From IMG/VR virus record IMGVR_UViG_3300012983_000038, positions 1 through 64,000 of that record: a DNA stretch of 64,000 nucleotides; one strand, written 5' to 3'. Shown here piece after piece: positions 1 to 64,000 of this stretch. A program made the position numbers and the translations under genes. The notes beneath the pieces are model-generated. The model did no database searches. It was not told where the DNA came from and saw only the letters and a program-made list of their open reading frames with translations. The number at the start of each line of letters is the position of its first letter. The first letter of the stretch is position 1. The DNA comes from a virus (taxonomy: Duplodnaviria; Caudoviricetes).

Positions 1-1305
1 AGTATATATTTAGTTCTAATAATCTAACTCAATTTTTGTCTAATCATATACGAGGATATTAATAGTAATGTTCAATTAAGGATGTCTTCGACCTCCCTTG
101 ACCAGGTATTTTACAATCCTGGAAAATTTCTTGTGCCATTTTTTGTAACTTTTTGCCACTTTAGTATTTTTTCAATTAGTTTTTCAGAATTTTCGAAAAT
201 TATAAATACCTAACTGTCAACTAATTATTTTTTAGTTTGTGCTTTTTTTTGAAATTTTCCACCCTTTTTTACAATATAGACGTTTTTTTATACCATTTTA
301 AGAGTTAAAGATATTCAGAACTTAAGATCGCTTAGAAAGCGATGAGTAGTTCTTATTAATATAACTCGGTTTTTGGTATTTTATAACGTCTTAGAGGTAA
401 ACTAAGAAAGAGATCGAAACCTTTTCCCTTACTGGTCAAAGCTTTCAATCTCATCTAAACCACCATTTTCGTTCATCTCCGTTTCACTCCAATTCACTAT
501 AATTTTGTGTTTTTTTTTGTAACTTTTTGAAAAAAGTAGCTTTTTTGTTAAAATTTTGGTAATTTTCAAAAATTATAAATATCTAATAATCAATTAATTA
601 ATTTTTTGTTTGTGTTTTTTTTTGTAACTTTTACCCCTTTTTACTATATAGACAGATTTTCAGAGTTAATAAACTAGAACTATTTTCTTACTGCTAAACC
701 AGAACTAAATAGTTCTAATAATCTAACTCAATTTTTGTCTAATCATATACGGGGATATTAATAGTAATGTTCAATTAAAAATATTTTTTTTTTGTAACTT
801 TTTGCAAAAATGGTGTTTTTTTATCGAATTTTCTAATTTTTCCAAAAATATAACTAATTGATAATTAATCAATTAAAAAATAAAATATTTTTTTTTGTAA
901 CTTTTACCCCTTTTTACTATATAGACGATTTTCAGAGTTAATAAACTAGAACTATTTTCTTACTGCTAAAGCAGTATATATTTAGTTCTAATAATCTAAC
1001 TCAATTTTTGTCTAATCATATACGAGGATATTAATAGTAATGTTCAATTAAGGATGTCTTCGACCTCCCTTGACCAGGTATTTTGCAATCCTGGAAAATT
1101 TCTTCAATTGGGAAAAAATTAATTTTTAAAATAGTCAGATAAATAAGTCTGGTGTTATTTTTTGTAATTTCTTGCTTTTTTAGTATTTTTCAATTAGTTT
1201 TCAGAATTTTTTTAGAATTACAAATATCTAACTATCAATTACTTAATTTTAAAAAAGGTGTTATTTTTTGTAACTTTTACCTTTTTTTACTATTTTTAAG
1301 ACGAT
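1..1305. repeat. AT-rich non-coding region with long direct repeats (candidate replication origin or regulatory region)
   Basis: 1-132 recurs at 973-1104 with 1 mismatch and partially at ~711-778. A unit like GTAACTTTTACCCCTTTTTACTATATAGAC occurs at ~251-282, 624-653, 897-926 and 1270-1302. ~658-699 recurs at ~930-970. No long ORFs. Confidence 0.85.
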
Positions 1306-1328
1306 AAAAAAAGAGTAAGAAATTAATT

Positions 1329-1562
1329 CTACTCTTCTTTCATTAATCTTTTTGCCACAGCTTCAATAAAATCATCAATGTAGATATCACTATAGAAGCA
1401 ATCAATTTTATCTTCAAATTGGACTATTCTTGCCAGTTCTCCATAAATTTCCTCACACCTATTAAAGACGAATTGACCTTTTCTAGACCAATTTGGGATC
1501 TCTTGTTGAAAAATTTTGTTTTTTACATCCTCAATTGTTTCTTTTAGTTTAGTTTCCTGCAT
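1329..1562 (-). CDS. hypothetical protein (77 aa)
   Basis: ATG start, phage-like composition, preceded by the CCTAATAAATGTAA motif. Confidence 0.65.
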   Translation of the reverse strand: MQETKLKETIEDVKNKIFQQEIPNWSRKGQFVFNRCEEIYGELARIVQFEDKIDCFYSDIYIDDFIEAVAKRLMKEE

Positions 1563-1587
1563 AATTTTAATATTTTATGGTTAATAT

Positions 1588-1601
1588 TTACATTTATTAG
1601 G
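1588..1601 (-). promoter_or_regulatory. putative phage promoter motif CCTAATAAATGTAA
   Basis: Identical 14-mer also at 6862-6875 (-); both lie just upstream of minus-strand ATGs. Confidence 0.5.
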
Positions 1602-1889
1602 GATTAAGACGAAGTTAGGAGAGAAATATGTAGCAAATCCTTTTAGGTGTAAGAGGAGAATATGAATAGTTTTTGCAAGAAAGCCCATTAATTACACTTG
1701 ATTGTTAAAAATTTAAAAGGGAAAAGCAGTACTATCCTAAAAGATCAGAGCTCCCTCATCTTAAGAAAAGACTTCCTTCTTTGTGGACAAGGAGTTACTA
1801 TTGTGAAACTATTGGTAGTACTAATGAAGAGGAAGCAAGGAAGTATACTGAGAATCAAAAAAGTGAAATAATATTAATAGAGATAAAAT

Positions 1890-3053
1890 ATGTTGAGAGC
1901 ATTTAGGTACGAGTTAAATCCGAATAAAACCCAGAGGAAGCTAATTAAGCAAACTTGTGGATGCTGTCGTCTAGTATATAATTATATGCTAGATGTAAAG
2001 AAAACTGCGTACGAAGAAGATAAAATTAATCTCTCGACATTTAATTTAATAAAGCTTATCACTAATCTAAAGAAGGATGATAAATATAGCTTTCTTAAAG
2101 ATGTTTCAATCAATGCATTGCAGCAATCCATTATTAATTTAGGGACTGCATATACTAATTTTTTTAGAAAGAAAAATAGTACAGGATTTCCTAAATTTAA
2201 GAAAAAAGGTGTGAGAGATAGCTTCAGAATACCTAAAGCTTGTAAAATAGATTACAATACTTGGAAAGTTAAGATTGCTAAGATCGGAGAAGTAAAGATA
2301 TTCAAGGGACGTAACAAACAGATAGCAGGTAAAATTAAATCTTATACAGTTAGTCATACTAGAAGAACAGACAGATACTTTATCTCTATCTTGTTTGAAG
2401 TTCCTGATAAGCCAAAATTAAATAATAATAAGTCTGTTGGTATTGATTTAGGAGTAAAAAACTTTGCAATATTAAGTGATGGAGAAGTATTTGAAAACCA
2501 AAAATACTTGAAATCTAATCTTAAGAAATTAAGAATATTACAAAGAACTGTTAGTAGAAGACATAAAAATAATGTCTCTACTGAAAAACAATCTAATAAC
2601 TGGAAAAAAGCAGTAAAACAACTTGCAAAATTACATGAACATATTGCCTTTCAGAGAAAAGACTTTTTGAATAAGGTAAGTACTGAAATAGCAAGAAATT
2701 ACTCTACTGTTTGTGTAGAAACATTAGATGTTAATAAGATGCTAATGAAAAGTAATCATCAATTGTCTCAATTAATATCTGATTGTGGATGGAGTATGTT
2801 CATTACAATGTTAGAGTATAAATGTGATACTTTAATAAAAGTTGATAAGTATTTTGCAAGTAGTCAAACATGTAGTAATTGCGGACATGTGGAAAGTAAA
2901 GTTAAAGATCTTTCTGTAAGATCTTGGATATGTCCTAATTGTAATACAGTACATAATAGAGATATAAATGCTGCAAAGAATATATTAAGGGAAGGACTAT
3001 CCCTTTGTGGACATAAAGTAAGTAATTGTACTATGCTTGTCCCAGGAACCTAA
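1890..3053 (+). CDS. tnpB: IS200/IS605-family RNA-guided endonuclease TnpB (no tnpA nearby)
   Basis: N-terminal HTH (AFRYELNPNKTQ...GCCRLVYN), RuvC-I GIDLG, RuvC-II VCVETL, zinc finger CSNC/CPNC, RuvC-III RDINAA; catalytic D-E-D intact. Confidence 0.95.
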   Translation: MLRAFRYELNPNKTQRKLIKQTCGCCRLVYNYMLDVKKTAYEEDKINLSTFNLIKLITNLKKDDKYSFLKDVSINALQQSIINLGTAYTNFFRKKNSTGFPKFKKKGVRDSFRIPKACKIDYNTWKVKIAKIGEVKIFKGRNKQIAGKIKSYTVSHTRRTDRYFISILFEVPDKPKLNNNKSVGIDLGVKNFAILSDGEVFENQKYLKSNLKKLRILQRTVSRRHKNNVSTEKQSNNWKKAVKQLAKLHEHIAFQRKDFLNKVSTEIARNYSTVCVETLDVNKMLMKSNHQLSQLISDCGWSMFITMLEYKCDTLIKVDKYFASSQTCSNCGHVESKVKDLSVRSWICPNCNTVHNRDINAAKNILREGLSLCGHKVSNCTMLVPGT

Positions 3054-3065
3054 TTAGTTTAATTA

Positions 3066-3602
3066 ATGGATATGGTCAGGAAAAAGATAGTAACAGCTGA
3101 GGACGTATTTAAAAAGTTCTTAAAGCTCAGTGATGAAGAGAAGAATGAGTTTTTGGTAAATATTAATAACTGGATAGACGAGGTATTTAACATTCAGAAG
3201 TATAATCAAGAGTTATCAGAATCGGAGGCTAAGGTAACGTTAATAGAGTTGCAGAATTTGGTAAAGAATAATAGCAACAATATATTTTTCACGAAGGAGG
3301 ACATTCTTAGCATATTAGATTCTGAGGATTTTAAGGAGAATGAGACTGATTTTGCCATAAAGGATATAGACGATGGTTTTTTCAATTTCAGGTTGCGTCA
3401 TAAGGGCAAGGCATTTTTAGTAGACAATAGGGGGGAATATCTTAAAATTTACGTAGATGAGAATACAGGCGCCATAAAGTTAGACATCAAGGCGTTTAAG
3501 ATCAAGGATATTACAGTAAATTTGTCTAGTATGTCAGAGGAGTTTCAGAATAAGGTAAAATCGGCAGTAATGGAGAAATATTTAGGCAAGAAGGTTAAAT
3601 AG
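3066..3602 (+). CDS. hypothetical protein (178 aa)
   Basis: Clean ORF followed by a terminator hairpin. Confidence 0.75.
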   Translation: MDMVRKKIVTAEDVFKKFLKLSDEEKNEFLVNINNWIDEVFNIQKYNQELSESEAKVTLIELQNLVKNNSNNIFFTKEDILSILDSEDFKENETDFAIKDIDDGFFNFRLRHKGKAFLVDNRGEYLKIYVDENTGAIKLDIKAFKIKDITVNLSSMSEEFQNKVKSAVMEKYLGKKVK

Positions 3603-3609
3603 TGTAGGC

Positions 3610-3656
3610 AAAAAAAATAAGTAGGAGGTATAATTAACACTTCCTACTTTTCTTTT
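3610..3656. terminator. bidirectional intrinsic terminator
   Basis: AAGTAGGA...TCCTACTT stem with an A-run before and a T-run after, between convergent genes. Confidence 0.75.
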
Positions 3657-3657
3657 C

Positions 3658-4617
3658 TCACTTAGATTTTCTGGAGCTCAATTTGTATCCTCTAGCTTTT
3701 ATTCTAGAAAAGGTTGGTTTAATATCAAAGTACTCGCTAAGGTCAATGATTCTAGGAGATTTATTTATTCCGTATTTATCATATATATCTTTCAGTCTAC
3801 TTTTTATTTCTTTTCCCTGTAATCTTTCGCCTATTTGGAATTCTTTGAAGATAATATTAGTTAGGTCTATTAAATCTTCGGCATCCATATTAATTTTTTC
3901 TTTTCTATTAATTTCGAGATCTATAACGCTATTATTAACAGGGGCGACATACATGCTACTAAGGAGGATTTCGGATTTGTTATCTATTATTTCTCCTTTA
4001 AATATTTTGAATTCTTTTCTAATAATTTTGGGTAAGAATTCGTAAACCTCTTCTATATCTATTTCCTCATTGACTATAGAATTTCTTACAAAGTCGAGTT
4101 TACCGTTATCAGTCAGAGTGCTCCACATTTTATCTAAGAAATTTTGGTGGTGTTGATTTAGTGCGATATATTTTCGAGCATAATAAAGATCGTCATTAGA
4201 ATATTCTTCAGCGAGTAGATTATAGATATCGCAGTCATATTTAATTCCGCTTCGATCTAGATTTTTGCTCGGGGTTAATCGCATTTTCTTCAACACGGTT
4301 TCAATTTCTTTTATTTTTGCGTTTATATCACTTTTATTTAGTATGTTTAGTTTTAGATTTTTCAGGTTATAGATTTCATGTTGTTTTATAATAGAGTCAA
4401 TTTTATCTACCAGACCTTCTTTTTTATATGATACGGAGTTTGGGTTAGATTCTTTATATTCCCAGAAGCATTCCCAAGGTCTCAGTACGTCTAGTAGTTG
4501 ATTAATATTTAAGTTACTAGTTGAAATTACCTTAGTTCCTTTAGGTAGTTGGTTTATTGAGCATTCTAGTAATTTAAGTTTATTTTCTTGAATTTGGTCT
4601 TCAATTACGTATATCAT
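3658..4617 (-). CDS. hypothetical DNA-binding protein; C-terminal winged-helix-like domain shared with 4745..6844; likely start ATG 4617 (MIYVIE)
   Basis: The track's start is TTG 4671; an in-frame ATG lies at 4617. The C-terminus FQIGERL..EIKSRLKDIYDKYGINK..DLSEYFDIK..GYKL aligns with the neighbour's FKIGDCI..DTKRIIQNLYADYNIDK..EIERFFVTK..GYKI. Confidence 0.7.
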   Translation of the reverse strand: MIYVIEDQIQENKLKLLECSINQLPKGTKVISTSNLNINQLLDVLRPWECFWEYKESNPNSVSYKKEGLVDKIDSIIKQHEIYNLKNLKLNILNKSDINAKIKEIETVLKKMRLTPSKNLDRSGIKYDCDIYNLLAEEYSNDDLYYARKYIALNQHHQNFLDKMWSTLTDNGKLDFVRNSIVNEEIDIEEVYEFLPKIIRKEFKIFKGEIIDNKSEILLSSMYVAPVNNSVIDLEINRKEKINMDAEDLIDLTNIIFKEFQIGERLQGKEIKSRLKDIYDKYGINKSPRIIDLSEYFDIKPTFSRIKARGYKLSSRKSK

Positions 4618-4744
4618 TTTTATTAGATTTTTAGGGTTAATATTAAAATTGTCTTCTATTTTTAAGGACAATGTTTGATTTCACGTGAGAAAATTAAAAG
4701 AGACACTAAGAATTCAATTTTCCTTAATATCTCTTTTTTGTTTT

Positions 4745-6844
4745 TTAGGTTAGCTCTCCCAGTATTTTGTAACCGTGAACATATTTCCCATTATCATCTT
4801 TAATTTTTATTCTTTTAGTCACGAAGAACCTTTCAATTTCACTAGCTTTAGCAATTTTATCAATATTATAGTCAGCGTAAAGGTTTTGAATAATTCTTTT
4901 AGTATCAGTTAAAGAAATACAGTCGCCTATTTTGAATTTACTTTTAATTTCCACATCGATTTTACACAATGAGAAGTTTATAATATTGTTCAGTTCTTTT
5001 TTTATATCGCTGTAATTATAACTGAGAGCTCTACATTTTTCCGGGCCAACAGTTTCATATATATTTTTAAAGATGATATCGATTTGGTCAAGGGCGTATA
5101 GTTTTAGTTCGTTATTTATTGAGTTATTAGTACAAATAAACTTAATCTTTTCTTTTAGGTTAGGTTGGTTTTCGAATTCCTTAATAAACTCCTGAATACT
5201 ATTACCTTTATTCAGATCAAAGTTATTAGTTAGGATAGATTTAATTACGCTTACTCTATTTTTATAATCTATCTGTTGTATTTCGAAAGCTCTAATATCA
5301 GATAAGTATACTAATTTATTGAATACTGGGAAAGGGTTATTTTTATCTGCATTATTGACAGAGATATAATCATTTAAGTAATATTGGTTCTCTGCGCAGA
5401 ATTTAAGTTTTTTCAATAATACAGATTTTTCGTTATCTGTTGTCAAGTTGTTATATAAAGACAATAGAGTTTCGGTTTCTTTTATTTTGTTTTCTATAAT
5501 TTTTTCAGATTCAGTTGCAGCGATATTATAGTCACTAGGTAGGTTTTTATAATAGAATTCTGCTCTATTTTTCCAAGGGTTTTCATCTAATCTTTGTCTA
5601 CCTAGGATCTGTGGTAAGTCTAAGTAAATATCAACTGCAAGAGATTCAATATTAGCATCACTTAAAACTATGGTCCTTGCGCAAGTACTATAGAAATCGG
5701 CACCTAGATAAACAGTTCTAGTACAAAAGGTAAACATTTTATGCGGTTCTCCTTTTTTTGGTATTCTACAAGTACTATCATCAATTAAATCAGAGAAGCT
5801 ACTACCTAATACTTTTCTAATTTTACTTTTATTTTTGACAGTATTTGCGCATAATATATTTACCTGATCCGCTTTTAGTCCGGTATCTTTAATTATGTTT
5901 ACTATATTACTTACGCTATTGATATAAAAAACTACCTCTTTTGATTGTACATGGATTAGATTACCGTGATTATCAATTTTAGTAGATATTTCAAATTTAT
6001 TATTCAAGTAGTCAAATATAATACTTTTAGCTTTTGTACTGATTGATTTTGTATACTTGATCTTTAAATTTGACTTCTTTGCTCTAGTTTCGTCCTCAGA
6101 GATCCAATCAAGTTCATAATATGGTAAGTCTTTAAATTCATCTAGCTGTTTCAAATACTTATCCATCATAGGAGTAGCAGAAACGAAACATACCTTATTA
6201 TTTCCCTGTAATTGTGATAAAAACTCTAACTCTGTTGATGCTTTAAATCTACTGTCAACTAATATACTTTGAAATTCATCTATGACTGTATAAAACTTGT
6301 CAAATATTCCTAAACCATTTAATACATCCTTTAGTACTTTATATGAGTCATAAGTTACTAGGATTTTTTTAGGTAGATTATTTTGCTCACAGTACATTAT
6401 ATAGTTTTTTAGGTCATTTTCTAAAGTTATTCTGAGACGCTTTATGTTCTCTCTAAATAATGTTTCCTGTTCTTGAGCTTTTATAATGGAATATATGGAT
6501 GCAGACTTTTTTACTAGCTTTACTTTATTACCTCCTATTAAGTCTCTATCAAATTTCTCACTTGATTCTAATTCATTCTTAAAGTAAAATACCTCATTAG
6601 AATGTTGACTCTCTTTATTTGATAGTAACATTTTTCTAGGAGAGCATAAAATTAAGTCTACTCTGCTACTTAGACAATATTCAGTATAGCCGCATCCTGG
6701 TATTTTCTTATTTAATATGTGCGGTGTCTGAAAAATAGGATCACTTAATGAATAGTCTTCCCAATCAGATATATACCTTACTCCTTTAGGCACTACTATT
6801 TTTATATTCTCATTTCTATCGTTTGGGTATATTAATTTTAACAT
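4745..6844 (-). CDS. SF2 helicase-like protein (DExx/SAT motifs, degenerate Walker A), possibly origin-binding type; likely start ATG 6844
   Basis: PGCGYT (Walker A-like), VIDEFQ, VSATP, GADFY and QILGRQR (motif VI). The promoter-like 14-mer at 6862-6875 lies inside the track's longer ORF, favouring Met22 as the start. Confidence 0.75.
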   Translation of the reverse strand: MLKLIYPNDRNENIKIVVPKGVRYISDWEDYSLSDPIFQTPHILNKKIPGCGYTEYCLSSRVDLILCSPRKMLLSNKESQHSNEVFYFKNELESSEKFDRDLIGGNKVKLVKKSASIYSIIKAQEQETLFRENIKRLRITLENDLKNYIMYCEQNNLPKKILVTYDSYKVLKDVLNGLGIFDKFYTVIDEFQSILVDSRFKASTELEFLSQLQGNNKVCFVSATPMMDKYLKQLDEFKDLPYYELDWISEDETRAKKSNLKIKYTKSISTKAKSIIFDYLNNKFEISTKIDNHGNLIHVQSKEVVFYINSVSNIVNIIKDTGLKADQVNILCANTVKNKSKIRKVLGSSFSDLIDDSTCRIPKKGEPHKMFTFCTRTVYLGADFYSTCARTIVLSDANIESLAVDIYLDLPQILGRQRLDENPWKNRAEFYYKNLPSDYNIAATESEKIIENKIKETETLLSLYNNLTTDNEKSVLLKKLKFCAENQYYLNDYISVNNADKNNPFPVFNKLVYLSDIRAFEIQQIDYKNRVSVIKSILTNNFDLNKGNSIQEFIKEFENQPNLKEKIKFICTNNSINNELKLYALDQIDIIFKNIYETVGPEKCRALSYNYSDIKKELNNIINFSLCKIDVEIKSKFKIGDCISLTDTKRIIQNLYADYNIDKIAKASEIERFFVTKRIKIKDDNGKYVHGYKILGELT

Positions 6845-6861
6845 CTCATAGTACAATTTGA

Positions 6862-6875
6862 TTACATTTATTAGG
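6862..6875 (-). promoter_or_regulatory. putative phage promoter motif CCTAATAAATGTAA
   Basis: Identical to 1588-1601; 17 nt upstream of ATG 6844. Confidence 0.5.
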
Positions 6876-6957
6876 ATTTTGGACGCTTTTCTAGTTTTTA
6901 GTGTCATCTTTGTGTATCAATTCCTTAATCATAGTTAATAATTTAATTTTTTAGGAA

Positions 6958-9900
6958 ATGGCAATAAAAAAATTTATAGATAGTACAGGTTTAGCTACTC
7001 TCTGGGAAAAAATAAAAGCTCTTATCCCAGGTATAGCTACTTCTTCAAAAGCTGGTATTGTTAAAAGTGGTGGAGATATTACTGTAGCAAGTGATGGTGC
7101 TGTTAGTGTGAATAATCATCTTAAGTTATCAGGAGGAACAATGACTGGTAATGTTAAGAAGAAGGAAGGTGATTATGTATCTTTAGTTCCATCCAAAGCA
7201 TATTCTTCATACTACTTGCAATTCATGAAGATTACCTATGTTGGAGCAAGTCTTGATGTTCCAATTGAGATTAGACTATTGGGAAGAGGTAGTCATCAAT
7301 ATATTATTCAGGTAAATAATAATGCTGGAGGCGTTAATGGTGTTACTTTTTATGAGGTTGGCAATTCTATTTCAAGCGGAATGGGAATATATTACAAATA
7401 CGACTCAACTGCAAAAACTTTATCATTATTATTCCATCATGCAGGAGGAGGCGGATGGGAGGCTGCAGCAGTAACTGATGTAATTGTTCCTAATAACCAC
7501 TACGATAAGTTTACATTTGATTATACTATTTCGGAGGTTGCAAGCACTGAAGGATGGACTAAAGCTTCTAGAACTACATTTCACTATGCAATTTCTGAAA
7601 GAGCTACTGGGGATAGTAATGGCAATAATATTTCAACTACTTACATGAAATGGAGTGACCTGAGAGATAATACCGCAGTAGGAGGAGTAGGCTGGTCTAG
7701 TAATGAAGCAGATAAAGTGCCAATTTCATCGAACACTCTCGCATATTGGAATGGAGCTTATATAGGAAACTACTCAAACTTACAAAAACTAGGTGACGAA
7801 TTATTCTTAAATGGTACAAAAGCTCTTAAGAATGCGGGTGATGATTGGCTAAGAATAAATGATGAGAAGACTTTTGCTAATGGAACTTTTTTCGGAACAG
7901 GATTAGTAAGAACAGATGGAAATTTTCGTGTAGGTCCTAATGCTGACACTGCTTTAGATGTAACTCAGTCTAAATTTACATGGAAGGGGGTTAATGTTGC
8001 TACTATTAATAGTACTGTGGCAAAGGCAGATGGATTAAGAGGAGGTCAGAGGTCTCGTAATAATAAATCCAGATATGTAGAGATTGGTAGGATTACGGTT
8101 CCAACTACTGCTTATTCTGACAAAGGTTTTTCAATTTTTATAAAAGGGCAACATAATACTAACATAGGAGATTGTTATATTTTTAACGTTGCATTGTACA
8201 CAGGAGCAAGTGCAAGTACCGTTAGTGCTAGAATATACTGTGCAATGGCTTCCAGAACGAATTACGATGAGGTTTTAGTAGGAGAATTAACATCTACTCA
8301 CTTAATTCTGTATTTTGATTGCGTATTACAAGCATATACATCTTGGGCATGGTCTATTTTGAATGATGCAGATGGTGATTTTGTTCCTTCATCTGGGAAT
8401 ACGTATGTAGCATCTATACCGTCAAGTGGAGGAACTAAGGTAGCACAGAGTAATAATATGTTAGCTATTAAAGATGGAGATGGTAATATAATCACTTCCA
8501 CTTACGCTACCAAGACAGAATTATCAGGTAAATTAAATAAAAGATGTGGATGGTGTGTCACAGATGACGCAACTCCATATTGGTTTCTTATTGCAGAGTA
8601 TACATGTGCGTCAGGATGGTTTGACTTGGGCACTACCTTTATTGCAAGTAGTAATTTTCTTAATCAAAGTGCAATTATTACAGCAAGGATCAGACAAGGC
8701 GCGTTGGGAGCAGTAGAAATATGTGAGTTATCATGTATTTCTAAGCAGAGTGGATTTCCACATAATCAACTAGCGATAGCGTATAAAGGGACAAGTGGAA
8801 GTAAGTCCGAGTTTCAGATTTGGGCAAAATGTGCGGCTCAATATCAAGGTATGTCTATAATGCCGTTATATAACGGAACAAGAGATAGGATTTCAAATTC
8901 GGCAGAGTATTGGACATTAAATCATGTAACTCATGATCATACGAATTACAGAGCTGCCGTAAATTCTGATGGGTTATTTACGCATCCTAATGGTTTCACT
9001 ATTAAATTGTGTACAGGCCCTGAGTATGCGACTAATACTAAATTAACTGATGGAAGTGTTACTAAGGTTGGAACTGCCACATTAGGATCTACAACTAAAC
9101 CTATTTACTTATCATCTGGTGTACCTACAACTGGAAGTACTTATGCAGGAGGAACAAAGGTGACATTAAATGGTTCAAGCAAAGCCGGCTCAACTGCAAC
9201 ATTTTATGCTCCAACTACCTATGGACCAAATGGACACGTACTTATTGCTAAAGGAAGTGGAACGGCTCCGACGTTTACAGATGCGTTACAGGTAATGAGT
9301 AATGGTCAACAAGAAAATTTGGGCGATCTGGCAATTCAATTTTACAGGCCCACTTGTTATCGTCAAATCCAATTAGTACAAGCAGGTGCCGTAGCTGAAT
9401 TTGATTACTCTAGTTATTCAAGTGCGGCTGTATCGGCGAACAGTACAATAAAATTTGTCTCGACTTCTAGTAATGTATTCCAACGTTCGATTGTGCCAGT
9501 TTTCTTCCACAAAGGGGCGAAGTTAATAATAGATGAATGTACGTCCGAAAGTAGTAGCATAACTGATTCAACTTTCACAACGGTTACTTATACTGCGAAG
9601 ACATCTGGATTGGTATTTGTTGGTGCATGGCCTTATGTATTTCATTTATCCTCTCATGAAATGTTTGATAAGACATTAGTGATTAGTAGCTTGTCGGATA
9701 GTAGGCTTACACTTGTTCAGTCATCAGGTTCGTCTTATTATGTGATAGATCTTAGCAGTAATAATATTTTATATGATGGTATAGTATTTGATATTCCAGA
9801 CAATAGTTATCCATCTGTAACTATAGGAAGTATAAAAATGAATAATATTCCTAATTGCCATGTAGTTAGATTGTATGCTAAGAGTGGAACAATCACTTTA

Positions 9901-10026
9901 AGTAGATTAGATACGGATTATAGTTTTGCAGTAACTCCAGGTGGAAGTAGTTATCATTATATAAATCGTAATTGTTATACAGAGGTAATGTGGTATGGTA
10001 ATAGATGGTTAACTAGGCAATACTAA
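6958..10026 (+). CDS. tail fibre / receptor-binding protein (1022 aa)
   Basis: Fibre motifs KFIDSTGLATLWEKIK, ATSSKAGIVKSGGDITV, LSGGTMTG, DGDGNIITSTYATK, GSTTKPIY; rich in G/S/T with repeated beta-rich knobs. Confidence 0.85.
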   Translation: MAIKKFIDSTGLATLWEKIKALIPGIATSSKAGIVKSGGDITVASDGAVSVNNHLKLSGGTMTGNVKKKEGDYVSLVPSKAYSSYYLQFMKITYVGASLDVPIEIRLLGRGSHQYIIQVNNNAGGVNGVTFYEVGNSISSGMGIYYKYDSTAKTLSLLFHHAGGGGWEAAAVTDVIVPNNHYDKFTFDYTISEVASTEGWTKASRTTFHYAISERATGDSNGNNISTTYMKWSDLRDNTAVGGVGWSSNEADKVPISSNTLAYWNGAYIGNYSNLQKLGDELFLNGTKALKNAGDDWLRINDEKTFANGTFFGTGLVRTDGNFRVGPNADTALDVTQSKFTWKGVNVATINSTVAKADGLRGGQRSRNNKSRYVEIGRITVPTTAYSDKGFSIFIKGQHNTNIGDCYIFNVALYTGASASTVSARIYCAMASRTNYDEVLVGELTSTHLILYFDCVLQAYTSWAWSILNDADGDFVPSSGNTYVASIPSSGGTKVAQSNNMLAIKDGDGNIITSTYATKTELSGKLNKRCGWCVTDDATPYWFLIAEYTCASGWFDLGTTFIASSNFLNQSAIITARIRQGALGAVEICELSCISKQSGFPHNQLAIAYKGTSGSKSEFQIWAKCAAQYQGMSIMPLYNGTRDRISNSAEYWTLNHVTHDHTNYRAAVNSDGLFTHPNGFTIKLCTGPEYATNTKLTDGSVTKVGTATLGSTTKPIYLSSGVPTTGSTYAGGTKVTLNGSSKAGSTATFYAPTTYGPNGHVLIAKGSGTAPTFTDALQVMSNGQQENLGDLAIQFYRPTCYRQIQLVQAGAVAEFDYSSYSSAAVSANSTIKFVSTSSNVFQRSIVPVFFHKGAKLIIDECTSESSSITDSTFTTVTYTAKTSGLVFVGAWPYVFHLSSHEMFDKTLVISSLSDSRLTLVQSSGSSYYVIDLSSNNILYDGIVFDIPDNSYPSVTIGSIKMNNIPNCHVVRLYAKSGTITLSRLDTDYSFAVTPGGSSYHYINRNCYTEVMWYGNRWLTRQY

Positions 10027-10691
10027 TGAATAATATTAATATAGTAATAATAGGACAAAATGAGGGAGGTAGTATAGAATCTATGCTATCTTCTTTATCT
10101 AAGTATAATTATCGTAGAGTTTGGGTTCTTGATAGATGCACTGATAATTCTGAGGAAATTTTAAAAAGTGCGAAGGAGTTTTACGTTACTACACCCAATC
10201 ATTTAGTAGGCAGACAGACTTCATTTGCAAGGAATTTAGGAGTTAGCTATTGTGATAAAGATTCTGATATTATATTTTTAGATGGAGATAGATTTATAGT
10301 AGAAGGTGATTTATCATTAGTTGCATCTAGTTTTCATAAGGATGCTACTTACTTTATGTTGGAGAAAGATGTTAGGACTGAGGAAATTTTTAAAGAGTCT
10401 TACGGAGGGATTTATAATAAATGTTATTCATGTGGGTTGTATCTAAAGAGGCAAGTCATAGATAAGTTATTAGAAGTTTACGGTGAGATATTTCCAGAAG
10501 AGTTACAGATGCATTGGGGGATAGAGGATACTGGGTTAGGTGATCGTTTATTTTACAATGGATTTTCGGCAGAGCTAACATCATTAATTAAGCTAAGAGG
10601 CCAACTTAGTAAATTAGAGTTAGATGATATTACTCACCTGATACCTAGATTAAAATTCAGGGAGGAGTTAATAAAAACAAATAATAAATAA
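10026..10691 (+). CDS. glycosyltransferase family 2 (GT-A fold)
   Basis: IVIIGQNE, VLDRCTDNS, ARNLG, FLDGD (DxD) and WGIED motifs. Confidence 0.9.
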   Translation: MNNINIVIIGQNEGGSIESMLSSLSKYNYRRVWVLDRCTDNSEEILKSAKEFYVTTPNHLVGRQTSFARNLGVSYCDKDSDIIFLDGDRFIVEGDLSLVASSFHKDATYFMLEKDVRTEEIFKESYGGIYNKCYSCGLYLKRQVIDKLLEVYGEIFPEELQMHWGIEDTGLGDRLFYNGFSAELTSLIKLRGQLSKLELDDITHLIPRLKFREELIKTNNK

Positions 10692-10697
10692 AGGACT

Positions 10698-10805
10698 ATG
10701 GGAGATTTAAAAGAAAAAACATTTACAGAGGGGAAAGAAAATTCTCAAGAGCAAGACAGTAAAGATAAGTCTGTATACAATCCATTAAAGGAGAGTAGTA
10801 AATAA
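10698..10805 (+). CDS. small ORF (35 aa, MGDLKEKTFTEG...)
   Basis: AAGGA upstream of ATG; carries KTFT, matching the head-protein motif; absent from the ORF track because of size. Confidence 0.4.
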   Translation: MGDLKEKTFTEGKENSQEQDSKDKSVYNPLKESSK

Positions 10806-10814
10806 AGTAATAAA

Positions 10815-10869
10815 GCCTACAAGAATACTGAAACAAGGTATTACGATTCGATTCACTTGTAGGCACTAA
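10815..10869 (+). ncRNA. 50-nt structured RNA motif, copy 1 (three-way junction with UUCGAU loop) plus ACUAA tail
   Basis: GCCUACAAG/CUUGUAGGC stem; covaries with the copies at 18805, 19885 and 57897. Confidence 0.8.
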
Positions 10870-10885
10870 TTTGGGGTGATATAAT

Positions 10886-12769
10886 ATGGGAGGAGAGTTT
10901 AGTTTTATAAGTCAAGAGGATCCTACGCGAGATATTAGTAGTGAGTTAGACAGTGTAAGTTTAGAGAAGCAGTACACACAATTAACTGAGCGGGAGAAGT
11001 TATTAATATTTTGCAAGCTTAAGGGATATAGTATGATACCTCCGTCGATAGAGAGGATGTACAGTGATGAGTTTTATTTAGGGGGCGAGGAGTTTTTCAA
11101 TGGAGGACGTACTTTATTTGATTATTGGAAGAAAGCGTTACCGAAGATATATCCGAGCGAGGTATTAACAGCCAAGCCCTATTTAATATTATCGGGGGCC
11201 ATAGGAATAGGAAAGTCAACAATATCCCGTTTATGTCTGGCTGAAACATACGCTCGCTTATTATGCATGAAGAATCCGAGTGTTACGTTAGGCTTGACAC
11301 CGAAACCCTTAAGTGCTGTAATAATGCATAGGTCGGAGGAGACGGCAGATGTAGAGTTTAGGAGATGGTTTAAGTATGATGTATTAGAGAAGTCGCCATT
11401 TTTCCGGACCACTACTAATGACAATATGAAGTTTAAGGTAATAACGTCAGGTCCGAGGGGTAGTGCGGGATTAGGAAGTGATGTTATATTTTATTTGATA
11501 GGTGAGGTAAATTTCTGGGATAATCAAGAAGGGGCACAGTCAAAGGTTGCGACAGCTTTAGGACGATTTACTTCTCGATTTGATAAGAAAGCGACATCAT
11601 TAGTAGGAAATTTCATAATAGACTCATCAGCAAAAGGGTCATCATCAACATCAGAGTGGTTTTTGAGTAATACTGATCCTGAATTAACTTGGAATTGCTG
11701 TCCTACTCATTGGGATGTTAGAAGCTCGTTATATGAAGATGATAAGGGTAAAACATTTCCAGTCTATTGCGGAGATGGTAAATATCCTCCTCAAATACTC
11801 CCTGATGATTATGTTTTAGGCACAGATCAAGATAAAGATAGAGTGCTAAATGTTCCTATTTCACTGAGACAAGAAGCTACTATAGATCTTCATAAAATGC
11901 TAATGGATAAGGGTGGAGTAGCTTTGGCAAATTCTGACTCTTTCTTCGGCGGTTCTATTGAGCATCTAGTTAATTGTTCTACTATTAAAAATGAAATACC
12001 TGAAATACTTACTGTGGATTTCTATGACAAGGCTGATAGATTGTGGGATAAAATTGCTCCTATGATGTCTAAAGTCCCTAAAAATACTCCAATATGGCTG
12101 GGACTCGACTTGGCTACTAAATCAGATATGGCAGGTATTAGCGCTGTAGTTTTTGAAGGCTGGAACGTAATTAATAATGTAAAAATGCCTAAAATAAAAA
12201 CTCTATTCGTTGTAGCCGTGGGAAGAAAAGATGGACAACAAACTTCTTTATACCATTTCGAAGACCTTATTTTTGAACTACATAAAAGATATAATGTGGT
12301 AATCTCAGCGGACCAGGCATTCTCAGCTCAATTATTACAAGACTGCGAAAGAGAAGGTGTCAAAACTAGATATATTTCTACTGATAACTCCCCTTGTGAA
12401 CCTGCTCTCTATCTGAAAAATATTATCAACAACGAAATGATTACTGTTCCTGATAATAAAAGATTACAACGGGAAACTTATGACCTGAGATATACTTACA
12501 CTAATACCGGAAAACTTAAAATCGATCACCCCGCTAAAGCTACCCAAAATGCTAAAGTCTTCGATATTAATAACGGTGTAGGTAGTAAAGACTGCTGGGA
12601 CTCTCTCGCTTCTGCCGTATACTCCCTGAAAATCTCTATCGATGAAGGTGATGAATACGGTTATAACGGCGGATACTTTAAACAATTACAAGCTATGGAC
12701 CGCGTTACTAAATCAGCTAGAGAAGAAAGTGGTAAGGTTATTCAAGATATGATTGAAGGAATTTTTTAA
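10886..12769 (+). CDS. terL: terminase large subunit
   Basis: Walker A SGAIGIGKST, Walker B-like YLIGEV, nuclease LGLDLA...DQ...KDCWDS; lies upstream of the portal and head genes. Confidence 0.9.
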   Translation: MGGEFSFISQEDPTRDISSELDSVSLEKQYTQLTEREKLLIFCKLKGYSMIPPSIERMYSDEFYLGGEEFFNGGRTLFDYWKKALPKIYPSEVLTAKPYLILSGAIGIGKSTISRLCLAETYARLLCMKNPSVTLGLTPKPLSAVIMHRSEETADVEFRRWFKYDVLEKSPFFRTTTNDNMKFKVITSGPRGSAGLGSDVIFYLIGEVNFWDNQEGAQSKVATALGRFTSRFDKKATSLVGNFIIDSSAKGSSSTSEWFLSNTDPELTWNCCPTHWDVRSSLYEDDKGKTFPVYCGDGKYPPQILPDDYVLGTDQDKDRVLNVPISLRQEATIDLHKMLMDKGGVALANSDSFFGGSIEHLVNCSTIKNEIPEILTVDFYDKADRLWDKIAPMMSKVPKNTPIWLGLDLATKSDMAGISAVVFEGWNVINNVKMPKIKTLFVVAVGRKDGQQTSLYHFEDLIFELHKRYNVVISADQAFSAQLLQDCEREGVKTRYISTDNSPCEPALYLKNIINNEMITVPDNKRLQRETYDLRYTYTNTGKLKIDHPAKATQNAKVFDINNGVGSKDCWDSLASAVYSLKISIDEGDEYGYNGGYFKQLQAMDRVTKSAREESGKVIQDMIEGIF

Positions 12770-12784
12770 TAAAGACGTGAAGAA

Positions 12785-12931
12785 ATGATTATAAAAAGGA
12801 AAAAAGTTGTTAAAGTTAGCAAAGATGGTAAATCAGCTAGCAAAAGTAAGGCTGTCGTGAAAAAAGGACCTGGATTCTCTTCTTCTAGCTTCCAATCTAC
12901 TTTTGTTAGTGATAGTAATGGCCTGTTTTAA
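12785..12931 (+). CDS. small basic protein (48 aa, MIIKRKKVV...)
   Basis: ORF fills the gap between terL and 12944; MII-basic start like the neighbouring cargo genes. Confidence 0.5.
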   Translation: MIIKRKKVVKVSKDGKSASKSKAVVKKGPGFSSSSFQSTFVSDSNGLF

Positions 12932-12943
12932 AATTTAGGAAGG

Positions 12944-14095
12944 ATGATAGTTTTAAGGCAAAAAGAATATACTAGGGCTGAAAAAGAAGCAATGTTTCAA
13001 CTAATGAGGTTGACTAAGGGGTTTAAGTCATTACCTGAGTCATTAAATACTGTTGAAAATGCTACTAGATTTAAAAAGTTTTCAAATAGACTGGCAGAGT
13101 TTGCTAGAAAACCGTACCGTAAGATTAGTGCAAAGGATCTTAAGGAAATGAAGGGCTTTTTAAATGATATTGGAGCTGATAAGTTTGCTGATAATTTTGA
13201 ACCTATTATTAATAAGTACTATGGAAATAATAATATAGAGGCTTGGAAGAGACTGAGGCTTAGAGAAGAAAAGCTTCCAGCTAAAGCAATTGAGAATAGA
13301 AAAAATAGATTAACTAATAGGTCTGCTGATATTAAAAATTCTCTAGCAGAAGCAGACTCAGTCGCCAACAATTTTAAGTCAACTAAAGGTAAAAGTAGTA
13401 AGGAGATTTTTAGCAGTCCTGAAGGAAAGTTGATGAAGAATATTATAAAAGGAGAAACAGGCGGCATTAATCAACCAAGTATTCATTTTAATAAAGTTAA
13501 GGGTCGAAACAAATTATCTGATAAACTTACTAATGTCGCTATCAAAAGCGGCAGCGCTGGAGATTATCCAGAAAAATTAGTAAAAAAGCAAATAAAAAAG
13601 GACTTACGAGGAGGTAAAGATTTTTTTGCAGGAGATGGTCATGGCTATGTTTTTTTAAGTCATGCTAATCCGTCAATTCTTTCACATGAATTAGGGCACG
13701 GTAAGTCTTTTGCTAATTCAATTGCGGCAGGCACTCCTTTTAAGGTAGCGGTAGGTTCGCCTAAAAAACTTAGATCACATTTAGAAAAATCGGTGTCAAA
13801 AAGAGCTAGGGCGATATATGGACGTTTAGATAATTTATCAACTATTGCAGAAGAAAATATGGCCAATGTATACGGACGGGACATTATTAGAAAATATGGT
13901 GGAAAGAATGTAAATAAGCATTTAGCTGACTATGAAAAACTTGTAGATAATATTAATATGAAATCTTATTTGAGTGGAGCTAGACTCAATGATGTTAGAG
14001 AAAATGCTAGCATATTAAACAATATTAGAAGAAGAAGAGGAATGGTACAGCCTACTAATAGAAGACGGAAGGCAGTGACAGATTTAGAGAATTAG
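12944..14095 (+). CDS. basic putative head-cargo protein with HExxH zinc-metalloprotease motif
   Basis: N-terminal MIVLRQKEYT; SILSHELGH followed by EENMAN (gluzincin-like third ligand). Confidence 0.7.
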   Translation: MIVLRQKEYTRAEKEAMFQLMRLTKGFKSLPESLNTVENATRFKKFSNRLAEFARKPYRKISAKDLKEMKGFLNDIGADKFADNFEPIINKYYGNNNIEAWKRLRLREEKLPAKAIENRKNRLTNRSADIKNSLAEADSVANNFKSTKGKSSKEIFSSPEGKLMKNIIKGETGGINQPSIHFNKVKGRNKLSDKLTNVAIKSGSAGDYPEKLVKKQIKKDLRGGKDFFAGDGHGYVFLSHANPSILSHELGHGKSFANSIAAGTPFKVAVGSPKKLRSHLEKSVSKRARAIYGRLDNLSTIAEENMANVYGRDIIRKYGGKNVNKHLADYEKLVDNINMKSYLSGARLNDVRENASILNNIRRRRGMVQPTNRRRKAVTDLEN

Positions 14096-14105
14096 TCAAG
14101 TATTT

Positions 14106-14236
14106 TAAATATTTCTCCCTTTTTATAGAACAAAAATCATAGGGGGGGGGGAAATATTGATAATTAACAATACCCTCTATGATAATTAATAGATATGATA
14201 TTGGGATACGATTTCATTGAGGAAAGATTGTTTGCT
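14106..14236 (+). repeat. cassette leader repeat A (palindromic leader, G10, MILGYDFIEERLF coding start)
   Basis: Near-identical to 17245-17376, 18883-19013 and 19516-19639. Confidence 0.95.
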
Positions 14237-14598
14237 GCTATACAAAAAGTTGGGAAGACTGTTACAAATCCAGCAACTAAGGCAGCGCTGAAAAAAGCAA
14301 AAGCCACAAATACAAACAGTTTTCAGCAACCTTCTTGGTTTGGAGAAGCGATAAAGGATATGAAAAAAGGAGGAATTGATGGGAGGAAATATAAGGATGT
14401 AGGAATTTTTCCGCTGTAAGTAAGGTAGAGGCAATGGCACAATTTCGTAAGAGACTTAAAAAGGGTCCAGTAAAGGATGTAGGAATATTTTCAAAGCCAA
14501 AGCACGACCCAGATGTTAATTTGTTAATGTATGAGAATTATATCGGAGCGGATCCAGTAGTTACAAAAACAAAGAAATTGATCGGGCCACTGTACTAA
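14195..14598 (+). pseudogene. cassette A cargo gene split by a 1-nt frameshift (14195..14419 and 14434..14598)
   Basis: Adding one T in ATTTTTCC (~14405-14412) gives the continuous reading KDVGIFSAVSKVEAMAQFRK...KDVGIFSK...GPLY*. Confidence 0.55.
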
Positions 14599-14666
14599 TT
14601 AATAAAAAAATGTATCATGGCCTCATAAATGGCTACTAGTTTTGTACAGTAGTATAAAAATTAGCT

Positions 14667-14804
14667 TTAAATGCAGCAATAAATATTCTCAATGAAGGTT
14701 TGAGAATAAAAACCGTAGGAACTACGGAGATAGCCTAGGTAAACTTGTATCATTAGATATATTGACTAGGAAGCCCGCCGAGCTAAAGCTCGTGGGTAGT
14801 TCAC
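14667..14804 (+). mobile_element. orphan tnpB 3' end / omegaRNA / IS right end (different family from the 1890 tnpB)
   Basis: Encodes LNAAINILNEGLRIKTVGTTEIA* (a typical TnpB C-terminus), then GAAGCCC-hairpin-GGGTAGTTCAC. Confidence 0.85.
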
Positions 14805-14839
14805 AAGTACAGAGTTTTTAAATTAAAAATATTTTTGTC

Positions 14840-16606
14840 ATGAAGAAAAGTAATTTAATTGAGAAGTTGTTCGGGTCATTTGCGCCTGGAGCATCTAGAG
14901 TTCCTTTAAGGAGTAACATAGTTAGGGGGTCTGGTGGAGGATATAAGCCGATAGGAGGTTCTGCCAGTTCTAGAGCTTTTGGTATGGATAAAAAGTCTCC
15001 GCTATTAGGTAACTCATCTCCATCTACTTTAATTAGTGGTTACTATGAGAGAGTAGCAGAACTTAAAGGGTATCAACTACTGGACATTTCTAAATTAGCA
15101 ACTAACTTTTTTTCAGACTATGTACAGAACTTTTTGACAGATGCTAGTAATGGTAATTTAGTTAGTATTATGGATGAAGATTCTAACTCTATCAATGAGC
15201 AGGTAACTGATAGATTGAATAATATATTAACTAAAGATCTAAACATAGTTAATTTTATAAAGAATCATTTGAACGACTATATCTATTTTGGAGAGTATTT
15301 TGGAATGATCTCTACTAGTCTAGATGAATTAGGTCACCTAAAATTCAGGATAGAGGAAATAAATGATCCAGTATCTGTAATAACTAAGAAAATTAGGTCA
15401 AAAAGTACTGGCAAGATGGAAGAGATTTATTTGGCAAAAGGGAATGAGGGAGGTATTTATGAAATTCCTAAAAATAGCGTTGTTTTTATATCTACTTCAA
15501 ACTTAAGACTAGTAAATGATCTGTCAGAAGATGATAGAGATAATTATAATACTAGTACTGGCAGTGGAAGTACTAAGGCAAATAAGGATGCTTCTAAGTT
15601 AAATGATATCTTCTCTAAAAATACTAATAATAAAATAGTAAAAATACAAGAAGAGGATCCAGATAGCAATAGAAGTAAGGTTTTGAAAGATGATGCTTAT
15701 ATTGCCTCAGAACCACTACTATATTCTCTAATATTGAAAGTAAAGGAGTTAGTTATTAAAGAGCTGTTGGTTTCTCTTCTTTCACTAAGAGATCTATCAA
15801 GTGTTCAATTATTTTTACTACAATTTGATAAATCTGTTCCATTAGAGACTGCCAATAATATCTGTGCTAAGGCTACTAAGCTTGCGAATAATACTAATGA
15901 ACTTGCATCCTTTTTAACAGCACAGTTTGATGCAATTTCTTTTATAGAAAATGCACTAACTCAGCCTGCAAAGTTTATACCTGACTATAACTCTTCTTTG
16001 GCTGCTAAAAATGCAATGTTGCCGTTAGATAAGTTGTCAGAGAAAATGATTGAGATTATGCAGATGTTAGATCATTGTAAGGCAAGCGTTTTAGGACCTC
16101 TAGGACTTCCATCTACTCTTATAGATTCTACATCTGGCAGTAAGTGGCAAGTTTTACAACAATCAGAGAGAGCTAATTCACGTGTAACTTTCTATATTAA
16201 TGGTATTAAGGAGTCAGTTACTAAATTAGTTTGTAATATTTATGAGATAATTTATAAGGAAGAGTTGGATCCTTCGAGAGTTACGCTGCATATCTGTGAA
16301 AAGACTTCAGTAGAATATAATAATCAGATAAATCAATCTGAGTCTATAAATGGAATGTTGACTAGTATTTCTCAGATGTTACAAAATAGTTTACAGATGT
16401 TAGAGGCATCAGCTCCTCTAATTAATCCAGAGGCATTTTTATCCTATTTGCAAAAATTAATTAAGGATATAGATCCAGATGCAGATTCTTTGATTAATGA
16501 AGAAACTACTACTATGTACATTAATTACTTGAAGGCTAAGGTTGGTGCTGGAATGGAACAAATGGGAGTAGATCCTAATACGATTTTTGGAGGAGAACAA
16601 CAATAA
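14840..16606 (+). CDS. portal protein (T4 gp20-like)
   Basis: Size (588 aa), position after terL and before the protease, helical; YIYFGEYF and LGLPSTL segments resemble portal motifs. Confidence 0.7.
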   Translation: MKKSNLIEKLFGSFAPGASRVPLRSNIVRGSGGGYKPIGGSASSRAFGMDKKSPLLGNSSPSTLISGYYERVAELKGYQLLDISKLATNFFSDYVQNFLTDASNGNLVSIMDEDSNSINEQVTDRLNNILTKDLNIVNFIKNHLNDYIYFGEYFGMISTSLDELGHLKFRIEEINDPVSVITKKIRSKSTGKMEEIYLAKGNEGGIYEIPKNSVVFISTSNLRLVNDLSEDDRDNYNTSTGSGSTKANKDASKLNDIFSKNTNNKIVKIQEEDPDSNRSKVLKDDAYIASEPLLYSLILKVKELVIKELLVSLLSLRDLSSVQLFLLQFDKSVPLETANNICAKATKLANNTNELASFLTAQFDAISFIENALTQPAKFIPDYNSSLAAKNAMLPLDKLSEKMIEIMQMLDHCKASVLGPLGLPSTLIDSTSGSKWQVLQQSERANSRVTFYINGIKESVTKLVCNIYEIIYKEELDPSRVTLHICEKTSVEYNNQINQSESINGMLTSISQMLQNSLQMLEASAPLINPEAFLSYLQKLIKDIDPDADSLINEETTTMYINYLKAKVGAGMEQMGVDPNTIFGGEQQ

Positions 16607-16619
16607 GAGGTGATAATTT

Positions 16620-16937
16620 ATGGAAAACAAAGAAAATAAGAAACTCACTAAAGAGGAGAAGTTACAAAAGTTGGAAGAGGAGTTAGAGCTATTATCTAAA
16701 GGGAAAGTAACTGGTGCAGCATTGGCAGGGCTTGGAGGAGCGCTGTTAGGTGGAGGATATACTGCTGATTATTTAAATAGAACTCCAGGTCCTCGTCCAA
16801 GTAATCCTAATACCGCAAGAAACCTTAAAATTGCAGGAGCAATATCTATCCCTACTGGTGCAGCTTTAGTAGCTTATTCTTCCTATAAAAAGAAAAAACT
16901 GAAAGGAAGAAATGATAATAATAAGGAAGTGGACTAG
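16620..16937 (+). CDS. small membrane protein with glycine zipper
   Basis: GAALAGLGGALLGGG plus a second hydrophobic helix followed by a KKKK stretch. Confidence 0.75.
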   Translation: MENKENKKLTKEEKLQKLEEELELLSKGKVTGAALAGLGGALLGGGYTADYLNRTPGPRPSNPNTARNLKIAGAISIPTGAALVAYSSYKKKKLKGRNDNNKEVD

Positions 16938-17247
16938 GCTTTTTTCTTCAAGTGGAGATAACGTAGTAACCTCTAAAGATATTTTAATAGAGCAGATGAA
17001 GCAGCAGCGACAACTTATGCAGACAATTAGGCTTAAGGATAAACTCAGGGCTGAAGAAAGAAAGGAAAGAATGAGGTCTTTACAAAAAATTCAGAAAGCA
17101 AAACAAGAGGAGGACGAGCGAATTGTAAAAAGCATTACTAAAGCTGCAGAAGAATCTACTAATAATTCCGAAGGCATTAAAGCTAGGGCAATCAGTCTTT
17201 ATAAATCAAGATCTACGCCAGTGCCACCTGTGTCTATGAGTAATTAA
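16912..17247 (+). CDS. putative head-cargo coiled-coil protein
   Basis: N-terminal MIIIRKWTRLFS motif. Confidence 0.75.
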   Translation: MIIIRKWTRLFSSSGDNVVTSKDILIEQMKQQRQLMQTIRLKDKLRAEERKERMRSLQKIQKAKQEEDERIVKSITKAAEESTNNSEGIKARAISLYKSRSTPVPPVSMSN

Positions 17248-17376
17248 ATATTTCTCCCTTTTTATAGAAAACAAAAATCATAGGGGGGGGGGAAATATTG
17301 ATAATTAACAATACCCTCTATGATAATTAATAGATATGATACTAGGATATGATTTTGTAGAAGAAAGACTATATTC
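17245..17376 (+). repeat. cassette leader repeat B (G10)
   Basis: Near-identical to repeat A. Confidence 0.95.
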
Positions 17377-17815
17377 AGATTTATTAGAAGAGGAGAAATT
17401 GTTTGCATGGGCTCAATTGGCTAAGAAGGCAGGACTTAATGAAGCTGAGAAAAGGGCAGTAGGAGCAATGAGGAAAGGCGCAGCGAATAATTTATTTAAA
17501 ACACGTCCGGGCAAAGTATATCTCGGTAATGGACTCACAGGTGCCGACGCAATTCAAATCGAAGGTTTACAAGGACGTAATAATATAGTTGCGTTAGATA
17601 TGGCAAAAGAAATGGGAAAAGCTAAAGTACCAAAGGATATTGCAAAAGGATTAAAAGAATTATATCCACGCAATCCTTCTGAAAAAGAAAAACTTGCCAA
17701 AAGATTAATTGAAGAGACGATGGGAAAGCCGTTAGATAAGATTACTAGAAAAGATTTTGTTTTGTTTAGAGACAATATTGCCTCTGGCCTTAAGAAGATT
17801 GGTAGCATGCAGTAA
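17336..17815 (+). CDS. cassette B cargo protein (MILGYDFVEERLYS...EKLFA)
   Basis: Shared N-terminus, unique basic payload. Confidence 0.85.
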   Translation: MILGYDFVEERLYSDLLEEEKLFAWAQLAKKAGLNEAEKRAVGAMRKGAANNLFKTRPGKVYLGNGLTGADAIQIEGLQGRNNIVALDMAKEMGKAKVPKDIAKGLKELYPRNPSEKEKLAKRLIEETMGKPLDKITRKDFVLFRDNIASGLKKIGSMQ

Positions 17816-17930
17816 ATAAGAAAAATAAAGAGATAAAAAGAAATAAGAATTAGAGCAACTCTCTCAAGTAAATGAAGAAAGAGAGGGAAAAGTAGCTCTA
17901 CAAACAATTTAAATTATAAGTTTTAATATT

Positions 17931-18761
17931 ATGTACATTAGAAGAAAAGTATTTTCCCTTATGGAAGATGTTAATGGAGATTTGAGATATTTTTCAACAA
18001 CCGATTATGACTATGATGATTTGTTGATGGAGCGTCTATATGCTGATCTTGAGGATGAGGATAGTGGTATTGGACGTCGTGCAGCTATTATTGGTGGTGC
18101 AGGTGTACTAGGTGCTGCAGGTGCTACAGGTATTGGAGCATATTTGAATAAAAAAGCAGCATACGATGCAGCTCTAGCAGGAAAGAAGAAGGGCGTAGAT
18201 TACCAGTTGTTGGAGCGCGACCTTAAAGATGCTGTCAAGAAACATAAAGATGCTATTTCTGGATTGAAGAAGACCAGAGTTAGCAAATATAAAGACCTTA
18301 ATAGTCTTAAGAAAATGGAAGGAGCTTATAATAATCTCGTAAGTGGAAAGGCAGATACTCTTTTAGGAGAAAAATTAACTAAGAGTGAAATAGAAAACCT
18401 TAAAAATAACGGTTTCAAAAAATTTGCTAAAGAAATCAGTGATAGATCAAGATCTGCTCAATTGATGGATCAATACGAACGCGAATTATTAGAGACAGGA
18501 AAGTCAAATAAAAAATTAGCAGCTGAGATTAAGAAGCTAGGATATCATGAATATGAGGGACTTAATGCTAATGCATTTAAGAATAAGGAAGCTGCAGAAA
18601 AAGCATTGAACAAGTTGACCAAGAAGTACGAAACTGAGGCTGCTAAGGCAGGAAGAGAAGGCATGTGGAAGTTCGGAAAGAAGGGTGCAGCAGGTATTGC
18701 GCTTGGAGGTCTAGGTCTAGCTGGTGCTGCAGCATTGGCAACTCGTCGTAGAGATGAATAA
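17931..18761 (+). CDS. putative head-cargo protein with two glycine-zipper helices
   Basis: MYIRRKVFS...RYFS...ERLYA; GGAGVLGAAGATGIG and GAAGIALGGLGLAG. Confidence 0.85.
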   Translation: MYIRRKVFSLMEDVNGDLRYFSTTDYDYDDLLMERLYADLEDEDSGIGRRAAIIGGAGVLGAAGATGIGAYLNKKAAYDAALAGKKKGVDYQLLERDLKDAVKKHKDAISGLKKTRVSKYKDLNSLKKMEGAYNNLVSGKADTLLGEKLTKSEIENLKNNGFKKFAKEISDRSRSAQLMDQYERELLETGKSNKKLAAEIKKLGYHEYEGLNANAFKNKEAAEKALNKLTKKYETEAAKAGREGMWKFGKKGAAGIALGGLGLAGAAALATRRRDE

Positions 18762-18804
18762 TCTTTACAATTAGTAGAGAAGAGCTTATAGCCTTTTATA
18801 AAAA

Positions 18805-18859
18805 ACTTACGGGAAAGTTGAAATAAGACTTTACGATTCGATTCACCCGTAAGTACTAA
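18805..18859 (+). ncRNA. 50-nt structured RNA motif, copy 2
   Basis: ACUUACGGG/CCCGUAAGU stem (compensatory changes versus copy 1), AAAGUU/GACUUU stem, UUCGAU loop, ACUAA. Confidence 0.8.
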
Positions 18860-18882
18860 TAAAATATTGACAGAAAATGCTT

Positions 18883-19013
18883 TAAATATTTCCCCTTTTT
18901 TATAAAACAAAAATCATAGGGGGGGGAAATATTGATAATTAACAATACCCTCTATGATAATTAATATAGATATGATACTAGGATACGATTTTATAGAAGA
19001 AAGACTATTTAGT
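18883..19013 (+). repeat. cassette leader repeat C (G8)
   Basis: Near-identical to repeat A. Confidence 0.95.
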
Positions 19014-19382
19014 AGTTGGGGAGTATTAAGTAAACAATTAAAGGATCCTACAGCCAGAGCATACGTAAAAAGTGTTAGGGATGAGCAAGCAAGGATATTG
19101 CGAGATAGACTAAATAGCGCACGGGAAAGCAGGCTTAAAGATGTTAAGCAAGTGTTGGAAAATCCAAGGCTGAGTAAAAAAGATAAAAAATTTATTCTTG
19201 GAAGTAAAGAAGGACTGTTTAATAGTGCAATCGATAACATATACGCAAGTGGGGCACTTAGAGATTCTATTAAAAATAACAGAAGCGCAAATAAAAATAT
19301 CTATAGAAAACAGCTAGACCTTTACAGGAAATTGGCAGATCAGGAAGCAGATAAGGCATTTAAATTAGCGAAGCTGGTTTAA
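18972..19382 (+). CDS. cassette C cargo protein (true start MILGYDFIEERLFS at 18972)
   Basis: Start set by homology to the other cassettes; the track's start at 18954 lies inside the leader repeat. Confidence 0.85.
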   Translation: MILGYDFIEERLFSSWGVLSKQLKDPTARAYVKSVRDEQARILRDRLNSARESRLKDVKQVLENPRLSKKDKKFILGSKEGLFNSAIDNIYASGALRDSIKNNRSANKNIYRKQLDLYRKLADQEADKAFKLAKLV

Positions 19383-19515
19383 TTTGATGATAATAATCTG
19401 CTGAGAAACTACTCACTTCAATTTCTAGAAGAAGAACAACATAGTACTAAGGCAGCTGCGAAGATAGCGAGAAGAATTTAGTACTAATAAAATATCGACA
19501 AAAAAGAATAACTAG

Positions 19516-19639
19516 ATATTTCTCCCTTTTTATAGAACAAAAATCATAGGGGGGAAATATTGATAATTAACAATACCCTCTATGATAATTAATAGATATG
19601 ATACTAGGTAGTGATTTCATTGAGGAGAGATTGTTTGCT
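19516..19639 (+). repeat. cassette leader repeat D (G6)
   Basis: Near-identical to repeat A. Confidence 0.95.
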
Positions 19640-19837
19640 GTACATCATTATAAAGGTTTAACGAAGCCGCAGGCTGATAATTTACGAAAATGTAGATCTG
19701 AGTTAGCAAGTAGTCTTAATAAAATAAGAAATAAGTATAGAGGTGATCAAAATATGTTAGACCGCTATAAAAATGGAGTTAAAAGTATTGCAGAGGACCA
19801 CGATGCGTATTTGATTAGAAAGGGATCAATACTCTAA
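19598..19837 (+). CDS. cassette D cargo protein (MILGSDFIEERLFA)
   Basis: Shared N-terminus, unique payload. Confidence 0.85.
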   Translation: MILGSDFIEERLFAVHHYKGLTKPQADNLRKCRSELASSLNKIRNKYRGDQNMLDRYKNGVKSIAEDHDAYLIRKGSIL

Positions 19838-19884
19838 ACATGGAACAGGTCTTCGTGTTGGCCTTGGTTATTAATAAACAGAAA

Positions 19885-19939
19885 GCCTACGAGAGTACTG
19901 AAATATGGTACTATGATTCGATTCACTTGTAGGCACTAA
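19885..19939 (+). ncRNA. 50-nt structured RNA motif, copy 3
   Basis: GCCUACGAG/CUUGUAGGC, AGUACU/GGUACU, UGA-UUCGAU-UCA, ACUAA. Confidence 0.8.
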
Positions 19940-19976
19940 GATAAAACAAGTAATAAAGATAAATAATTTTTAAAGA

Positions 19977-21230
19977 ATGGAAGTAAGAGTAAGATGTTGC
20001 AGTTTGACAAAGCCTGCAGCAGATGGTTCATTGATAGGAGAATCAGTTGTACGAGATTACCTAAATTCAGAAGATTATCGAAGAGCCGTTGAAGGAAAAG
20101 TTATGTTAGGTTACTTAACACACAGGGGTAGATCTTTAGAGACTATGCCAGATAATGTAGGTAATGTAGCAGCACTTAAGAAAACAATTGGTAAAGATGA
20201 CGCTGGATTATGTGTAGTAGACGGGGCTCCAACTTTTACTCACTATGTAAAAGAGCTTTATATAGATGAAGTTCCGGGAGAGGGACCTTGGTTGATGGCA
20301 GTAGTTCATATATTTAACCCTAAAGATTTTGATGAACGTGCTGCAGAAAATATTAAGAGGCTCCGTGCATTAATAAAGGCAGGAGTAGCGCTATGTTGTA
20401 GTTTAGTGGTAGTAGCGTATTGGGACTCTCAGACGAATGGTACTGATATTTGCCGTCAGATCAAAAGCATTAAGAGCTTAGATTGGACAGCTAATCCTAG
20501 TTTCGGTCCTCTGGCTAGAATTACGGAAGTTATCAGTGATGGAGAAGATGAAAGAGAGTTTTCAGAAGTAGAGAGAGATGATAGATACTCACTAAAGATG
20601 GGTGAAATGAAGGTAAAATCTTTCTCGAACTTAGAAAAATTTGGATTAGGAGGAGTACCAAAGACATCAAAGGTTAATGGTTACTACACTCAATTGAAAG
20701 TTAAGCAATATTCTACGATGAGTGATGTAGATATTGTGTCAGAGGGAGAAACTTCAGCGGGATATTCTCAAAAGTCGTTCACAGCAATGTCAGTAAATGA
20801 ACGAATTAGGTATGCGAAGTTAAGTCCTAGAGAGCGATTTAGAAGATTAATACTTGATTATCGACAATCTATTAAGACTCAAGGAGGAGTTAGTAAGATT
20901 GATAAAGATACGTTAAAAACTATGAAGTCATTATTTGCCGGTGATGTATTGGAGATTATGAAAACAGTAACTCCGATGGTCTTAGAAGGAAAAAATTTAA
21001 TGACTTTGTTGAATGCAGGATCTTTAGGTGTTCAAGTAAGAAAGGCGTGTCAAGCCATGTACTTGCCATATAAACAGGCATTGGTAGAAGTAGGTAAGCA
21101 GGGATTCGTAAGTAAGCAGAGATTTTCAAAGATTACTGCAGCGTATTCCGAGTTTATCAGTTCATTGCAAGACTATGTATTTGGAGCTGCGCCTATTGAG
21201 ATTGATAATGAGTTAAAAGAGGAGGAGTAA
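19977..21230 (+). CDS. prohead (maturation) protease, T4 gp21-like, with C-terminal extension
   Basis: GYLTH (His), CCSL (Ser) and SLDWTANPSF (Asp) parallel the gp21-type GELxH / VSSR / DxVxxPS motifs; lies upstream of the scaffold and capsid genes. Confidence 0.8.
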   Translation: MEVRVRCCSLTKPAADGSLIGESVVRDYLNSEDYRRAVEGKVMLGYLTHRGRSLETMPDNVGNVAALKKTIGKDDAGLCVVDGAPTFTHYVKELYIDEVPGEGPWLMAVVHIFNPKDFDERAAENIKRLRALIKAGVALCCSLVVVAYWDSQTNGTDICRQIKSIKSLDWTANPSFGPLARITEVISDGEDEREFSEVERDDRYSLKMGEMKVKSFSNLEKFGLGGVPKTSKVNGYYTQLKVKQYSTMSDVDIVSEGETSAGYSQKSFTAMSVNERIRYAKLSPRERFRRLILDYRQSIKTQGGVSKIDKDTLKTMKSLFAGDVLEIMKTVTPMVLEGKNLMTLLNAGSLGVQVRKACQAMYLPYKQALVEVGKQGFVSKQRFSKITAAYSEFISSLQDYVFGAAPIEIDNELKEEE

Positions 21231-22135
21231 TGAGACGTAAATTATTTTCCGATTATGGACGAACATATAAGGTACGTCGTAAATTATTTTCCGGAAGTGA
21301 TGAAGGTGTAAATTTAAAAGAAGTAGTTTGTAGAGATTGTGGGTATGAGATGACTACTGCTGCAAATGTATCTTCAATTTTCTGTCCTAAATGTGGAGGT
21401 AAACGTTTTGATTTATTGAGAGTATTTGAATCTCCAGAAAATACACCTGAACCAGTAAGAGGAGAGAGTAAGGAGAAAAATTACTCTGGATTATGTGACG
21501 GGTTATTCCAGCGTGAGTTTTGTGAACCGACTAATAGTTTTGAATCAGCACTAAAGGAGTATAGTGGCAAGACGATTAGTATGTCTGAATTTGGCAAGGT
21601 CTTTAGTGATACTAGTATCGAAGATTTAGAGGAACGAGGGTTTGCAGAGGTGTTAGATGACGGTAATGTATCAATACTTCCGGCCGCGTTCGCCCAAGCT
21701 AAATTATTCAGTAAGATAGTGGTATCGATTACTAAAGTTCTTGATTTGGACCCAGAAATAACTTGTAAGCATAATCCGGAGTCTATTATAGAAGATCTTG
21801 AGTACTCTAATAGACTTTGTCCTAAGAGTATTTTAATCTTGAAGAAGGCACATGGAATTGTACCACGCGGAGGAGGATCTAACTGTAATTGTGGAGGATC
21901 TTGCAACTGTGAGCCTGGACATTGTATGTGTGAATGTAAAAAGTGGGCTGATGAATCTGGAATTCTAGGAGATCTTAAAATAGAGTTTGGAGGACAAGTT
22001 AAGCCGCTTTCTGAATTTAATAGGACAATCAATAGTAGATATCCTGATGCACCTCTAGGGTTAATGGATTTCTTAAAGTCTATTGGAGTAATCCGTCCTT
22101 CTAATTTTGGAAGTGAAATAGAAATATTGAAATAA
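21230..22135 (+). CDS. head/core protein with zinc ribbon and Cys-rich segment
   Basis: RRKLFS twice at the N-terminus; CRDC...CPKC; CNCGGSCNCEPGHCMCEC. Confidence 0.75.
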   Translation: MRRKLFSDYGRTYKVRRKLFSGSDEGVNLKEVVCRDCGYEMTTAANVSSIFCPKCGGKRFDLLRVFESPENTPEPVRGESKEKNYSGLCDGLFQREFCEPTNSFESALKEYSGKTISMSEFGKVFSDTSIEDLEERGFAEVLDDGNVSILPAAFAQAKLFSKIVVSITKVLDLDPEITCKHNPESIIEDLEYSNRLCPKSILILKKAHGIVPRGGGSNCNCGGSCNCEPGHCMCECKKWADESGILGDLKIEFGGQVKPLSEFNRTINSRYPDAPLGLMDFLKSIGVIRPSNFGSEIEILK

Positions 22136-22150
22136 TATTATATATTTTTT

Positions 22151-24565
22151 ATGAAAAATACTAGATTTATGGAAAGACTCTTTTCTGCAACGAGAGAAGG
22201 GGATGAAGAGTTAACTCAGCAAGTAGCAGACGATATCGAAACTGCAAAAGCTGTAGGAGAAGTAGATACTGACGAAGTAAAATATGAGAATGCTGGTAAT
22301 GGCCAAGTAGCTATTACTGACAAAGAAAACGGTGAAGTTACACTAGCAGAGCAAGGGCCAGATGGTAATTACGATCTTAGTCCTTTACAAGTAACTGGGC
22401 AACTTGAGGGATTTATCCATCCGGGAATGGATGGTGTAACCCCGGGTTCTCAGCAAGGTGAAATGGACGAACATGCAGGTTATCATATCCCCGAAGGCTC
22501 TATTAGTGGAATTGATGAATTGTCCTGGGAGGATTACGGAGATGGATGCTGTGAAGGGTGCGGCGAGAAATCTTTTTCTGTATACTCTGACAATTTCGTA
22601 GTACAAAAGATCTTCAGCGATCAAGAGTTTTGCGAGAGAGTATTTTCTGAAGTAATCGAATCAGAAGAAACTGCAAAAGTTGGAGACTTGAAGATTGAAA
22701 AGTGCGACGATGAGGATAATTGTGTAATTGTTACTAGTGAATCAACTGGAGATCAAGCAAAAGTTACTTTAGAGGATGATGAAATGGAAGTAACTGAATT
22801 GGACTCTAAGAATTTTAGTGATGAAGAAGAGCAGTATGATCCTTTGCACGTAGTTGGAGTAGATGTAACTAATCACATGATAGTAGATGCTCCTGAATAT
22901 GATGAGGAGTCAGCTCAGGCTTTGGTAGAGCGTCTAACTGAGAGTGGCGTAGATGGTTGTCAGATTTTTGATAGTGCTGACGAAGCTCGTGATTACGCAT
23001 TTGAATTATTGGGCGGTCTCGATGTAAAGAGCTTGGATCATGTAGACGAGCCAGAGGAAGTTGCCTTCTCTGATTTGTATGGATTCAGACATTCAGGCTA
23101 TGTAACTAAATTTTACACAGATAATACCGAATATATGGATCGTTCTTTCTCAGAAAATCTTAATGACTTGGAGGTTTCAAGAGAAGAGTTAGAAGATGCT
23201 ATTGAGAATGGTGATCAAATTGAAAATGATACTGAAATTATTACACCAATTGACGCTAAGTCGGCTGTAATTGAGGATAAGGAGTCTGGAGAGTTCACAA
23301 AAGCAGTTATTGATTCTGCAACTACTGAACTTGTTCCTCTATCAAGAAGTGAGGCTCGTGATCTTACTGCTAACATTGAGGTTGATGAAGATTCTGAAGA
23401 GGATGAGGATGAAGAAAAATCATTCTCAGATGTATGGACAGATGATACTGAGACTCGTTTCTTCTCTGAAAATGAGATCTTGACGGAATACATGACTCGT
23501 CTATTCTCTGGAGATTCAGATGAAGAGGCAATTGAGGATGCTATTGAGAATGGTGATCAAGTAGAGAATGATACTGAAATCATTACTCCTATTGATGCTA
23601 AGACTGCAGTAATTGAGGACAAAGAGTCTGGAGAGTTTACTAAAGCTGTAATGGATGATGAGGATATTGATCTCTCTCCTATTTCTGAGGAAGAAGCTGA
23701 AGAGCTCACTGCTAATCTTGAAATAGAGGATACAGATGAAGATGAGGATGAAGAGAAGGATTTTTCAGATGTATGGACAGATGATACAGAAACTCGTTTC
23801 TTCTCTGAAAATGAGATCTTGACGGAATACATGACTCGCTTGTTTACTGAGGAATCAGATGAAGAGGCAATCGAAGATGCTATTGAGAATGGTGATCAAG
23901 TAGAGAATGATACTGAGGTTATTACTCCAATTGATGCTAAAACCGCAGTAGTTGAGGATAAGGAGTCTGGAGAATTTACTAAAGCAGTAATGGATGAAGA
24001 TGGAATTGATCTTACTCCTATTTCAGAGGAAGAAGCTGAAGAGCTTACAGAAGATCTTGAAATAGAGGATACAGATAAAGATGAGGATAAAAATTTCTCA
24101 TTCTATGAAGATCCTATACTAGATAAGTTCTTTGCTGATGTAGTAGATCAGACTGCAGCACAAGCAGCTCAAGCGCAAATGGCACCTCAACAAATGATGG
24201 CACCTCAACAGCAAATGATGGCACCTCAACAGTCAGCAGCTCAGGCACCTATTCAGCCTACTGAAGATGGAGGTTATGTTATGGAAGAGCAACCTAGTAT
24301 TGAAATGATTGAGGACAAAGCTATTGCCGCAGTTCAATCTATTCAGGCAGCAGCAGCAGAGGCAGAGGCTATGATCATGAATGCTAAGGCTGCACCTATG
24401 GAACAAGTAGAGCCTGATCTTCAAGAAGCACAATTCTCATACTATTTTGATGATTATGAAGATGATTTGAAAGATAGAATGTTCTCTGATGCAGAGTACG
24501 TAGAATATGAGGAGGTTAAGCCTGATACATTAGTGTCATTCTTAAGTGATGTAATTAATAAATAG
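22151..24565 (+). CDS. acidic prohead core/scaffold protein with internal repeats
   Basis: Very E/D-rich, directly upstream of the capsid gene, about 16 [KR]x[FY][STA] sites. Confidence 0.75.
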   Translation: MKNTRFMERLFSATREGDEELTQQVADDIETAKAVGEVDTDEVKYENAGNGQVAITDKENGEVTLAEQGPDGNYDLSPLQVTGQLEGFIHPGMDGVTPGSQQGEMDEHAGYHIPEGSISGIDELSWEDYGDGCCEGCGEKSFSVYSDNFVVQKIFSDQEFCERVFSEVIESEETAKVGDLKIEKCDDEDNCVIVTSESTGDQAKVTLEDDEMEVTELDSKNFSDEEEQYDPLHVVGVDVTNHMIVDAPEYDEESAQALVERLTESGVDGCQIFDSADEARDYAFELLGGLDVKSLDHVDEPEEVAFSDLYGFRHSGYVTKFYTDNTEYMDRSFSENLNDLEVSREELEDAIENGDQIENDTEIITPIDAKSAVIEDKESGEFTKAVIDSATTELVPLSRSEARDLTANIEVDEDSEEDEDEEKSFSDVWTDDTETRFFSENEILTEYMTRLFSGDSDEEAIEDAIENGDQVENDTEIITPIDAKTAVIEDKESGEFTKAVMDDEDIDLSPISEEEAEELTANLEIEDTDEDEDEEKDFSDVWTDDTETRFFSENEILTEYMTRLFTEESDEEAIEDAIENGDQVENDTEVITPIDAKTAVVEDKESGEFTKAVMDEDGIDLTPISEEEAEELTEDLEIEDTDKDEDKNFSFYEDPILDKFFADVVDQTAAQAAQAQMAPQQMMAPQQQMMAPQQSAAQAPIQPTEDGGYVMEEQPSIEMIEDKAIAAVQSIQAAAAEAEAMIMNAKAAPMEQVEPDLQEAQFSYYFDDYEDDLKDRMFSDAEYVEYEEVKPDTLVSFLSDVINK
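23192..24100 (+). repeat. three tandem ~113-aa coding repeats in the scaffold
   Basis: EDAIENGDQ units start at 23192, 23534 and 23873 (periods 342 and 339 nt). Confidence 0.95.
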
Positions 24566-24645
24566 TTAAGAATAATAAATAAAGTGCTTCTAGGATAAAT
24601 TCCTACTAGCACTTTTAAACAATAAAATATACATTATTAAATACA

Positions 24646-26106
24646 ATGAGTACTTATTTGAATTTTATGCAAACTCCAGCAATGATGGAGGCTTTGGTGA
24701 ATAGCTCTGTATCACGTGAGGATGCTAACTTGCGTGCTAGAGAATATGCTAAGATGTTTTCTCGTAATGATGAAATGAAATACAACTTTGGAATTGCACC
24801 ATCTAATAACTTGATGCAAAAGACTTTCTCTGGATACTCTGAGACTCCATTGTTGTCAACTCAATACTTTAATGCATCTGTAGCTTCTTATGTAAGTTCA
24901 TTTGCTGGATACATGTCAATTGAGCGTGACTTTGATCAACCTAATGGATTATTCTATTGGTTCGACGTACTAGGTGTATCTGACATGCGTTCTGTAATTC
25001 CTAACTTGGGACCAGATAATTACCAAGATATTCAAAGCATGGGTGGATTCAGCTTGAATGTACAGCCTTCTGAAGGTGGAATATATGATGCATTGATTGG
25101 TCGTAAGGTTATCCCAGGTACTGTTCGCATTAAGATCTCTTGTGGAACAGGTGATAAGGTAGAGAAAGTTCACGAAATGATTGATAATGGACAAGGAACT
25201 TTCATGGCTGTTACAGGTGTTACTACTGCCAATGAGATTAATTATTTGAATGGCCGCGTTAAGTTTACTCTTGATGACGCTATTGCTGGAAACACTTTGT
25301 CAATTCTCATCATTGGTAAAGAGGATGTCACTGGAACTCCTTGCAATACTACTGGTTCAGGTAGCAGCAATTTCCGTTCAAATGAGAAACGTTTCTTGGC
25401 TAAGATGCAACAATTAGGTCTTTCTACAGTACCTGATATGTTGGTAGCTGAGTATAATATTGCAGCTTTGGGAGCAATGAAGAAGGCTACTGGAACTGAT
25501 ATGGCAACTTTCTTGTTTGGTAAGCTTCGTGAGTTGTATACTAAGATGATTAACTACAAGCTCGTTTCTACTATGGAAGAGGGTTATAAAGGTGATACTT
25601 TGAATGACCTTGAGATTGAAGTTACTACATCAGCTAAGCAATTCTACGACTACCGTTCTCGAGTTGACTTGTTCGATGCTTACTTGATCAATGTAGAGGC
25701 TGCTTTGGCCGCTAAAGCTGTTAAGGGAGTAAAGACTACTGCTTACGTTGCTGGTAATAATGCATCTAATCAGTTCATGAAGGGCGGTATTATTGGTAAG
25801 TTTGAGAGAAATACTAAGATGTCTTATATCAATGACTTGCTTGGATGGTATGACGGAATTCCTGTTCTTCGTTCTACTGACATTAATGAGCAAAACGGTG
25901 AGAACGTATTCTATGCTATCCACAAGACTGATGATGGACAAATGGCACCTTTGGCACGTGGTATCTACATGCCTTTGACTGATACTCCTACTATTGGTAA
26001 TTATCAGAACCCTACACAAATGGCTTCTGGTATCTACTATCAAGAGGGAACTAAGTACATGGCACCTGAGCTCGTACAACGTGTTTCTTTCAAAGCAGGT
26101 ATTTAA
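24646..26106 (+). CDS. major capsid protein (T4 gp23-like, HK97 fold)
   Basis: 486 aa after the scaffold; DQPNGLFYWF and GIYMPL motifs; codon bias typical of a highly expressed gene; terminator downstream. Confidence 0.9.
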   Translation: MSTYLNFMQTPAMMEALVNSSVSREDANLRAREYAKMFSRNDEMKYNFGIAPSNNLMQKTFSGYSETPLLSTQYFNASVASYVSSFAGYMSIERDFDQPNGLFYWFDVLGVSDMRSVIPNLGPDNYQDIQSMGGFSLNVQPSEGGIYDALIGRKVIPGTVRIKISCGTGDKVEKVHEMIDNGQGTFMAVTGVTTANEINYLNGRVKFTLDDAIAGNTLSILIIGKEDVTGTPCNTTGSGSSNFRSNEKRFLAKMQQLGLSTVPDMLVAEYNIAALGAMKKATGTDMATFLFGKLRELYTKMINYKLVSTMEEGYKGDTLNDLEIEVTTSAKQFYDYRSRVDLFDAYLINVEAALAAKAVKGVKTTAYVAGNNASNQFMKGGIIGKFERNTKMSYINDLLGWYDGIPVLRSTDINEQNGENVFYAIHKTDDGQMAPLARGIYMPLTDTPTIGNYQNPTQMASGIYYQEGTKYMAPELVQRVSFKAGI

Positions 26107-26188
26107 TATAATTTCTAACACTTAAATACTACTCTTATGAAGTAGTTAATTATAGTGAAGATTAGAAAAATAGGTTTATTAAAGAATT

Positions 26189-26226
26189 AGGAGGTAGGTA
26201 TTAATATCTATCTCCTTTTCTTTTTT
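26189..26226 (+). terminator. intrinsic terminator after the capsid gene
   Basis: AGGAGGTAGGTA...TATCTATCTCCT followed by a T-run. Confidence 0.75.
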
Positions 26227-26259
26227 CAATTAAATAGTTTATAGGTATATAGGTAAATT

Positions 26260-26393
26260 GCGAGAAAACCCATTACTTTAGTTGTGGGATGATAGCAATA
26301 TTAAGGGAAGGGCTATCCCTTTGTGGACGTAAAGTAAGTAATTGTACTAAGCTTGTCCCAAGATCCCCATTAATTTATTGAGGGGAGTAGTCA
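26260..26393 (+). mobile_element. non-autonomous IS200/IS605 derivative (left-end hairpin, omegaRNA, right end) related to the tnpB at 1890
   Basis: 26298-26360 matches 2982-3044 at 60/63 nt. It ends with a CCCC...GGGG hairpin and TAGTCA, and begins with the GAAAACCCA...TGGGATGATAGC hairpin. Confidence 0.85.
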
Positions 26394-26600
26394 GATATTC
26401 TAACTTCAGGAGTACGTGGCGCATTAGGTGGTGGATTAGGTGCAAGAAAGAATGCTTCTGAGTCAATAGAGTTAGCTAGTTTATATGAATCGGATTCTAA
26501 GAGATTTAAAGAGAGGAAGAAGTAGAAAACTCACTATTCTGCTTGTTCCAATATTCCCCATTAGTTCACTAATGGAAGTAGTCAGAAAATTAAAAATTGT

Positions 26601-27188
26601 ATGATATTGAGAATTGAACGAAGACTTTACTCCGATGATAGTAACAATAGTGGGTGGAGCCCATTGGCAAAAGTAGGTGCAACAGCGGCAGCTGTTGGGG
26701 GAACTTATTTTGGTGCTAGAAGAGGAATGTTTGGAACCAGAGTAGGTATGGCTACTAACTTGTTTCATGGAAATATGGGAGCTATGATAGGGTCTAAGTC
26801 AATGGTGAATAGTGCAGCTACTAAGTTTTCTAAACAATCTGTTAGAAATCTTAGTAAGAATACTGGACTATATGATAATATAAAGAGTGTTCATGGAAAG
26901 TCCGTTGCTAAAGATACATCGAAAAGAACTACTGAAGCTATTAAGAACCAGATGACTAATCTTTGGAACTCTGGAAAGAAAGTGGATAATATCATGGATA
27001 ACGTTAGTGCTATTGATAAGATTTCGAAAAAGGTTGGTAACTATGGAAATTTTAATAGGAAAGGCACTGAGATAAAGGATAACGTTACACAACTTAACAG
27101 AAAATTAGCGCACATTGATCGATTTGATAGAATATTAGGAAGAAATAACCCTGTTTCTAGTTACGTTAAAGGAGGCTCAAGTTACTAG
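26601..27188 (+). CDS. putative head-cargo glycine-rich membrane protein
   Basis: MILRIERRLYS; paralog of 27301. Confidence 0.85.
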   Translation: MILRIERRLYSDDSNNSGWSPLAKVGATAAAVGGTYFGARRGMFGTRVGMATNLFHGNMGAMIGSKSMVNSAATKFSKQSVRNLSKNTGLYDNIKSVHGKSVAKDTSKRTTEAIKNQMTNLWNSGKKVDNIMDNVSAIDKISKKVGNYGNFNRKGTEIKDNVTQLNRKLAHIDRFDRILGRNNPVSSYVKGGSSY

Positions 27189-27238
27189 TTTCTGTTTGAA
27201 TTAAATAAGTGTGTGTAATAAGTTAGAAATAATTTTTT

Positions 27239-27276
27239 GCGAGAAAAACCCATTACCTTAGTTGTGGGATGATAGC
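27239..27276 (+). mobile_element. solo IS left-end hairpin
   Basis: Near-identical to 26260-26296. Confidence 0.75.
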
Positions 27277-27300
27277 AAAAATATAAAATGAAGTAGGATA

Positions 27301-27861
27301 ATGTTATTAGAGTATAGAAATTATTCAGAAGACGATAATAGAGGCTCATCCGGAGGAGTATTAGGTAAGGCCGTGCTCGGTACAGTTGCCACTGCAGGAA
27401 CTTTATATGGAGCAAAGAAAGGTTTATTAGGTACTAGACTTCAAATGGGAACTAATATTGCATTAGGTAAATTTGGACAAACAATTGGAAGTAAGTCTCT
27501 AGTAAATAGTGCAAGAGAAGATTGGTCAAGAGGCGCAGCTAAAAATGTCTTAAATAAAACTGGATTGGGAGAAAGACTGACTGGACTGTCAGGAGGAGAT
27601 AAAATATATGAAAACGTAGAAAAAGACTTAGCCAATAAATTTAGTAAGAGATTCCTCTCAGGTAAAGGAAAAAATGCGAAAGTTGTTGGATATAATTCTA
27701 TAGGAAAGATTAATGAAATAAACGAAGCCAATCAATATAACAATTTAAAAGGAACAGGTTTCGTAGGTAATGGAAAAGATGTCACTAAGAGAAATCAGAA
27801 TGCAGTAAATAAAATTATGAATAATAATTTTGGAAATGACTTTTTCGATGGAATGTACTAG
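27301..27861 (+). CDS. putative head-cargo glycine-rich membrane protein, paralog of 26601
   Basis: MLLEYRNYS; GTLYGAKKGLLGTRLQMGTN...IGSKSLVNSA versus GTYFGARRGMFGTRVGMATN...IGSKSMVNSA. Confidence 0.85.
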   Translation: MLLEYRNYSEDDNRGSSGGVLGKAVLGTVATAGTLYGAKKGLLGTRLQMGTNIALGKFGQTIGSKSLVNSAREDWSRGAAKNVLNKTGLGERLTGLSGGDKIYENVEKDLANKFSKRFLSGKGKNAKVVGYNSIGKINEINEANQYNNLKGTGFVGNGKDVTKRNQNAVNKIMNNNFGNDFFDGMY

Positions 27862-27936
27862 CTAATTAATAATTTAGAACTAGTCTACAGGTCGTAATAG
27901 GAGTAGTAGTAAATTAATATAATAAATAACTACATT

Positions 27937-28194
27937 ATGATACTAAATCATATAGAATCTAAGTACTTTAGTAAAAAAGGCAGACAAGGATCTAATAATA
28001 GAGGATCTAATAACTCCTCTACAAAGTCAAATAGAAAGAAAGGTAATTTGCAAAAAAATACTTCTGTTATGGAGTTCAAAGACTTGCCGTGGGGAAAAAT
28101 TGCATTAGGTACAGCTATAGCAGGTGCAGGTATTGCGGGGGCATATTATCTAACAGATAAATATAAGAGAGAAAGAAGTAGTTATCTAACTTAA
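27937..28194 (+). CDS. small putative cargo protein with one glycine-zipper helix
   Basis: MILNHIESKYFS; GTAIAGAGIAG. Confidence 0.8.
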   Translation: MILNHIESKYFSKKGRQGSNNRGSNNSSTKSNRKKGNLQKNTSVMEFKDLPWGKIALGTAIAGAGIAGAYYLTDKYKRERSSYLT

Positions 28195-28205
28195 TTAAGT
28201 GTATT

Positions 28206-29204
28206 ATGATTATTCTTAAAAAAGAATTACGTTATTCTCAGGATAGTGATAGTGTTGAGAAGAAAAAGGATAATAAAAAACTTTTAGCTAGTGCAATAAT
28301 TCCTGTCACTGCAGGTTTGGCAATTAATACTGCTGGGGCAGGTTTAGTCTATAATGCTTCAAAAAAAGATAAGGAATTTGAGAAAAAAATCTCAAGTGAG
28401 CTGGCAAATAAGTTCAAAAAACAAGGAGGAATATTAATATCTAATAAAGAAGGATTAGATGGTGCAACTTCGACTGAACTATTTCTTAGTCCATATAAAA
28501 AAGCGGGAATTAAGTCTAAGGAAGACTTGAAAAAGCTGTCTAGTATCTTAAATAAGTACAAATCTAATGGATCAGAAAAAGATCTAAAAGAGAGCATTGA
28601 AAAATTAGTAAATTATGATAAGTCCAAAACTAAAAAACTATGTAATGAAACTAAGAAGTTAAAAAAAGGCGGCGCGATTGAAATCGTATCTTCTGCTGCT
28701 AAAGGAAAGGCAGTTCCTATAGTAACTATAGATAAAGGAAAAGAAACTTCATCTATACTAGCACATGAATTAGGTCATGTTTATTATCATAACGAAGGGA
28801 AGAACAGTTTAGTTGGACTAGCTCACAAGCTTTATAAACCAGAAAATGCATTGAAAAGCAGGTTAGGAGTACTGACAGGGCTCTCTACTGGAATAAAGGC
28901 TGGTAGATCGGATGAGGAGGAGAGTAAATTGAATAAGTATTCTGGGGCACTAGTATCGTTAGCAACAGATGCACCTATGTTAGGAGCAGAGTACGGAGCT
29001 AATATAAGAGGAAATAAAATACTCAATGATGCAGTAAAGAAATACGGATCGAAGGCCGCAGGTAGAGTAACAAAGGTTCCATTTTTAGGATCTGCCGCAG
29101 GTTATACTGGTATTGCCGGGCTTAATGCAGGAATATCACAAGGAGCACATATATTAGGAAAGAAAATAGGAAAGAAGATTAAGGAGAAGGAAGAGGGCAA
29201 GTAA
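28206..29204 (+). CDS. putative cargo membrane-associated HExxH zinc metalloprotease
   Basis: MIILKKELRYS; hydrophobic helices; SILAHELGH...AEYGAN. Confidence 0.75.
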   Translation: MIILKKELRYSQDSDSVEKKKDNKKLLASAIIPVTAGLAINTAGAGLVYNASKKDKEFEKKISSELANKFKKQGGILISNKEGLDGATSTELFLSPYKKAGIKSKEDLKKLSSILNKYKSNGSEKDLKESIEKLVNYDKSKTKKLCNETKKLKKGGAIEIVSSAAKGKAVPIVTIDKGKETSSILAHELGHVYYHNEGKNSLVGLAHKLYKPENALKSRLGVLTGLSTGIKAGRSDEEESKLNKYSGALVSLATDAPMLGAEYGANIRGNKILNDAVKKYGSKAAGRVTKVPFLGSAAGYTGIAGLNAGISQGAHILGKKIGKKIKEKEEGK

Positions 29205-29307
29205 TATTAAGTAGAGTATACTTAAAAAAAACAGAAGAAAGTTATTTCAAGAACCTCAGTAGTCTGTTTGTAAAGTAAATAAGTAAGTAGTTAAGAGGAG
29301 TTTTAAA

Positions 29308-30384
29308 ATGAAAAATAGTATTATATATAGAGGTATTCTGTTAGAAAGTATATGTAGATATTATGAAGTTAAGAAAGGAAGAGTATGTTCTATTTCTGAA
29401 GACAAGACTACTTCGACACTTACTTTAACTTATACTGAAGGCTGTACATCAAAAGTTTTATCGGAATTACTAGGCATAAAACAATTTGGGAAGAGCATGC
29501 CAATGGAGCCTACTAATAAACCTGTAAAATTTAATAATTCAGTTTTAACAATAAATGGGTTACGTCTGAAGAAATTATCGGCAGATCCACATATAGTACA
29601 TATAGTGATAGTAAATGACAGTGAGTCTAGAGTAGTTCAGACATATGATAGTACTACTATTGTTGTTTCAGAGGAGAATAGATCTGATCAGTCATTTATT
29701 GATCATATATTTTACTCAGGAAATTTAATGTACTTACAGCCAATTGGACCTAAGCCGCAGTGTTGGGAGTTCTTTAATTTCCCAAGAATTATAATAAAGG
29801 ATAGTGACCTGAACATTACCTCTGATAACAATGAAGTATTTACACTTAGAAGGAGGTACGATGATTACGTAATAAGATCTATAGATTATCAGGATCAGTT
29901 TATATCGGAGATTAGAAGATTGTTGAGTGATTATGGAGTAGAGTTAGTAAGACAGAATAAAGAGGCTACATTAAAAACCACTTCATATGTTACTTATCAA
30001 TTTAATCAGACTCCGAATAAAGCACATCATGTAGGTAGAGATGAGTATGAAAGCAGGCAAATAGATCAGAGAATACCAGTAGAGTTTGTACTTAGAACGA
30101 CTGATATGAAACTGTTCTTCGACTTTAAAAATAGGTACAATAACGTAGATTTGCTGACTAATTTTTGTGAGTTTAGGGTAATGGATAAGTATGGAAATAA
30201 TTGGTCAGCTGCGGTAAGATGGGGATCTATTACAGAAGAATTTAATCACTTGTATCAATCAGATGACAATTCAAATTTTTCCTATCAATGTCAGTTTAGA
30301 TGTGAGCTTTGGTACACAGAATGTCTAGATGATAGGTATAAGTTCTTAGAGGATATAATAAACAATATATCTACTTTAGAATAA
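29308..30384 (+). CDS. virion structural protein, possibly tail terminator/completion (gp15-like C-terminal half)
   Basis: Position in the head-tail region; beta-rich C-terminal domain; function inferred only. Confidence 0.4.
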   Translation: MKNSIIYRGILLESICRYYEVKKGRVCSISEDKTTSTLTLTYTEGCTSKVLSELLGIKQFGKSMPMEPTNKPVKFNNSVLTINGLRLKKLSADPHIVHIVIVNDSESRVVQTYDSTTIVVSEENRSDQSFIDHIFYSGNLMYLQPIGPKPQCWEFFNFPRIIIKDSDLNITSDNNEVFTLRRRYDDYVIRSIDYQDQFISEIRRLLSDYGVELVRQNKEATLKTTSYVTYQFNQTPNKAHHVGRDEYESRQIDQRIPVEFVLRTTDMKLFFDFKNRYNNVDLLTNFCEFRVMDKYGNNWSAAVRWGSITEEFNHLYQSDDNSNFSYQCQFRCELWYTECLDDRYKFLEDIINNISTLE

Positions 30385-30414
30385 TATATAAGTATAAATA
30401 ATTAATTTAGATCG

Positions 30415-30822
30415 ATGATATCATTTAGAAAAAAATCCACGAAGGAAGAGGATTTAATGCCAGAAGCTATTAAATACCTAACTGAAACAGAGGGGAAAGG
30501 TTTCAATATAATAACACCGGATAAAGCAGAGGAAGTATCAAGAAAGAATTCCAAAGCTATGGTACTTGTGTCATTTGTGAAGAACGATGACGGAAAGTAT
30601 CAGATTCAAGTAAAAGATAAAGAGCTTTATAGATATACGAGAAAATTGTTAGAGCAATATTTTAGAATGGAAATTGTAGACGTAGACTCAACTAATAGAG
30701 TTATAACAGCTACATGTAATAAACTAGGAATAGCTCTTTCAATCATAGACGTACTACGAGAGAAGTATGATTTTTCTGTAGTAGTAAGTAAAAAGGATTA
30801 TTTAATTTATAAAAATAGATGA
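30415..30822 (+). CDS. hypothetical protein (MISFRKK start)
   Basis: Coupled ORF with a cargo-like leader. Confidence 0.75.
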   Translation: MISFRKKSTKEEDLMPEAIKYLTETEGKGFNIITPDKAEEVSRKNSKAMVLVSFVKNDDGKYQIQVKDKELYRYTRKLLEQYFRMEIVDVDSTNRVITATCNKLGIALSIIDVLREKYDFSVVVSKKDYLIYKNR

Positions 30823-31397
30823 TAGAGTTTAGACAAAAATCTTTTACTGAATGTGAAGCAATGAGGAGTTTATTTGTTGAACTATGTAAAAGAGGGGGTG
30901 ATAGACAAAAATGGAAAATTATAGATAAGACGTCTCTATTGCCTATCTTAAAAGGGAATAACGTAGTAATAGAGAGATTTGTTATTTCTACTTCATTGTT
31001 TAGCAGAGATAAGTATAGAATGTATCTTAAAATAGGTGCAAAAGCCAAGATGCCTGATGAAGTTAGATTACCTCAGCAAGTTTATGATAAAAGTTTAGGT
31101 AATGTGTATGTAAAGCTATCTACTGGATCAACTAAATTCCCCAAAGACTTTAATAACTTTGATAATAATAATGGTGAGAAAAATAAAAAAAATAAAGAAA
31201 ATAGTGAATTTTTCAGAGCCAGTTACGACCCTCGATTAGATATCAAGTACGAAGTTAGTGAACTTTTAGGAGATGCTATTAAATACAGTAAAAAAGAGCG
31301 TTCATTGGTATTGGAATTTTCATCCATTGGAAAAGCTATTGATGCACTGAATATTCTCCCTTTTGGAATTGACTATAATATTTACTTATTAGTATAG
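30819..31397 (+). CDS. putative head-cargo protein
   Basis: MIEFRQKSFT. Confidence 0.8.
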   Translation: MIEFRQKSFTECEAMRSLFVELCKRGGDRQKWKIIDKTSLLPILKGNNVVIERFVISTSLFSRDKYRMYLKIGAKAKMPDEVRLPQQVYDKSLGNVYVKLSTGSTKFPKDFNNFDNNNGEKNKKNKENSEFFRASYDPRLDIKYEVSELLGDAIKYSKKERSLVLEFSSIGKAIDALNILPFGIDYNIYLLV

Positions 31398-31398
31398 T

Positions 31399-31620
31399 AT
31401 GATAATAGTATTAAGAAAGAACTTCACTAATATCCTGAATACTAACGGAGTTGCAGGATTTATAAGGGGCAGAAAGTATGATATGGATATGGATAGGTTA
31501 GGAAGAGGTGAATACAAGAGGCAATTAGGCTCTGCCAGCTTAGAGTTGTCAAGAGAAATGCGGAATTTAAATAAAGAGTTAAATAACGGATTAATGGGAA
31601 AATGGCAAGATACAGATTAA
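31399..31620 (+). CDS. small putative head-cargo protein
   Basis: MIIVLRKNFT. Confidence 0.75.
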   Translation: MIIVLRKNFTNILNTNGVAGFIRGRKYDMDMDRLGRGEYKRQLGSASLELSREMRNLNKELNNGLMGKWQDTD

Positions 31621-31928
31621 AAAGAAAAACGTTCGGAGTAATGGATGGCATTACTAATGGCGTAAGTAATTTAGCAGGAAATACTTTGAGTGCAGTTGGA
31701 GGTGCTATAAACTCTACGCCAGCGGCAATTGCAGGAGGACTGATAGGTGGATCTACTTTAGGATCTACTATAGGAACTGCCCTTACTGGAATGGGAGGTG
31801 TAGGAGGATCACTTGCCGGAGCACTTAGTGGCCCTGTCGGCTGGTTAATTGGAGCAGGATTAGGTGCCGCAGCAGTTAGGGGTCTTGGTAAGGGACTTAA
31901 AGAAATGGGGCAAGATATAAAATATTAA
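31602..31928 (+). CDS. glycine-zipper cargo protein
   Basis: MARYRLKRKTFG; long GxxxG array. Confidence 0.85.
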   Translation: MARYRLKRKTFGVMDGITNGVSNLAGNTLSAVGGAINSTPAAIAGGLIGGSTLGSTIGTALTGMGGVGGSLAGALSGPVGWLIGAGLGAAAVRGLGKGLKEMGQDIKY

Positions 31929-31941
31929 ACTTGAGAATACT

Positions 31942-33087
31942 ATGATTAAGTTCAGACAGAAGATATTCTTTGCCCCCCTTGCTGCCATAGGCGGAGGAAG
32001 TGCTATTATGGGTGCGTTTAATATAGGATCAACTGCAATAGGTGTAGGCGGCATGGTACAGGCTCATAATCAAGGAAAGCAGCAAGAGGAAATGAATGAT
32101 CAGAATCTTAAGATGCAGGAGCGCCAAGCTAAGCAAATGGAAGAGCAAATGAAGGCACAAAATAAAGCTCTGCAGGCTATTGCTGACAATGCTGCTAAGA
32201 ATCCGTATGCAGCGCAGCAAACTTTAGATATCATGAGTATGAAAAGTTACAGTAATAATGCTATGAGAAGGAATAGTAAAGGAGTCAGATTAAAACTGTT
32301 CGGTGTTCCTTATAAAAACTATTTATCTGCAGCTAAAGAGGTAGGTAATATTCTATTTAAAAATTATAAAGGAACATTTACTGATATGGCGCTCATGGGA
32401 GTAGGTACTGTAGGAGGATCTTACTTAGTAGATAGATATATTCAAAGTGATAAAGCTAAGAAAAACGATGCAGTAGTAGGTACTAGAGCATGGGAGAAGC
32501 AGCAAAGAGCTAGACAATCGTCTTATTCAGAAACTAAGACTAAGGAGATAGGTGGAAGCGGAGCTCTAAAAAAATATGGAGGATCGGTATTAGGAGGCGC
32601 TGCATTTTCTGTATTTCCGCTGATATCTTATAAAATTAGTGAAGGTTCTAAAAAGAATCAGGTAAATTCTACAAATGCTTCTCACTATGAAACTCCACAT
32701 AATTCTGTAACATTAGGGCAGAAAGCTTATGCTGCACCTGCTTCAAAAGGATTTTTTGGTAATTTGTCCAATATGTGGGGAAATTTCAAGAAACACCCTG
32801 GACAAAGTGTATTAGGTTTTATAAATCAATTAAATATGGGTGGAGGACATAAGAAATCTTTTGAAGTAGCAAAACAGTTTCAAAACTCAAATAATAAGCT
32901 AGTCAAGCAGGCAGGTGACTGGCTACAGAAGCATCCAAAAACACTAATCGCAGCAACAACTGTTCCTGCCGCAATAGCTATGAGTGGAGGTATGAGTTTA
33001 GGAGAGAAGCCAACTAAGGCGATTTTAAGAAGTGTCGATCGAGATGCCTTTGCATACGAAAGATCACAAGAACAATTAGTTAATTAA
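31942..33087 (+). CDS. multi-segment glycine-rich cargo protein (possible polyprotein)
   Basis: MIKFRQKIFF; internal KSYS, KLFG and KAYA sites separate hydrophobic helices. Confidence 0.8.
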   Translation: MIKFRQKIFFAPLAAIGGGSAIMGAFNIGSTAIGVGGMVQAHNQGKQQEEMNDQNLKMQERQAKQMEEQMKAQNKALQAIADNAAKNPYAAQQTLDIMSMKSYSNNAMRRNSKGVRLKLFGVPYKNYLSAAKEVGNILFKNYKGTFTDMALMGVGTVGGSYLVDRYIQSDKAKKNDAVVGTRAWEKQQRARQSSYSETKTKEIGGSGALKKYGGSVLGGAAFSVFPLISYKISEGSKKNQVNSTNASHYETPHNSVTLGQKAYAAPASKGFFGNLSNMWGNFKKHPGQSVLGFINQLNMGGGHKKSFEVAKQFQNSNNKLVKQAGDWLQKHPKTLIAATTVPAAIAMSGGMSLGEKPTKAILRSVDRDAFAYERSQEQLVN

Positions 33088-33104
33088 ATTAAATTTTATA
33101 AGTA

Positions 33105-33548
33105 ATGAGTACATTCGTATTGAAAAGAAAAAGCTATACTGTATATGACAGAACAGATGCTTTGAAGAAAATGAAAGATTCTGACGTGTTAGCAGAGAGA
33201 GAGCAGAAGAAAGTTGGTTATGGGGATGCACTAGGCTCTGCTGCAGGAGGCGCTCTAATTGGTGCAGGAATTGGTGCAGGAGGATATGCACTTACTAAAG
33301 GTATCACTGGAGGTTTTGGCAATCTAGCGAAAAATGTATCTGCAGGAGGATTTAAAACTATTGGAGGTATTGGAGCAGGAGTAGGTGCACTTGCAGCAGG
33401 AATTAGTGCATTAAGGAGAAGAAGCAAGAAGAATGAAGATGTAGAGTTCTATAATGATAGATTGCAATATGCACAGAGACAAGCAAGGCGTAGAGAGCAT
33501 CACGACTGGAAATCTAACATGACTCAAAGAGAAGGATACTCTTTTTAA
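33105..33548 (+). CDS. glycine-zipper cargo protein
   Basis: MSTFVLKRKSYT; GSAAGGALIGAGIGAGG and GGIGAGVGALAAG. Confidence 0.85.
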   Translation: MSTFVLKRKSYTVYDRTDALKKMKDSDVLAEREQKKVGYGDALGSAAGGALIGAGIGAGGYALTKGITGGFGNLAKNVSAGGFKTIGGIGAGVGALAAGISALRRRSKKNEDVEFYNDRLQYAQRQARRREHHDWKSNMTQREGYSF

Positions 33549-33560
33549 TTCTAAAAAATT

Positions 33561-34295
33561 ATGATTAAATTTTTCGAAAACAGATTTTCTATAGAAGACG
33601 GAGGATATTCAGGTAACAAAAGAAAGGTAAAGTCTGGAGGTTATGGAAAAGCAATGCTCTTAGGTGGTGGCACTGGTGCAGGAATAGGTGCACTTGCTGG
33701 ATTAGGAACACCAACAACAGGAGTTTCAGCACTAATAGGAGGAGGTATTGGAGCAGGATTAGGAGCATGGTTTAATTGGCTAGCTAATATAGCAGATAAG
33801 TCCGAGTTTAATACCAGTGCAGCACGTTCTTGCAGTTCTTATAAAATTATTCAAGCTATTGAAGATGAGTATTCTAACGATGACCCTGACCTGAGCGAGA
33901 ATACTGTTACTACTTCGACAGTATCCTCAAAAGGCAATGTTGTAACTTCTTCTAGTAGAGTATTGAATAAGAAGAAAGATAATATCTCTCCTAAAGGCTT
34001 ACTTTATACTATAGATGAGAATCCTAGAAAGCACTTAATTAGTATGATGTTGCAAGGTAATGTACTAGTTATTTACTTAAATGAGCTAAATAAAAGGGAG
34101 TTATCTATTGTAAATGAAATATTAGATGATTATTGTTTTTCTTATAGGAATGCTGACTATTCTTCACAACAATGCGGAAAAAATAGTTATGTAATTGATC
34201 TTAAAATATTAGATAACTTAGAGGCAATAGTACCGCTTACATTGATGGAAAGTGGACTTAAAATAAATATATTAACTAGTAGGTCTAGGAAATAA
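33561..34295 (+). CDS. glycine-zipper cargo protein, paralog of 34369 and 38863
   Basis: MIKFFENRFS; GGGTGAGIGALAGLG...GGGIGAGLG; shared C-terminal domain. Confidence 0.85.
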   Translation: MIKFFENRFSIEDGGYSGNKRKVKSGGYGKAMLLGGGTGAGIGALAGLGTPTTGVSALIGGGIGAGLGAWFNWLANIADKSEFNTSAARSCSSYKIIQAIEDEYSNDDPDLSENTVTTSTVSSKGNVVTSSSRVLNKKKDNISPKGLLYTIDENPRKHLISMMLQGNVLVIYLNELNKRELSIVNEILDDYCFSYRNADYSSQQCGKNSYVIDLKILDNLEAIVPLTLMESGLKINILTSRSRK

Positions 34296-34368
34296 GCGAT
34301 GCTTTCTTGTTAATTAGCTCACTGCCTATCTAATTAATATATAATTAATAATGTACAATAAATGATTT

Positions 34369-35301
34369 ATGGTATATTTTAGACAAAAAAATTACGGAAG
34401 CACTCCCAGCAGTCTATTTGAATTTCTAAAAACTCCATCAGGGGCAATTTCCGCAACGGCATTAGGCGTCTCAACTGCTAACATGTCTAGTAATATAGTT
34501 AGACATAATACTGACAAAAAATATCAAACTAATCAGTTAAATGCGATAAGAAATTTATCACGATCATTAGATGCCGTTGATACATCTATTAATAGGTATG
34601 CTGCAGCTAAAGACATCTTAGAAGGTAGTTATGCTACTAATAAAGACTTAGATAAGCTCTTAAAAACTTTATATGATAGTAGAGGAGGTCGTAGAAAAGG
34701 AAAGAAAAAGAAGTTATTTAGTAGAAATGACTTTATCGGAAATGTATTTACAGGAAGTGGACTTGGAGCAAGTATAGGTGCTGCCGTAGGAAAGTTCCTG
34801 CCAAATAAAGTTACTACTACATGTGCAATAGGAGTAGGTACTTTAGTAGGGGCATCTCTAGGGCTAGTTTATTCTATCATAAAAGATATAAGTAGTAAAT
34901 TGAATATAGCAAGTACCGTAGATAATAGACTAATGAGGGGTATTATTGAGCAATTGAAAGGTATTGGACTAGTAGAAGGAAAAGATTTTACTAGAGACCC
35001 TAAAAAGGCTACGGAATTAAGAACGAAGGTCAGTATAGTAGTTAGTAGAGATTCTGGAGATTTGAGTTTAATAATTAATGCAGTCTCTGATGATAGGTTA
35101 AAGAAAACTTTAGACAGTATAATTAATTTACTTAAAAAATCTAGTGGAGTTTCTATAAAAAATAATGAAAAACTGTCTGATAGATACAATGATATTACAA
35201 TTACTACTGTAGAGAGCCCGACAAACGCTAAGCTAATTGCTGAAATAATTAAAGGATTAGTTAAAGAAGGGTACCCAGTTTATATACTAGAAGTAGGTTA
35301 A
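34369..35301 (+). CDS. two-part glycine-zipper cargo protein
   Basis: MVYFRQKNYG; internal KKLFS precedes GSGLGASIGAAVG...GVGTLVGASLG. Confidence 0.85.
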   Translation: MVYFRQKNYGSTPSSLFEFLKTPSGAISATALGVSTANMSSNIVRHNTDKKYQTNQLNAIRNLSRSLDAVDTSINRYAAAKDILEGSYATNKDLDKLLKTLYDSRGGRRKGKKKKLFSRNDFIGNVFTGSGLGASIGAAVGKFLPNKVTTTCAIGVGTLVGASLGLVYSIIKDISSKLNIASTVDNRLMRGIIEQLKGIGLVEGKDFTRDPKKATELRTKVSIVVSRDSGDLSLIINAVSDDRLKKTLDSIINLLKKSSGVSIKNNEKLSDRYNDITITTVESPTNAKLIAEIIKGLVKEGYPVYILEVG

Positions 35302-35325
35302 TTTTACTAATTAATAATTTTTGAA

Positions 35326-37716
35326 ATGGCACAATGGAAAGAAACGCAAGAACCATATATTAAAGTTCAAGAGCGTATTAGAACAGCATCCTTAAATCCT
35401 ACTGCTGGTGAGGATTTAATTATCGGAGTTACACTTATCTCTGATGCAGGTCCGTCTACTCCAACTCTAATCACTAGTCAGTCAGAGTTTGTAAAGACGT
35501 ATTCAGCTAATGGAGAAGTAACTCAAGAATATATAAACTCTCTTAATAAGTTTTATACAGGAGAGGGTGATTCAAATCTTGCATCTACTATGTGGCAAAA
35601 TGCATATAGATTAGCAGGATCAAATACCATGTTAGTCACTAGAGCACTAAAGTCAGAGGATACTTATTTTGCAAAGCCACTAACATCAAGTAACTCTAAT
35701 ACTTATGTAATGAGGGATGGAGAGTTGCTGAAGAAAATTGAAAGTGGATTTAAGCTCTCTATAGATGAAAATGGAGATAACGCTGAAAACTCTACTTCAA
35801 GTGATGGATGGCTAATTAATGTTAATGGTATTGGTATCTTTGGAAATAGAACCACTGATGAAGGTCCTCAATATGATTACTACGTAGATAATTTGATCGA
35901 CTTAGTTAAACAGTTGAATGAGACATCTAAATTCTACTCACCGAATTATGTTTTTTATGAAGACTTGGAATTGATTAAAGAGTGGATTGAAGGTGTTAGT
36001 GAAAATGGGCCTAAGTCAGTAGTATTCAATGAGGTTTATTTAGCTAACAATTTCTTGGATAAAAGTGATGATAGAACTATTAATTCCAAGGGTGAAAATG
36101 ATGGATACTTATACCTAGTTCCTGCTGAGATTGACAATACTACTAAAAATTCAGATCAAAAGGTCATCGATTTAAATAAGGATGCATATAGTGGAGGAAG
36201 TGAAGATTACGCTGAATTCTATGCACTTAACATTAATAACTCTACTTCTCCTTTAAAAGTTCGTATTCGTCGTTTTAATCACGATGCAGTTACGATCAAC
36301 AGTAGTGTAGTTAATGTAAAAGAGTTAACTGAGGGAGGACTATCACAATATAACGTCATTGAATCTGTACTTAAGACCTATTTAAAAGGCGGAGAGGAAG
36401 TGACAAATCCTAATATTCTTGAGAGAGACTTTTTTGAGGTAGCTATTCAAGACCCTATGATGAGTGAGTATGTATCTTTCTTTACTGTTGGAAATTTACC
36501 AGGAAGAGGAGATATTGCGTCAGAGGAGCTTAATGATTTGTTGACTATGATTCAATTAGAGCTTCCAGAGGATCTTCATGACTTGGGATTGAATTATTAT
36601 GGCTATGGTGGTGATGATAATAAATTCTATTTATTAGATAAAGGTGAAGTAGAGAAAAGTGATGGAAGTATTAATTCCAGTGTAAAAATTGCCGGTACTG
36701 CAGCAAATTTAGCATCTATTAAGAAGAATACTGATCTAAAAACTGGAGATATTTATAAAGTAGGTACAGAAACTTCATATGACTATTATAAATATGGAAG
36801 CAATGGTATTACTCAAATATATGCAGATCTTTCAATAGATAGTAGCAAGACTTCAATTATTTCTGTAGATGATTCTGATTTAACTAGTGCATTAGATAAG
36901 ATAGTATTGGATGAGGTTTATATTACAGAAGGACTTAGCGACTTAGGTAATACGAATCCAGCTTTTCAGAATTATATGGCTACTATTGCAAAGAACGAGA
37001 ATTATTTCTATCCAGTATCTACAATTAACAGTACTAATTACATGGTTATTGGAAATTCAGCAAGTAAGATTTCTATTGATTCTTATAAGCTGTATATGTC
37101 TGCACCATGGGATATTGATACTAGCAGTTTTGGATGGAAGTATTATGCATCTCCTTCAGTACTTTATTGGGAAGCTGTTGCAAGAAATAGGTCAAATAAT
37201 GAAGAATTTAGATCTGTATTTGGACAAGGAGGAGGAGTAGTTCAATATCAAAATCCAGTAACAGAGTTTAATAAGAAGACTCGTCAATTGCTGTTAACTA
37301 AGAAGGTAAACACTGTAGTATGGAATAATCAGACATCTTCTTGGAATATGAATGATAACTATACTAAGCAAATTGAGAATACTATTATGAATGATGAAGC
37401 TAATTCTCGTTTAATGATTAGGATCTCAAAGGCTATTCCAGTTATTTTGAAGCAATTTATTGGAAGGAAGATTAGTGATGTATTATGTAACGATGTTCAC
37501 AATACTATCAACTATTTCTTCAAGACTACGATATTGCCAATGATTTATACTGTAGATGATTATAAGATTTTCTGTGAGTATGATGAAGTTTTGGCACGTC
37601 AGAATAAGATAAAAGTTAGAGTTGCTGTTAGGTATTCTCGTTCTTTGAAATACATTGAAGTTATTAATGATGCTTTTGATGTAGGAATGGATATTAGCGG
37701 CGAGGAAAATATTTAA
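35326..37716 (+). CDS. tail sheath protein
   Basis: PYIKVQE...GPSTPTLITSQSEFVKTY N-terminus; C-terminal NSRLMIRISKAI...NKIKVRVAVRYSRSLKYIEV typical of contractile sheaths. Confidence 0.9.
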   Translation: MAQWKETQEPYIKVQERIRTASLNPTAGEDLIIGVTLISDAGPSTPTLITSQSEFVKTYSANGEVTQEYINSLNKFYTGEGDSNLASTMWQNAYRLAGSNTMLVTRALKSEDTYFAKPLTSSNSNTYVMRDGELLKKIESGFKLSIDENGDNAENSTSSDGWLINVNGIGIFGNRTTDEGPQYDYYVDNLIDLVKQLNETSKFYSPNYVFYEDLELIKEWIEGVSENGPKSVVFNEVYLANNFLDKSDDRTINSKGENDGYLYLVPAEIDNTTKNSDQKVIDLNKDAYSGGSEDYAEFYALNINNSTSPLKVRIRRFNHDAVTINSSVVNVKELTEGGLSQYNVIESVLKTYLKGGEEVTNPNILERDFFEVAIQDPMMSEYVSFFTVGNLPGRGDIASEELNDLLTMIQLELPEDLHDLGLNYYGYGGDDNKFYLLDKGEVEKSDGSINSSVKIAGTAANLASIKKNTDLKTGDIYKVGTETSYDYYKYGSNGITQIYADLSIDSSKTSIISVDDSDLTSALDKIVLDEVYITEGLSDLGNTNPAFQNYMATIAKNENYFYPVSTINSTNYMVIGNSASKISIDSYKLYMSAPWDIDTSSFGWKYYASPSVLYWEAVARNRSNNEEFRSVFGQGGGVVQYQNPVTEFNKKTRQLLLTKKVNTVVWNNQTSSWNMNDNYTKQIENTIMNDEANSRLMIRISKAIPVILKQFIGRKISDVLCNDVHNTINYFFKTTILPMIYTVDDYKIFCEYDEVLARQNKIKVRVAVRYSRSLKYIEVINDAFDVGMDISGEENI

Positions 37717-37723
37717 AAAAGCA

Positions 37724-37785
37724 GGGTTAGTATAGAGAATTAACTTTTGAATATTATGGTTAAAAATCTATACTAACCTTTTTAT
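37724..37785 (+). terminator. long hairpin/terminator after the sheath gene
   Basis: GGTTAGTATAGA...TCTATACTAACC followed by a T-run. Confidence 0.65.
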
Positions 37786-37797
37786 TAGTTTTAGTTT

Positions 37798-38529
37798 ATG
37801 GAAAAGACATTGTTAGTAGACCTAAAGAAGAAGATGTTTATTAGAAGTGCGCTATTAGCATTGGATTCTCTAGATGAACTATTGAATATTAATGATTACT
37901 TGTCTCCTGATGAAATTTTATTGGAGATAATAAAAAAGGCATTACGTGAATATGAAAACACCTTGCCTTTAGTTTTAGATATGAATTTAAACAGGAATCA
38001 GATGGAGTCTTGTTCAGGTAAAGCTGGATACGGGGAGTTCAAATCTAATTTCACATTATATTTAAATTGTGCAATAGATGAGTCACAAATAGTATTAGTA
38101 CCTAGAAGTTGTCCCTTATGGAGATGTGCAGGTTCTTATCCATTAGCGGGATCATTTACTTACTTTAGTGATTATCAAGAGCCGTATGTATTTTTAGGAG
38201 ATTTACCGACACAGGATCAATTTTCAGTTAGAGCTCTGTGTGCAAGACCAATTATACCTGATTTCTTACCAGATAAATCATTCAATCCTGTTAGTGAAAA
38301 GGCTGCAGTATATTGGATGAACGTTGAAGAAGGAGCCAAAGGAAGTTATTTTTTAGACTTATGTATGGTTCACTTATTAGATTACTTGAGACAATTGAAA
38401 TCCTCTATCATGTTACACTCAATGCCAGTAGATGTAATGTCAAACTTAGATCCAGCATATCAAGAGTTAAGAGCTAGATGTGATCACTTTGCACTTCAAT
38501 CTGGTTGGGATGGACAATTATTGATTTAA
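37798..38529 (+). CDS. putative neck/head-tail adaptor (gp13-like)
   Basis: Size and position; helical N-terminus (EIIKKALREYE) and C-terminal helix; inferred. Confidence 0.5.
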   Translation: MEKTLLVDLKKKMFIRSALLALDSLDELLNINDYLSPDEILLEIIKKALREYENTLPLVLDMNLNRNQMESCSGKAGYGEFKSNFTLYLNCAIDESQIVLVPRSCPLWRCAGSYPLAGSFTYFSDYQEPYVFLGDLPTQDQFSVRALCARPIIPDFLPDKSFNPVSEKAAVYWMNVEEGAKGSYFLDLCMVHLLDYLRQLKSSIMLHSMPVDVMSNLDPAYQELRARCDHFALQSGWDGQLLI

Positions 38530-38544
38530 TAAAGAAAGCAGTAT

Positions 38545-40188
38545 ATGTCACATAGTAGTTACAGTTTTCAAAGAAAGCTATTTAATGAATCTATTATTAG
38601 TAAATCATTAAAGTATGCCAGGCACAGAATAAGTAATAAGAGTAGTAAGAAAAACAATAAAAATAGTATTAATCCAATTGAAGTAATAAGTGATAAAATT
38701 GATTATTACATAGATACTCCTACTGATGCAATTTCTGACTGGATATTACCTGTAGATGATAATGAGACAGATGGATTGAAAAGTAAACTAAAGAATAGAG
38801 TTGATGACTCTTTTAGTGATAAACTAAGAGTATTAGATAAACTAAAGCAGTTAAAAGATAGTATGATTAAATTTAGACAAAAAGAGTGTTCTATCAAAGA
38901 TGGGTACTATACAGGTCCGAAGGATTTAGATAAAGTTCCTGGAGCTTTTGATATAATAGGTAAAGGTGCTATTGGAGGGTCTATAATAGGAGGTATAGTT
39001 GGCAAATTAAGCAAAAATGATAGGGACAGTGGATTTGATGATGACTATATATCCAAAGGTGCTAAGGTAGGAGGCCTTGCTGGTGTTGCAGGTGGAATTG
39101 CGCTCAAACTATTTCTAAATCATCTACACAATCCAATGAAGGAAGTAGAGTATAAAGAAGTTGACAGGCATCTTAGGAGAGAGTTTGGAATGTATAGAGT
39201 AGGGGGAGTTGTTGTAGGAGATAGTATTTCGAACAGGGCAACATTGAGTGATAAGTTTAGCTTTGATGACAGAAATGTAACTGATTATAAAATCAATATT
39301 GCAATAGCTAATAATAAAGTAGTATTGTACACTTTCGGTGCGAGTGATGAGGATATTAAGAAATTAGACAGCTCATTGGATAATTACTGCAAGAAGTATC
39401 AAGGAATGAAGTATTCATCTAAGTTAATAAATCCTAATATGAATTCTTATTCTGTTGATATTACATTTACTAATTATCAAGTAATAGCTAATTTTATAAT
39501 GGAAATATCTAATTCATTGATGACAAAGATCAATCTACTAAATGACGGAGCTTCTATAGTTCTTAATAGACTTAAAGACTACAGAGAGTGGGTCGACAAT
39601 GACAGCAATGATGAAGATGTCTTTGAAACACCTCAACAATCCAGTAAATTATTTAGTAGTTTCATAGACTCAACAAGATTAAATAAGTCCAGTATAGCTA
39701 GCATATTAAGTCAAAGCGGATATGAGTTTCTAAACAAGTCAATGTTCCAGCAAGGGTCTACTATTAAAGGGTGCGCTTCTGCAGCAATACTAAAGGCAAT
39801 GGTCGCAGCTGCCAAATCTATTAAGAACAATGAACTAGTTAGATTAGGAGCTCCTGCTAGTAGATATAAGTTTGGAACATCTTATTTAAAATCAACTTTA
39901 GATAAGCTTTATTACACTAAGGGATTGCATTATACTATAGGAGATAAGAATAGTCCTAATAATTTTAGCATGAGTGAGGGAAGATTTTTCATTACAATTG
40001 CCAAAAATAGTAAGGATAGAGAGACAGTAGATAGTAAATTCTGGAATGGATTAAAGTCTGTTGTACATAGGAATGATTTAGGAGAGGTTATTTCTTATAC
40101 ATATACAATTAAGTCTAGAGAAGAATTTGAGATGATCTTGAAGAAATTAATGTCCACTAAAGTAAAATTTAACTTATTTGAGGCATGA
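38545..40188 (+). CDS. fused cargo protein; second module starts at 38863 (MIKFRQKECS) with a glycine zipper
   Basis: N-terminal QRKLFN; internal MIKFRQKECSIKDGYYTG matches 33561 MIKFFENRFSIEDGGYSG. Confidence 0.8.
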   Translation: MSHSSYSFQRKLFNESIISKSLKYARHRISNKSSKKNNKNSINPIEVISDKIDYYIDTPTDAISDWILPVDDNETDGLKSKLKNRVDDSFSDKLRVLDKLKQLKDSMIKFRQKECSIKDGYYTGPKDLDKVPGAFDIIGKGAIGGSIIGGIVGKLSKNDRDSGFDDDYISKGAKVGGLAGVAGGIALKLFLNHLHNPMKEVEYKEVDRHLRREFGMYRVGGVVVGDSISNRATLSDKFSFDDRNVTDYKINIAIANNKVVLYTFGASDEDIKKLDSSLDNYCKKYQGMKYSSKLINPNMNSYSVDITFTNYQVIANFIMEISNSLMTKINLLNDGASIVLNRLKDYREWVDNDSNDEDVFETPQQSSKLFSSFIDSTRLNKSSIASILSQSGYEFLNKSMFQQGSTIKGCASAAILKAMVAAAKSIKNNELVRLGAPASRYKFGTSYLKSTLDKLYYTKGLHYTIGDKNSPNNFSMSEGRFFITIAKNSKDRETVDSKFWNGLKSVVHRNDLGEVISYTYTIKSREEFEMILKKLMSTKVKFNLFEA

Positions 40189-40592
40189 TTATATTAAGAA
40201 GTAAGTTTTTCTCAAAGTACATCAATATAAATGATATGATAAACAAGCTCGATAAGGAGGACTTGATTGATTATGATATTAGTTATAGTATTCCGAGTGA
40301 TTGTATTTCTATAAGTGCTGATTTGGATAACTTTAGAATATTTATACCGTACGAAGATGAATTTGCGCAGTATGATATAGATGATTTTATTAGGGAGTTT
40401 GGAGTTACTTATAGGACAAAAACTGTTAGAGATCGAGACTTGTTTATATTGACTGTTATAGGTGGAAGGATAAATGAGAAACAGTTTTATAAGCTATTAA
40501 AATTCTTGATAACTGAGTATAAGTATTGCAATATATTACTTGACAAGAATGAATATGATAGGCTGATTAATAAAAAGAAAAAACGCAAATAA
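40185..40592 (+). CDS. putative head-cargo protein
   Basis: MIILRSKFFS. Confidence 0.8.
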   Translation: MIILRSKFFSKYININDMINKLDKEDLIDYDISYSIPSDCISISADLDNFRIFIPYEDEFAQYDIDDFIREFGVTYRTKTVRDRDLFILTVIGGRINEKQFYKLLKFLITEYKYCNILLDKNEYDRLINKKKKRK

Positions 40593-40595
40593 GGT

Positions 40596-41033
40596 ATGAG
40601 TGATGAGAATATGACGTCAAAAATCCTAGACAAAGCAAATAAAATATATTCGATAGGTATGAAGGCTATCAAGTTACAAATGAAGTTGCTAGGGACAGAT
40701 TTTGTAGTATTGCGACCTAAGGATAATTCAAAATGGAAGAATGTATTTGGAGGGTCATATTCCGCCGATAGTACCTTAGAGAATGATTACGAACAATTTA
40801 CCACACGATTGATTATTAATTTGAATGATATGAGAGATGTGTGGAATAGGAATCGTGACATGGTACAATCATTTACTCCTGATGGCTCTTTAAAGGTAGG
40901 CGACGAGCTTCAATTTACAAGAGACAAGCGGACATATAGATTTAAGGTAGTAATGAAGCAGAGTTTTAGTGAATCTGCAGACGTACTATACACATATACA
41001 TTATCTAGCATTATAGAGACGTTAAATGATTAA
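40596..41033 (+). CDS. putative head-closure/neck protein (gp14-like)
   Basis: IKLQMKLLGTDFVVLR...VFG...LKVGDEL...YRFKV pattern typical of head-closure proteins; inferred. Confidence 0.55.
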   Translation: MSDENMTSKILDKANKIYSIGMKAIKLQMKLLGTDFVVLRPKDNSKWKNVFGGSYSADSTLENDYEQFTTRLIINLNDMRDVWNRNRDMVQSFTPDGSLKVGDELQFTRDKRTYRFKVVMKQSFSESADVLYTYTLSSIIETLND

Positions 41034-41041
41034 ATTTAGAA

Positions 41042-44000
41042 ATGATAAGGAGAAAGATCTTAAGGGAAAATAGAATACCAGGAGCTGAGTCATTAACCAG
41101 ACCTGAGGAAATATCAGAGATGTCGAAGTATCTAGGTTCATTAATAGATAGTAAGCATTCTGATCTTGAGTTAGACAATAGGTTAATAAAAGTTCCTGGC
41201 AAGTCTACTGGAAAGATACCTGAAATTTCTGAGTTAGGAAGTCCAGTAGAGAAGATGTTAGAGAGTTTTACTAATTCTGACATAAAGGAGCTGGATACTA
41301 AGATAAGAGTAGGTTTAGACATTGAGGATTCTACATTTGATTTAGAGAGGGAGAGTTTCAGAAATAGTAGTGCAGTTAAATTAGATATAGCTGATGATCG
41401 TGAAATAAAGCTCTCTAGACATAAGGAAGAGGTAGATATAAAAGATATTAATAGGTCTAAACATTACGAGGAGTATATAAATAGTAGAAGGAAGGAATTA
41501 TTATCTGACAAGTCTAATAATGGTGAGCCTAAGTTAGTAGATAGCAGTAGAAAGTTATTAAGTAATCAAGGGGCAGAAGTTAAGAAGTTAGATAATAAAA
41601 TAGAGTCACTTAATGTAGATCGAGTTGAAAGTTTAGGTAGTAGAAAGTTAGAGGAAATATTATCTGATCAAAGTAGGGATAGTGAAATAAAACTGGAGGA
41701 TGAAGTAAAGCGATTGAAGGTAGGAGAAAGAATATCTAAATTGCCTAATAAATCTTCCAAGTTAAATATAGGAAATGATCGAGTTAATTTAAGTGATTTT
41801 AAGGATATAGTACCAGGTGAAATAAGTCGAGTATCAAAGTTAGAAGATTATAGAGACGACATTGATTACAGCAGGGATATTTCACTAGAGGACTATATTG
41901 AGGGATTAGGAGGAGAGTTAGAGGATGATAAATTAAGTTACTATATAGATCAATTAAAATTAAATACGTCTAATAGTGGATTTGATGGTAAAACTCTTCC
42001 TGATTCGATGTTGACTGTACCTAGTGGAGAATTTAAGGAAGTAGCTGGAAATATTAACAGTTACAAAGATGAATTAGACACTGGGGATAGAGAGGTAGAA
42101 TTAGGCACATATATTTCGAGTCTAGATGTCAACAGTGGATTTAGTGGAGAAGAGTTACCTGATTATTCTTTAACTATTCCTAATAACATTGATGGACCTG
42201 TTGAATTAGTTGACTCGGCTTTATTAGTGCCTGGAGATATAGAAGAAGTTGGGTTAGAAGATAAGATAGTTAATAGGCCTGATGATAAATTTTCTACATA
42301 TTTAAAAGATAGGTTAAAAGATTGTCTAAATGATTTGAATAGTGATGATGAGATATTTAAGTTTTTGATGGATCTTATAGCTGAAGGAAGAAATGGTGGA
42401 AGAAATAGTAGTTGGGAAGAGAAATTAGGGTCATTAGCATCTTCTTACTTAAATACTTCTAAGATATCGCCAGCCAGAGTAGAAGAATATTTAAAAGAGT
42501 TAGACAAAGTATTAAATGTTGATGTAATTGGAGGAAGATCGGGAGACATTCTTTTTGACAATCGGAAGGGAGGCAATCACTTTGAGGAGAACTACAATTT
42601 ACCTAACAATTCAAATAAGGGGTATATAAACGTAGAAGATGCATTTAATAAAAAAGTTCTTGTATTACTAGAGGAGGAGAAGAAAAAAGAAGAAAAGAAG
42701 AAAGAAGATGGTCCCTGGTCATTACGAAAAGCTGCAACTGAGTTAACATTAGAAATACTAGTAGAAAAAAAGTTAATAGAGAGAAATAAGGTTACGGGTG
42801 ATATAACGTTGCCTGGAAATAATAAATATCTAAACTCCCTTGCAAATACTATAGTTGGTATTGCGAGTGGAGAGAAAGAAGCTGGCAAGACACTTAATGA
42901 GTTTGCTGTAAACACAATAAAAGATGCAAAAGAGGATGTAAAGAAGCATATAAAGGAAAGTGTTCTATCAGGAGTATCAAAATATACTGGACTAGCTACA
43001 AAGAAGATGATGCCTTTGAATAAGCCCCTGAGAGATAGTGTAAATAAGGGGATAATGAAAGGTGCCAATGAACTAGTAAAAAAGGGTGAAGAGGAGTTTG
43101 ATAAGTTCTTTAATACTTCAGAGTTAGAGGTTTTAGTAGGTAAGTCAGATTATGAAGAAGTAGTTATTTCTCCTAAGCCGTCCAATAGTAGTAATAAATC
43201 TGGAAGTAGGGCAAAGATAGATAAGCTAGATAAAGAGGTTGACGAGGAGAATAAATTAAAAGCTACTTATACTACTAGGAATTTCTTTGAGGATTTTTGG
43301 AGTTGCCCAGCTGTTCAGACTACATTACAGGATTTATGTATTAAAAGTGACAGTTTGAATAGGGGATCTTCAATAAATGACTTGAAAGAACTATTAAAAA
43401 ATTCTCCATATATTACAACACCTAGTAAATTTGGTACTACTGGAATTGCTAATAGAGGAGTTCAATCATTAGACGTTACTAGTTATTGGGAAGTGATATT
43501 AACTCCTTATGTTTCTACTGATGAGGTTGTAGGTAATGGAGGGTATTCATTTCTTCCTTGTATAAATGAGATAAATTTACACAATCTAAAACATCATGGA
43601 GTAGCGACTAATTACAGCAGTTGGATTCCGTTTACATCTTTTAATTTACAAAAAGCTAGATTATCTTCTAAGCAAATACAATTATATTCAGGAGAGGTGA
43701 ATTTTCCTATAAGTATGGAGAATATGAACGAGTTATTCCTTACTATTGCGGATGATTCATATAAGTCTTGGAAGTTGTATTTTGAAAAGTGTGCTGAAGT
43801 TTCTATATATAACTCAGTTCCACATACTGCAGAATATTATGAAAGTAAGAATATGCCAATGTATCCTACTGCAGTTGATAAATCTAGTGTTTGTGTTTCT
43901 TATTATAAAAATATAGCATTTAATGTTAAGATATATGTAATGACTCCGCAATATGGTACTATAAGAAAGTTTAATTTCTTGACAGTATTGAAGGAATTTG

Positions 44001-47000
44001 GGGAGGAATATACTGGAGATATTGATGGATCTGCGCCTGATGTATCTCTATCTATGTCAATTGTAGGAGAAATAGATGAAATAGAGGTTCCGTACAATTC
44101 CGTTATTGAGCCAGAGGAGTATTATTTGGCAGATTGGGGAGCGGGTACAGGTGATATTGACTTATACAAAGACTTAACATTAGATGAATTATTAGAAATT
44201 GTCGATAGTGGTGAATATTTAGTTGGACATGAAGTAACTAGAAATATAGATGGGTATTTTGATGGAGAAGGTGTAGAAGGGTATTCAAATAAAGTACCTA
44301 GAAAGCTGCCTAATGGAATTAACTTAGATGATTTAGAAGTCTTTAATATTGACACTACCGTATATAAGAGAGCAAGTAATATGCAACCTTTGTACGATAA
44401 GGATAAGTGTGGAAAGTGTGGATATGGTACTTCAGAGATATTAATTGCAGGAGGATTAGGTGTAGGAGTAAGTCATCCAAAACAACCTAGAGATGCTTAT
44501 AACTGGGTATATTGTCCTGAACATTCTTATGGAGATAATAAGCCGGGTAAGTTTTTGGAAGATTTTGGCTGGATTTACTTAGGAGAAGGTCTTGCAGGAG
44601 AGAAGTCATTAGAATTAGAGCCTGGAGATTTATGTCACTGTAAGCCTGCAAATAGTCACTCTTACGGTCATATTTGTATATATCTACCTGATCGTACTGG
44701 AACGGAAGGAAAGTCGTGGGTATCTGATTTTAAGCAAGCCAATTCAGTTGTATACTCTGATGTAATAGAGGAGATAATTAATGGAACACTGGACAAGAAT
44801 ACTGTTACATATTGGAGATGGCCGAAGAGAGTTATCGATGGTGAAAAGAGATTTATGAGCTTTGATATAGTAGAGACAGAAGTTATTCCAGCTGAGTTAA
44901 GTAGTAAAGATAGTTCGGCATCAGGTAAGTTTATTGATCCATTAGAGCCAGAAGGATTTACATCTCTCATGTCCCTCAATAATTATAAGCCATTTGATGA
45001 TAGTGTTAGAATATTGGATGTAGATAAGATAAATGAGTTTGTATCTACTAAGAGCGAGAATGACCTAGTTAACGAAAAAGCTGCACGTGCTGTAAGTGAG
45101 ATGTTAACTTTAGGTGGATTAGTAGAAGGAGAAGACTTTATTTATACATTATCTAGGGAATGGAGTGACAAGTTATCTAATACAAGTTGGTATAAGATAG
45201 GTTGTGGTTATCCTCCAGCAGATATACAGGCAGGAGATTTAATGTGTGTAAAAGCTATTCATTTTGGTCAAGCTGTAGAAGATTTAGGATATGTTGCTTA
45301 TTTTAATGGAATAAGTTGGATATCAGAGAATGTTCAAGAAGGATGGTTAAGAGCTGCTGATGTTTGGACAGAATTAAGTGTAGTCAGAGATTGTTATACA
45401 TATTGGAGATGGCCTAGAAGGATATACGATGGAGAGTTAATAGAAGATGCAGTAGGAGGTTCAGATAGTGATATTTGTGACTATATGTTTGAAGAGCTTA
45501 TTCCAGAGGGTGCAGTATCTCCTTTATTGAAATCAGAAAATGAAGAGGATGAAGAGAGTGATGAAACAAAAATAAAGGATGTATCAGAGGTATTTAATGT
45601 AGATGCTGCTATTAGTTTCATACAGTCAAATATTGAAGGAGTAAGTGAGAGTAAAGGAACTGCTTCTAGTACTATGCGTGATATATTGAAAAATGGTACA
45701 TTAAGTATTAATAAATCATATGAGTTTACGCTAGCTAAGGAGTGGAGAAATACTTTACCTCAATATGGTTGGTATAATATAGGTAGCAGCTATCCTCCAG
45801 TTAACTTATTACAGCCTGGAGATATAATGGTAATAAGTGGCTTACCTGAATATTCATTTGGACATGTTGCAATTTGGACGGGAGAGTATTGGGCATCTGA
45901 CTTTAATCAAGGCGATAATTGGAGAGTATTTGAGAATTTAGGTTATGGAGGTGTAGAAAGATGGTATAAAAGGTGCTATACTTATTGGAGATGGCCTAAG
46001 AGAATTTATAATGGTGAATTGATATTAGATGTATCAAATCCATCGACTGAACCTAGTATCTTCATAAGAGAAAGTAGTCCTTCAAATACATCTGTTAATT
46101 TAAATCCTACTATTGACTATGAATATCCAGTATTACCATTGCCTACGATAAAAGAAGTTAGCGAAGAGTTAGATGTTAAAATGGCAAGTGACTTCTCTAA
46201 AGCTACTATAAATAACAGTATTGGTCACGGTTATGCTGTATCATCTGTCTTTAATGTGTTAGAGGCAGGAGGATTAAGTGATAAAGAAGCACTAATAGAT
46301 ACCTCAAATGGAATTATTATTGCTCGCACTTTATATGACTTATTACCAGATATAGGTTGGTATTTGATAGGTAAAGGATATGTTCCGGAAGATATTGAAG
46401 AAGGTGATATCATGGTAATTGATGGAATCTCAGGCAGTGAACTAGGACATGTTGCATACTGGAATGGCACTAATTGGATATCTGACTTTAAGCAAGAAGG
46501 ATGGATGATATTTAGTGATGTGTATAAGCCAGAGGAAGTAGAGAGTATAGTTACATATTGGAGATGGCCGAAGAAGAAAATGCCTGACTATGTGGAATTA
46601 GAAGACTTACCTATTATTGAAGAAGATAGTCCTAAAACAAGTGAAATCTGTGATGATAATAGATATATATTCCCACCAGAGGAGTATGACTATCCTATTG
46701 TAGAGCATGAAACTGTTGTAGTGGAAGAGATTTTGAATGTCATCAAGGCCAATAAACAGTCTTATAAGATTCTTGGAGAGAATAGTACAGGACATGCAGT
46801 TGAATATGTATTAAATTTCCTAAGAGCTGGTGGACTGTTGAATATAGGCTTGAGCAATGATGAGTTAAAAGGTGTAACATTCGAGTGTTTGAAGACACAC
46901 TTGACTCAATATGGATGGTATGAATTTGCAAAAGGATATCCACCTACTGATCCTAGTTGTTTGTATCGACTAGAAGAGGGAGATATTATGTTAATCGATC

Positions 47001-48301
47001 ACTCTGCATTAGGACATATTGCATATTGGAATGGTATAACTTGGGTATCTGACTTTAAGCAAGAAGGATGGTTAGTATTTAAAGACATTAATACTGTAAG
47101 TGAAATAGACTCTAAGGTTTCATATTGGAGATGGCCTAGAAGGATATACAATGGAGAGTTAATAGAAGATGATGAGATTCCAATTATGAAGGATGAGACT
47201 GTTACTCCGGATAGTGAGATTTGTGACAATGCTGGAGTAGATATGTTCCCACCTGCTGGTTATGAATATCCTTCATTTGAATACGTTGAAAGAGAAACTA
47301 CAGAAATACTAAATGTCAATAAATCTAATGAATTCTCCAATAATATAGTAAATAATAAAAGTACAGGTAAATCTATTCCTGCTGTATGGAAAATATATGA
47401 GGCAGGAGGGTTAACTAAGAATGAGGCATTGATGTATAATGATATTGAGAAGGAAATGCCAACAGTCAAATACCTTCTTGATTCATTACCTGAGAATGGA
47501 TGGTACATGTTTGCTAATGGGTTCCCGCCTGATAATATTTCAGAAACAGTTCATACATTAGAGCAAGGTGATTTGATGATAATAGATCATAAATTAGGAC
47601 ACATTGCATATTGGAATGGGTTGAATTGGATATCTGACTTTAAACAAGAAGGATGGATGGTATTTGATGATTTAAAGTCTACTGAAGAAATAAATTCTAA
47701 GGTTTCATATTGGAGATGGCCGAAGAAATATTCAGAAGATACAGATCCAGATGAGCCAGATGCAGATAGTGATATTTGTACTGTAGATATTTCGCCATTA
47801 CCTGAAGACGGTTATCAATATCCATCAGTAATACTAAAAATTAAAGAGGTAGTACAGCCATTGTTTACTAATCAATCAAATATAGCATCCCTAGAAGTTA
47901 CTAGTCTAGAGAGTACTGGATTCGCTAGATCTTCGGTATTTAATATTCTAAGAGCAGGAGGATTAGGAGGATTATCTGAACGCCAAGGATTAAATTATAC
48001 TGAAGAAGAGCTGAAGAATATGACTGCTACATATTTGAGAGGTACTTTGAATCAGAGAGGATGGTATCAGTATGGTTTCGGATATCAACCATTAGATCTG
48101 AAAGAAGGAGATATTATGTTAGTAGAAAGAGAATTAGGACACATTGCATATTGGAATGGCACTAATTGGGTATCTGATTTTAAGCAAGAGGGATGGTTAG
48201 TATTTGAAGAGTATACTACGCAAGATGACATTGAAAAGAATGTTACTTATTGGAGATGGCCTTGGAGAATTGATAAAAACGGGACAGAAGAATTAGATTA
48301 A
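41042..48301 (+). CDS. giant tail-associated protein: low-complexity N-terminus, tail-tube-like domain (~43470-44070), seven NlpC/P60 (CHAP-like) repeats
   Basis: Seven units with GG...GW...GD...GH[IV]A.W.G..W.SDF.Q...YWRWP; the tube-like segment is inferred from its pattern. Confidence 0.8.
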   Translation: MIRRKILRENRIPGAESLTRPEEISEMSKYLGSLIDSKHSDLELDNRLIKVPGKSTGKIPEISELGSPVEKMLESFTNSDIKELDTKIRVGLDIEDSTFDLERESFRNSSAVKLDIADDREIKLSRHKEEVDIKDINRSKHYEEYINSRRKELLSDKSNNGEPKLVDSSRKLLSNQGAEVKKLDNKIESLNVDRVESLGSRKLEEILSDQSRDSEIKLEDEVKRLKVGERISKLPNKSSKLNIGNDRVNLSDFKDIVPGEISRVSKLEDYRDDIDYSRDISLEDYIEGLGGELEDDKLSYYIDQLKLNTSNSGFDGKTLPDSMLTVPSGEFKEVAGNINSYKDELDTGDREVELGTYISSLDVNSGFSGEELPDYSLTIPNNIDGPVELVDSALLVPGDIEEVGLEDKIVNRPDDKFSTYLKDRLKDCLNDLNSDDEIFKFLMDLIAEGRNGGRNSSWEEKLGSLASSYLNTSKISPARVEEYLKELDKVLNVDVIGGRSGDILFDNRKGGNHFEENYNLPNNSNKGYINVEDAFNKKVLVLLEEEKKKEEKKKEDGPWSLRKAATELTLEILVEKKLIERNKVTGDITLPGNNKYLNSLANTIVGIASGEKEAGKTLNEFAVNTIKDAKEDVKKHIKESVLSGVSKYTGLATKKMMPLNKPLRDSVNKGIMKGANELVKKGEEEFDKFFNTSELEVLVGKSDYEEVVISPKPSNSSNKSGSRAKIDKLDKEVDEENKLKATYTTRNFFEDFWSCPAVQTTLQDLCIKSDSLNRGSSINDLKELLKNSPYITTPSKFGTTGIANRGVQSLDVTSYWEVILTPYVSTDEVVGNGGYSFLPCINEINLHNLKHHGVATNYSSWIPFTSFNLQKARLSSKQIQLYSGEVNFPISMENMNELFLTIADDSYKSWKLYFEKCAEVSIYNSVPHTAEYYESKNMPMYPTAVDKSSVCVSYYKNIAFNVKIYVMTPQYGTIRKFNFLTVLKEFGEEYTGDIDGSAPDVSLSMSIVGEIDEIEVPYNSVIEPEEYYLADWGAGTGDIDLYKDLTLDELLEIVDSGEYLVGHEVTRNIDGYFDGEGVEGYSNKVPRKLPNGINLDDLEVFNIDTTVYKRASNMQPLYDKDKCGKCGYGTSEILIAGGLGVGVSHPKQPRDAYNWVYCPEHSYGDNKPGKFLEDFGWIYLGEGLAGEKSLELEPGDLCHCKPANSHSYGHICIYLPDRTGTEGKSWVSDFKQANSVVYSDVIEEIINGTLDKNTVTYWRWPKRVIDGEKRFMSFDIVETEVIPAELSSKDSSASGKFIDPLEPEGFTSLMSLNNYKPFDDSVRILDVDKINEFVSTKSENDLVNEKAARAVSEMLTLGGLVEGEDFIYTLSREWSDKLSNTSWYKIGCGYPPADIQAGDLMCVKAIHFGQAVEDLGYVAYFNGISWISENVQEGWLRAADVWTELSVVRDCYTYWRWPRRIYDGELIEDAVGGSDSDICDYMFEELIPEGAVSPLLKSENEEDEESDETKIKDVSEVFNVDAAISFIQSNIEGVSESKGTASSTMRDILKNGTLSINKSYEFTLAKEWRNTLPQYGWYNIGSSYPPVNLLQPGDIMVISGLPEYSFGHVAIWTGEYWASDFNQGDNWRVFENLGYGGVERWYKRCYTYWRWPKRIYNGELILDVSNPSTEPSIFIRESSPSNTSVNLNPTIDYEYPVLPLPTIKEVSEELDVKMASDFSKATINNSIGHGYAVSSVFNVLEAGGLSDKEALIDTSNGIIIARTLYDLLPDIGWYLIGKGYVPEDIEEGDIMVIDGISGSELGHVAYWNGTNWISDFKQEGWMIFSDVYKPEEVESIVTYWRWPKKKMPDYVELEDLPIIEEDSPKTSEICDDNRYIFPPEEYDYPIVEHETVVVEEILNVIKANKQSYKILGENSTGHAVEYVLNFLRAGGLLNIGLSNDELKGVTFECLKTHLTQYGWYEFAKGYPPTDPSCLYRLEEGDIMLIDHSALGHIAYWNGITWVSDFKQEGWLVFKDINTVSEIDSKVSYWRWPRRIYNGELIEDDEIPIMKDETVTPDSEICDNAGVDMFPPAGYEYPSFEYVERETTEILNVNKSNEFSNNIVNNKSTGKSIPAVWKIYEAGGLTKNEALMYNDIEKEMPTVKYLLDSLPENGWYMFANGFPPDNISETVHTLEQGDLMIIDHKLGHIAYWNGLNWISDFKQEGWMVFDDLKSTEEINSKVSYWRWPKKYSEDTDPDEPDADSDICTVDISPLPEDGYQYPSVILKIKEVVQPLFTNQSNIASLEVTSLESTGFARSSVFNILRAGGLGGLSERQGLNYTEEELKNMTATYLRGTLNQRGWYQYGFGYQPLDLKEGDIMLVERELGHIAYWNGTNWVSDFKQEGWLVFEEYTTQDDIEKNVTYWRWPWRIDKNGTEELD

Positions 48302-48320
48302 GTAAAAATATAGGTGATAT

Positions 48321-50828
48321 ATGTATGTAAATTTAGGAAATATAGAATTGTACAGGAATAATTCTAGTGGTATAAATGACTGGATGATATTATCTGAAGT
48401 AGTAGATTCCGGAATGTCGTATGAAAAGCCGGTATATGTTAGGACTATTGAGGAGTTAGATTCATGGTTTGGCAAGGAGTTTAGTTCTTATAGTTACTTT
48501 AGAGAGTTACTATCATCTAGAGTTACTTTATATTTGTACAAGCCTATATCAACTAAAGACTATAAATCAGAGGACTATATTGACTACTCTAATTTCTTTG
48601 ATTATACGAATATTACTTTATATTCTGAAGACGTAAAGATATTAGAGCTGCTGAAAAATGACTCTAGTAATTGTATTATCAGGGTTGTAGACGGCGGTTC
48701 TAATTTCTATGCGTTAGATGAAAATAAGAAGTTTTATGGAATTAGGGAGAATGAGATAGGGGATCGAGTAGTAATAAATGAAGAAAATCCGATACCTAGA
48801 CATAGACTTCCTGATTTTGAGAAAGTGTTAAGTGAATTAGGAGGAATATCTAAATACAAGTTGGAAGGTGATTCTGAGATTTACATATGGACAGATATTG
48901 AAAACGATGGATTTTACAGTTTTATGGGAGTTAGTAATCTTCCTCAAAATGTAGAAAAGTTATCAAGTTCATTAAGTAATAGGGATACGTTATTGATTTT
49001 TAATAATAGAAGTATAATAAAGGAAGTTCACCCTCAATTAGACAAGAGTTTAGATTTTACTCGATTTGATGATGTGCCTGAAATAAAACTGAATGAATCA
49101 TACTTAAAATACGTAGATTCAAGTAAGTTAGAAGAGGGTACACAGACATTTGCTATAGACATTTACCATTTATACTCACCTTTTACAGAAATTAATACTG
49201 AGTCTGGGTATATAGTAGTTCCATCAGTAAAGAATGTTCGTGAAGTTAATGGTGAGTTAGTATATGATAATTACTTGTATGTATTTAATGGAGATACTAG
49301 TTGGCAGAATTCAGTTAAAGAAGATTATTATATTTCGAAGATAGATATTAATAATTTTGATCAATTTGTAGATTCATTGAGTGATATTGGGTATTTTATT
49401 AGGAGGGAAAAAGATGAAAATGGCCAATCTAAGTTAATAGCTGTATCAGATGTAGTAATACCTGTGAGAAAGTATTATAATTTAGATAACATTTCTATAT
49501 ATGTTCGACCAAGTAAGGAGATATCTGATAAAATATTAAGTAATTATTTTATAGGCAATAAGGAGTCAGGGATTAGGTTTTATAGTAAGACCATTGGAGT
49601 AGGTTCAGAGGTAGATGAAAGTTCTAAAATAAAAGTAAAAGTAGAGTATTCAAGTTCAGAGGCCAATAGATGTAGAATAGTTATAACCAGGTACGGATAT
49701 AGTGAAGTATTTGAAGGGCCGTTAAGTAGTGATAAGTTAGGAGAGGAGAGGTTAGATTATAAAATATCTAAGGAGTCCAAGCTAGTTTATTGTGAATTTG
49801 GTGCAAGTTTAGATACAAAGTTAGATTATAGTGGGGAATATAAGTTAACGGGAGCAAAGAAGGAGCTATATAGTCCTGACATGTATTTGAAGTCTTTAGA
49901 TTCTATATTTAATGAGTCATCTACGTCAGCTAATATAGATTTCTTTTTAGTACCGAATAAGTATAAATATTTCGACATTAATAAGACGAATAAATATATT
50001 GGATACTACGAGATTTACGAAACTTTTTTAAAATACGCTAAAAATAATAAGTGTCAATTTTTAATAGAGAATATTGGACAGCCTGCAGATAAAATAGAGA
50101 CAGTAGATAGGATTCCGTCAACAGAGGATGGTAAGTCTGGAGTAGTATATTATGTTCCTAGTTTAGACATGTACTCTACTATATTGAACGGAGTAATGAA
50201 AATTTTAATCAATAGGCCTGTAATATCGATAATCAAAAATGGAGGGGATTATATATTCAACTATAACAAGGATAAAGAAAATTGGTTAGTATATTTTCAT
50301 CGATCTATGTTAATTAGTGGAAGAATAAAGAGACCTGGATATTATTTATTCTTAAAGAGCATTTTATATAATAAGTTTGGGGAATCGGAGAACAGAATAC
50401 TTTATACATCTAGCATAAATGATAATGATCCCTACGAGTATCAGAAAATAGAGGGACAATTTGAGAAGTACAAGAGCAATTTTCTGACAAATAATAATCA
50501 CATGTACTATTATAAGAAATACTTTAATGGTTCAGATTATACTACTACAATTTGGATGAGATTTGTTATTAGTAAAATTTTCAGAGAGTTAGATAAGAAC
50601 AAGTGGAGATTACTGTCAACTAATTATGTAGGCAAGACTAGGGATATATTGTCGTCTATAATGAGTAATATAAAGAATTCATTTTCGATAGTAGATGACA
50701 TTAATATTACAGAATTTAGTCCTACACAAAATACAAATTCGTTAAAGATTGGTATTGAGACGAAGGTAAATGACTTAATAGATAATGATATTGAGTTAGA
50801 TATTACAATTAATTATAACACTTATTAA
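48321..50828 (+). CDS. second, divergent tail sheath-like protein
   Basis: KPVYVRTIEELDSWFG (sheath N-terminal motif), IRFYSKTIG, C-terminal WMRFVISKIFREL...LKIGIETKV...IELDITIN; directly upstream of the tube gene. Confidence 0.7.
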   Translation: MYVNLGNIELYRNNSSGINDWMILSEVVDSGMSYEKPVYVRTIEELDSWFGKEFSSYSYFRELLSSRVTLYLYKPISTKDYKSEDYIDYSNFFDYTNITLYSEDVKILELLKNDSSNCIIRVVDGGSNFYALDENKKFYGIRENEIGDRVVINEENPIPRHRLPDFEKVLSELGGISKYKLEGDSEIYIWTDIENDGFYSFMGVSNLPQNVEKLSSSLSNRDTLLIFNNRSIIKEVHPQLDKSLDFTRFDDVPEIKLNESYLKYVDSSKLEEGTQTFAIDIYHLYSPFTEINTESGYIVVPSVKNVREVNGELVYDNYLYVFNGDTSWQNSVKEDYYISKIDINNFDQFVDSLSDIGYFIRREKDENGQSKLIAVSDVVIPVRKYYNLDNISIYVRPSKEISDKILSNYFIGNKESGIRFYSKTIGVGSEVDESSKIKVKVEYSSSEANRCRIVITRYGYSEVFEGPLSSDKLGEERLDYKISKESKLVYCEFGASLDTKLDYSGEYKLTGAKKELYSPDMYLKSLDSIFNESSTSANIDFFLVPNKYKYFDINKTNKYIGYYEIYETFLKYAKNNKCQFLIENIGQPADKIETVDRIPSTEDGKSGVVYYVPSLDMYSTILNGVMKILINRPVISIIKNGGDYIFNYNKDKENWLVYFHRSMLISGRIKRPGYYLFLKSILYNKFGESENRILYTSSINDNDPYEYQKIEGQFEKYKSNFLTNNNHMYYYKKYFNGSDYTTTIWMRFVISKIFRELDKNKWRLLSTNYVGKTRDILSSIMSNIKNSFSIVDDINITEFSPTQNTNSLKIGIETKVNDLIDNDIELDITINYNTY

Positions 50829-50845
50829 TAAATTTTTTAACAGTT

Positions 50846-51445
50846 ATGGCAAAGAAATCGAACACTGTTACTAGTTTGGTCAGATCTAGTGACATGCATA
50901 TGAAGTTTGTAGATTACCATGAGTCATATAGAGAGAACAATAAAGAGTTTCTAAGAGGTGATTTGTGGCAATTTGACTTTGTAAATCCTCCAAAATTAGC
51001 ATACTATCCAGGAGATGATATTATTCACAAGCGATTGAATACAGTAAATATTGCAACAGATAGTAGTGTTAATGGATTTGAGAAGAGAATGCGAGGTAAC
51101 TACGTAATTAGACAACAGACGGGACAATCTACTGCAGGAAGCTTGGCACTCTCATTCATTGACAGGGAAGATCAAGCTATTTCATTCTTTGTAGATGATT
51201 GGAAGCAGAAGGTAGCAGATAGAGATACTAAGTACTCATTTAGAAAAGAGGATTTAGTATGTGACTGTGAGATGTTTATTCTTAATTCATCTCGTGTTGA
51301 TGTTAGACACTTAGAGTTTTATAATTGCAGTTTGGTAGATGCTCCATTAGACGAGAGTGGTATTGATGCAGATGGTTCAGATAGATCAGATGTACAAGTA
51401 AGTATGGCATTTGAACATTACTCTCGTGAATTCTTAAATGTATAA
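50846..51445 (+). CDS. tail tube protein (T4 gp19-like)
   Basis: 199 aa; LWQFDF...GSLALSFID...FVDDWKQ...LEFYNC...VQVSMAFEHY pattern. Confidence 0.85.
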   Translation: MAKKSNTVTSLVRSSDMHMKFVDYHESYRENNKEFLRGDLWQFDFVNPPKLAYYPGDDIIHKRLNTVNIATDSSVNGFEKRMRGNYVIRQQTGQSTAGSLALSFIDREDQAISFFVDDWKQKVADRDTKYSFRKEDLVCDCEMFILNSSRVDVRHLEFYNCSLVDAPLDESGIDADGSDRSDVQVSMAFEHYSREFLNV

Positions 51446-51549
51446 TAATTAAATAAAGGGAGAATTATAAGGAGGGGTAGTATATAAATTACTCTTCCTT
51501 TCCTCTCTTAAATTAAGTTAAGGAAGTAAAATAATAGATAGTTTTTGTT

Positions 51550-52308
51550 ATGGAAATTTTAGTAAGTCAATTACCTAGCGGAGGTTATGGATATGATTTC
51601 CCTAGTATTAGTATTAAACCCATGTCATTTTTAGATATGGTTAAATATATGGAGTCTGTTCCTGAGGGTAAGATAGAGAAGTATATATATGATATTAAAT
51701 TATTGATAGCTGAGGATAGTAACATCAATAATTGTTATGTAATGGACTTAGATTTTTTAATTTTCTATAAAAAGTTAATATCTGTATCTAGTGACATGAC
51801 ATATAATCTCACTGTAAACTGTTCTAATTGTGGAAAGTCTATTAGAAAGAGGATTTCACTAGATAAAGATATACAATTTAATCAGATAGATCCAAACTTA
51901 ATGAATGGAGCTAGAATTGAGTTGTGTGGAAATGAATATGATACAAAAGTTCCTACAGTTAAGGATTTTTTAGAAGTATTAGGCACTGTACAGAGACATA
52001 AATCTGTGAATGACTTAGATATTATTAAAACGATGTCTATAATAGGTGACTTTTCTACACAAGGTAATGCAATACAGAAAGATGTTTTAAATGCAACACA
52101 CGAAGATATTACATTACTTATTGCATTAAAAGAATTATATTTTGACAGATTAGATCCGATTAAAGTAAGTTGTCCGAGTTGTAATAAAGAAGGTAATACA
52201 GAAGAAAGGAGGGTAATGACAGTAAGCGTAAATTCACTTATTGTCGATTTCTTTCGAGATATCTGTGACAATTGCCCAATTAATGGATCTAAAATTCTTT
52301 TTAAATAA
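51550..52308 (+). CDS. baseplate hub assembly / tail assembly chaperone (T4 gp26-like)
   Basis: LPSGG...IKPMS, CSNC and CPSC zinc motifs, ...VDFF; between the tube and tape-measure genes. Confidence 0.7.
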   Translation: MEILVSQLPSGGYGYDFPSISIKPMSFLDMVKYMESVPEGKIEKYIYDIKLLIAEDSNINNCYVMDLDFLIFYKKLISVSSDMTYNLTVNCSNCGKSIRKRISLDKDIQFNQIDPNLMNGARIELCGNEYDTKVPTVKDFLEVLGTVQRHKSVNDLDIIKTMSIIGDFSTQGNAIQKDVLNATHEDITLLIALKELYFDRLDPIKVSCPSCNKEGNTEERRVMTVSVNSLIVDFFRDICDNCPINGSKILFK

Positions 52309-52651
52309 GTTTTTGAAAGTAGATAATATTGAACATTATACATTTAAGACATTATTAGAGCTCAAGAATTGCTATGAAGATTTTATGGAGAAGTCAGAAG
52401 GTAGTGATCCAGATTTCCCTATGTCTAATTTTGGAGGTACTAAAGGTGCCAAGGTAGGAGGTATGAACATTCACAGACTCGATGATGAAGAGCGTGAAGA
52501 GTTTAAGGAGCGCATAGTTAATAAAGAAACGGGAAAAGTAAATAGATCTGAAAAACCTGAGGCAAAAGAAGAGTACTATGAAGACAAAAGAAAGAAGATG
52601 AGTAGCGAAGAGAGAGCTTTACAATTTCTTAAAAACAATAATTTGAGATGA
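52283..52651 (+). CDS. gp51/GT-like chaperone partner (ATG 52283, or reached by +1 frameshift)
   Basis: Overlaps the previous gene in the +1 frame; lies immediately before the tape-measure gene. Confidence 0.6.
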   Translation: MDLKFFLNKFLKVDNIEHYTFKTLLELKNCYEDFMEKSEGSDPDFPMSNFGGTKGAKVGGMNIHRLDDEEREEFKERIVNKETGKVNRSEKPEAKEEYYEDKRKKMSSEERALQFLKNNNLR

Positions 52652-55600
52652 GTCAGGGTCAGAACGAATTAGATAACAGGACAAATCAGATAATTTCTGG
52701 TAAAGCTGCTAATGGAAATGATTATGCTGGATTACAAGCTGCGCAACAACAGCTTATGGCAATTCAAGCAGAGCAGCGACAAAATTTAAATGTTGCTAGG
52801 GCAGAGGCTAATAATCTAAGTGCTCAAAGGAATATATTAGCTCAGGCAGGTGCAATGGCTGCAATGACATCCCAAGCTAATCAAGGTGGTCCAGTTCAAG
52901 GAAGACCATTAGTAGTTAATCCTGCTACTCAAGCTGTTCTAGGAAAATTTGGAGTAGGTCAACCGAAAACTATTAGATCACAAAATCAACAAGTTACTCC
53001 TCAAAATGTAGTAATAAATAATAACTATACTACTAATAATAATGTTACTGTCCCTGCTAATATTGGAGGACCGATTCAAGGTAGGCCACTTCAATTTAAT
53101 AAGCCACAAGAGGATAGTATGGGTAAGTTCAGAAATTGGATGAATGCTGCCCTAGCTAAACAAAGTGAGGAGGCCCAGAAAAGAGATCAAGAGTATATTA
53201 GGAGAGAATGGTCTTTGACTAGATCTGCTAATAAAGTAATTAAAAAGATAGAGGATTATGCTAAATCATTTGGAGAAAAAATTGATCCAAAGAGAATTGG
53301 TTCTACTATCGGATCTCAAATTAAGTCTATATTATTAATTTTCGGACTTGGTGTATTATCTGCTAACTGGAAGAAGATATTAACAACGGTAGCCAAAATT
53401 GAAAGAAATATTAGAGGCTTTGCGGATTATTTAGGTATTTTTAGTGATGATCCTGGAAAATCTAGATTCCATAAACACGTAATTAAACTTCTAGGTGGTA
53501 CTGATGAAGATGAGAATGCTTACGTTGCCTTAAAGAAGTTGTTTGTTGGAGATGGAAGTGGTAAAGATGGTGGCGGAGTATTTGGAACTGTTAAAATGTA
53601 CTTCGAGGATCTCATTGCAGATAGAAAGAATGCAGTTGAAAAAGCCTTATCTGACAAACCAAAGGTAGGATTAAATGTTGCTGATTCATTAGGAAATATT
53701 GCTAATTATATTGGTGGTATTATTAGTGCAGCATTTACGGGAAGTAAAGGTTTAGCCAACTCTACTGGAACTAAGATTGCTAATGAAGGTAGGGCTGAGG
53801 CTTCTAGAGAATTTTCCACTCAATCTTATCGTAATGGAGGTAGCTTTAGAACAGATAGTGGTGAAATGGTTGATACTACGATAGGTGTTGGTTCTCACTT
53901 AGCTGGAAATAGTAGTGGTAGATTCTTTGAAGGCATGTACAATAAGAATTCAAATGAGTATAGTGTCGGATTAGGATCAGATATTACTAGATTGATTAGT
54001 GATGCTCAAAAAGGTCATGTAAAAACTAATCAAATGGCTGCTACTATGATTGACTTACAAAATGCTGCCAGAAATAGAGAATATGTTGCTGTTCCTACTT
54101 CATTAGTTGACAGTCTATTTTCTGCTAAAGAGGTTGCGAATTTCAAGAGACAGAAGATGGTTCGTGATGCATTCTTTAGGGTAGTAGCAGTTAAAAAGTC
54201 AGCTAAGCAAAGAGAATTAGATAAGGCAATATACGAAACTCAATATCACGCTGAGTATGCTGAAGGTGTAGGTTTTGTTGGTGATCTTGGAGTTACGGCG
54301 GCATTATCTACTGTAACTGCTGGATTAGGATCAGTAGGAGTAGCTGCTAAAGTTGCTTCAAATTCAAGTAAAGTTGCTAATTTTGTTGGTGGTACAGTAA
54401 AGAAAATTAAAGGAGCTAGAGCAGCGGCAGCAGCTAGAAGTGCAACAGCTAAAGGTATTGGTAAAATTAAGACGGCAGGTAATGTTGCTAAAAAGGCTGC
54501 TGGAGTAGGCACAATGGCATATTATACTGCAGATAATACTATAGATAATTTCAATGAATCTGCGGTAGCTATTAAAGAAAGTAGATTAAGAGATAAGTCA
54601 GAATCTAGCTTTATTAATAGATTGATTGGTGCAGATTATAGTAAATTTGCAAACTTCGCATCTGAATATACTACAGAGATTAGACGAGTTCCACCAAAAG
54701 AAGCAGGCGGAAAGGACGTATATCATCTTTACGAAATTAATTATGCAATGGTCCAGGAAATTAACAAGAGATTATCTGGACAATATGATGCCTCTACTGA
54801 TAATGCTGACTTCTTTACTGGACTTGAACAGAATCTACTAGGAATGAGTGGTTCTAAGGAAATCTATATTACTGGAGGAAAAACACAGGCTGAAACTTGG
54901 GAAGATTACAACAATATGGTAGCTGAAAAAGAGTCTAGAGATCAATTAAGAGAAGCAAATTCAGAGAAAAATGAAAGAGCACAGAGATCTAAGGAGGCTA
55001 TTGGAGAAGTTGTTGGAAATGTTACTAATGCAGCTAAGGAATATGGTAATAAAGTAAAAGATGCATTAATAGAAAAAGGAAAAGAGGCTGCTGCTAATGC
55101 TGAGGCTGGTGCATATAACATGAAACAGAACCTTAATAATTGGGTAAAGAACGGTAAGCCAAAAGAGGGTGACGATAATTATTACTACGGCGGATCTTCT
55201 TCATCATCATCTAGCAGCTCAAGTTCTCCTAGCAATCAAACTAATGGAAAAGGATCAATTATCAGTAATAGATACGTCAATACAGATAGAATGACTAAGG
55301 CTATAGATTACTTGAAAAAAGAGCTGGGAATTAATGATGTACAAGCCGCCGGTATTGTAGGTTGTTTATATGCAGAATCTCACTTGAATCCAGAATCTAT
55401 TAATAAAGATGAGAAAGCAGGTGGAAATCCTAATGTAGACAAAAATTATTACGGAGCTGGATTACCTCACTGGACACATAAGGAGAGAAAAGATAAAATT
55501 CTTAGCTACTTACAAGAAACTTCAAAGACTAAGGGAACAAAGATAGAAGATTTTGGATTTGAAGACCAATTAAGAGCTGTTGCATGGGAAATTAAAAATG

Positions 55601-56148
55601 ATAGGAAAACATTCTTAAAAGTACTAAAAGAAAAGCAAACTGTAGAAGATGCTGCCGATGCTACGTTAAGAGGGTATGAAAATGGTACTACTGATAAACT
55701 AGCAACTGTAGATAATATGGGTTGGAAAAGATGGAGTGAAGGAATGTACGATAGAACTAATGGTCGAGGTCATCATGCACTAAAGGCTATTCAAGTATAT
55801 AATGAAGATTCTAATGGTGGATCCCCTCAATTTACTTACTCTAATAATGTAAACCCTACTAGCATATCAGTTAATAAAGGTGGAAATTCTAGTAGTCAAT
55901 CAAGCAGCTCAACAGACGTAGCAAGAACTGTTAGTAATATTGATAACGTTTCTAATACTGACATCTTAGTTAGCATGAATAATAATCTAGTTAATATTAG
56001 TTCTAAGCTAGATTACGGTAATGAGATAGCTAGAGTTAATACAGAAGTTGCAGCCGCTCAAGTAGATGCTATTAATAATTCTAATGGTTCTAAAAGTGTG
56101 GCAACTCATTTAGCAAAAAAAGAGGTAATCCGTAGCAAAACAAGTTAA
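52648..56148 (+). CDS. tape-measure-like protein with C-terminal phage tail lysozyme domain
   Basis: A/Q-rich helical body; AAGIVGCLYAES.LNP...GAGLPHWT..RK (phage tail lysozyme-type motif). Confidence 0.85.
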   Translation: MSQGQNELDNRTNQIISGKAANGNDYAGLQAAQQQLMAIQAEQRQNLNVARAEANNLSAQRNILAQAGAMAAMTSQANQGGPVQGRPLVVNPATQAVLGKFGVGQPKTIRSQNQQVTPQNVVINNNYTTNNNVTVPANIGGPIQGRPLQFNKPQEDSMGKFRNWMNAALAKQSEEAQKRDQEYIRREWSLTRSANKVIKKIEDYAKSFGEKIDPKRIGSTIGSQIKSILLIFGLGVLSANWKKILTTVAKIERNIRGFADYLGIFSDDPGKSRFHKHVIKLLGGTDEDENAYVALKKLFVGDGSGKDGGGVFGTVKMYFEDLIADRKNAVEKALSDKPKVGLNVADSLGNIANYIGGIISAAFTGSKGLANSTGTKIANEGRAEASREFSTQSYRNGGSFRTDSGEMVDTTIGVGSHLAGNSSGRFFEGMYNKNSNEYSVGLGSDITRLISDAQKGHVKTNQMAATMIDLQNAARNREYVAVPTSLVDSLFSAKEVANFKRQKMVRDAFFRVVAVKKSAKQRELDKAIYETQYHAEYAEGVGFVGDLGVTAALSTVTAGLGSVGVAAKVASNSSKVANFVGGTVKKIKGARAAAAARSATAKGIGKIKTAGNVAKKAAGVGTMAYYTADNTIDNFNESAVAIKESRLRDKSESSFINRLIGADYSKFANFASEYTTEIRRVPPKEAGGKDVYHLYEINYAMVQEINKRLSGQYDASTDNADFFTGLEQNLLGMSGSKEIYITGGKTQAETWEDYNNMVAEKESRDQLREANSEKNERAQRSKEAIGEVVGNVTNAAKEYGNKVKDALIEKGKEAAANAEAGAYNMKQNLNNWVKNGKPKEGDDNYYYGGSSSSSSSSSSSPSNQTNGKGSIISNRYVNTDRMTKAIDYLKKELGINDVQAAGIVGCLYAESHLNPESINKDEKAGGNPNVDKNYYGAGLPHWTHKERKDKILSYLQETSKTKGTKIEDFGFEDQLRAVAWEIKNDRKTFLKVLKEKQTVEDAADATLRGYENGTTDKLATVDNMGWKRWSEGMYDRTNGRGHHALKAIQVYNEDSNGGSPQFTYSNNVNPTSISVNKGGNSSSQSSSSTDVARTVSNIDNVSNTDILVSMNNNLVNISSKLDYGNEIARVNTEVAAAQVDAINNSNGSKSVATHLAKKEVIRSKTS

Positions 56149-56153
56149 ATTTT

Positions 56154-57578
56154 ATGAAAGTTAGTAATAATAAACATGGGTGGTACTATGACAATGATCT
56201 AAAAAACCCGATAACTTGCTGTTCTCTTCATCCTAATGCTTGCAGATATACTTACACTACTTATGATACAGAAACTCAACGAACTATAGAAGGCGATCAG
56301 AAAATTTATGGACCTGAATGGATGAGTATACCAGAAAGAGACTTGTTACTAGATGAAAGAGAACATAATAACGTATATAGTTCTCCTTCTAGGGCTAACT
56401 ATGGCTATTCAAAGTATCCAATCTGTAGAAGTATTTTAGCTGAGGATTTTAATGTTACTATTGTTAATGAGTGGACAGATTTTGGAGGAGATATTTTTGG
56501 TAATGTATGGAATGAGTTTAAACCACTTGCTCCATTTGCCAATAAAATCGTTAATACTCTATCTGATATGGAAGAAGCTCAGAATAATATGACACCTGAA
56601 GAAAATAATTTAGTAGATAGTCATTATAGTTCTAGTTTCTTAAAGCAGTTAACAGTAGATCTTAAAAATGCAGGAGAAGATATTCAAGATTACCTAAATA
56701 GATCTCTTGTAGTACAGGGAGCTAGATTCTCTTATTATAATGGTACTGGTCTTGAGTTCTCTAATTTAGGAATGAGATTTACTATATTTCCTGAATGGCG
56801 TAAAGAAGGTGATAGATGGGTATTTAAATCAGTTATTGATCAAGTTGAAGAAATTTATCCGTATGTAGTAGGTGAATTTAAAAACGTTAGCGAGGATTAT
56901 ACTGATACTTCTAATAAACTTGGAGCACTAGTGAATAAAATTGTTGATACTACTAAAGACGCTTCTGGTATTGATATAAGCAAAGGTATTAGTAATGTCA
57001 AAGAGCTTATTTCATGGCAACTTCCTCCTGGTGGTTTTAAGGCAGATGTTAGAAATGTAGATAGTACTCAATTTGGAACTTTATTGCTTAGATTAGGTCC
57101 TTTTTATGAACTGAGAAATCTAGTAATAAGTAATGCCAGCTTCAGTTATTCTAAGCAAATGGTAAAAAATCCAGTTTTATATGGAAAAAATCTTAGCAAC
57201 TCCTCTAGATCAGCTATATCAGGAGTAGGAGGTGGAGATGTATTATTTAGTCCATTATATTGTGACGTCAACCTAGTATTAAAACCTGCCACAAAATATT
57301 CAGATGTAAGTTTGAAGAAGTTTGCAGCAGGAGCAGGTAGAACATATGACAAGGTTATTACACACGATACAATGCTAGGAAAATTGGCTAACATAGAAAA
57401 TAGCTACAAGACGGGATTATATAAACCACCTACACCTAAGAAGAGTGAGGATAAAGGTACTAAGGATAAGAATAAGGAAACTAATTTATCAGCATTAGGA
57501 ATAGGTGGAGGTATTGGTGCAGGAACTGGTGCAGCAGGGATTGGTTTAGGAGGATTAACTGGAAAGGATAAAGGATAA
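56154..57578 (+). CDS. baseplate / tail-tube initiator (gp48/gp54-like)
   Basis: Tube-fold pattern (MRFTIFP...LVISNASFSYS...PLYCDVNLVLKP); follows the tape-measure gene. Confidence 0.6.
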   Translation: MKVSNNKHGWYYDNDLKNPITCCSLHPNACRYTYTTYDTETQRTIEGDQKIYGPEWMSIPERDLLLDEREHNNVYSSPSRANYGYSKYPICRSILAEDFNVTIVNEWTDFGGDIFGNVWNEFKPLAPFANKIVNTLSDMEEAQNNMTPEENNLVDSHYSSSFLKQLTVDLKNAGEDIQDYLNRSLVVQGARFSYYNGTGLEFSNLGMRFTIFPEWRKEGDRWVFKSVIDQVEEIYPYVVGEFKNVSEDYTDTSNKLGALVNKIVDTTKDASGIDISKGISNVKELISWQLPPGGFKADVRNVDSTQFGTLLLRLGPFYELRNLVISNASFSYSKQMVKNPVLYGKNLSNSSRSAISGVGGGDVLFSPLYCDVNLVLKPATKYSDVSLKKFAAGAGRTYDKVITHDTMLGKLANIENSYKTGLYKPPTPKKSEDKGTKDKNKETNLSALGIGGGIGAGTGAAGIGLGGLTGKDKG

Positions 57579-57580
57579 AA

Positions 57581-57889
57581 ATGTACAGAAGAAGTAAAAC
57601 ATTGAACTCGGAATTTGAAGATCTGAGTAATTATATAGAAGGCAGTGATGTATATAATTCTGTGTTATTAACGGCAATATCAGATCCAAATTTATATAAC
57701 GAGACCTATGAGATAACTGTATATGAGTATCGTCCAGATCTAATAGCCAAGGATTTTTATGGATCTAGTAAATATTTAGGATTATTATTAGTACAGTGTC
57801 CGCCAGGTTTAGATACATATAAGCGAGGTAATAGATTGAAGTTAATATCTAAGACTACGTTAGATAATATACTGTCAAAGATTAAATAA
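57581..57889 (+). CDS. baseplate wedge LysM-like protein (gp53-like)
   Basis: YEITVYEYRPDLIAKDFYGS motif. Confidence 0.8.
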   Translation: MYRRSKTLNSEFEDLSNYIEGSDVYNSVLLTAISDPNLYNETYEITVYEYRPDLIAKDFYGSSKYLGLLLVQCPPGLDTYKRGNRLKLISKTTLDNILSKIK

Positions 57890-57896
57890 GAAAATA

Positions 57897-57951
57897 GCCC
57901 ATGAGAGAATTGCAATAAGATTCTATAGTTCGATCTGCTCATGGGTACTAA
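57897..57951 (+). ncRNA. 50-nt structured RNA motif, copy 4 (most divergent)
   Basis: GCCCAUGAG/CUCAUGGGU, AGAAUU/GAUUCU, UAG-UUCGAU-CUG, ACUAA; same lengths as copies 1-3. Confidence 0.75.
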
Positions 57952-57971
57952 GAAAGGAGGGAAAATAATAG

Positions 57972-59048
57972 ATGTCAGCAATAAGGACGCCTAGGAATTT
58001 TAGTATAGAAGTTCGGCCGTTTACAAATTCTGGATATTGGAGATTAACCTATATAACATTATTTGAGAAGTTAGGAGGAGAATTACCAACGGGGACGGCA
58101 GAATTTTGGAACGATGGATCAAACGAGTCATTAGAGTTTATAACGAAAGTGACATCAGGAGAGATATTGATAACAGATGAAGAAAATGGGGGAAATCAGT
58201 TTAAAATTCCGTTCCATATTACCTGCCGAAATCACTTTAATAATATGTTAGTGATAAGTTTTGCATGTATAGAGGATAAGAGGTTTTATACAGATAGGAA
58301 GTCATTAATATACAGAGATGGAGTTGAGTCGGCGATAATAAATACGTATCCAGGTCCTATAAATATTAAAGTATCTAGTGGAATAATGAAAGATCCTCCT
58401 GTAATATATCAAATGTGTGAGACTGATTATGAACTGAACAAGAGATTAATTAGGTCATTTAAGTATAACACAGTATATGGTTATGGCTGGGATGGGTTAA
58501 TTATAAAGGATGTGATGGGTAGTAAAGGAAATGGGACTGTAGATTATGAGATAGTAGGAGGATCTATAATGAATAACAAGACCTCTCCGAAATTAAAATA
58601 TAGCAGTACATTAAATCACGAGCCTTTTTTACCATTTCAATCTAGTATTAATAAAGATGAAGAGAGCACAACCATACTAGATCATTATAAAGAGGAGCCT
58701 GAAAATTCTAGGATAATAATGGATTTTGAGAATTATCACATAGTAGGTAAAAGTTTTGAAGAGATGATGATTAATACTGAGAAGAACACTAATCTTTTAA
58801 CTAGTGGAGGATTTTCGGATGTTATTATTTCAGGACCAATAATGCCTACTTACAGACTAGGAGATTTAGTTAAGTATGAGAATTTTGACAAGACTAAGAT
58901 TAAATATCCCTTCAACAAATATATAGTAGCATCAAATGAGTTATTCTATTCAACGGAGGAGAGTAATAAGGTTGATGAGATTGGTTTAAAATTTTCATGG
59001 AATACTAAATTAATAGGAGTAGAAGAAGGCGAGTGGAGCAAGGATTAA
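57972..59048 (+). CDS. baseplate hub protein (gp27-like)
   Basis: Position between the LysM and spike genes; YQMCETDYEL motif. Confidence 0.65.
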   Translation: MSAIRTPRNFSIEVRPFTNSGYWRLTYITLFEKLGGELPTGTAEFWNDGSNESLEFITKVTSGEILITDEENGGNQFKIPFHITCRNHFNNMLVISFACIEDKRFYTDRKSLIYRDGVESAIINTYPGPINIKVSSGIMKDPPVIYQMCETDYELNKRLIRSFKYNTVYGYGWDGLIIKDVMGSKGNGTVDYEIVGGSIMNNKTSPKLKYSSTLNHEPFLPFQSSINKDEESTTILDHYKEEPENSRIIMDFENYHIVGKSFEEMMINTEKNTNLLTSGGFSDVIISGPIMPTYRLGDLVKYENFDKTKIKYPFNKYIVASNELFYSTEESNKVDEIGLKFSWNTKLIGVEEGEWSKD

Positions 59049-59065
59049 AATAGAAGTTTATATTT

Positions 59066-59710
59066 ATGGCAGTTTCTAATAATATTGAGTATTTTATAGG
59101 AGTAGTTTCTTATATTGAAAATGACCCTTATGGACTATTGAATGAGAAGAGCAAGGAGTATCAGGAAGTAGTTTGTGATATACCTGGAATAATAGAAGGA
59201 ATAAAAGCATATCCAAAGAGAACAGGCAATGATGATCCGCAGGTAGGAGATAGGGTATTATTGTCAAGTTTAGATCCTGAATTTCACTCTTACTGGATTT
59301 ATGAGAAACTGATGGAGAATGGTTTTGTAGGTATTAGAAGTAGGGGAAAGATGATTGATATAACTGAGGAGGAAATATCTATAGGAATTTTTAACCCTAA
59401 TGACAAATACCCTGATGCTTATAGACCAGTACCAGACTCTTACATCAAAATAAAAAATGATGGAAATATAGAAATAAGCTCCTTCAATAAAATAGATGTT
59501 AAGGGAGTTAATGTGAAAGTAGAGGGAGAAAATATTGAATTAGATGGAGTTAATATTGATATAAAAGGTAATAATGTTAATCTAGATGGCATTGTTGTAC
59601 CTAGTGAAGATATGAGTGGTCCATTTAATTGTATCCCTATTTGTCCATATACAGGTCAGCCTCATTGTGGAAAAACTATAATATCTAAAAATAAGAAAGG
59701 TAATGAATGA
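59066..59710 (+). CDS. central spike protein (gp5/gpV-like)
   Basis: OB-fold (PQVGDRVLL), beta-helix repeats (IDVKGVNVKVEGENIELDG), Cys/His tip CPYTGQPHC. Confidence 0.75.
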   Translation: MAVSNNIEYFIGVVSYIENDPYGLLNEKSKEYQEVVCDIPGIIEGIKAYPKRTGNDDPQVGDRVLLSSLDPEFHSYWIYEKLMENGFVGIRSRGKMIDITEEEISIGIFNPNDKYPDAYRPVPDSYIKIKNDGNIEISSFNKIDVKGVNVKVEGENIELDGVNIDIKGNNVNLDGIVVPSEDMSGPFNCIPICPYTGQPHCGKTIISKNKKGNE

Positions 59711-60854
59711 AAATCTGAAAAAAGCTATAGACTCTCTTGCTGAAAATCTTTATGACATTTTTATTAAGGATATTGTGAAAAAGACTTCTATTCCGGATGA
59801 GCTTATTCCTAGTGAAGATGATGTAGTGAAGACAGTTACCGATTTCATAAATAATTATAAGAAAAGGAAAGAAGAGAAAAAGAAAAAAGAAGAGGAAAAT
59901 ATTAATAAACTTTCTGAAAACGATAAAGAAAAGGTAAAAACAGAAGAGAATCCAAAAATCAAAGAGGCAGAAGATGAACATGCTGCGGCTAGGGAGAAGA
60001 TGAAAGGTATAATGATGAAAGGAAATGAGAGGGTAGCCGATGTTAAAAAAGATACTGAGGAAAATCTTAAAAAATCTATGTCTGATAAAAAGAATGAGAT
60101 TAAAAAAGATTTGAATCAAGTGGAAATTGACTTAACTGACTTGATCGAACAGACTGGTGAATTAGGAAGTACTATATTACAAATTCCTAACGCAGCTATT
60201 AGTACTGGACCTACGGGAGTTAGTACTAGTCCTGGAAGTGTTGTAATTAATCTGAAAAACCTTAACGAAACAGCTAGAAATATTTGTACTAAAATTGATA
60301 AAATACAAGAAACTATAGATAAATATGAGCCTTTTATTGAGAAACTAGATGAGGAAGATGAAGATGCTAAGATAGTAAAAGAAGCAGTAACAGAATCTTT
60401 AAAAATTATCCAAAGTGTAATAGCTAGTATAACAATCTTAGTAGCTATAACTGGTCAGGTTCCTTCTAGTTGTAAAGATTCTAAAGTTATAGAAGATGCA
60501 AAAAAGGCTAAAGAAGAATTGACTCCAGAAAATATGACTCCTCCTTCTCAAAAATCTTGCTTAAATTGTAAAAATATTAAAGTTGATGATGAGTCTAAGC
60601 AATATATGAGTTTTACAAAGCAACTTATTTGGGATAATTACGTAAATATTGGAGGAGTATTACCAGAGACTGATCCTAATTATGGAGTTTATCAAGAATT
60701 AGTTAAAGTAAAGAATGGAAACTGCCCTTATAACTCTTGTGAATTCTGTAAATTTGCTAGAGACGTTAGAAACAATGAAAAAATAAAAGAGCAGATAATA
60801 CAATATCCAGAAGAGAATCAATTAGGCTCGTTCTGTAAAAATAATACTAACTAA
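59703..60854 (+). CDS. hypothetical coiled-coil protein with C-terminal Cys cluster
   Basis: Clean coupled ORF, K/E-rich. Confidence 0.75.
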   Translation: MNENLKKAIDSLAENLYDIFIKDIVKKTSIPDELIPSEDDVVKTVTDFINNYKKRKEEKKKKEEENINKLSENDKEKVKTEENPKIKEAEDEHAAAREKMKGIMMKGNERVADVKKDTEENLKKSMSDKKNEIKKDLNQVEIDLTDLIEQTGELGSTILQIPNAAISTGPTGVSTSPGSVVINLKNLNETARNICTKIDKIQETIDKYEPFIEKLDEEDEDAKIVKEAVTESLKIIQSVIASITILVAITGQVPSSCKDSKVIEDAKKAKEELTPENMTPPSQKSCLNCKNIKVDDESKQYMSFTKQLIWDNYVNIGGVLPETDPNYGVYQELVKVKNGNCPYNSCEFCKFARDVRNNEKIKEQIIQYPEENQLGSFCKNNTN

Positions 60855-60863
60855 AAAGAAAAT

Positions 60864-61679
60864 ATGAGCGATAATAAATACTTAAACGAAAGTGGATTAT
60901 CTAAACTCTGGGAATTAATTAAAGATAGATTCCAAGAAAAAGGGGCATTAGGAAGTGAGATAGTTTCTATTGAGGTTATAGATAGTAATAGTGGTCTTAA
61001 TTATAGTGAAGAACATCCCTATCATTTTGGAAGATCTAGTGAGGATGTTGAAGGGGTTAGTTATGACGCTCCACATTCATTATTTATTCACCCAGATACC
61101 GATGTGATATATTTTCATAGTGTAGGAAGTGATGGGAGTAAAGCAAGAAATCAAATTTGTAGAATCTATCCTATAGGTAATACTTCTTTTACTAATGGAA
61201 AGAGAGTTACTTTAATAGGGAGCTTTAGTATAATTCCTAGCGGTACAAGTAATGATAAATCTTCTGTATTAGGTGAGTCAACTGAGTTTGTTATAGATCC
61301 ATATCAATATTCTAGAAACTTAATTGGAAAGAATAGTAATGATATAACAGAGGAGAATACAGTTAATTTCAATGGCTATGCTCCTGGAACTACTGATCAA
61401 GTTACGGAGTCATTAGAAGACCAGGCTGATATAGATAAACAATTTAAGAAAGAGTTTATTTATTGGAACAGAAAGTGGTATTCTTGTGATTATAATTTTA
61501 TTCCAACTGCTAATAGTATTAGTTATGGTAATTATTATCCTGTAACTTCAGATTTATTAGCTAAGCAGGGATATGTAGATAATCAAACGTTATACCAAGA
61601 GTTAGGTGGTAAGGAGGAAGCATTAGACTGGATTACTAATACAGAAATAGATACATTAATTGACGATATTTGTAGTTAA
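60864..61679 (+). CDS. tail-fibre-associated protein
   Basis: KYLNESGLSKLWELIK N-terminus shared with the fibres; C-terminal ITNTEIDTL. Confidence 0.65.
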   Translation: MSDNKYLNESGLSKLWELIKDRFQEKGALGSEIVSIEVIDSNSGLNYSEEHPYHFGRSSEDVEGVSYDAPHSLFIHPDTDVIYFHSVGSDGSKARNQICRIYPIGNTSFTNGKRVTLIGSFSIIPSGTSNDKSSVLGESTEFVIDPYQYSRNLIGKNSNDITEENTVNFNGYAPGTTDQVTESLEDQADIDKQFKKEFIYWNRKWYSCDYNFIPTANSISYGNYYPVTSDLLAKQGYVDNQTLYQELGGKEEALDWITNTEIDTLIDDICS

Positions 61680-61745
61680 TCCTTATACTTGGTGCGTTCT
61701 GAGAATAGTTTAAGCATTAACTAAAATATATTATCTTAAGAAATC

Positions 61746-64000
61746 ATGGGAAACAAGTCAATTAAAGCAGAATCAAGTCAAGAACAAGGCTTAGGTTATC
61801 TGTTGAAAAAATTATGGGAAAAAATTACAGGTAAGCTAGATGAAAAAGCTGATAAATCTGAAATATTAACCAAAACTGAAATAGAAGGTGAGTTTTTAAG
61901 TAAGAAAAATAGTACTCAGCAAAGAATGGAGAATAATACTATCGTTACTAACTTAAATGCTGACCTTATTGACGGACTCCATTCTATTGAGCAATTTAAA
62001 CTAGGTAATTGTGATCCTAATTCTGTTGGTCCTGCTTTTGGAAGAAATGCATATTCATCTAGAACTAATTCTTTTGCTATTGGATATCATGCACTAGACC
62101 TAAATAATGAAGGAGATGGGAATAATATTCTGATAGGTGGAAACTCTAGTGCTTATCCAGTAAGTACAGTAAATCCGTACTCTTTTACCTTGAATGGAGT
62201 CGAGGAAAATACATACTCGTTCAACTCTACTTACGAACAAACAGATATATTAAATATTAACGGAACTGACGTAGAATTTACAAATAATTACAGTAATGAT
62301 ACTAAAATTAGGTCGGTCATAGTTATTGAAGGAGAGCTGTTTTATGGAAGTATACCATCTACTGGTCACGAACTTCATACTTATCTCAACATATTTATTG
62401 CAAGCGAACCTCTACCGTATCATTGTCGTATTATACAAGTAACTAAGGAAGTAGTTGGAGGAACTTGTTATTCAATAGTGCTAGTTGATACAGAATCGCT
62501 ATTTGTTAGTATTGATGGAACTTCAGAAATAGTTTGTACATTGATAGGTCAAAGAGGTATGGATTACTCTACTGCAATTGGCTATGGTAGTGGAGTAGGC
62601 TCATCTTTTGCTACTAGCATTGGAAGACAAAATAGTATGAGGGGATTTGGAAGTGTCGGTATAGGAACTAAAGTCGTTAGTAGTAGTGATACTACTGTAG
62701 GAGTAGGTGCTGAGATCTACAATGTTTCTGGTAGTTTTATAGGGATTGGTGGTAAATTAAATAATAAGGGAAACAGTATTACAATGATTGGTCGCGGTTT
62801 GTGGAACAACAATATTACAACTAGTGCTACTATTATTGGAAACTATAATGATCCCAATGACATGAAAAATGCCTCACTAGTATTTGGAGGTGGATATAGT
62901 AATGAGAGAAGGTTTAATATTTTTAAATACACTACTGAAGGTAATTATTTCTTTGGTAGGAGTAATGAAAATAGACAAGTATCATTACTTCTAAGAACAT
63001 CTGAAAAGAATTTTGGATTTAAGTTAGATGAGGTTGGTAAGAGCTCAGTAATATATAACAATAACACAGTAGCTTATGTCCCAACTACTACATCTAATAT
63101 TATCAAGAATGGAGATAATCTTAATTTAGTTCGTGTACAAGAATTAAAGGATTATGTAAATTCTAGTATAGGAGAAGTAGAGCAGAATGTACAAGCGGAT
63201 TGGAGTGAATTAGATGAAACTGCTGGATCTTATATAAAAAACAAGCCAATAATAGGAAATGGAGCAGTAACAGTTAAGCAGAATGGGGAAGTTAAGTCTA
63301 CATTTACATTAGATCAGACTAGTGATGCTGTGATAGAATTGACTGATACTACATACGAGGATGCTACTGTTGATGTTTCCGGATTAATGAGTTCTGATGA
63401 CAAGGCTAAGTTAAATAGTATAGAATCCGGGGCAAATAATTACACTCTTCCTGTAGCTACTAGTTCAGAGATAGGAGGAGTTAAGTCAGGTACAGATATT
63501 ACTATAGATTCTGAAGGTAATGTTAGTGTAAATGATAACAGCCATAATCACTCAGCCGAAAACATAACGACGGGAATATTACCAATAGAGAGGGGAGGAA
63601 CTGGAAAATCTACAGCAGCGGAAGCATTATCCGTATTAGCTTCAAGTTCCACAACACCTACCACGTCGGATATTACGGCTGATGATACTAAAATATTGTC
63701 ATCAAATTCATTAGGGTCTTGGAGTAATGTTTATGCTACGACTGCTCTAAGTGTATGGAATTATGTAAAAGGAAAGCTAAAGACTGTAATTGGGCTTGAT
63801 GAGAGCAGTTATAGTGGAACATCTGACAGAGCTATTTCTGATGGTTCTGGTAATGTAATAGAAGAGACTTACCTTACTAGAGCTGCTGTAGATGAGAAAG
63901 CTAATATTGATTACGTAAATGGCAGATTAGATACTAAAGTTGATAAAGTTAATGGAAAAGGATTATCTACTGAGGATTTTACTAGTCAATATAAGTCAAA
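61746..64000 (+). CDS. tail fibre protein, 3'-truncated by the window end (>750 aa; not in the ORF track)
   Basis: ATG 61746 MGNKSIK...LLKKLWEKI; NLNADLIDG, YadA-like head repeats (STAIGYGS...TSIG...VGIG), VQADW, GLMSSDDKAKL, YTLPVAT, KVDKVNGKGLSTEDFT; start and end segments are in the same frame. Confidence 0.85.
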   Translation, partial: MGNKSIKAESSQEQGLGYLLKKLWEKITGKLDEKADKSEILTKTEIEGEFLSKKNSTQQRMENNTIVTNLNADLIDGLHSIEQFKLGNCDPNSVGPAFGRNAYSSRTNSFAIGYHALDLNNEGDGNNILIGGNSSAYPVSTVNPYSFTLNGVEENTYSFNSTYEQTDILNINGTDVEFTNNYSNDTKIRSVIVIEGELFYGSIPSTGHELHTYLNIFIASEPLPYHCRIIQVTKEVVGGTCYSIVLVDTESLFVSIDGTSEIVCTLIGQRGMDYSTAIGYGSGVGSSFATSIGRQNSMRGFGSVGIGTKVVSSSDTTVGVGAEIYNVSGSFIGIGGKLNNKGNSITMIGRGLWNNNITTSATIIGNYNDPNDMKNASLVFGGGYSNERRFNIFKYTTEGNYFFGRSNENRQVSLLLRTSEKNFGFKLDEVGKSSVIYNNNTVAYVPTTTSNIIKNGDNLNLVRVQELKDYVNSSIGEVEQNVQADWSELDETAGSYIKNKPIIGNGAVTVKQNGEVKSTFTLDQTSDAVIELTDTTYEDATVDVSGLMSSDDKAKLNSIESGANNYTLPVATSSEIGGVKSGTDITIDSEGNVSVNDNSHNHSAENITTGILPIERGGTGKSTAAEALSVLASSSTTPTTSDITADDTKILSSNSLGSWSNVYATTALSVWNYVKGKLKTVIGLDESSYSGTSDRAISDGSGNVIEETYLTRAAVDEKANIDYVNGRLDTKVDKVNGKGLSTEDFTSQYKS

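Follow-up and report, generated by a model that had tools for sequence, protein, structure and literature searches.

A basic-x-aromatic motif as the probable maturation code of a gp21-fold prohead protease in an uncultured jumbo gut phage

Maturation of the T4 head involves the gp21 protease, the core proteins gp22, gp67 and gp68, the capsid protein gp23, from which 65 residues are removed, and the internal proteins IPI to IPIII and Alt, which carry a 10-residue capsid targeting sequence (CTS). In phiKZ, ca. 19 head proteins are processed. T4 gp21 has His85 and Ser140 as its catalytic pair and cuts after Glu in I/L-x-E (PMC12991175), and herpes assemblin cuts before Ser/Thr in a P3-x-P1 register, at Y-L-Q-A↓T and V-Q-A↓S (PMC4498786). 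The host cysteine protease Prp trims ribosomal protein L27 of its 9-residue N-terminal extension and also takes the leaders off two proteins of the staphylococcal phage 80alpha, capsid and scaffold, cutting after Phe and before Ala/Ser; 80alpha uses it because it has no prohead protease of its own (PMC9405229).

We analyzed a window of 64,000 nucleotides (positions 1 to 64,000 of the IMG/VR record IMGVR_UViG_3300012983_000038) for the motif [K/R]-x-[F/Y] followed by S, T, G or A, defining as a leader 6 to 13 N-terminal residues that end in [K/R]-x-[F/Y]. The 97-kb record comes from an uncultured giant (jumbo) gut phage. GenBank phages hold no relative of it, so there is no cultured model. After start correction, a leader opens 19 of the ORFs lying between 12944 and 40592 (Table 1); the ORF called at 18954 was moved to 18972 on the basis of the cassette alignment described below. 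A first-pass annotation had listed 18 of these N-termini, all of which lie where it placed them, but missed the nineteenth, that of the portal protein. Its near-matches at 28206, 31942, 33561 and 38545/38863 are also there; P3 is Leu in the first of them and Asn at 33561, and it is Val in the scaffold leader of G001, a complete 400-kb relative.

Table 1 Features of the head region and their leaders or motif sites (the arrow marks the predicted cut)
Coordinates	Strand	Feature	Leader, sites and remarks
12944-14095	+	Basic 383-aa protein, HExxH motif	9-aa leader K-E-Y↓T; second site at residue 44
14102-14419	+	Cassette copy 1 (gene 14195-14419)	ca. 95 nt conserved upstream DNA; 13-aa leader R-L-F↓A; 74-aa basic payload
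14840-16606	+	Portal protein, 588 aa	11-aa leader K-L-F↓G; second site at residue 45
16912-17247	+	Basic 111-aa protein	11-aa leader R-L-F↓S
17243-17815	+	Cassette copy 2 (gene 17336-17815)	Conserved upstream DNA; 13-aa leader R-L-Y↓S; unrelated 159-aa payload
17931-18761	+	Basic 276-aa protein	8-aa leader K-V-F↓S; more sites at residues 19 and 35
18879-19382	+	Cassette copy 3	Conserved upstream DNA; 13-aa leader R-L-F↓S; true start 18972
19505-19837	+	Cassette copy 4 (gene 19598-19837)	Conserved upstream DNA; 13-aa leader R-L-F↓A; 79-aa payload
19977-21230	+	Prohead protease (predicted fold), 417 aa	Catalytic domain 1-189 (His49, Ser142); linker 190-270 with R-E-F-S 193, K-S-F-S 214, K-Q-Y-S 243, K-S-F-T 266; helical C-terminal domain ca. 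273-402
21230-22135	+	Zinc-ribbon core protein, 301 aa	6-aa leader K-L-F↓S; 6 internal sites, kept in relatives
22151-24565	+	Putative scaffold, 804 aa	pI 4.1, 29% Asp+Glu, three tandem repeats of ca. 113 aa; 11-aa leader R-L-F↓S; 16 internal sites
24646-26106	+	Major capsid protein, 486 aa	Sites at 36-39 and 59-62; predicted mature N-terminus Ser62
26601-27188	+	Basic 195-aa protein, paralogue of 27301	10-aa leader R-L-Y↓S
27301-27861	+	Basic Gly-rich 186-aa protein	8-aa leader R-N-Y↓S
27937-28194	+	Basic 85-aa protein	11-aa leader K-Y-F↓S
28206-29204	+	Basic 332-aa protein, HExxH motif	Near-match leader L-R-Y↓S
30415-30822	+	Leader-like start M-I-x-F-R-K-K	No aromatic-small cut site; form kept in 7/7 related loci covering the gene
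30819-31397	+	Conserved 192-aa protein	9-aa leader K-S-F↓T
31399-31620	+	73-aa protein	9-aa leader K-N-F↓T
31602-31928	+	Basic 108-aa protein, 25% Gly	11-aa leader K-T-F↓G
31942-33087	+	Basic 381-aa protein	Near-match leader K-I-F then Phe; 4 internal sites
33105-33548	+	Basic 147-aa protein	11-aa leader K-S-Y↓T
33561-34295	+	Gly-rich 244-aa protein	Near-match leader N-R-F↓S
34369-35301	+	Basic 310-aa protein	9-aa leader K-N-Y↓G
38545-40188	+	547-aa protein	Near-match start K-L-F then Asn; relic internal leader K-E-C↓S at residue 107 (nt 38863)
40185-40592	+	135-aa protein, downstream of sheath gene	9-aa leader K-F-F↓S

The enrichment that the annotation had proposed to check is clear: leaders were counted in 18 of 33 head-region ORFs versus only 1 of the 50 remaining ORFs of the record (Fisher p 2e-8, binomial 4e-18), the frequency expected by chance being 3.5% per protein. 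Composition-preserving shuffles of residues 2 to 16 averaged 2.2 and never exceeded 8, compared with the 18 observed, and control motifs were found in 2 (reversed), 1 (aliphatic P1) and 0 (acidic P3) of the same 33 ORFs. The internal sites of the scaffold are enriched as well (p 1e-9), and these tests together exclude chance. The lone outside match, at 57972, is missing from the G001 orthologue and is probably fortuitous. No leader was found on the sheath (35326) or the tube (50846), as the annotation had noted. Along similar lines, the G001 virion module has leaders in 23 of 59 ORFs versus 10 of 439 elsewhere (Fisher 2.5e-16), and orthologues in 7 related loci retain their leaders, which occur in remote contigs too. 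In G001, leader genes are also found among the tail and fibre genes (188-204 kb), so that the label "head region" holds for this window and cannot be taken as a rule. These G001 tail- and fibre-region genes would fit head cargo only if gene position were uninformative.

The annotation had named the product of gene 19977 as the protease. Domain 1-189 of its AF2 model (pLDDT 73.5) superimposed on T4 gp21 (5jbl) with a VIA Z of 12.6 over 133 residues (rmsd 2.8), and the three best Foldseek matches were all 5jbl chains; herpes assemblins were the next structural matches, with Z of 6 to 8. His49 and Ser142 are invariant across 45 divergent homologues. In a local hhalign match His49 aligns with T4 His85, and Ser142 may be the equivalent of Ser140, judging from spacing and the model; His89, a candidate third member of the triad, is not invariant. 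Similarity to gp21 at the sequence level was not significant (hhalign probability 1.5%), and searches of Pfam, PHROG and PDB sequences gave no match. The fold match without significant sequence similarity speaks for an enzyme of the same fold class but of a separate family, its gp21-type assignment being a prediction from the model. All four sites that had been reported behind the catalytic domain are present, and they are conserved in a linker that is otherwise gappy and variable, with F195, S196, K214, F216 and S217 invariant. Remote protease homologues (E 1e-25 to 1e-50) carry 2 to 6 sites right behind the catalytic domain. Such conserved sites in the protease's own linker point to the 19977 enzyme as the cutter.

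The gene order 19977, 21230, 22151, 24646 is kept in 7 related loci, the protease gene adjoining those of the scaffold and capsid. Fold or profile evidence bears out the gene assignments for the protease, capsid, portal and sheath; 22151 is a putative scaffold, by its position between the protease and capsid genes and its composition. It has 17 motifs in all, the 16 internal ones agreeing with the earlier estimate, and its orthologues have 11 to 16 each. We found no homology between it and the protease C-terminal domain. The capsid protein matched that of IME392 (hhalign probability 96%, E 5e-9), and its model, though poor (pLDDT 50), had phage capsids as its best structural matches. Of the two capsid sites that had both been given as KTFS, the one at 59-62 is correct, while that at 36-39 reads K-M-F-S; they are present in 120/120 and 119/120 homologues, respectively, and at 59-62 a variable upstream sequence gives way to a near-invariant one. 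The look-alikes of the portal protein in Atlas were T4-type portal clusters, and its leader is retained in the G001 orthologue.

We consider with reasonable confidence that the motif is the maturation code of 19977, a gp21-fold prohead serine protease with the specificity [Lys/Arg]-x-[Phe/Tyr] followed by Ser/Gly/Thr/Ala instead of x-x-Glu. It is very probably the cutting rule of this enzyme, with cleavage at the motif itself. No conserved x-x-E signal was detected at the leaders or in the protease linker, the conserved signal being [KR]-x-[FY]-[STAG]. Inside the prohead, the protease would free itself at its linker sites, like herpes pUL26 at the R-site, dice the acidic scaffold and the zinc-ribbon core protein, take off capsid residues 1-61, and strip portal and small basic proteins of their leaders. 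The scissile bond would be the one joining Phe/Tyr at P1 to the small residue at P1', to judge from the P3-x-P1↓Ser register shared with T4 (I/L-x-E), SPN3US (A-x-E) and herpes assemblin (x-Q-A↓S). In our reading, this is a maturation logic of the T4/phiKZ type in which the P1-aromatic specificity is new. If this is true, one might speculate that a switch from Glu to an aromatic P1 dodges host sensors tuned to the head-protease rule; protease-tripped CBASS loops have reportedly been described for T4 gp21.

The annotation had read the motif as part of a T4-like system for both maturation and addressing. The first half largely holds: the motif has the behaviour of a site recognized by a phage-encoded gp21-fold protease, with conserved copies in the linker, scaffold, core protein and capsid propeptide and one at the end of each of ca. 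19 leaders; the addressing half is supported only indirectly, by leader-specific residues, the 30415 family, promoter-plus-leader cassettes and a basic, fast-turnover cargo. Compared with internal sites, leaders more often have a hydrophobic P6 (39/41 versus 26/55, p 2e-7) and a basic P5 (25/41 versus 11/55, p 5e-5) and differ significantly at P4 too, the leader consensus being a hydrophobic P6, basic P5/P4 and Lys/Arg at P3. The four cassettes share ca. 95 nt of near-identical upstream DNA, and their identity ends at the cut site; between orthologues it likewise stops exactly at the motif. Stripped of leaders, the mature parts of 18 proteins fall into 17 similarity groups (23 groups for 23 proteins in G001), which, together with the cassette boundary, indicates that the leader is modular. 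The relic leader at 38863 matches the position of the true N-terminal leader in the G001 orthologue. Leader proteins have a median pI of 9.8 versus 5.3 for other proteins, and for 10 of 18 G001 offers no homologue, whereas it does for the core structural genes (10886-59066); in their basicity and poor conservation the leader proteins look like cargo and resemble the internal proteins of T4. The "unusually large cargo set" of the annotation was, judged by the phiKZ figure above, an overstatement.

The upstream half of the leader (P6 hydrophobic, P5/P4 basic) would act as a T4-CTS-like address, drawing small basic proteins into the core formed by the acidic scaffold, after which they would remain in the head with the DNA. 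The P6/P5 bias and the 30415 family, which keeps the first half of the leader without a cut site, are hints of this function, to which we give an even chance. By analogy, the leader proteins may then be delivered into the host cell with the DNA. More tentatively, a two-part portable tag could operate over a very large clade of jumbo phages from the gut, all of them uncultured, in which the hydrophobic-basic-basic address loads, the K/R-x-F/Y↓S site releases and cargo is gained by recombination at promoter-plus-leader cassettes, of which the window has four.

Some of these observations could also be explained if the leaders were plain propeptides, cut sites without an address, a reading that we regard as possible but doubtful. 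Basic proteins would then enter the prohead otherwise, e.g., by electrostatic binding to the scaffold, and the extra leader features would reflect no more than the demands that the protease makes on a free N-terminus. The basic cargo and the acidic scaffold (pI 4.1) suit this explanation, as does the P3-x-P1↓P1' core being the only element common to every site class, and most SPN3US propeptides are long ones for which no address role is defined (PMC10052503). It fits less well with the differences between leaders and internal sites at P6, P5 and P4, with the persistence of the cut-site-free 30415 form in every related locus covering the gene, and with cassettes joined to unrelated payloads; moreover, the comparable 10-residue T4 leader is a sufficient address (PMC3012670).

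Cleavage by a host protease in the manner of Prp seems very improbable. The format is similar, with leaders of ca. 9 to 14 residues ending in Phe and cut before Ala/Ser (L27 motif MLxx(D/N)LQ(F/L)F'A(S/H)KK; PMC9405229), but (D/N)-L-Q is missing from the leaders here, P3 is Lys/Arg and not Gln, and the internal scaffold sites and conserved linker sites indicate the phage's own protease, an enzyme that this phage has (by fold) and 80alpha lacks. In addition, the Prp gene (PF04327) was not found in G000 or in G001 to G003, which include this record and the complete relative, and the Jug phages, putative relatives of this phage, have Bacteroides or Phocaeicola as predicted hosts (PMC12880540), Bacteroidota not being among the phyla listed with long L27 (PMC9405229). 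An uncleaved linear docking motif, by which proteins with intact N-termini would bind a shared partner (the inner face of the capsid, the portal or a chaperone, for example), would account for the motif being short and lying, as such elements typically do, in stretches that are disordered, acidic or N-terminal. We consider it improbable, given that the motif sits at the positions cut in gp21/assemblin-type systems (protease linker, many scaffold sites, the variable/invariant boundary of the capsid), that its P3-x-P1 and small-P1' register agrees with known sites of this protease fold, and that cassette and orthologue identity ends precisely there. A translation-initiation or transcript feature acting at the nucleotide level is scarcely credible. 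Most leader genes lack a clear Shine-Dalgarno sequence and the cassettes do share upstream DNA, but TCN and AGY codons both serve for Ser at P1', AAA, AAG, AGA and AGG are all used at P3, and the coding parts of the cassettes vary synonymously with the peptide unchanged; both Ser codon families and these synonymous differences argue for selection on the peptide. The same peptide motif also lies deep within the genes for scaffold, capsid and protease.

A maturation code read by 19977 can be compared with each of the systems described above. The Prp/L27/80alpha system shares a short Phe-ending N-terminal leader on phage capsid and scaffold proteins, cut before Ala/Ser (PMC9405229), but there the enzyme is a host cysteine protease, the motif is (D/N)-L-Q-(F/L)-F, the sites are N-terminal only and the phage has no prohead protease. 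With herpes assemblin (pUL26: protease, R-site, linker, scaffold domain, M-site) the phage enzyme has in common the fold class (Z 6-8) and a predicted layout of protease domain, self-cleavage sites and non-catalytic C-terminal domain; P1 is Ala there and aromatic here, and the C-terminal domain showed no homology to the scaffold. The gp175 and gp245 proteases of the phiKZ, 201phi2-1 and SPN3US group likewise serve jumbo phages that process many of their head proteins, the portal among them (predicted here), with self-processing of the protease (also predicted here), propeptides cut at several sites and Ser favoured at P1' (PMC10052503). However, these enzymes recognize (S/A/G)-x-E or A-x-E, their propeptides are mostly long (111 to 254 residues) in contrast to the uniform 6- to 13-residue leaders here, and a sequence relationship between their proteins and those of this phage was not detectable.

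T4 shares the protease fold with an aligned catalytic His, the order protease, core/scaffold, capsid, and a short N-terminal leader on unrelated basic proteins that ends in the protease motif, one motif serving both scaffold dicing and removal of ca. 60 capsid residues (predicted here). The differences are Glu at P1 in T4 versus Phe/Tyr with Lys/Arg at P3 here, ca. 4 leader proteins versus about 19 to 25, with a leader on the portal too, and a protease that has negligible identity to gp21 and is extended by a long linker and a helical domain at its C-terminus. Leader-driven packaging is shown in T4 and is a conjecture here. In both, the cargo is diverse and fast-changing and the leader alone conserved (for T4, PMC3012670). 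Three features of the CTS type are thus found in this phage: a leader common to unrelated proteins, the same motif, at the sequence level, in scaffold and capsid, and a cargo that is basic and fast-diversifying.

Nineteen ORFs between 12944 and 40592 (genes are named here by their start coordinates) begin with a leader of 6 to 13 residues whose last three positions read [K/R]-x-[F/Y], with S, G, T or A as the next residue, a count that includes the start at 18972, set by cassette alignment, and the added portal gene 14840, identified from Atlas look-alikes. All the N-termini listed in the first-pass annotation were found in the window, the commonest form being M-I-x-F-R-Q-K-x-F↓S (the arrow marks the proposed cut between the aromatic P1 and the small P1'), with the Lys/Arg at P3 occasionally replaced by a non-basic residue. 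Using an ORF call that did not contain the start at 18972, we found the motif within the first 16 residues of 18 of the 33 ORFs of the region and in 1 of 50 in the rest of the 97-kb record (Fisher p = 2e-8; binomial p = 4e-18, with a composition expectation of 3.5% per protein). Shuffling residues 2 to 16 of the same proteins gave a mean of 2.2 carriers and a maximum of 8, and control motifs were rare among the 33 (reversed, 2; aliphatic P1, 1; acidic P3, 0). The sole N-terminal match outside the region (57972) was taken as chance because its orthologue in G001, a complete 400-kb relative, lacks the motif. In G001, 23 of the 59 ORFs in the virion module (149 to 204 kb) have a leader versus 10 of 439 elsewhere (Fisher p = 2.5e-16), these 10 falling within chance expectation. 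The motif observation is confirmed.

The mature parts of the leader proteins are mutually unrelated (17 BLAST groups among 18 proteins here and 23 among 23 in G001), and the proteins are basic, with a median pI of 9.8 versus 5.3 for the others (Mann-Whitney p = 1e-4), and of 9.7 versus 5.7 in G001 (p = 1e-6). Ten of the 18 have no G001 homologue, whereas one exists for every core structural gene between 10886 and 59066. In G001, several small basic leader proteins of ~150 aa (188264-203710, L017-L018) lie among tail/fibre genes, not beside head genes. Two of the basic proteins in the window, one with a leader and one with a near-leader (12944 and 28206), have only a zincin-type S-I-L-[S/A]-H-E-L-G-H in common; the latter has a weak Peptidase_M91 match, and both products may be packaged metalloproteases. 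The glycine-rich cluster contains repeated G-x-G-A-G-x-G-A-L segments (repeat family D4). The remaining features are collected in the table.

Positions in the window of the features discussed in the text
Feature	Position	Description
Leader cassettes (four, ~155 nt each)	14102-14256, 17243-17397, 18879-19033, 19505-19659	~95 nt of near-identical non-coding DNA plus a 13-codon leader
Putative metalloproteases	12944-14095, 28206-29204	Basic leader/near-leader proteins
Scaffold repeat	23192-24025	Three tandem ~113-aa units (339-342 nt), 80-86% identical
Glycine-rich basic protein cluster	31602-34295	Up to 25% Gly; most with leader
Sheath	35326	Weak profile matches (Pfam/PHROGs)
Tube-like	50846	Weak profile match (Pfam/PHROGs)
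TnpB-like ORF	1890-3053	IS200/IS605 type, 387 aa
Hairpin-forming repeat (three copies)	10812-10869, 18802-18859, 19882-19939	58 nt, between late genes
2419-aa protein	41042-48301	Gelsolin-repeat match; no leader
1166-aa protein	52648-56148	Phage tail lysozyme domain; no leader

When leaders were aligned on the aromatic residue, P6 was hydrophobic in 39 of 41 compared to 26 of 55 internal sites (p = 2e-7) and P5 basic in 25 of 41 versus 11 of 55 (p = 5e-5), the internal sites having acidic surroundings. The 30415 family keeps the first half of the leader, M-[I/V]-x-F-R-K-K, with no aromatic-small site, in 7 of 7 covering related loci. The non-coding DNA of the cassettes contains an inverted pair (C-rich/G-run) and a sigma70-like stretch, TTGATA...TATGATAAT; their payloads are unrelated and the similarity stops at the predicted cut site. 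The cassettes look like promoter/5'UTR plus leader units placed before unrelated payloads. In 38545, a relic leader is found at residue 107, the exact position where the G001 orthologue starts. Given that the P6/P5 bias, the 30415 family, the cassettes and this relic all fit it, it is plausible, with the balance about even, that the leader serves as an address resembling the T4 capsid targeting sequence as well as a cut site.

The candidate enzyme is the prohead protease 19977. Its AF2 model (29-sequence alignment, A1; pLDDT of 73.5) aligned over residues 1 to 189 with the T4 gp21 structure 5jbl (Z = 12.6, 133 residues, rmsd of 2.8), followed by herpesvirus assemblins (Z of 6 to 8), and the top three Foldseek matches were 5jbl chains. 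Across 45 divergent homologues only A14, D16, S18, H49, R52, D75, S142 and W149 were invariant. Alignment of the protease family to T4 gp21 with hhalign gave a single short local match placing His49 on T4 His85, a member of the gp21 catalytic pair H85/S140 (PMC12991175). Since similarity to gp21 was not significant by sequence alone, 19977 is, as modelled, an enzyme with the gp21 fold that belongs to a sequence family of its own. Sequence searches of the PDB returned no match for the protease, the capsid protein or the sheath, Pfam and PHROGs were uninformative on the protease, the scaffold, the capsid protein and most leader proteins, and the C-terminal domain of the protease showed no homology to the scaffold.

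The motif copies described after the catalytic domain were recovered at residues 193, 214, 243 and 266, all in the linker to the helical C-terminal domain; this linker is variable and gappy, yet the four sites are conserved, with F195, S196, K214, F216 and S217 invariant. When 1.84 billion representatives were searched with a profile, 231 protease clusters (50% identity) were recovered, and remote full-length members (E of 1e-25 to 1e-50) have 2 to 6 motif copies directly after the catalytic domain. On two remote contigs, neighbouring genes begin with short leaders ending in K-T-F↓S or K-S-F↓S. Among the remote relatives (P0285, P0299, P0301, P0326 and P0335 included), some are stand-alone proteins of ~165 aa with the catalytic domain only, and others, of 250 to 350 aa, align to the C-terminal helical domain alone. 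Such partial relatives may be contig fragments, or they may mean that certain lineages have a split protease; a paper on the "Jug" gut phages mentions protease and portal genes as fragmented (PMC12880540).

Both sites claimed for the capsid protein 24646 were present, at residues 36 to 39 (119 of 120 homologues) and 59 to 62 (120 of 120). Residues 42 to 55 are variable and the protein is near-invariant from Ser62 on, a switch that, in the alignment, is the pattern expected of a propeptide/mature boundary. The protein matched an annotated Escherichia coli phage capsid protein by hhalign (probability of 96%, E of 5e-9). The best structural matches of its AF2 model were phage capsids (for phage P1, Z of 9.3 but rmsd of 12.9), but because the model is poor (pLDDT of 50) they lend weak support beside hhalign. 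The motif copies reported in the scaffold candidate 22151 amount to 16 internal sites (p = 1e-9), in a protein with a pI of 4.1, and the zinc-ribbon core protein 21230 has 6. Each of the tandem scaffold units brings three motif sites.

The source record (an IMG/VR virus record of 97,239 bp, of which the window, with a GC content of ~33%, is the first 64 kb) has a CheckV completeness of 26%, which implies a phage of roughly 370 to 400 kb. Close relatives of the capsid gene occur on contigs as long as 400,901 bp, among them G001, which carries terminal repeats and has a completeness rating of 100%. For the protease and capsid proteins, homologues came only from metagenomic assemblies, many on contigs of 300 to 400 kb, and tblastn with the protease and two remote homologues found no relative among GenBank phages. 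The Jug phages, a published clade of 360 to 402 kb with Bacteroides or Phocaeicola as predicted hosts, look similar in size and habitat and may be related (PMC12880540). Habitat is a hint only, because in a search of sequencing runs, which listed no RNA dataset, the DNA datasets labelled sheep or gut metagenome contain less than half of the sampled words of this phage. The TnpB-like ORF was uninformative as a host clue, its nearest genomic relatives being of mixed taxa (an unclassified MAG, 65%; Anaeromicropila, 44%; Paludibacteraceae, 38%). The 2419-aa and 1166-aa proteins are probable tail or baseplate giants. Changes between copies in the stem of the 58-nt repeat look compensatory, and a role as terminator or RNA element is possible.

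The likeness of the gene starts might reflect a nucleotide-level signal, to which we give almost no credence: Ser at P1' is encoded from both the TCN and the AGY family, four different Lys/Arg codons occur at P3, and 14 leader codons vary synonymously among the four cassette copies while the peptide is kept. This codon usage excludes such a signal and points to the peptide, not the DNA, as what is conserved. Cleavage by a host Prp-type protease, as in phage 80alpha, would share the format of a short leader ending in Phe and cut before Ala/Ser. However, the Prp motif differs from that seen here, 80alpha depends on Prp because it has no prohead protease, neither this record nor G001 has a Prp gene, and the scaffold and protease-linker sites would be left unexplained, making this very improbable. 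An uncleaved docking motif also seems improbable, as it does not explain motifs at the propeptide/mature boundary and at module ends. A Glu specificity kept in a shifted register ([STAG]-x-E after the aromatic) was rejected, there being no consistent Glu after the motif.

The best reading is that about 19 proteins with a short leader of uniform type reflect a new specificity variant, with aromatic P1 and basic P3, of the prohead maturation logic of T4, phiKZ and herpesviruses, in which 19977 very likely cleaves these sites. If this rule is true, the processed head proteome could be read from sequence for a widespread uncultured clade of 350- to 400-kb animal-gut phages, flagging ~20 to 25 proteins per genome as probably capsid-internal, including the two putative zinc metalloproteases and a group of basic proteins rich in glycine. 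The rule would also add an aromatic-P1 class to the gp21/assemblin fold, whose described phage members were found in a literature search to cut after Glu, and a 9-residue loading-and-release tag could serve cargo-delivery engineering.

The T4 internal proteins are diverse and basic, with only the capsid targeting sequence in common (PMC3012670), and the leader proteins match them in basicity, diversity and fast turnover. The scissile bond would lie between Phe/Tyr and the small residue, since the P3-x-P1 register and small P1' parallel the sites of T4, SPN3US and herpesviruses. These sites are I/L-x-E in T4, A-x-E in SPN3US, where Ser is favoured at P1', and x-Q-A↓S in herpesviruses (PMC4498786). 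The layout of herpes pUL26, that is, protease domain, self-cleavage sites and C-terminal domain, likewise parallels that of 19977 (PMC4498786).

Follow-up and report, generated by a model that had tools for sequence, protein, structure and literature searches.

The internal head proteins of T-even phages are diverse and share nothing but a capsid targeting sequence (PMC3012670, PMC9026906), and PeSL-like elements sit at the loci that encode them (PMC2839356). IPI, IPII, IPIII and more than 30 variants are small, basic and unrelated proteins with a short shared N-terminal peptide; the loci are hypervariable, a prohead protease of the gp21 fold accompanies them, and the repertoire differs between close relatives. 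PeSLs (phi1, RB49, PST, nt-1) are intergenic, extending from an upstream stop to a downstream start codon (PMC2839356, PMC4122927). They combine a stem-loop, with poly-G and G-T pairs, and sigma70-like -35 and -10 sequences, and close strains differ by insertions, deletions and replacements that have these elements as their limits. In the giant phages phiKZ, 201phi2-1 and SPN3US, which have a T4-like protease, many head proteins bear N-terminal propeptides, and the motif sites are redundant (PMC9026906, PMC5694885, PMC10052503). The logic of a conserved delivery end with interchangeable bodies, and of recombination at the conserved part, is also that of polymorphic toxins (Rhs, CDI and T6SS effectors), which differ in scale, machinery and setting from what we describe here; we find no toxin or immunity genes, and the comparison is an analogy only.

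We have analyzed a 64,000-nucleotide stretch of viral DNA (IMGVR_UViG_3300012983_000038:1-64000), which we call the window, and all coordinates below refer to its plus strand. The window contains four repeats. We take them, with confidence somewhat above even, to be a 5′ module common to four genes whose small, basic products would be internal proteins of the head, comparable with those of T4. Our best reading is by analogy: the locus would be an analogue of the T4 internal proteins and their capsid-targeting peptide, joined to PeSL-like cassettes, in a lineage of ~370-kb rumen phages.

A repeat search finds one family of four direct repeats of ~155 nt each, at 14102-14256, 17243-17397, 18879-19033 and 19505-19659 (c1 to c4). 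Searching the whole 97,239-bp contig gives no fifth or weaker copy, only an 18-nt chance match besides. Each copy consists of a ~90-nt non-coding leader that runs into codons for MILG[YS]DF[IV]EERL[FY][AS], followed by a basic protein body. In the alignment, the ~90 nt 5′ of the ATG are nearly invariant across the four copies, and the 43 nt from the G-tract to the ATG match at 43/43 positions in every pair, except that c3 has 2 nt inserted. The G-tract itself measures 10, 10, 8 and 6 nt from c1 to c4. The 42 coding nt after the leader are 69-86% identical among copies, with mostly synonymous differences, and in the 60 nt past these codons only background identity is left (14-25/60). Two-sequence BLASTP comparisons of the c1-c4 bodies detect no pairwise similarity (best E 0.1-3). 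The original prediction had described four near-identical blocks of leader and shared peptide, with identity stopping before unrelated basic payloads, and the repeat search and alignment bear out both statements. The arrangement of the cassettes is not an assembly artefact, since the gene order is the same, with 100% identity over 20.4 kb, in L110, which was assembled independently and deposited at ENA, and another locus (L115) confirms the order o16912-c2-o17931.

The four payloads are small and have pI values of 9.8-10.2. Payload c1 (14237..14419; 60 aa, pI 10.1) has been truncated through a partial, ~100-nt duplication, and ORF 14434 (14434..14598) appears to be its detached 3′ part. The equivalent in a close relative, L106, is a single 89-aa ORF that spans both. 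Judging from this comparison, c1 has probably been split in the window, so that one cassette or more may be in decay. Payload c2 (17378..17815; 145 aa, pI 9.8) has its place taken by an unrelated body in L106, L107 and L108. Payload c3 (19014..19382; 122 aa, pI 10.2) has no homologue in anything we searched, and is missing from another relative, L118. Payload c4 (19640..19837; 65 aa, pI 9.9) has in L118 an orthologue that is 73% identical and lies behind the same leader. Every payload seen behind the leader, in the window or in relatives, is basic (pI 9.7-10.2). None of c1-c4 matched a family in PHROGs, Pfam or NCBIfam, and an ESM Atlas search with c2 and c3 gave no usable match.

Related loci were retrieved using as marker gene the portal candidate (14840..16606), a conserved protein whose name is unconfirmed; 99 such loci were obtained. 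In L106, whose portal is 96% identical in nucleotides, a leader with a gene that we call c2′ lies directly 3′ of the o12944 homologue, at the place that a leader and c1 occupy in the window. A second leader, carrying c1′, lies further downstream in L106, and the block inserted in L106 is bounded by leaders. The alignment of c2 to c2′ shows about 93% identity between positions -95 and +85 and only background beyond; when the two protein bodies are compared, the score does not exceed that of shuffled controls. L118 has none of c1, c2 and c3, and a single leader stands there in place of the leader-c3-leader of the window. L118 also has the leader and the peptide MIFGSDFVEERLFA on a 366-aa HExxH protein, the body of which is homologous (E 8e-23) to that of the HExxH protein at 28206..29204 in the window (ORF 28206), which begins differently, with MIILKKELRYS. 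In L109 the order is c3, a c4-type leader, c2, and then MYIRRKVF with a new body. Its c3-leader-c2 junction, missing from the window, has the form expected of a tandem duplication or of a circle, such as the mini-circles that arise when nearby PeSLs recombine; it is known from one 1.4-kb metagenome contig, which may be a chimera.

There is a second family of N-modules. ORF 17931 (17931..18761), its head, begins with MYIRRKVFS, and its body differs both in L109, with the break at codon 8, and in L118, with the break at about codon 30. Distant relatives have several copies of modules of this type.

One account of such a family would be ordinary paralogy, in which one small gene was duplicated four times, the 5′ end was kept for expression, and the bodies diverged with no modular exchange. 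The four bodies are all small, basic and probably helical, detectable similarity is lost fast in such short proteins, and some relatives have recent tandem duplicates with bodies that are still similar, all of which this account would explain. But gradual divergence does not produce the abrupt drop at +85 nt, where strains with 94-96% identical flanks fall from about 93% to background. Cassette positions also differ between strains, and one family of bodies is found with different N-modules (the L118 HExxH protein vs. ORF 28206). Moreover, leaders within a genome evolve in concert: a substitution that gives TTGATAG is present in both L106 leader copies and in 0/4 of the window copies. We therefore consider paralogy alone to be quite improbable. 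The module as a portable joint, with bodies and positions that differ among the window, L106, L109 and L118, is supported, and the relatives do show other payloads behind the same leader and a variable number of copies, as the original prediction had expected, rather than the same four genes with fixed payloads. Its further claim that the module turns any ORF into cargo overreaches, as only six body types have been seen behind the address peptide, all of them in three or four strains that belong to a single narrow lineage.

The leaders, delimited by repeat search, alignment and folding, are found at 14102..14194 (copy 1, G10), 17243..17335 (copy 2, G10, overlapping the stop codon of ORF 16912), 18879..18971 (copy 3, G8, in which the 2-nt insertion brings an upstream ATG at 18954 into frame) and 19505..19597 (copy 4, G6). 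Two hairpins are predicted, which in copy 1 span about 14108-14158 (hairpin A) and about 14136-14183 (hairpin B). Hairpin A folds with -15.6 to -17.5 kcal/mol (z about -3 to -3.5), vs. a weaker -10.2 on the minus strand. It includes G-U pairs, and over 8 distinct copies its arms are invariant and its loop is variable in length. Hairpin B has -15.6 to -17.4 kcal/mol in 7/8 distinct copies. The two hairpins are mutually exclusive and both use the same G-tract of variable length. We looked for compensatory base changes in the leader and found none, because the copies are too similar.

A sigma70-like site, TTGATA-N18-GATAAT, is found at 14157-14186 in copy 1. Nothing in the leader's right half varies more than the -10 hexamer of this site (GATAAT, GATAAG, GATGAT, GGTGAT), a base critical for recognition by sigma70 is lost in 2/8 distinct leader copies, and the likely host class may not use promoters of the sigma70 type. 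Promoter-like sites across the region are in no excess over expectation. There is no Shine-Dalgarno (SD) sequence before the cassette ATG, and SD motifs are depleted on the contig (21 seen vs. 33 expected). Rfam has no family matching the leader, an exact 26-mer of the leader was not found among viral contigs, a collection that may lack the window's own record, and the region gives no megablast match to deposited phages.

The leader resembles a PeSL in being intergenic, in its predicted stem-loop with poly-G and G-T pairs, and in bounding differences between close strains (c3, the L106 block, the c2 body); the putative -35 and -10 sequences may be a further likeness. There are also differences. 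PeSLs number about 50 per genome and mostly flank early ORFans, whereas the leader has four copies in 97 kb, all in the head module. A PeSL has an SD sequence at its 3′ end and the leader does not. And unlike a PeSL, the leader repeat runs in frame into 14 codons, with a -10 that is poorly conserved. For phiKZ, 201phi2-1 and SPN3US, no shared leader at the nucleotide level has been described.

A leader with imperfect hairpins, on a contig with a TnpB gene (1890-3053), could also mark one terminus of a selfish mobile element, for example a miniature element with hairpin ends that derives from IS200/IS605, is kin to that TnpB and was inserted repeatedly by transposition; an omegaRNA-like remnant does adjoin c2′ in L106. 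We have rejected such an IS605/MITE origin, and regard it as extremely improbable: a search of the contig finds no similarity between the leader and the flanks of the TnpB element, all copies stand in one register with the ATG and continue in frame into the conserved peptide, and neither a second end nor a target duplication is visible.

The peptides that follow the leaders are MILGYDFIEERLFA (14195..14236), MILGYDFVEERLYS (17336..17377), MILGYDFIEERLFS (18972..19013) and MILGSDFIEERLFA (19598..19639); in the c2 family the shared module extends to about residue 30. By its sequence, the address, ending in R-L-[FY]-[AS], reads as one variant of a signature common to ~20 head-module proteins and not as a separate invention. 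The signature [RK]x[FY][STAG] occurs within the first 25 residues of 20/34 head-module proteins, vs. 2.5 +/- 1.5 in shuffles (2.3 in a second comparison), and in 1/49 of the proteins elsewhere on the contig. Many of the proteins that bear it also have Gly/Ala-rich hydrophobic segments. The T4 capsid targeting sequence is not homologous in sequence to the address peptide, and T4 has the cleavage rule [LI]-x-E, whereas the address ends in [RK]-L-[FY]-[AS]. A T4-like I-E-E is also present at address residues 8-10, and [LI]xE is weakly enriched in a way that is not specific to the module (13 vs. 6.3 in the head module, 18 vs. 11.5 elsewhere). Phages of the phiKZ type cut after Glu at S/A/G-x-E, which is not enriched in the N-termini of the head proteins here (7 vs. 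8.6 +/- 2.4 expected). T4 has two internal-protein loci; here the genes are scattered among morphogenesis genes.

The address is narrowly distributed. The 33-aa N-module of c2 has matches in just two clusters among 1.84 billion representative proteins, the MILGYDF peptide is found in 0/99 of the portal relatives (53-62% identity), and a degenerate back-translation of the address peptide was not found among viral or metagenome contigs, collections in which the window's own record may be lacking.

Several neighboring genes carry the same signature. ORF 19977 (19977..21230) is a prohead protease, the N-domain of which (residues 1-173) has the T4 gp21 fold: a fold search aligns it to T4 gp21 (5jbl) with Z 10.7 and rmsd 2.7 Å over 134/165 residues. 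Only the fold search succeeded, as a profile of the protease has no match among PDB sequences. The linker of the protease has conserved KxFS motifs. A scaffold-like protein (22151..24565) is acidic and repeat-rich, with dense xRLFS/KxFS motifs. The capsid-protein candidate (24646..26106) carries EYAKMFSRN (residues 33-41) and QKTFSG (58-63), both invariant across relatives; its name is putative, as its AlphaFold model is unusable (pLDDT 38). The terL, portal and capsid candidates match nothing in PHROGs, Pfam or NCBIfam.

These observations bear on a different account, one in which the module is real and recombining but the N-terminal peptide is not a capsid address. The peptide would serve translation initiation on SD-less or leaderless mRNA, or another kind of sorting such as the membrane insertion of the many glycine-zipper proteins, and the leader would act mainly at the RNA level, as a bistable hairpin switch that the G-tract tunes. 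A contig with no SD enrichment, two mutually exclusive hairpins that use one variable G-tract, and the hydrophobic segments of many signature proteins speak for such an account. Yet the signature is restricted to the module with the protease, scaffold-like protein and capsid candidate, and further instances of it lie within the scaffold-like protein, in the linker of the protease and at the invariant N-terminal sites of the capsid candidate. Such a distribution is more in keeping with sites of maturation cleavage than with a signal for translation. We find this account doubtful, with more in its favor than paralogy.

The reading that we prefer, internal head proteins with exchangeable bodies, would work as follows. 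The module has three parts: a leader predicted to form two strong hairpins that compete for a variable G-tract; the sigma70-like site, a putative promoter, adjoining an SD-less start codon; and a putative 14-codon propeptide, the R-L-[FY]-[AS] end of which would be this phage's form of [RK]x[FY][STAG]. The signature may send the protein into the prohead core, and the propeptide would then be cut off by the gp21-like protease. The payloads would be injected, and some may act against host defence. The module, because it is kept nearly identical at the nucleotide level, would also be the site of homologous recombination and gene conversion through which strains trade, relocate, acquire and lose bodies. 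In the original prediction, then, the portable module, the protease and the analogy to T4, which agrees with the literature (PMC2839356, PMC3012670, PMC9026906), hold up; the reach to any ORF does not, and the names terL and portal are confirmed by none of the family libraries.

A bolder version can be put forward, tentatively, as we think it on the whole unlikely in its entirety. In it, [RK]x[FY][ST] would be a new prohead-protease and capsid-targeting code of a large family of gut and rumen phages of ~330-380 kb, and MILGYDFIEERLF a self-contained unit of expression, dosage and addressing. The hypervariable G-tract would switch the two RNA hairpins and so set the dose of each cargo, and a single recombination event would allow the phage to load new proteins, anti-defence effectors and HExxH enzymes among them, into the capsid.

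If the peptide is a capsid address, the pairing of a targeting sequence with interchangeable cargo known from T4 would extend to unrelated, uncultured giant phages of the gut and rumen, a lineage that appears to follow another motif rule than T4. The signature would then give a sequence handle with which to list injected proteins, which are candidate anti-defence factors, and the module would offer a natural design to load foreign proteins into the capsids of phages of anaerobic gut bacteria. It would also be a clear natural case of a regulatory-plus-coding module that drives gene exchange between strains.

The repeat search finds a single family of four direct repeats in the window, starting at 14102, 17243, 18879 and 19505, and a search of the whole 97,239-bp source contig finds no fifth copy, weak ones included. 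Each repeat opens with a non-coding leader of some 90 nt; an ATG and 13 codons then encode the address peptide MILG[YS]DF[IV]EERL[FY][AS], and the third part is a body unlike the other three. The bodies c1, c2, c3 and c4 are 60, 145, 122 and 65 aa long (pI 9.8-10.2). Compared pairwise, they never show significant similarity, and none of these payloads matches any known family. The arrangement is real, because a second, independent assembly from a different sample is 100% identical to the window over 20.4 kb.

Over the 43 nt from the G-tract to the ATG, the four copies match fully in each of their six pairings. The next 42 nt, which are coding and include the ATG, are 69-86% identical, with mostly synonymous differences, and in the 60 nt beyond them identity is at background. 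Thus, the peptide is kept as a protein, and the leader is kept as a nucleotide sequence. In the window, c1 is probably split into two ORFs (74 and 54 aa) by a partial duplication at 14342-14442, some 100 nt long and with KDVGIF present twice; the counterpart in the close strain L106 is one 89-aa ORF.

The original prediction was that of plug-in cassettes, in which relatives would carry different payloads behind the same leader and a variable number of copies. The closer strains, found through protein look-ups, bear this out: contigs L106, L109 and L118 differ from the window in bodies, positions and number of leaders. (The names terL, portal and capsid are candidate names, given only from position, size and conservation.) In L106, with a portal 96% identical in nucleotides, a leader with its version of c2 (c2′) comes straight after the homologue of ORF 12944, where the window has a leader with c1; downstream follow a block found at 26.3-27.2 kb in the window, a 313-aa gene, a leader with c1′, and the portal. 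The identity of c2 and c2′ is about 93% from -95 to +85 nt and background beyond, and their protein bodies score 16 bits (8.9 ± 5.9 in shuffles). The c2′ leader is a c3-like variant. One base is common to both L106 leaders and absent from all four window copies, and we therefore conclude that the leaders undergo concerted evolution.

L118, 80-95% identical to the window in nucleotides, lacks c1, c2 and c3, and has a single leader in place of the leader-c3-leader of the window. Its second leader, with MIFGSDFVEERLFA, heads a 366-aa HExxH protein whose body matches window ORF 28206 (E-value 8e-23), an ORF with a different start. L109 shows no difference from the window up to the end of the c3 body, and then continues with a c4-type leader into c2; past c2 it shares with the window the intergenic region and codons 1-8 of ORF 17931, and then has another body. 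This is a short contig and the junction is possibly chimeric; other assemblies end at the leader. Judged from these alignments, the module behaves like a joint for recombination, where bodies are swapped, relocated, acquired and lost.

Other elements lie nearby. The MYIRRKVFS module of ORF 17931 (17931-17954) has three bodies in three close strains (the window, L109:1211-1378 and L118:9025-9822), and the breakpoints fall at codon 8 and near codon 30. Another repeat, about 50 nt long (18805-18855 and 19885-19935), flanks the c3-c4 pair on both sides; it has further window copies at 10815 and 57897, and also occurs upstream of the single leader and c4′ in L118. A stretch resembling a TnpB 3′ end (omegaRNA-like) is found upstream of ORF 26601 (26297-26394), at 2975-3059, and at L106:1267-1371; the stretch and ORF 26601 move jointly as a block, which adjoins c2′ in L106.

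We judged leader variability from 8 distinct copies in three strains. None of them has a change in the TTGATA box or in the hairpin A arms; the hairpin A loop differs in length, and the G-tract has 6, 8 or 10 nt. The most variable part is the putative -10 hexamer (GATAAT, GATAAG, GATGAT, GGTGAT), and the putative sigma70-type promoter is recognized only as a consensus match. Hairpin A is predicted to fold at -15.6 to -17.5 kcal/mol (z about -3.3), with G-U pairs and a much weaker minus strand. Hairpin B, covering the -35 to -10 region, is predicted at -15.6 to -17.4 kcal/mol in 7 of the 8 copies. The predicted stem-loop is well supported, because the arms are invariant and the folds are strong over distinct copies. 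In these predictions both hairpins rely on one shared G-tract and compete; since this variable-length tract belongs to both, its slippage could tune expression. The tracts of copies 1-4 are at 14142-14151 (10), 17283-17292 (10), 18919-18926 (8) and 19549-19554 (6), and the length for the same cassette changes between strains (c1, 10 vs. 8; c4, 6 vs. 8). An ATG within the leader (CTATGATAAT; 18954-18971 in the window) starts a short upstream ORF, out of frame in c1, c2 and c4; a 2-nt insertion brings it in frame for c3 and for c2′ of L106, giving MIINID-MILGYDF.

The C-terminal end of the address fits [RK]x[FY][STAG], a motif typical of the 12.7-41.1 kb head module: 20 of the 34 module proteins have it within residues 1-25 (2.5 ± 1.5 in shuffles), vs. 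1 of 49 contig proteins outside. The T4-like [LI]xE rule shows a weak enrichment unspecific to the module, and the phiKZ-like cleavage rule shows none in module N-termini. By fold, the N-terminal domain of ORF 19977 matches gp21, the prohead protease of T4 (Z 10.7, rmsd 2.7 Å, 134/165 residues), well above the next rows of the fold search, and the linker of this protease has conserved KxFS motifs. Near its N-terminus, the capsid candidate has invariant KMFS and KTFS sites. ORF 22151 (22151-24565), an acidic 804-aa protein in which a unit of about 113 aa is repeated three times in tandem, has many further occurrences of the motif (xRLFS/KxFSD); it resembles a scaffold, one which the protease would cut to small pieces. 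This distribution is as expected of maturation cleavage or targeting sites, and cleavage is a reading from sequence. Head-type N-terminal signatures are also found in three zincin-like proteins with SIL[SA]HE[LM]GH (12944-14095, 28206-29204 and L118:16720-17820), which are named by no family library and may be virion-carried metallopeptidases. The proteins c1-c4 would be packaged, cleaved and injected, and may have an anti-defence role.

The window covers the initial 64 kb of its contig (33% G+C, 26% complete by CheckV), whose genes have no Shine-Dalgarno sequences. Related contigs reach 326-380 kb, which makes the source a giant phage; its family is known from rumen and gut metagenomes. The MILGYDF peptide is found in none of 99 related loci (53-62% portal identity): this address is limited to a narrow lineage. 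Among the 65 related loci of at least 9 kb, 34 have ORF pairs with similar first 45 residues and a dissimilar remainder, as in the more distant locus L015 with its five MYIRRKVFS...GEERLFS genes. The family as a whole therefore tends to place shared N-modules on unrelated bodies.

The closest known systems are both from T4-type phages. PeSL cassettes combine a stem-loop and a sigma70-like promoter, with poly-G stems and G-T pairs; close strains differ by insertions and deletions that these cassettes border, and the cassettes form mini-circles (PMC2839356, PMC4122927). T4-type internal proteins are diverse and have in common only a 10-residue capsid targeting sequence, removed by gp21 (PMC3012670, PMC9026906); PeSL-like analogues have been noted at T-even internal-protein loci (PMC2839356). 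What looks new here is that both ideas, a PeSL-like element and a targeting-type peptide with a putative capsid-address role, are merged seamlessly into a single unit, in an unrelated lineage of giant phages and with a seemingly different motif rule.
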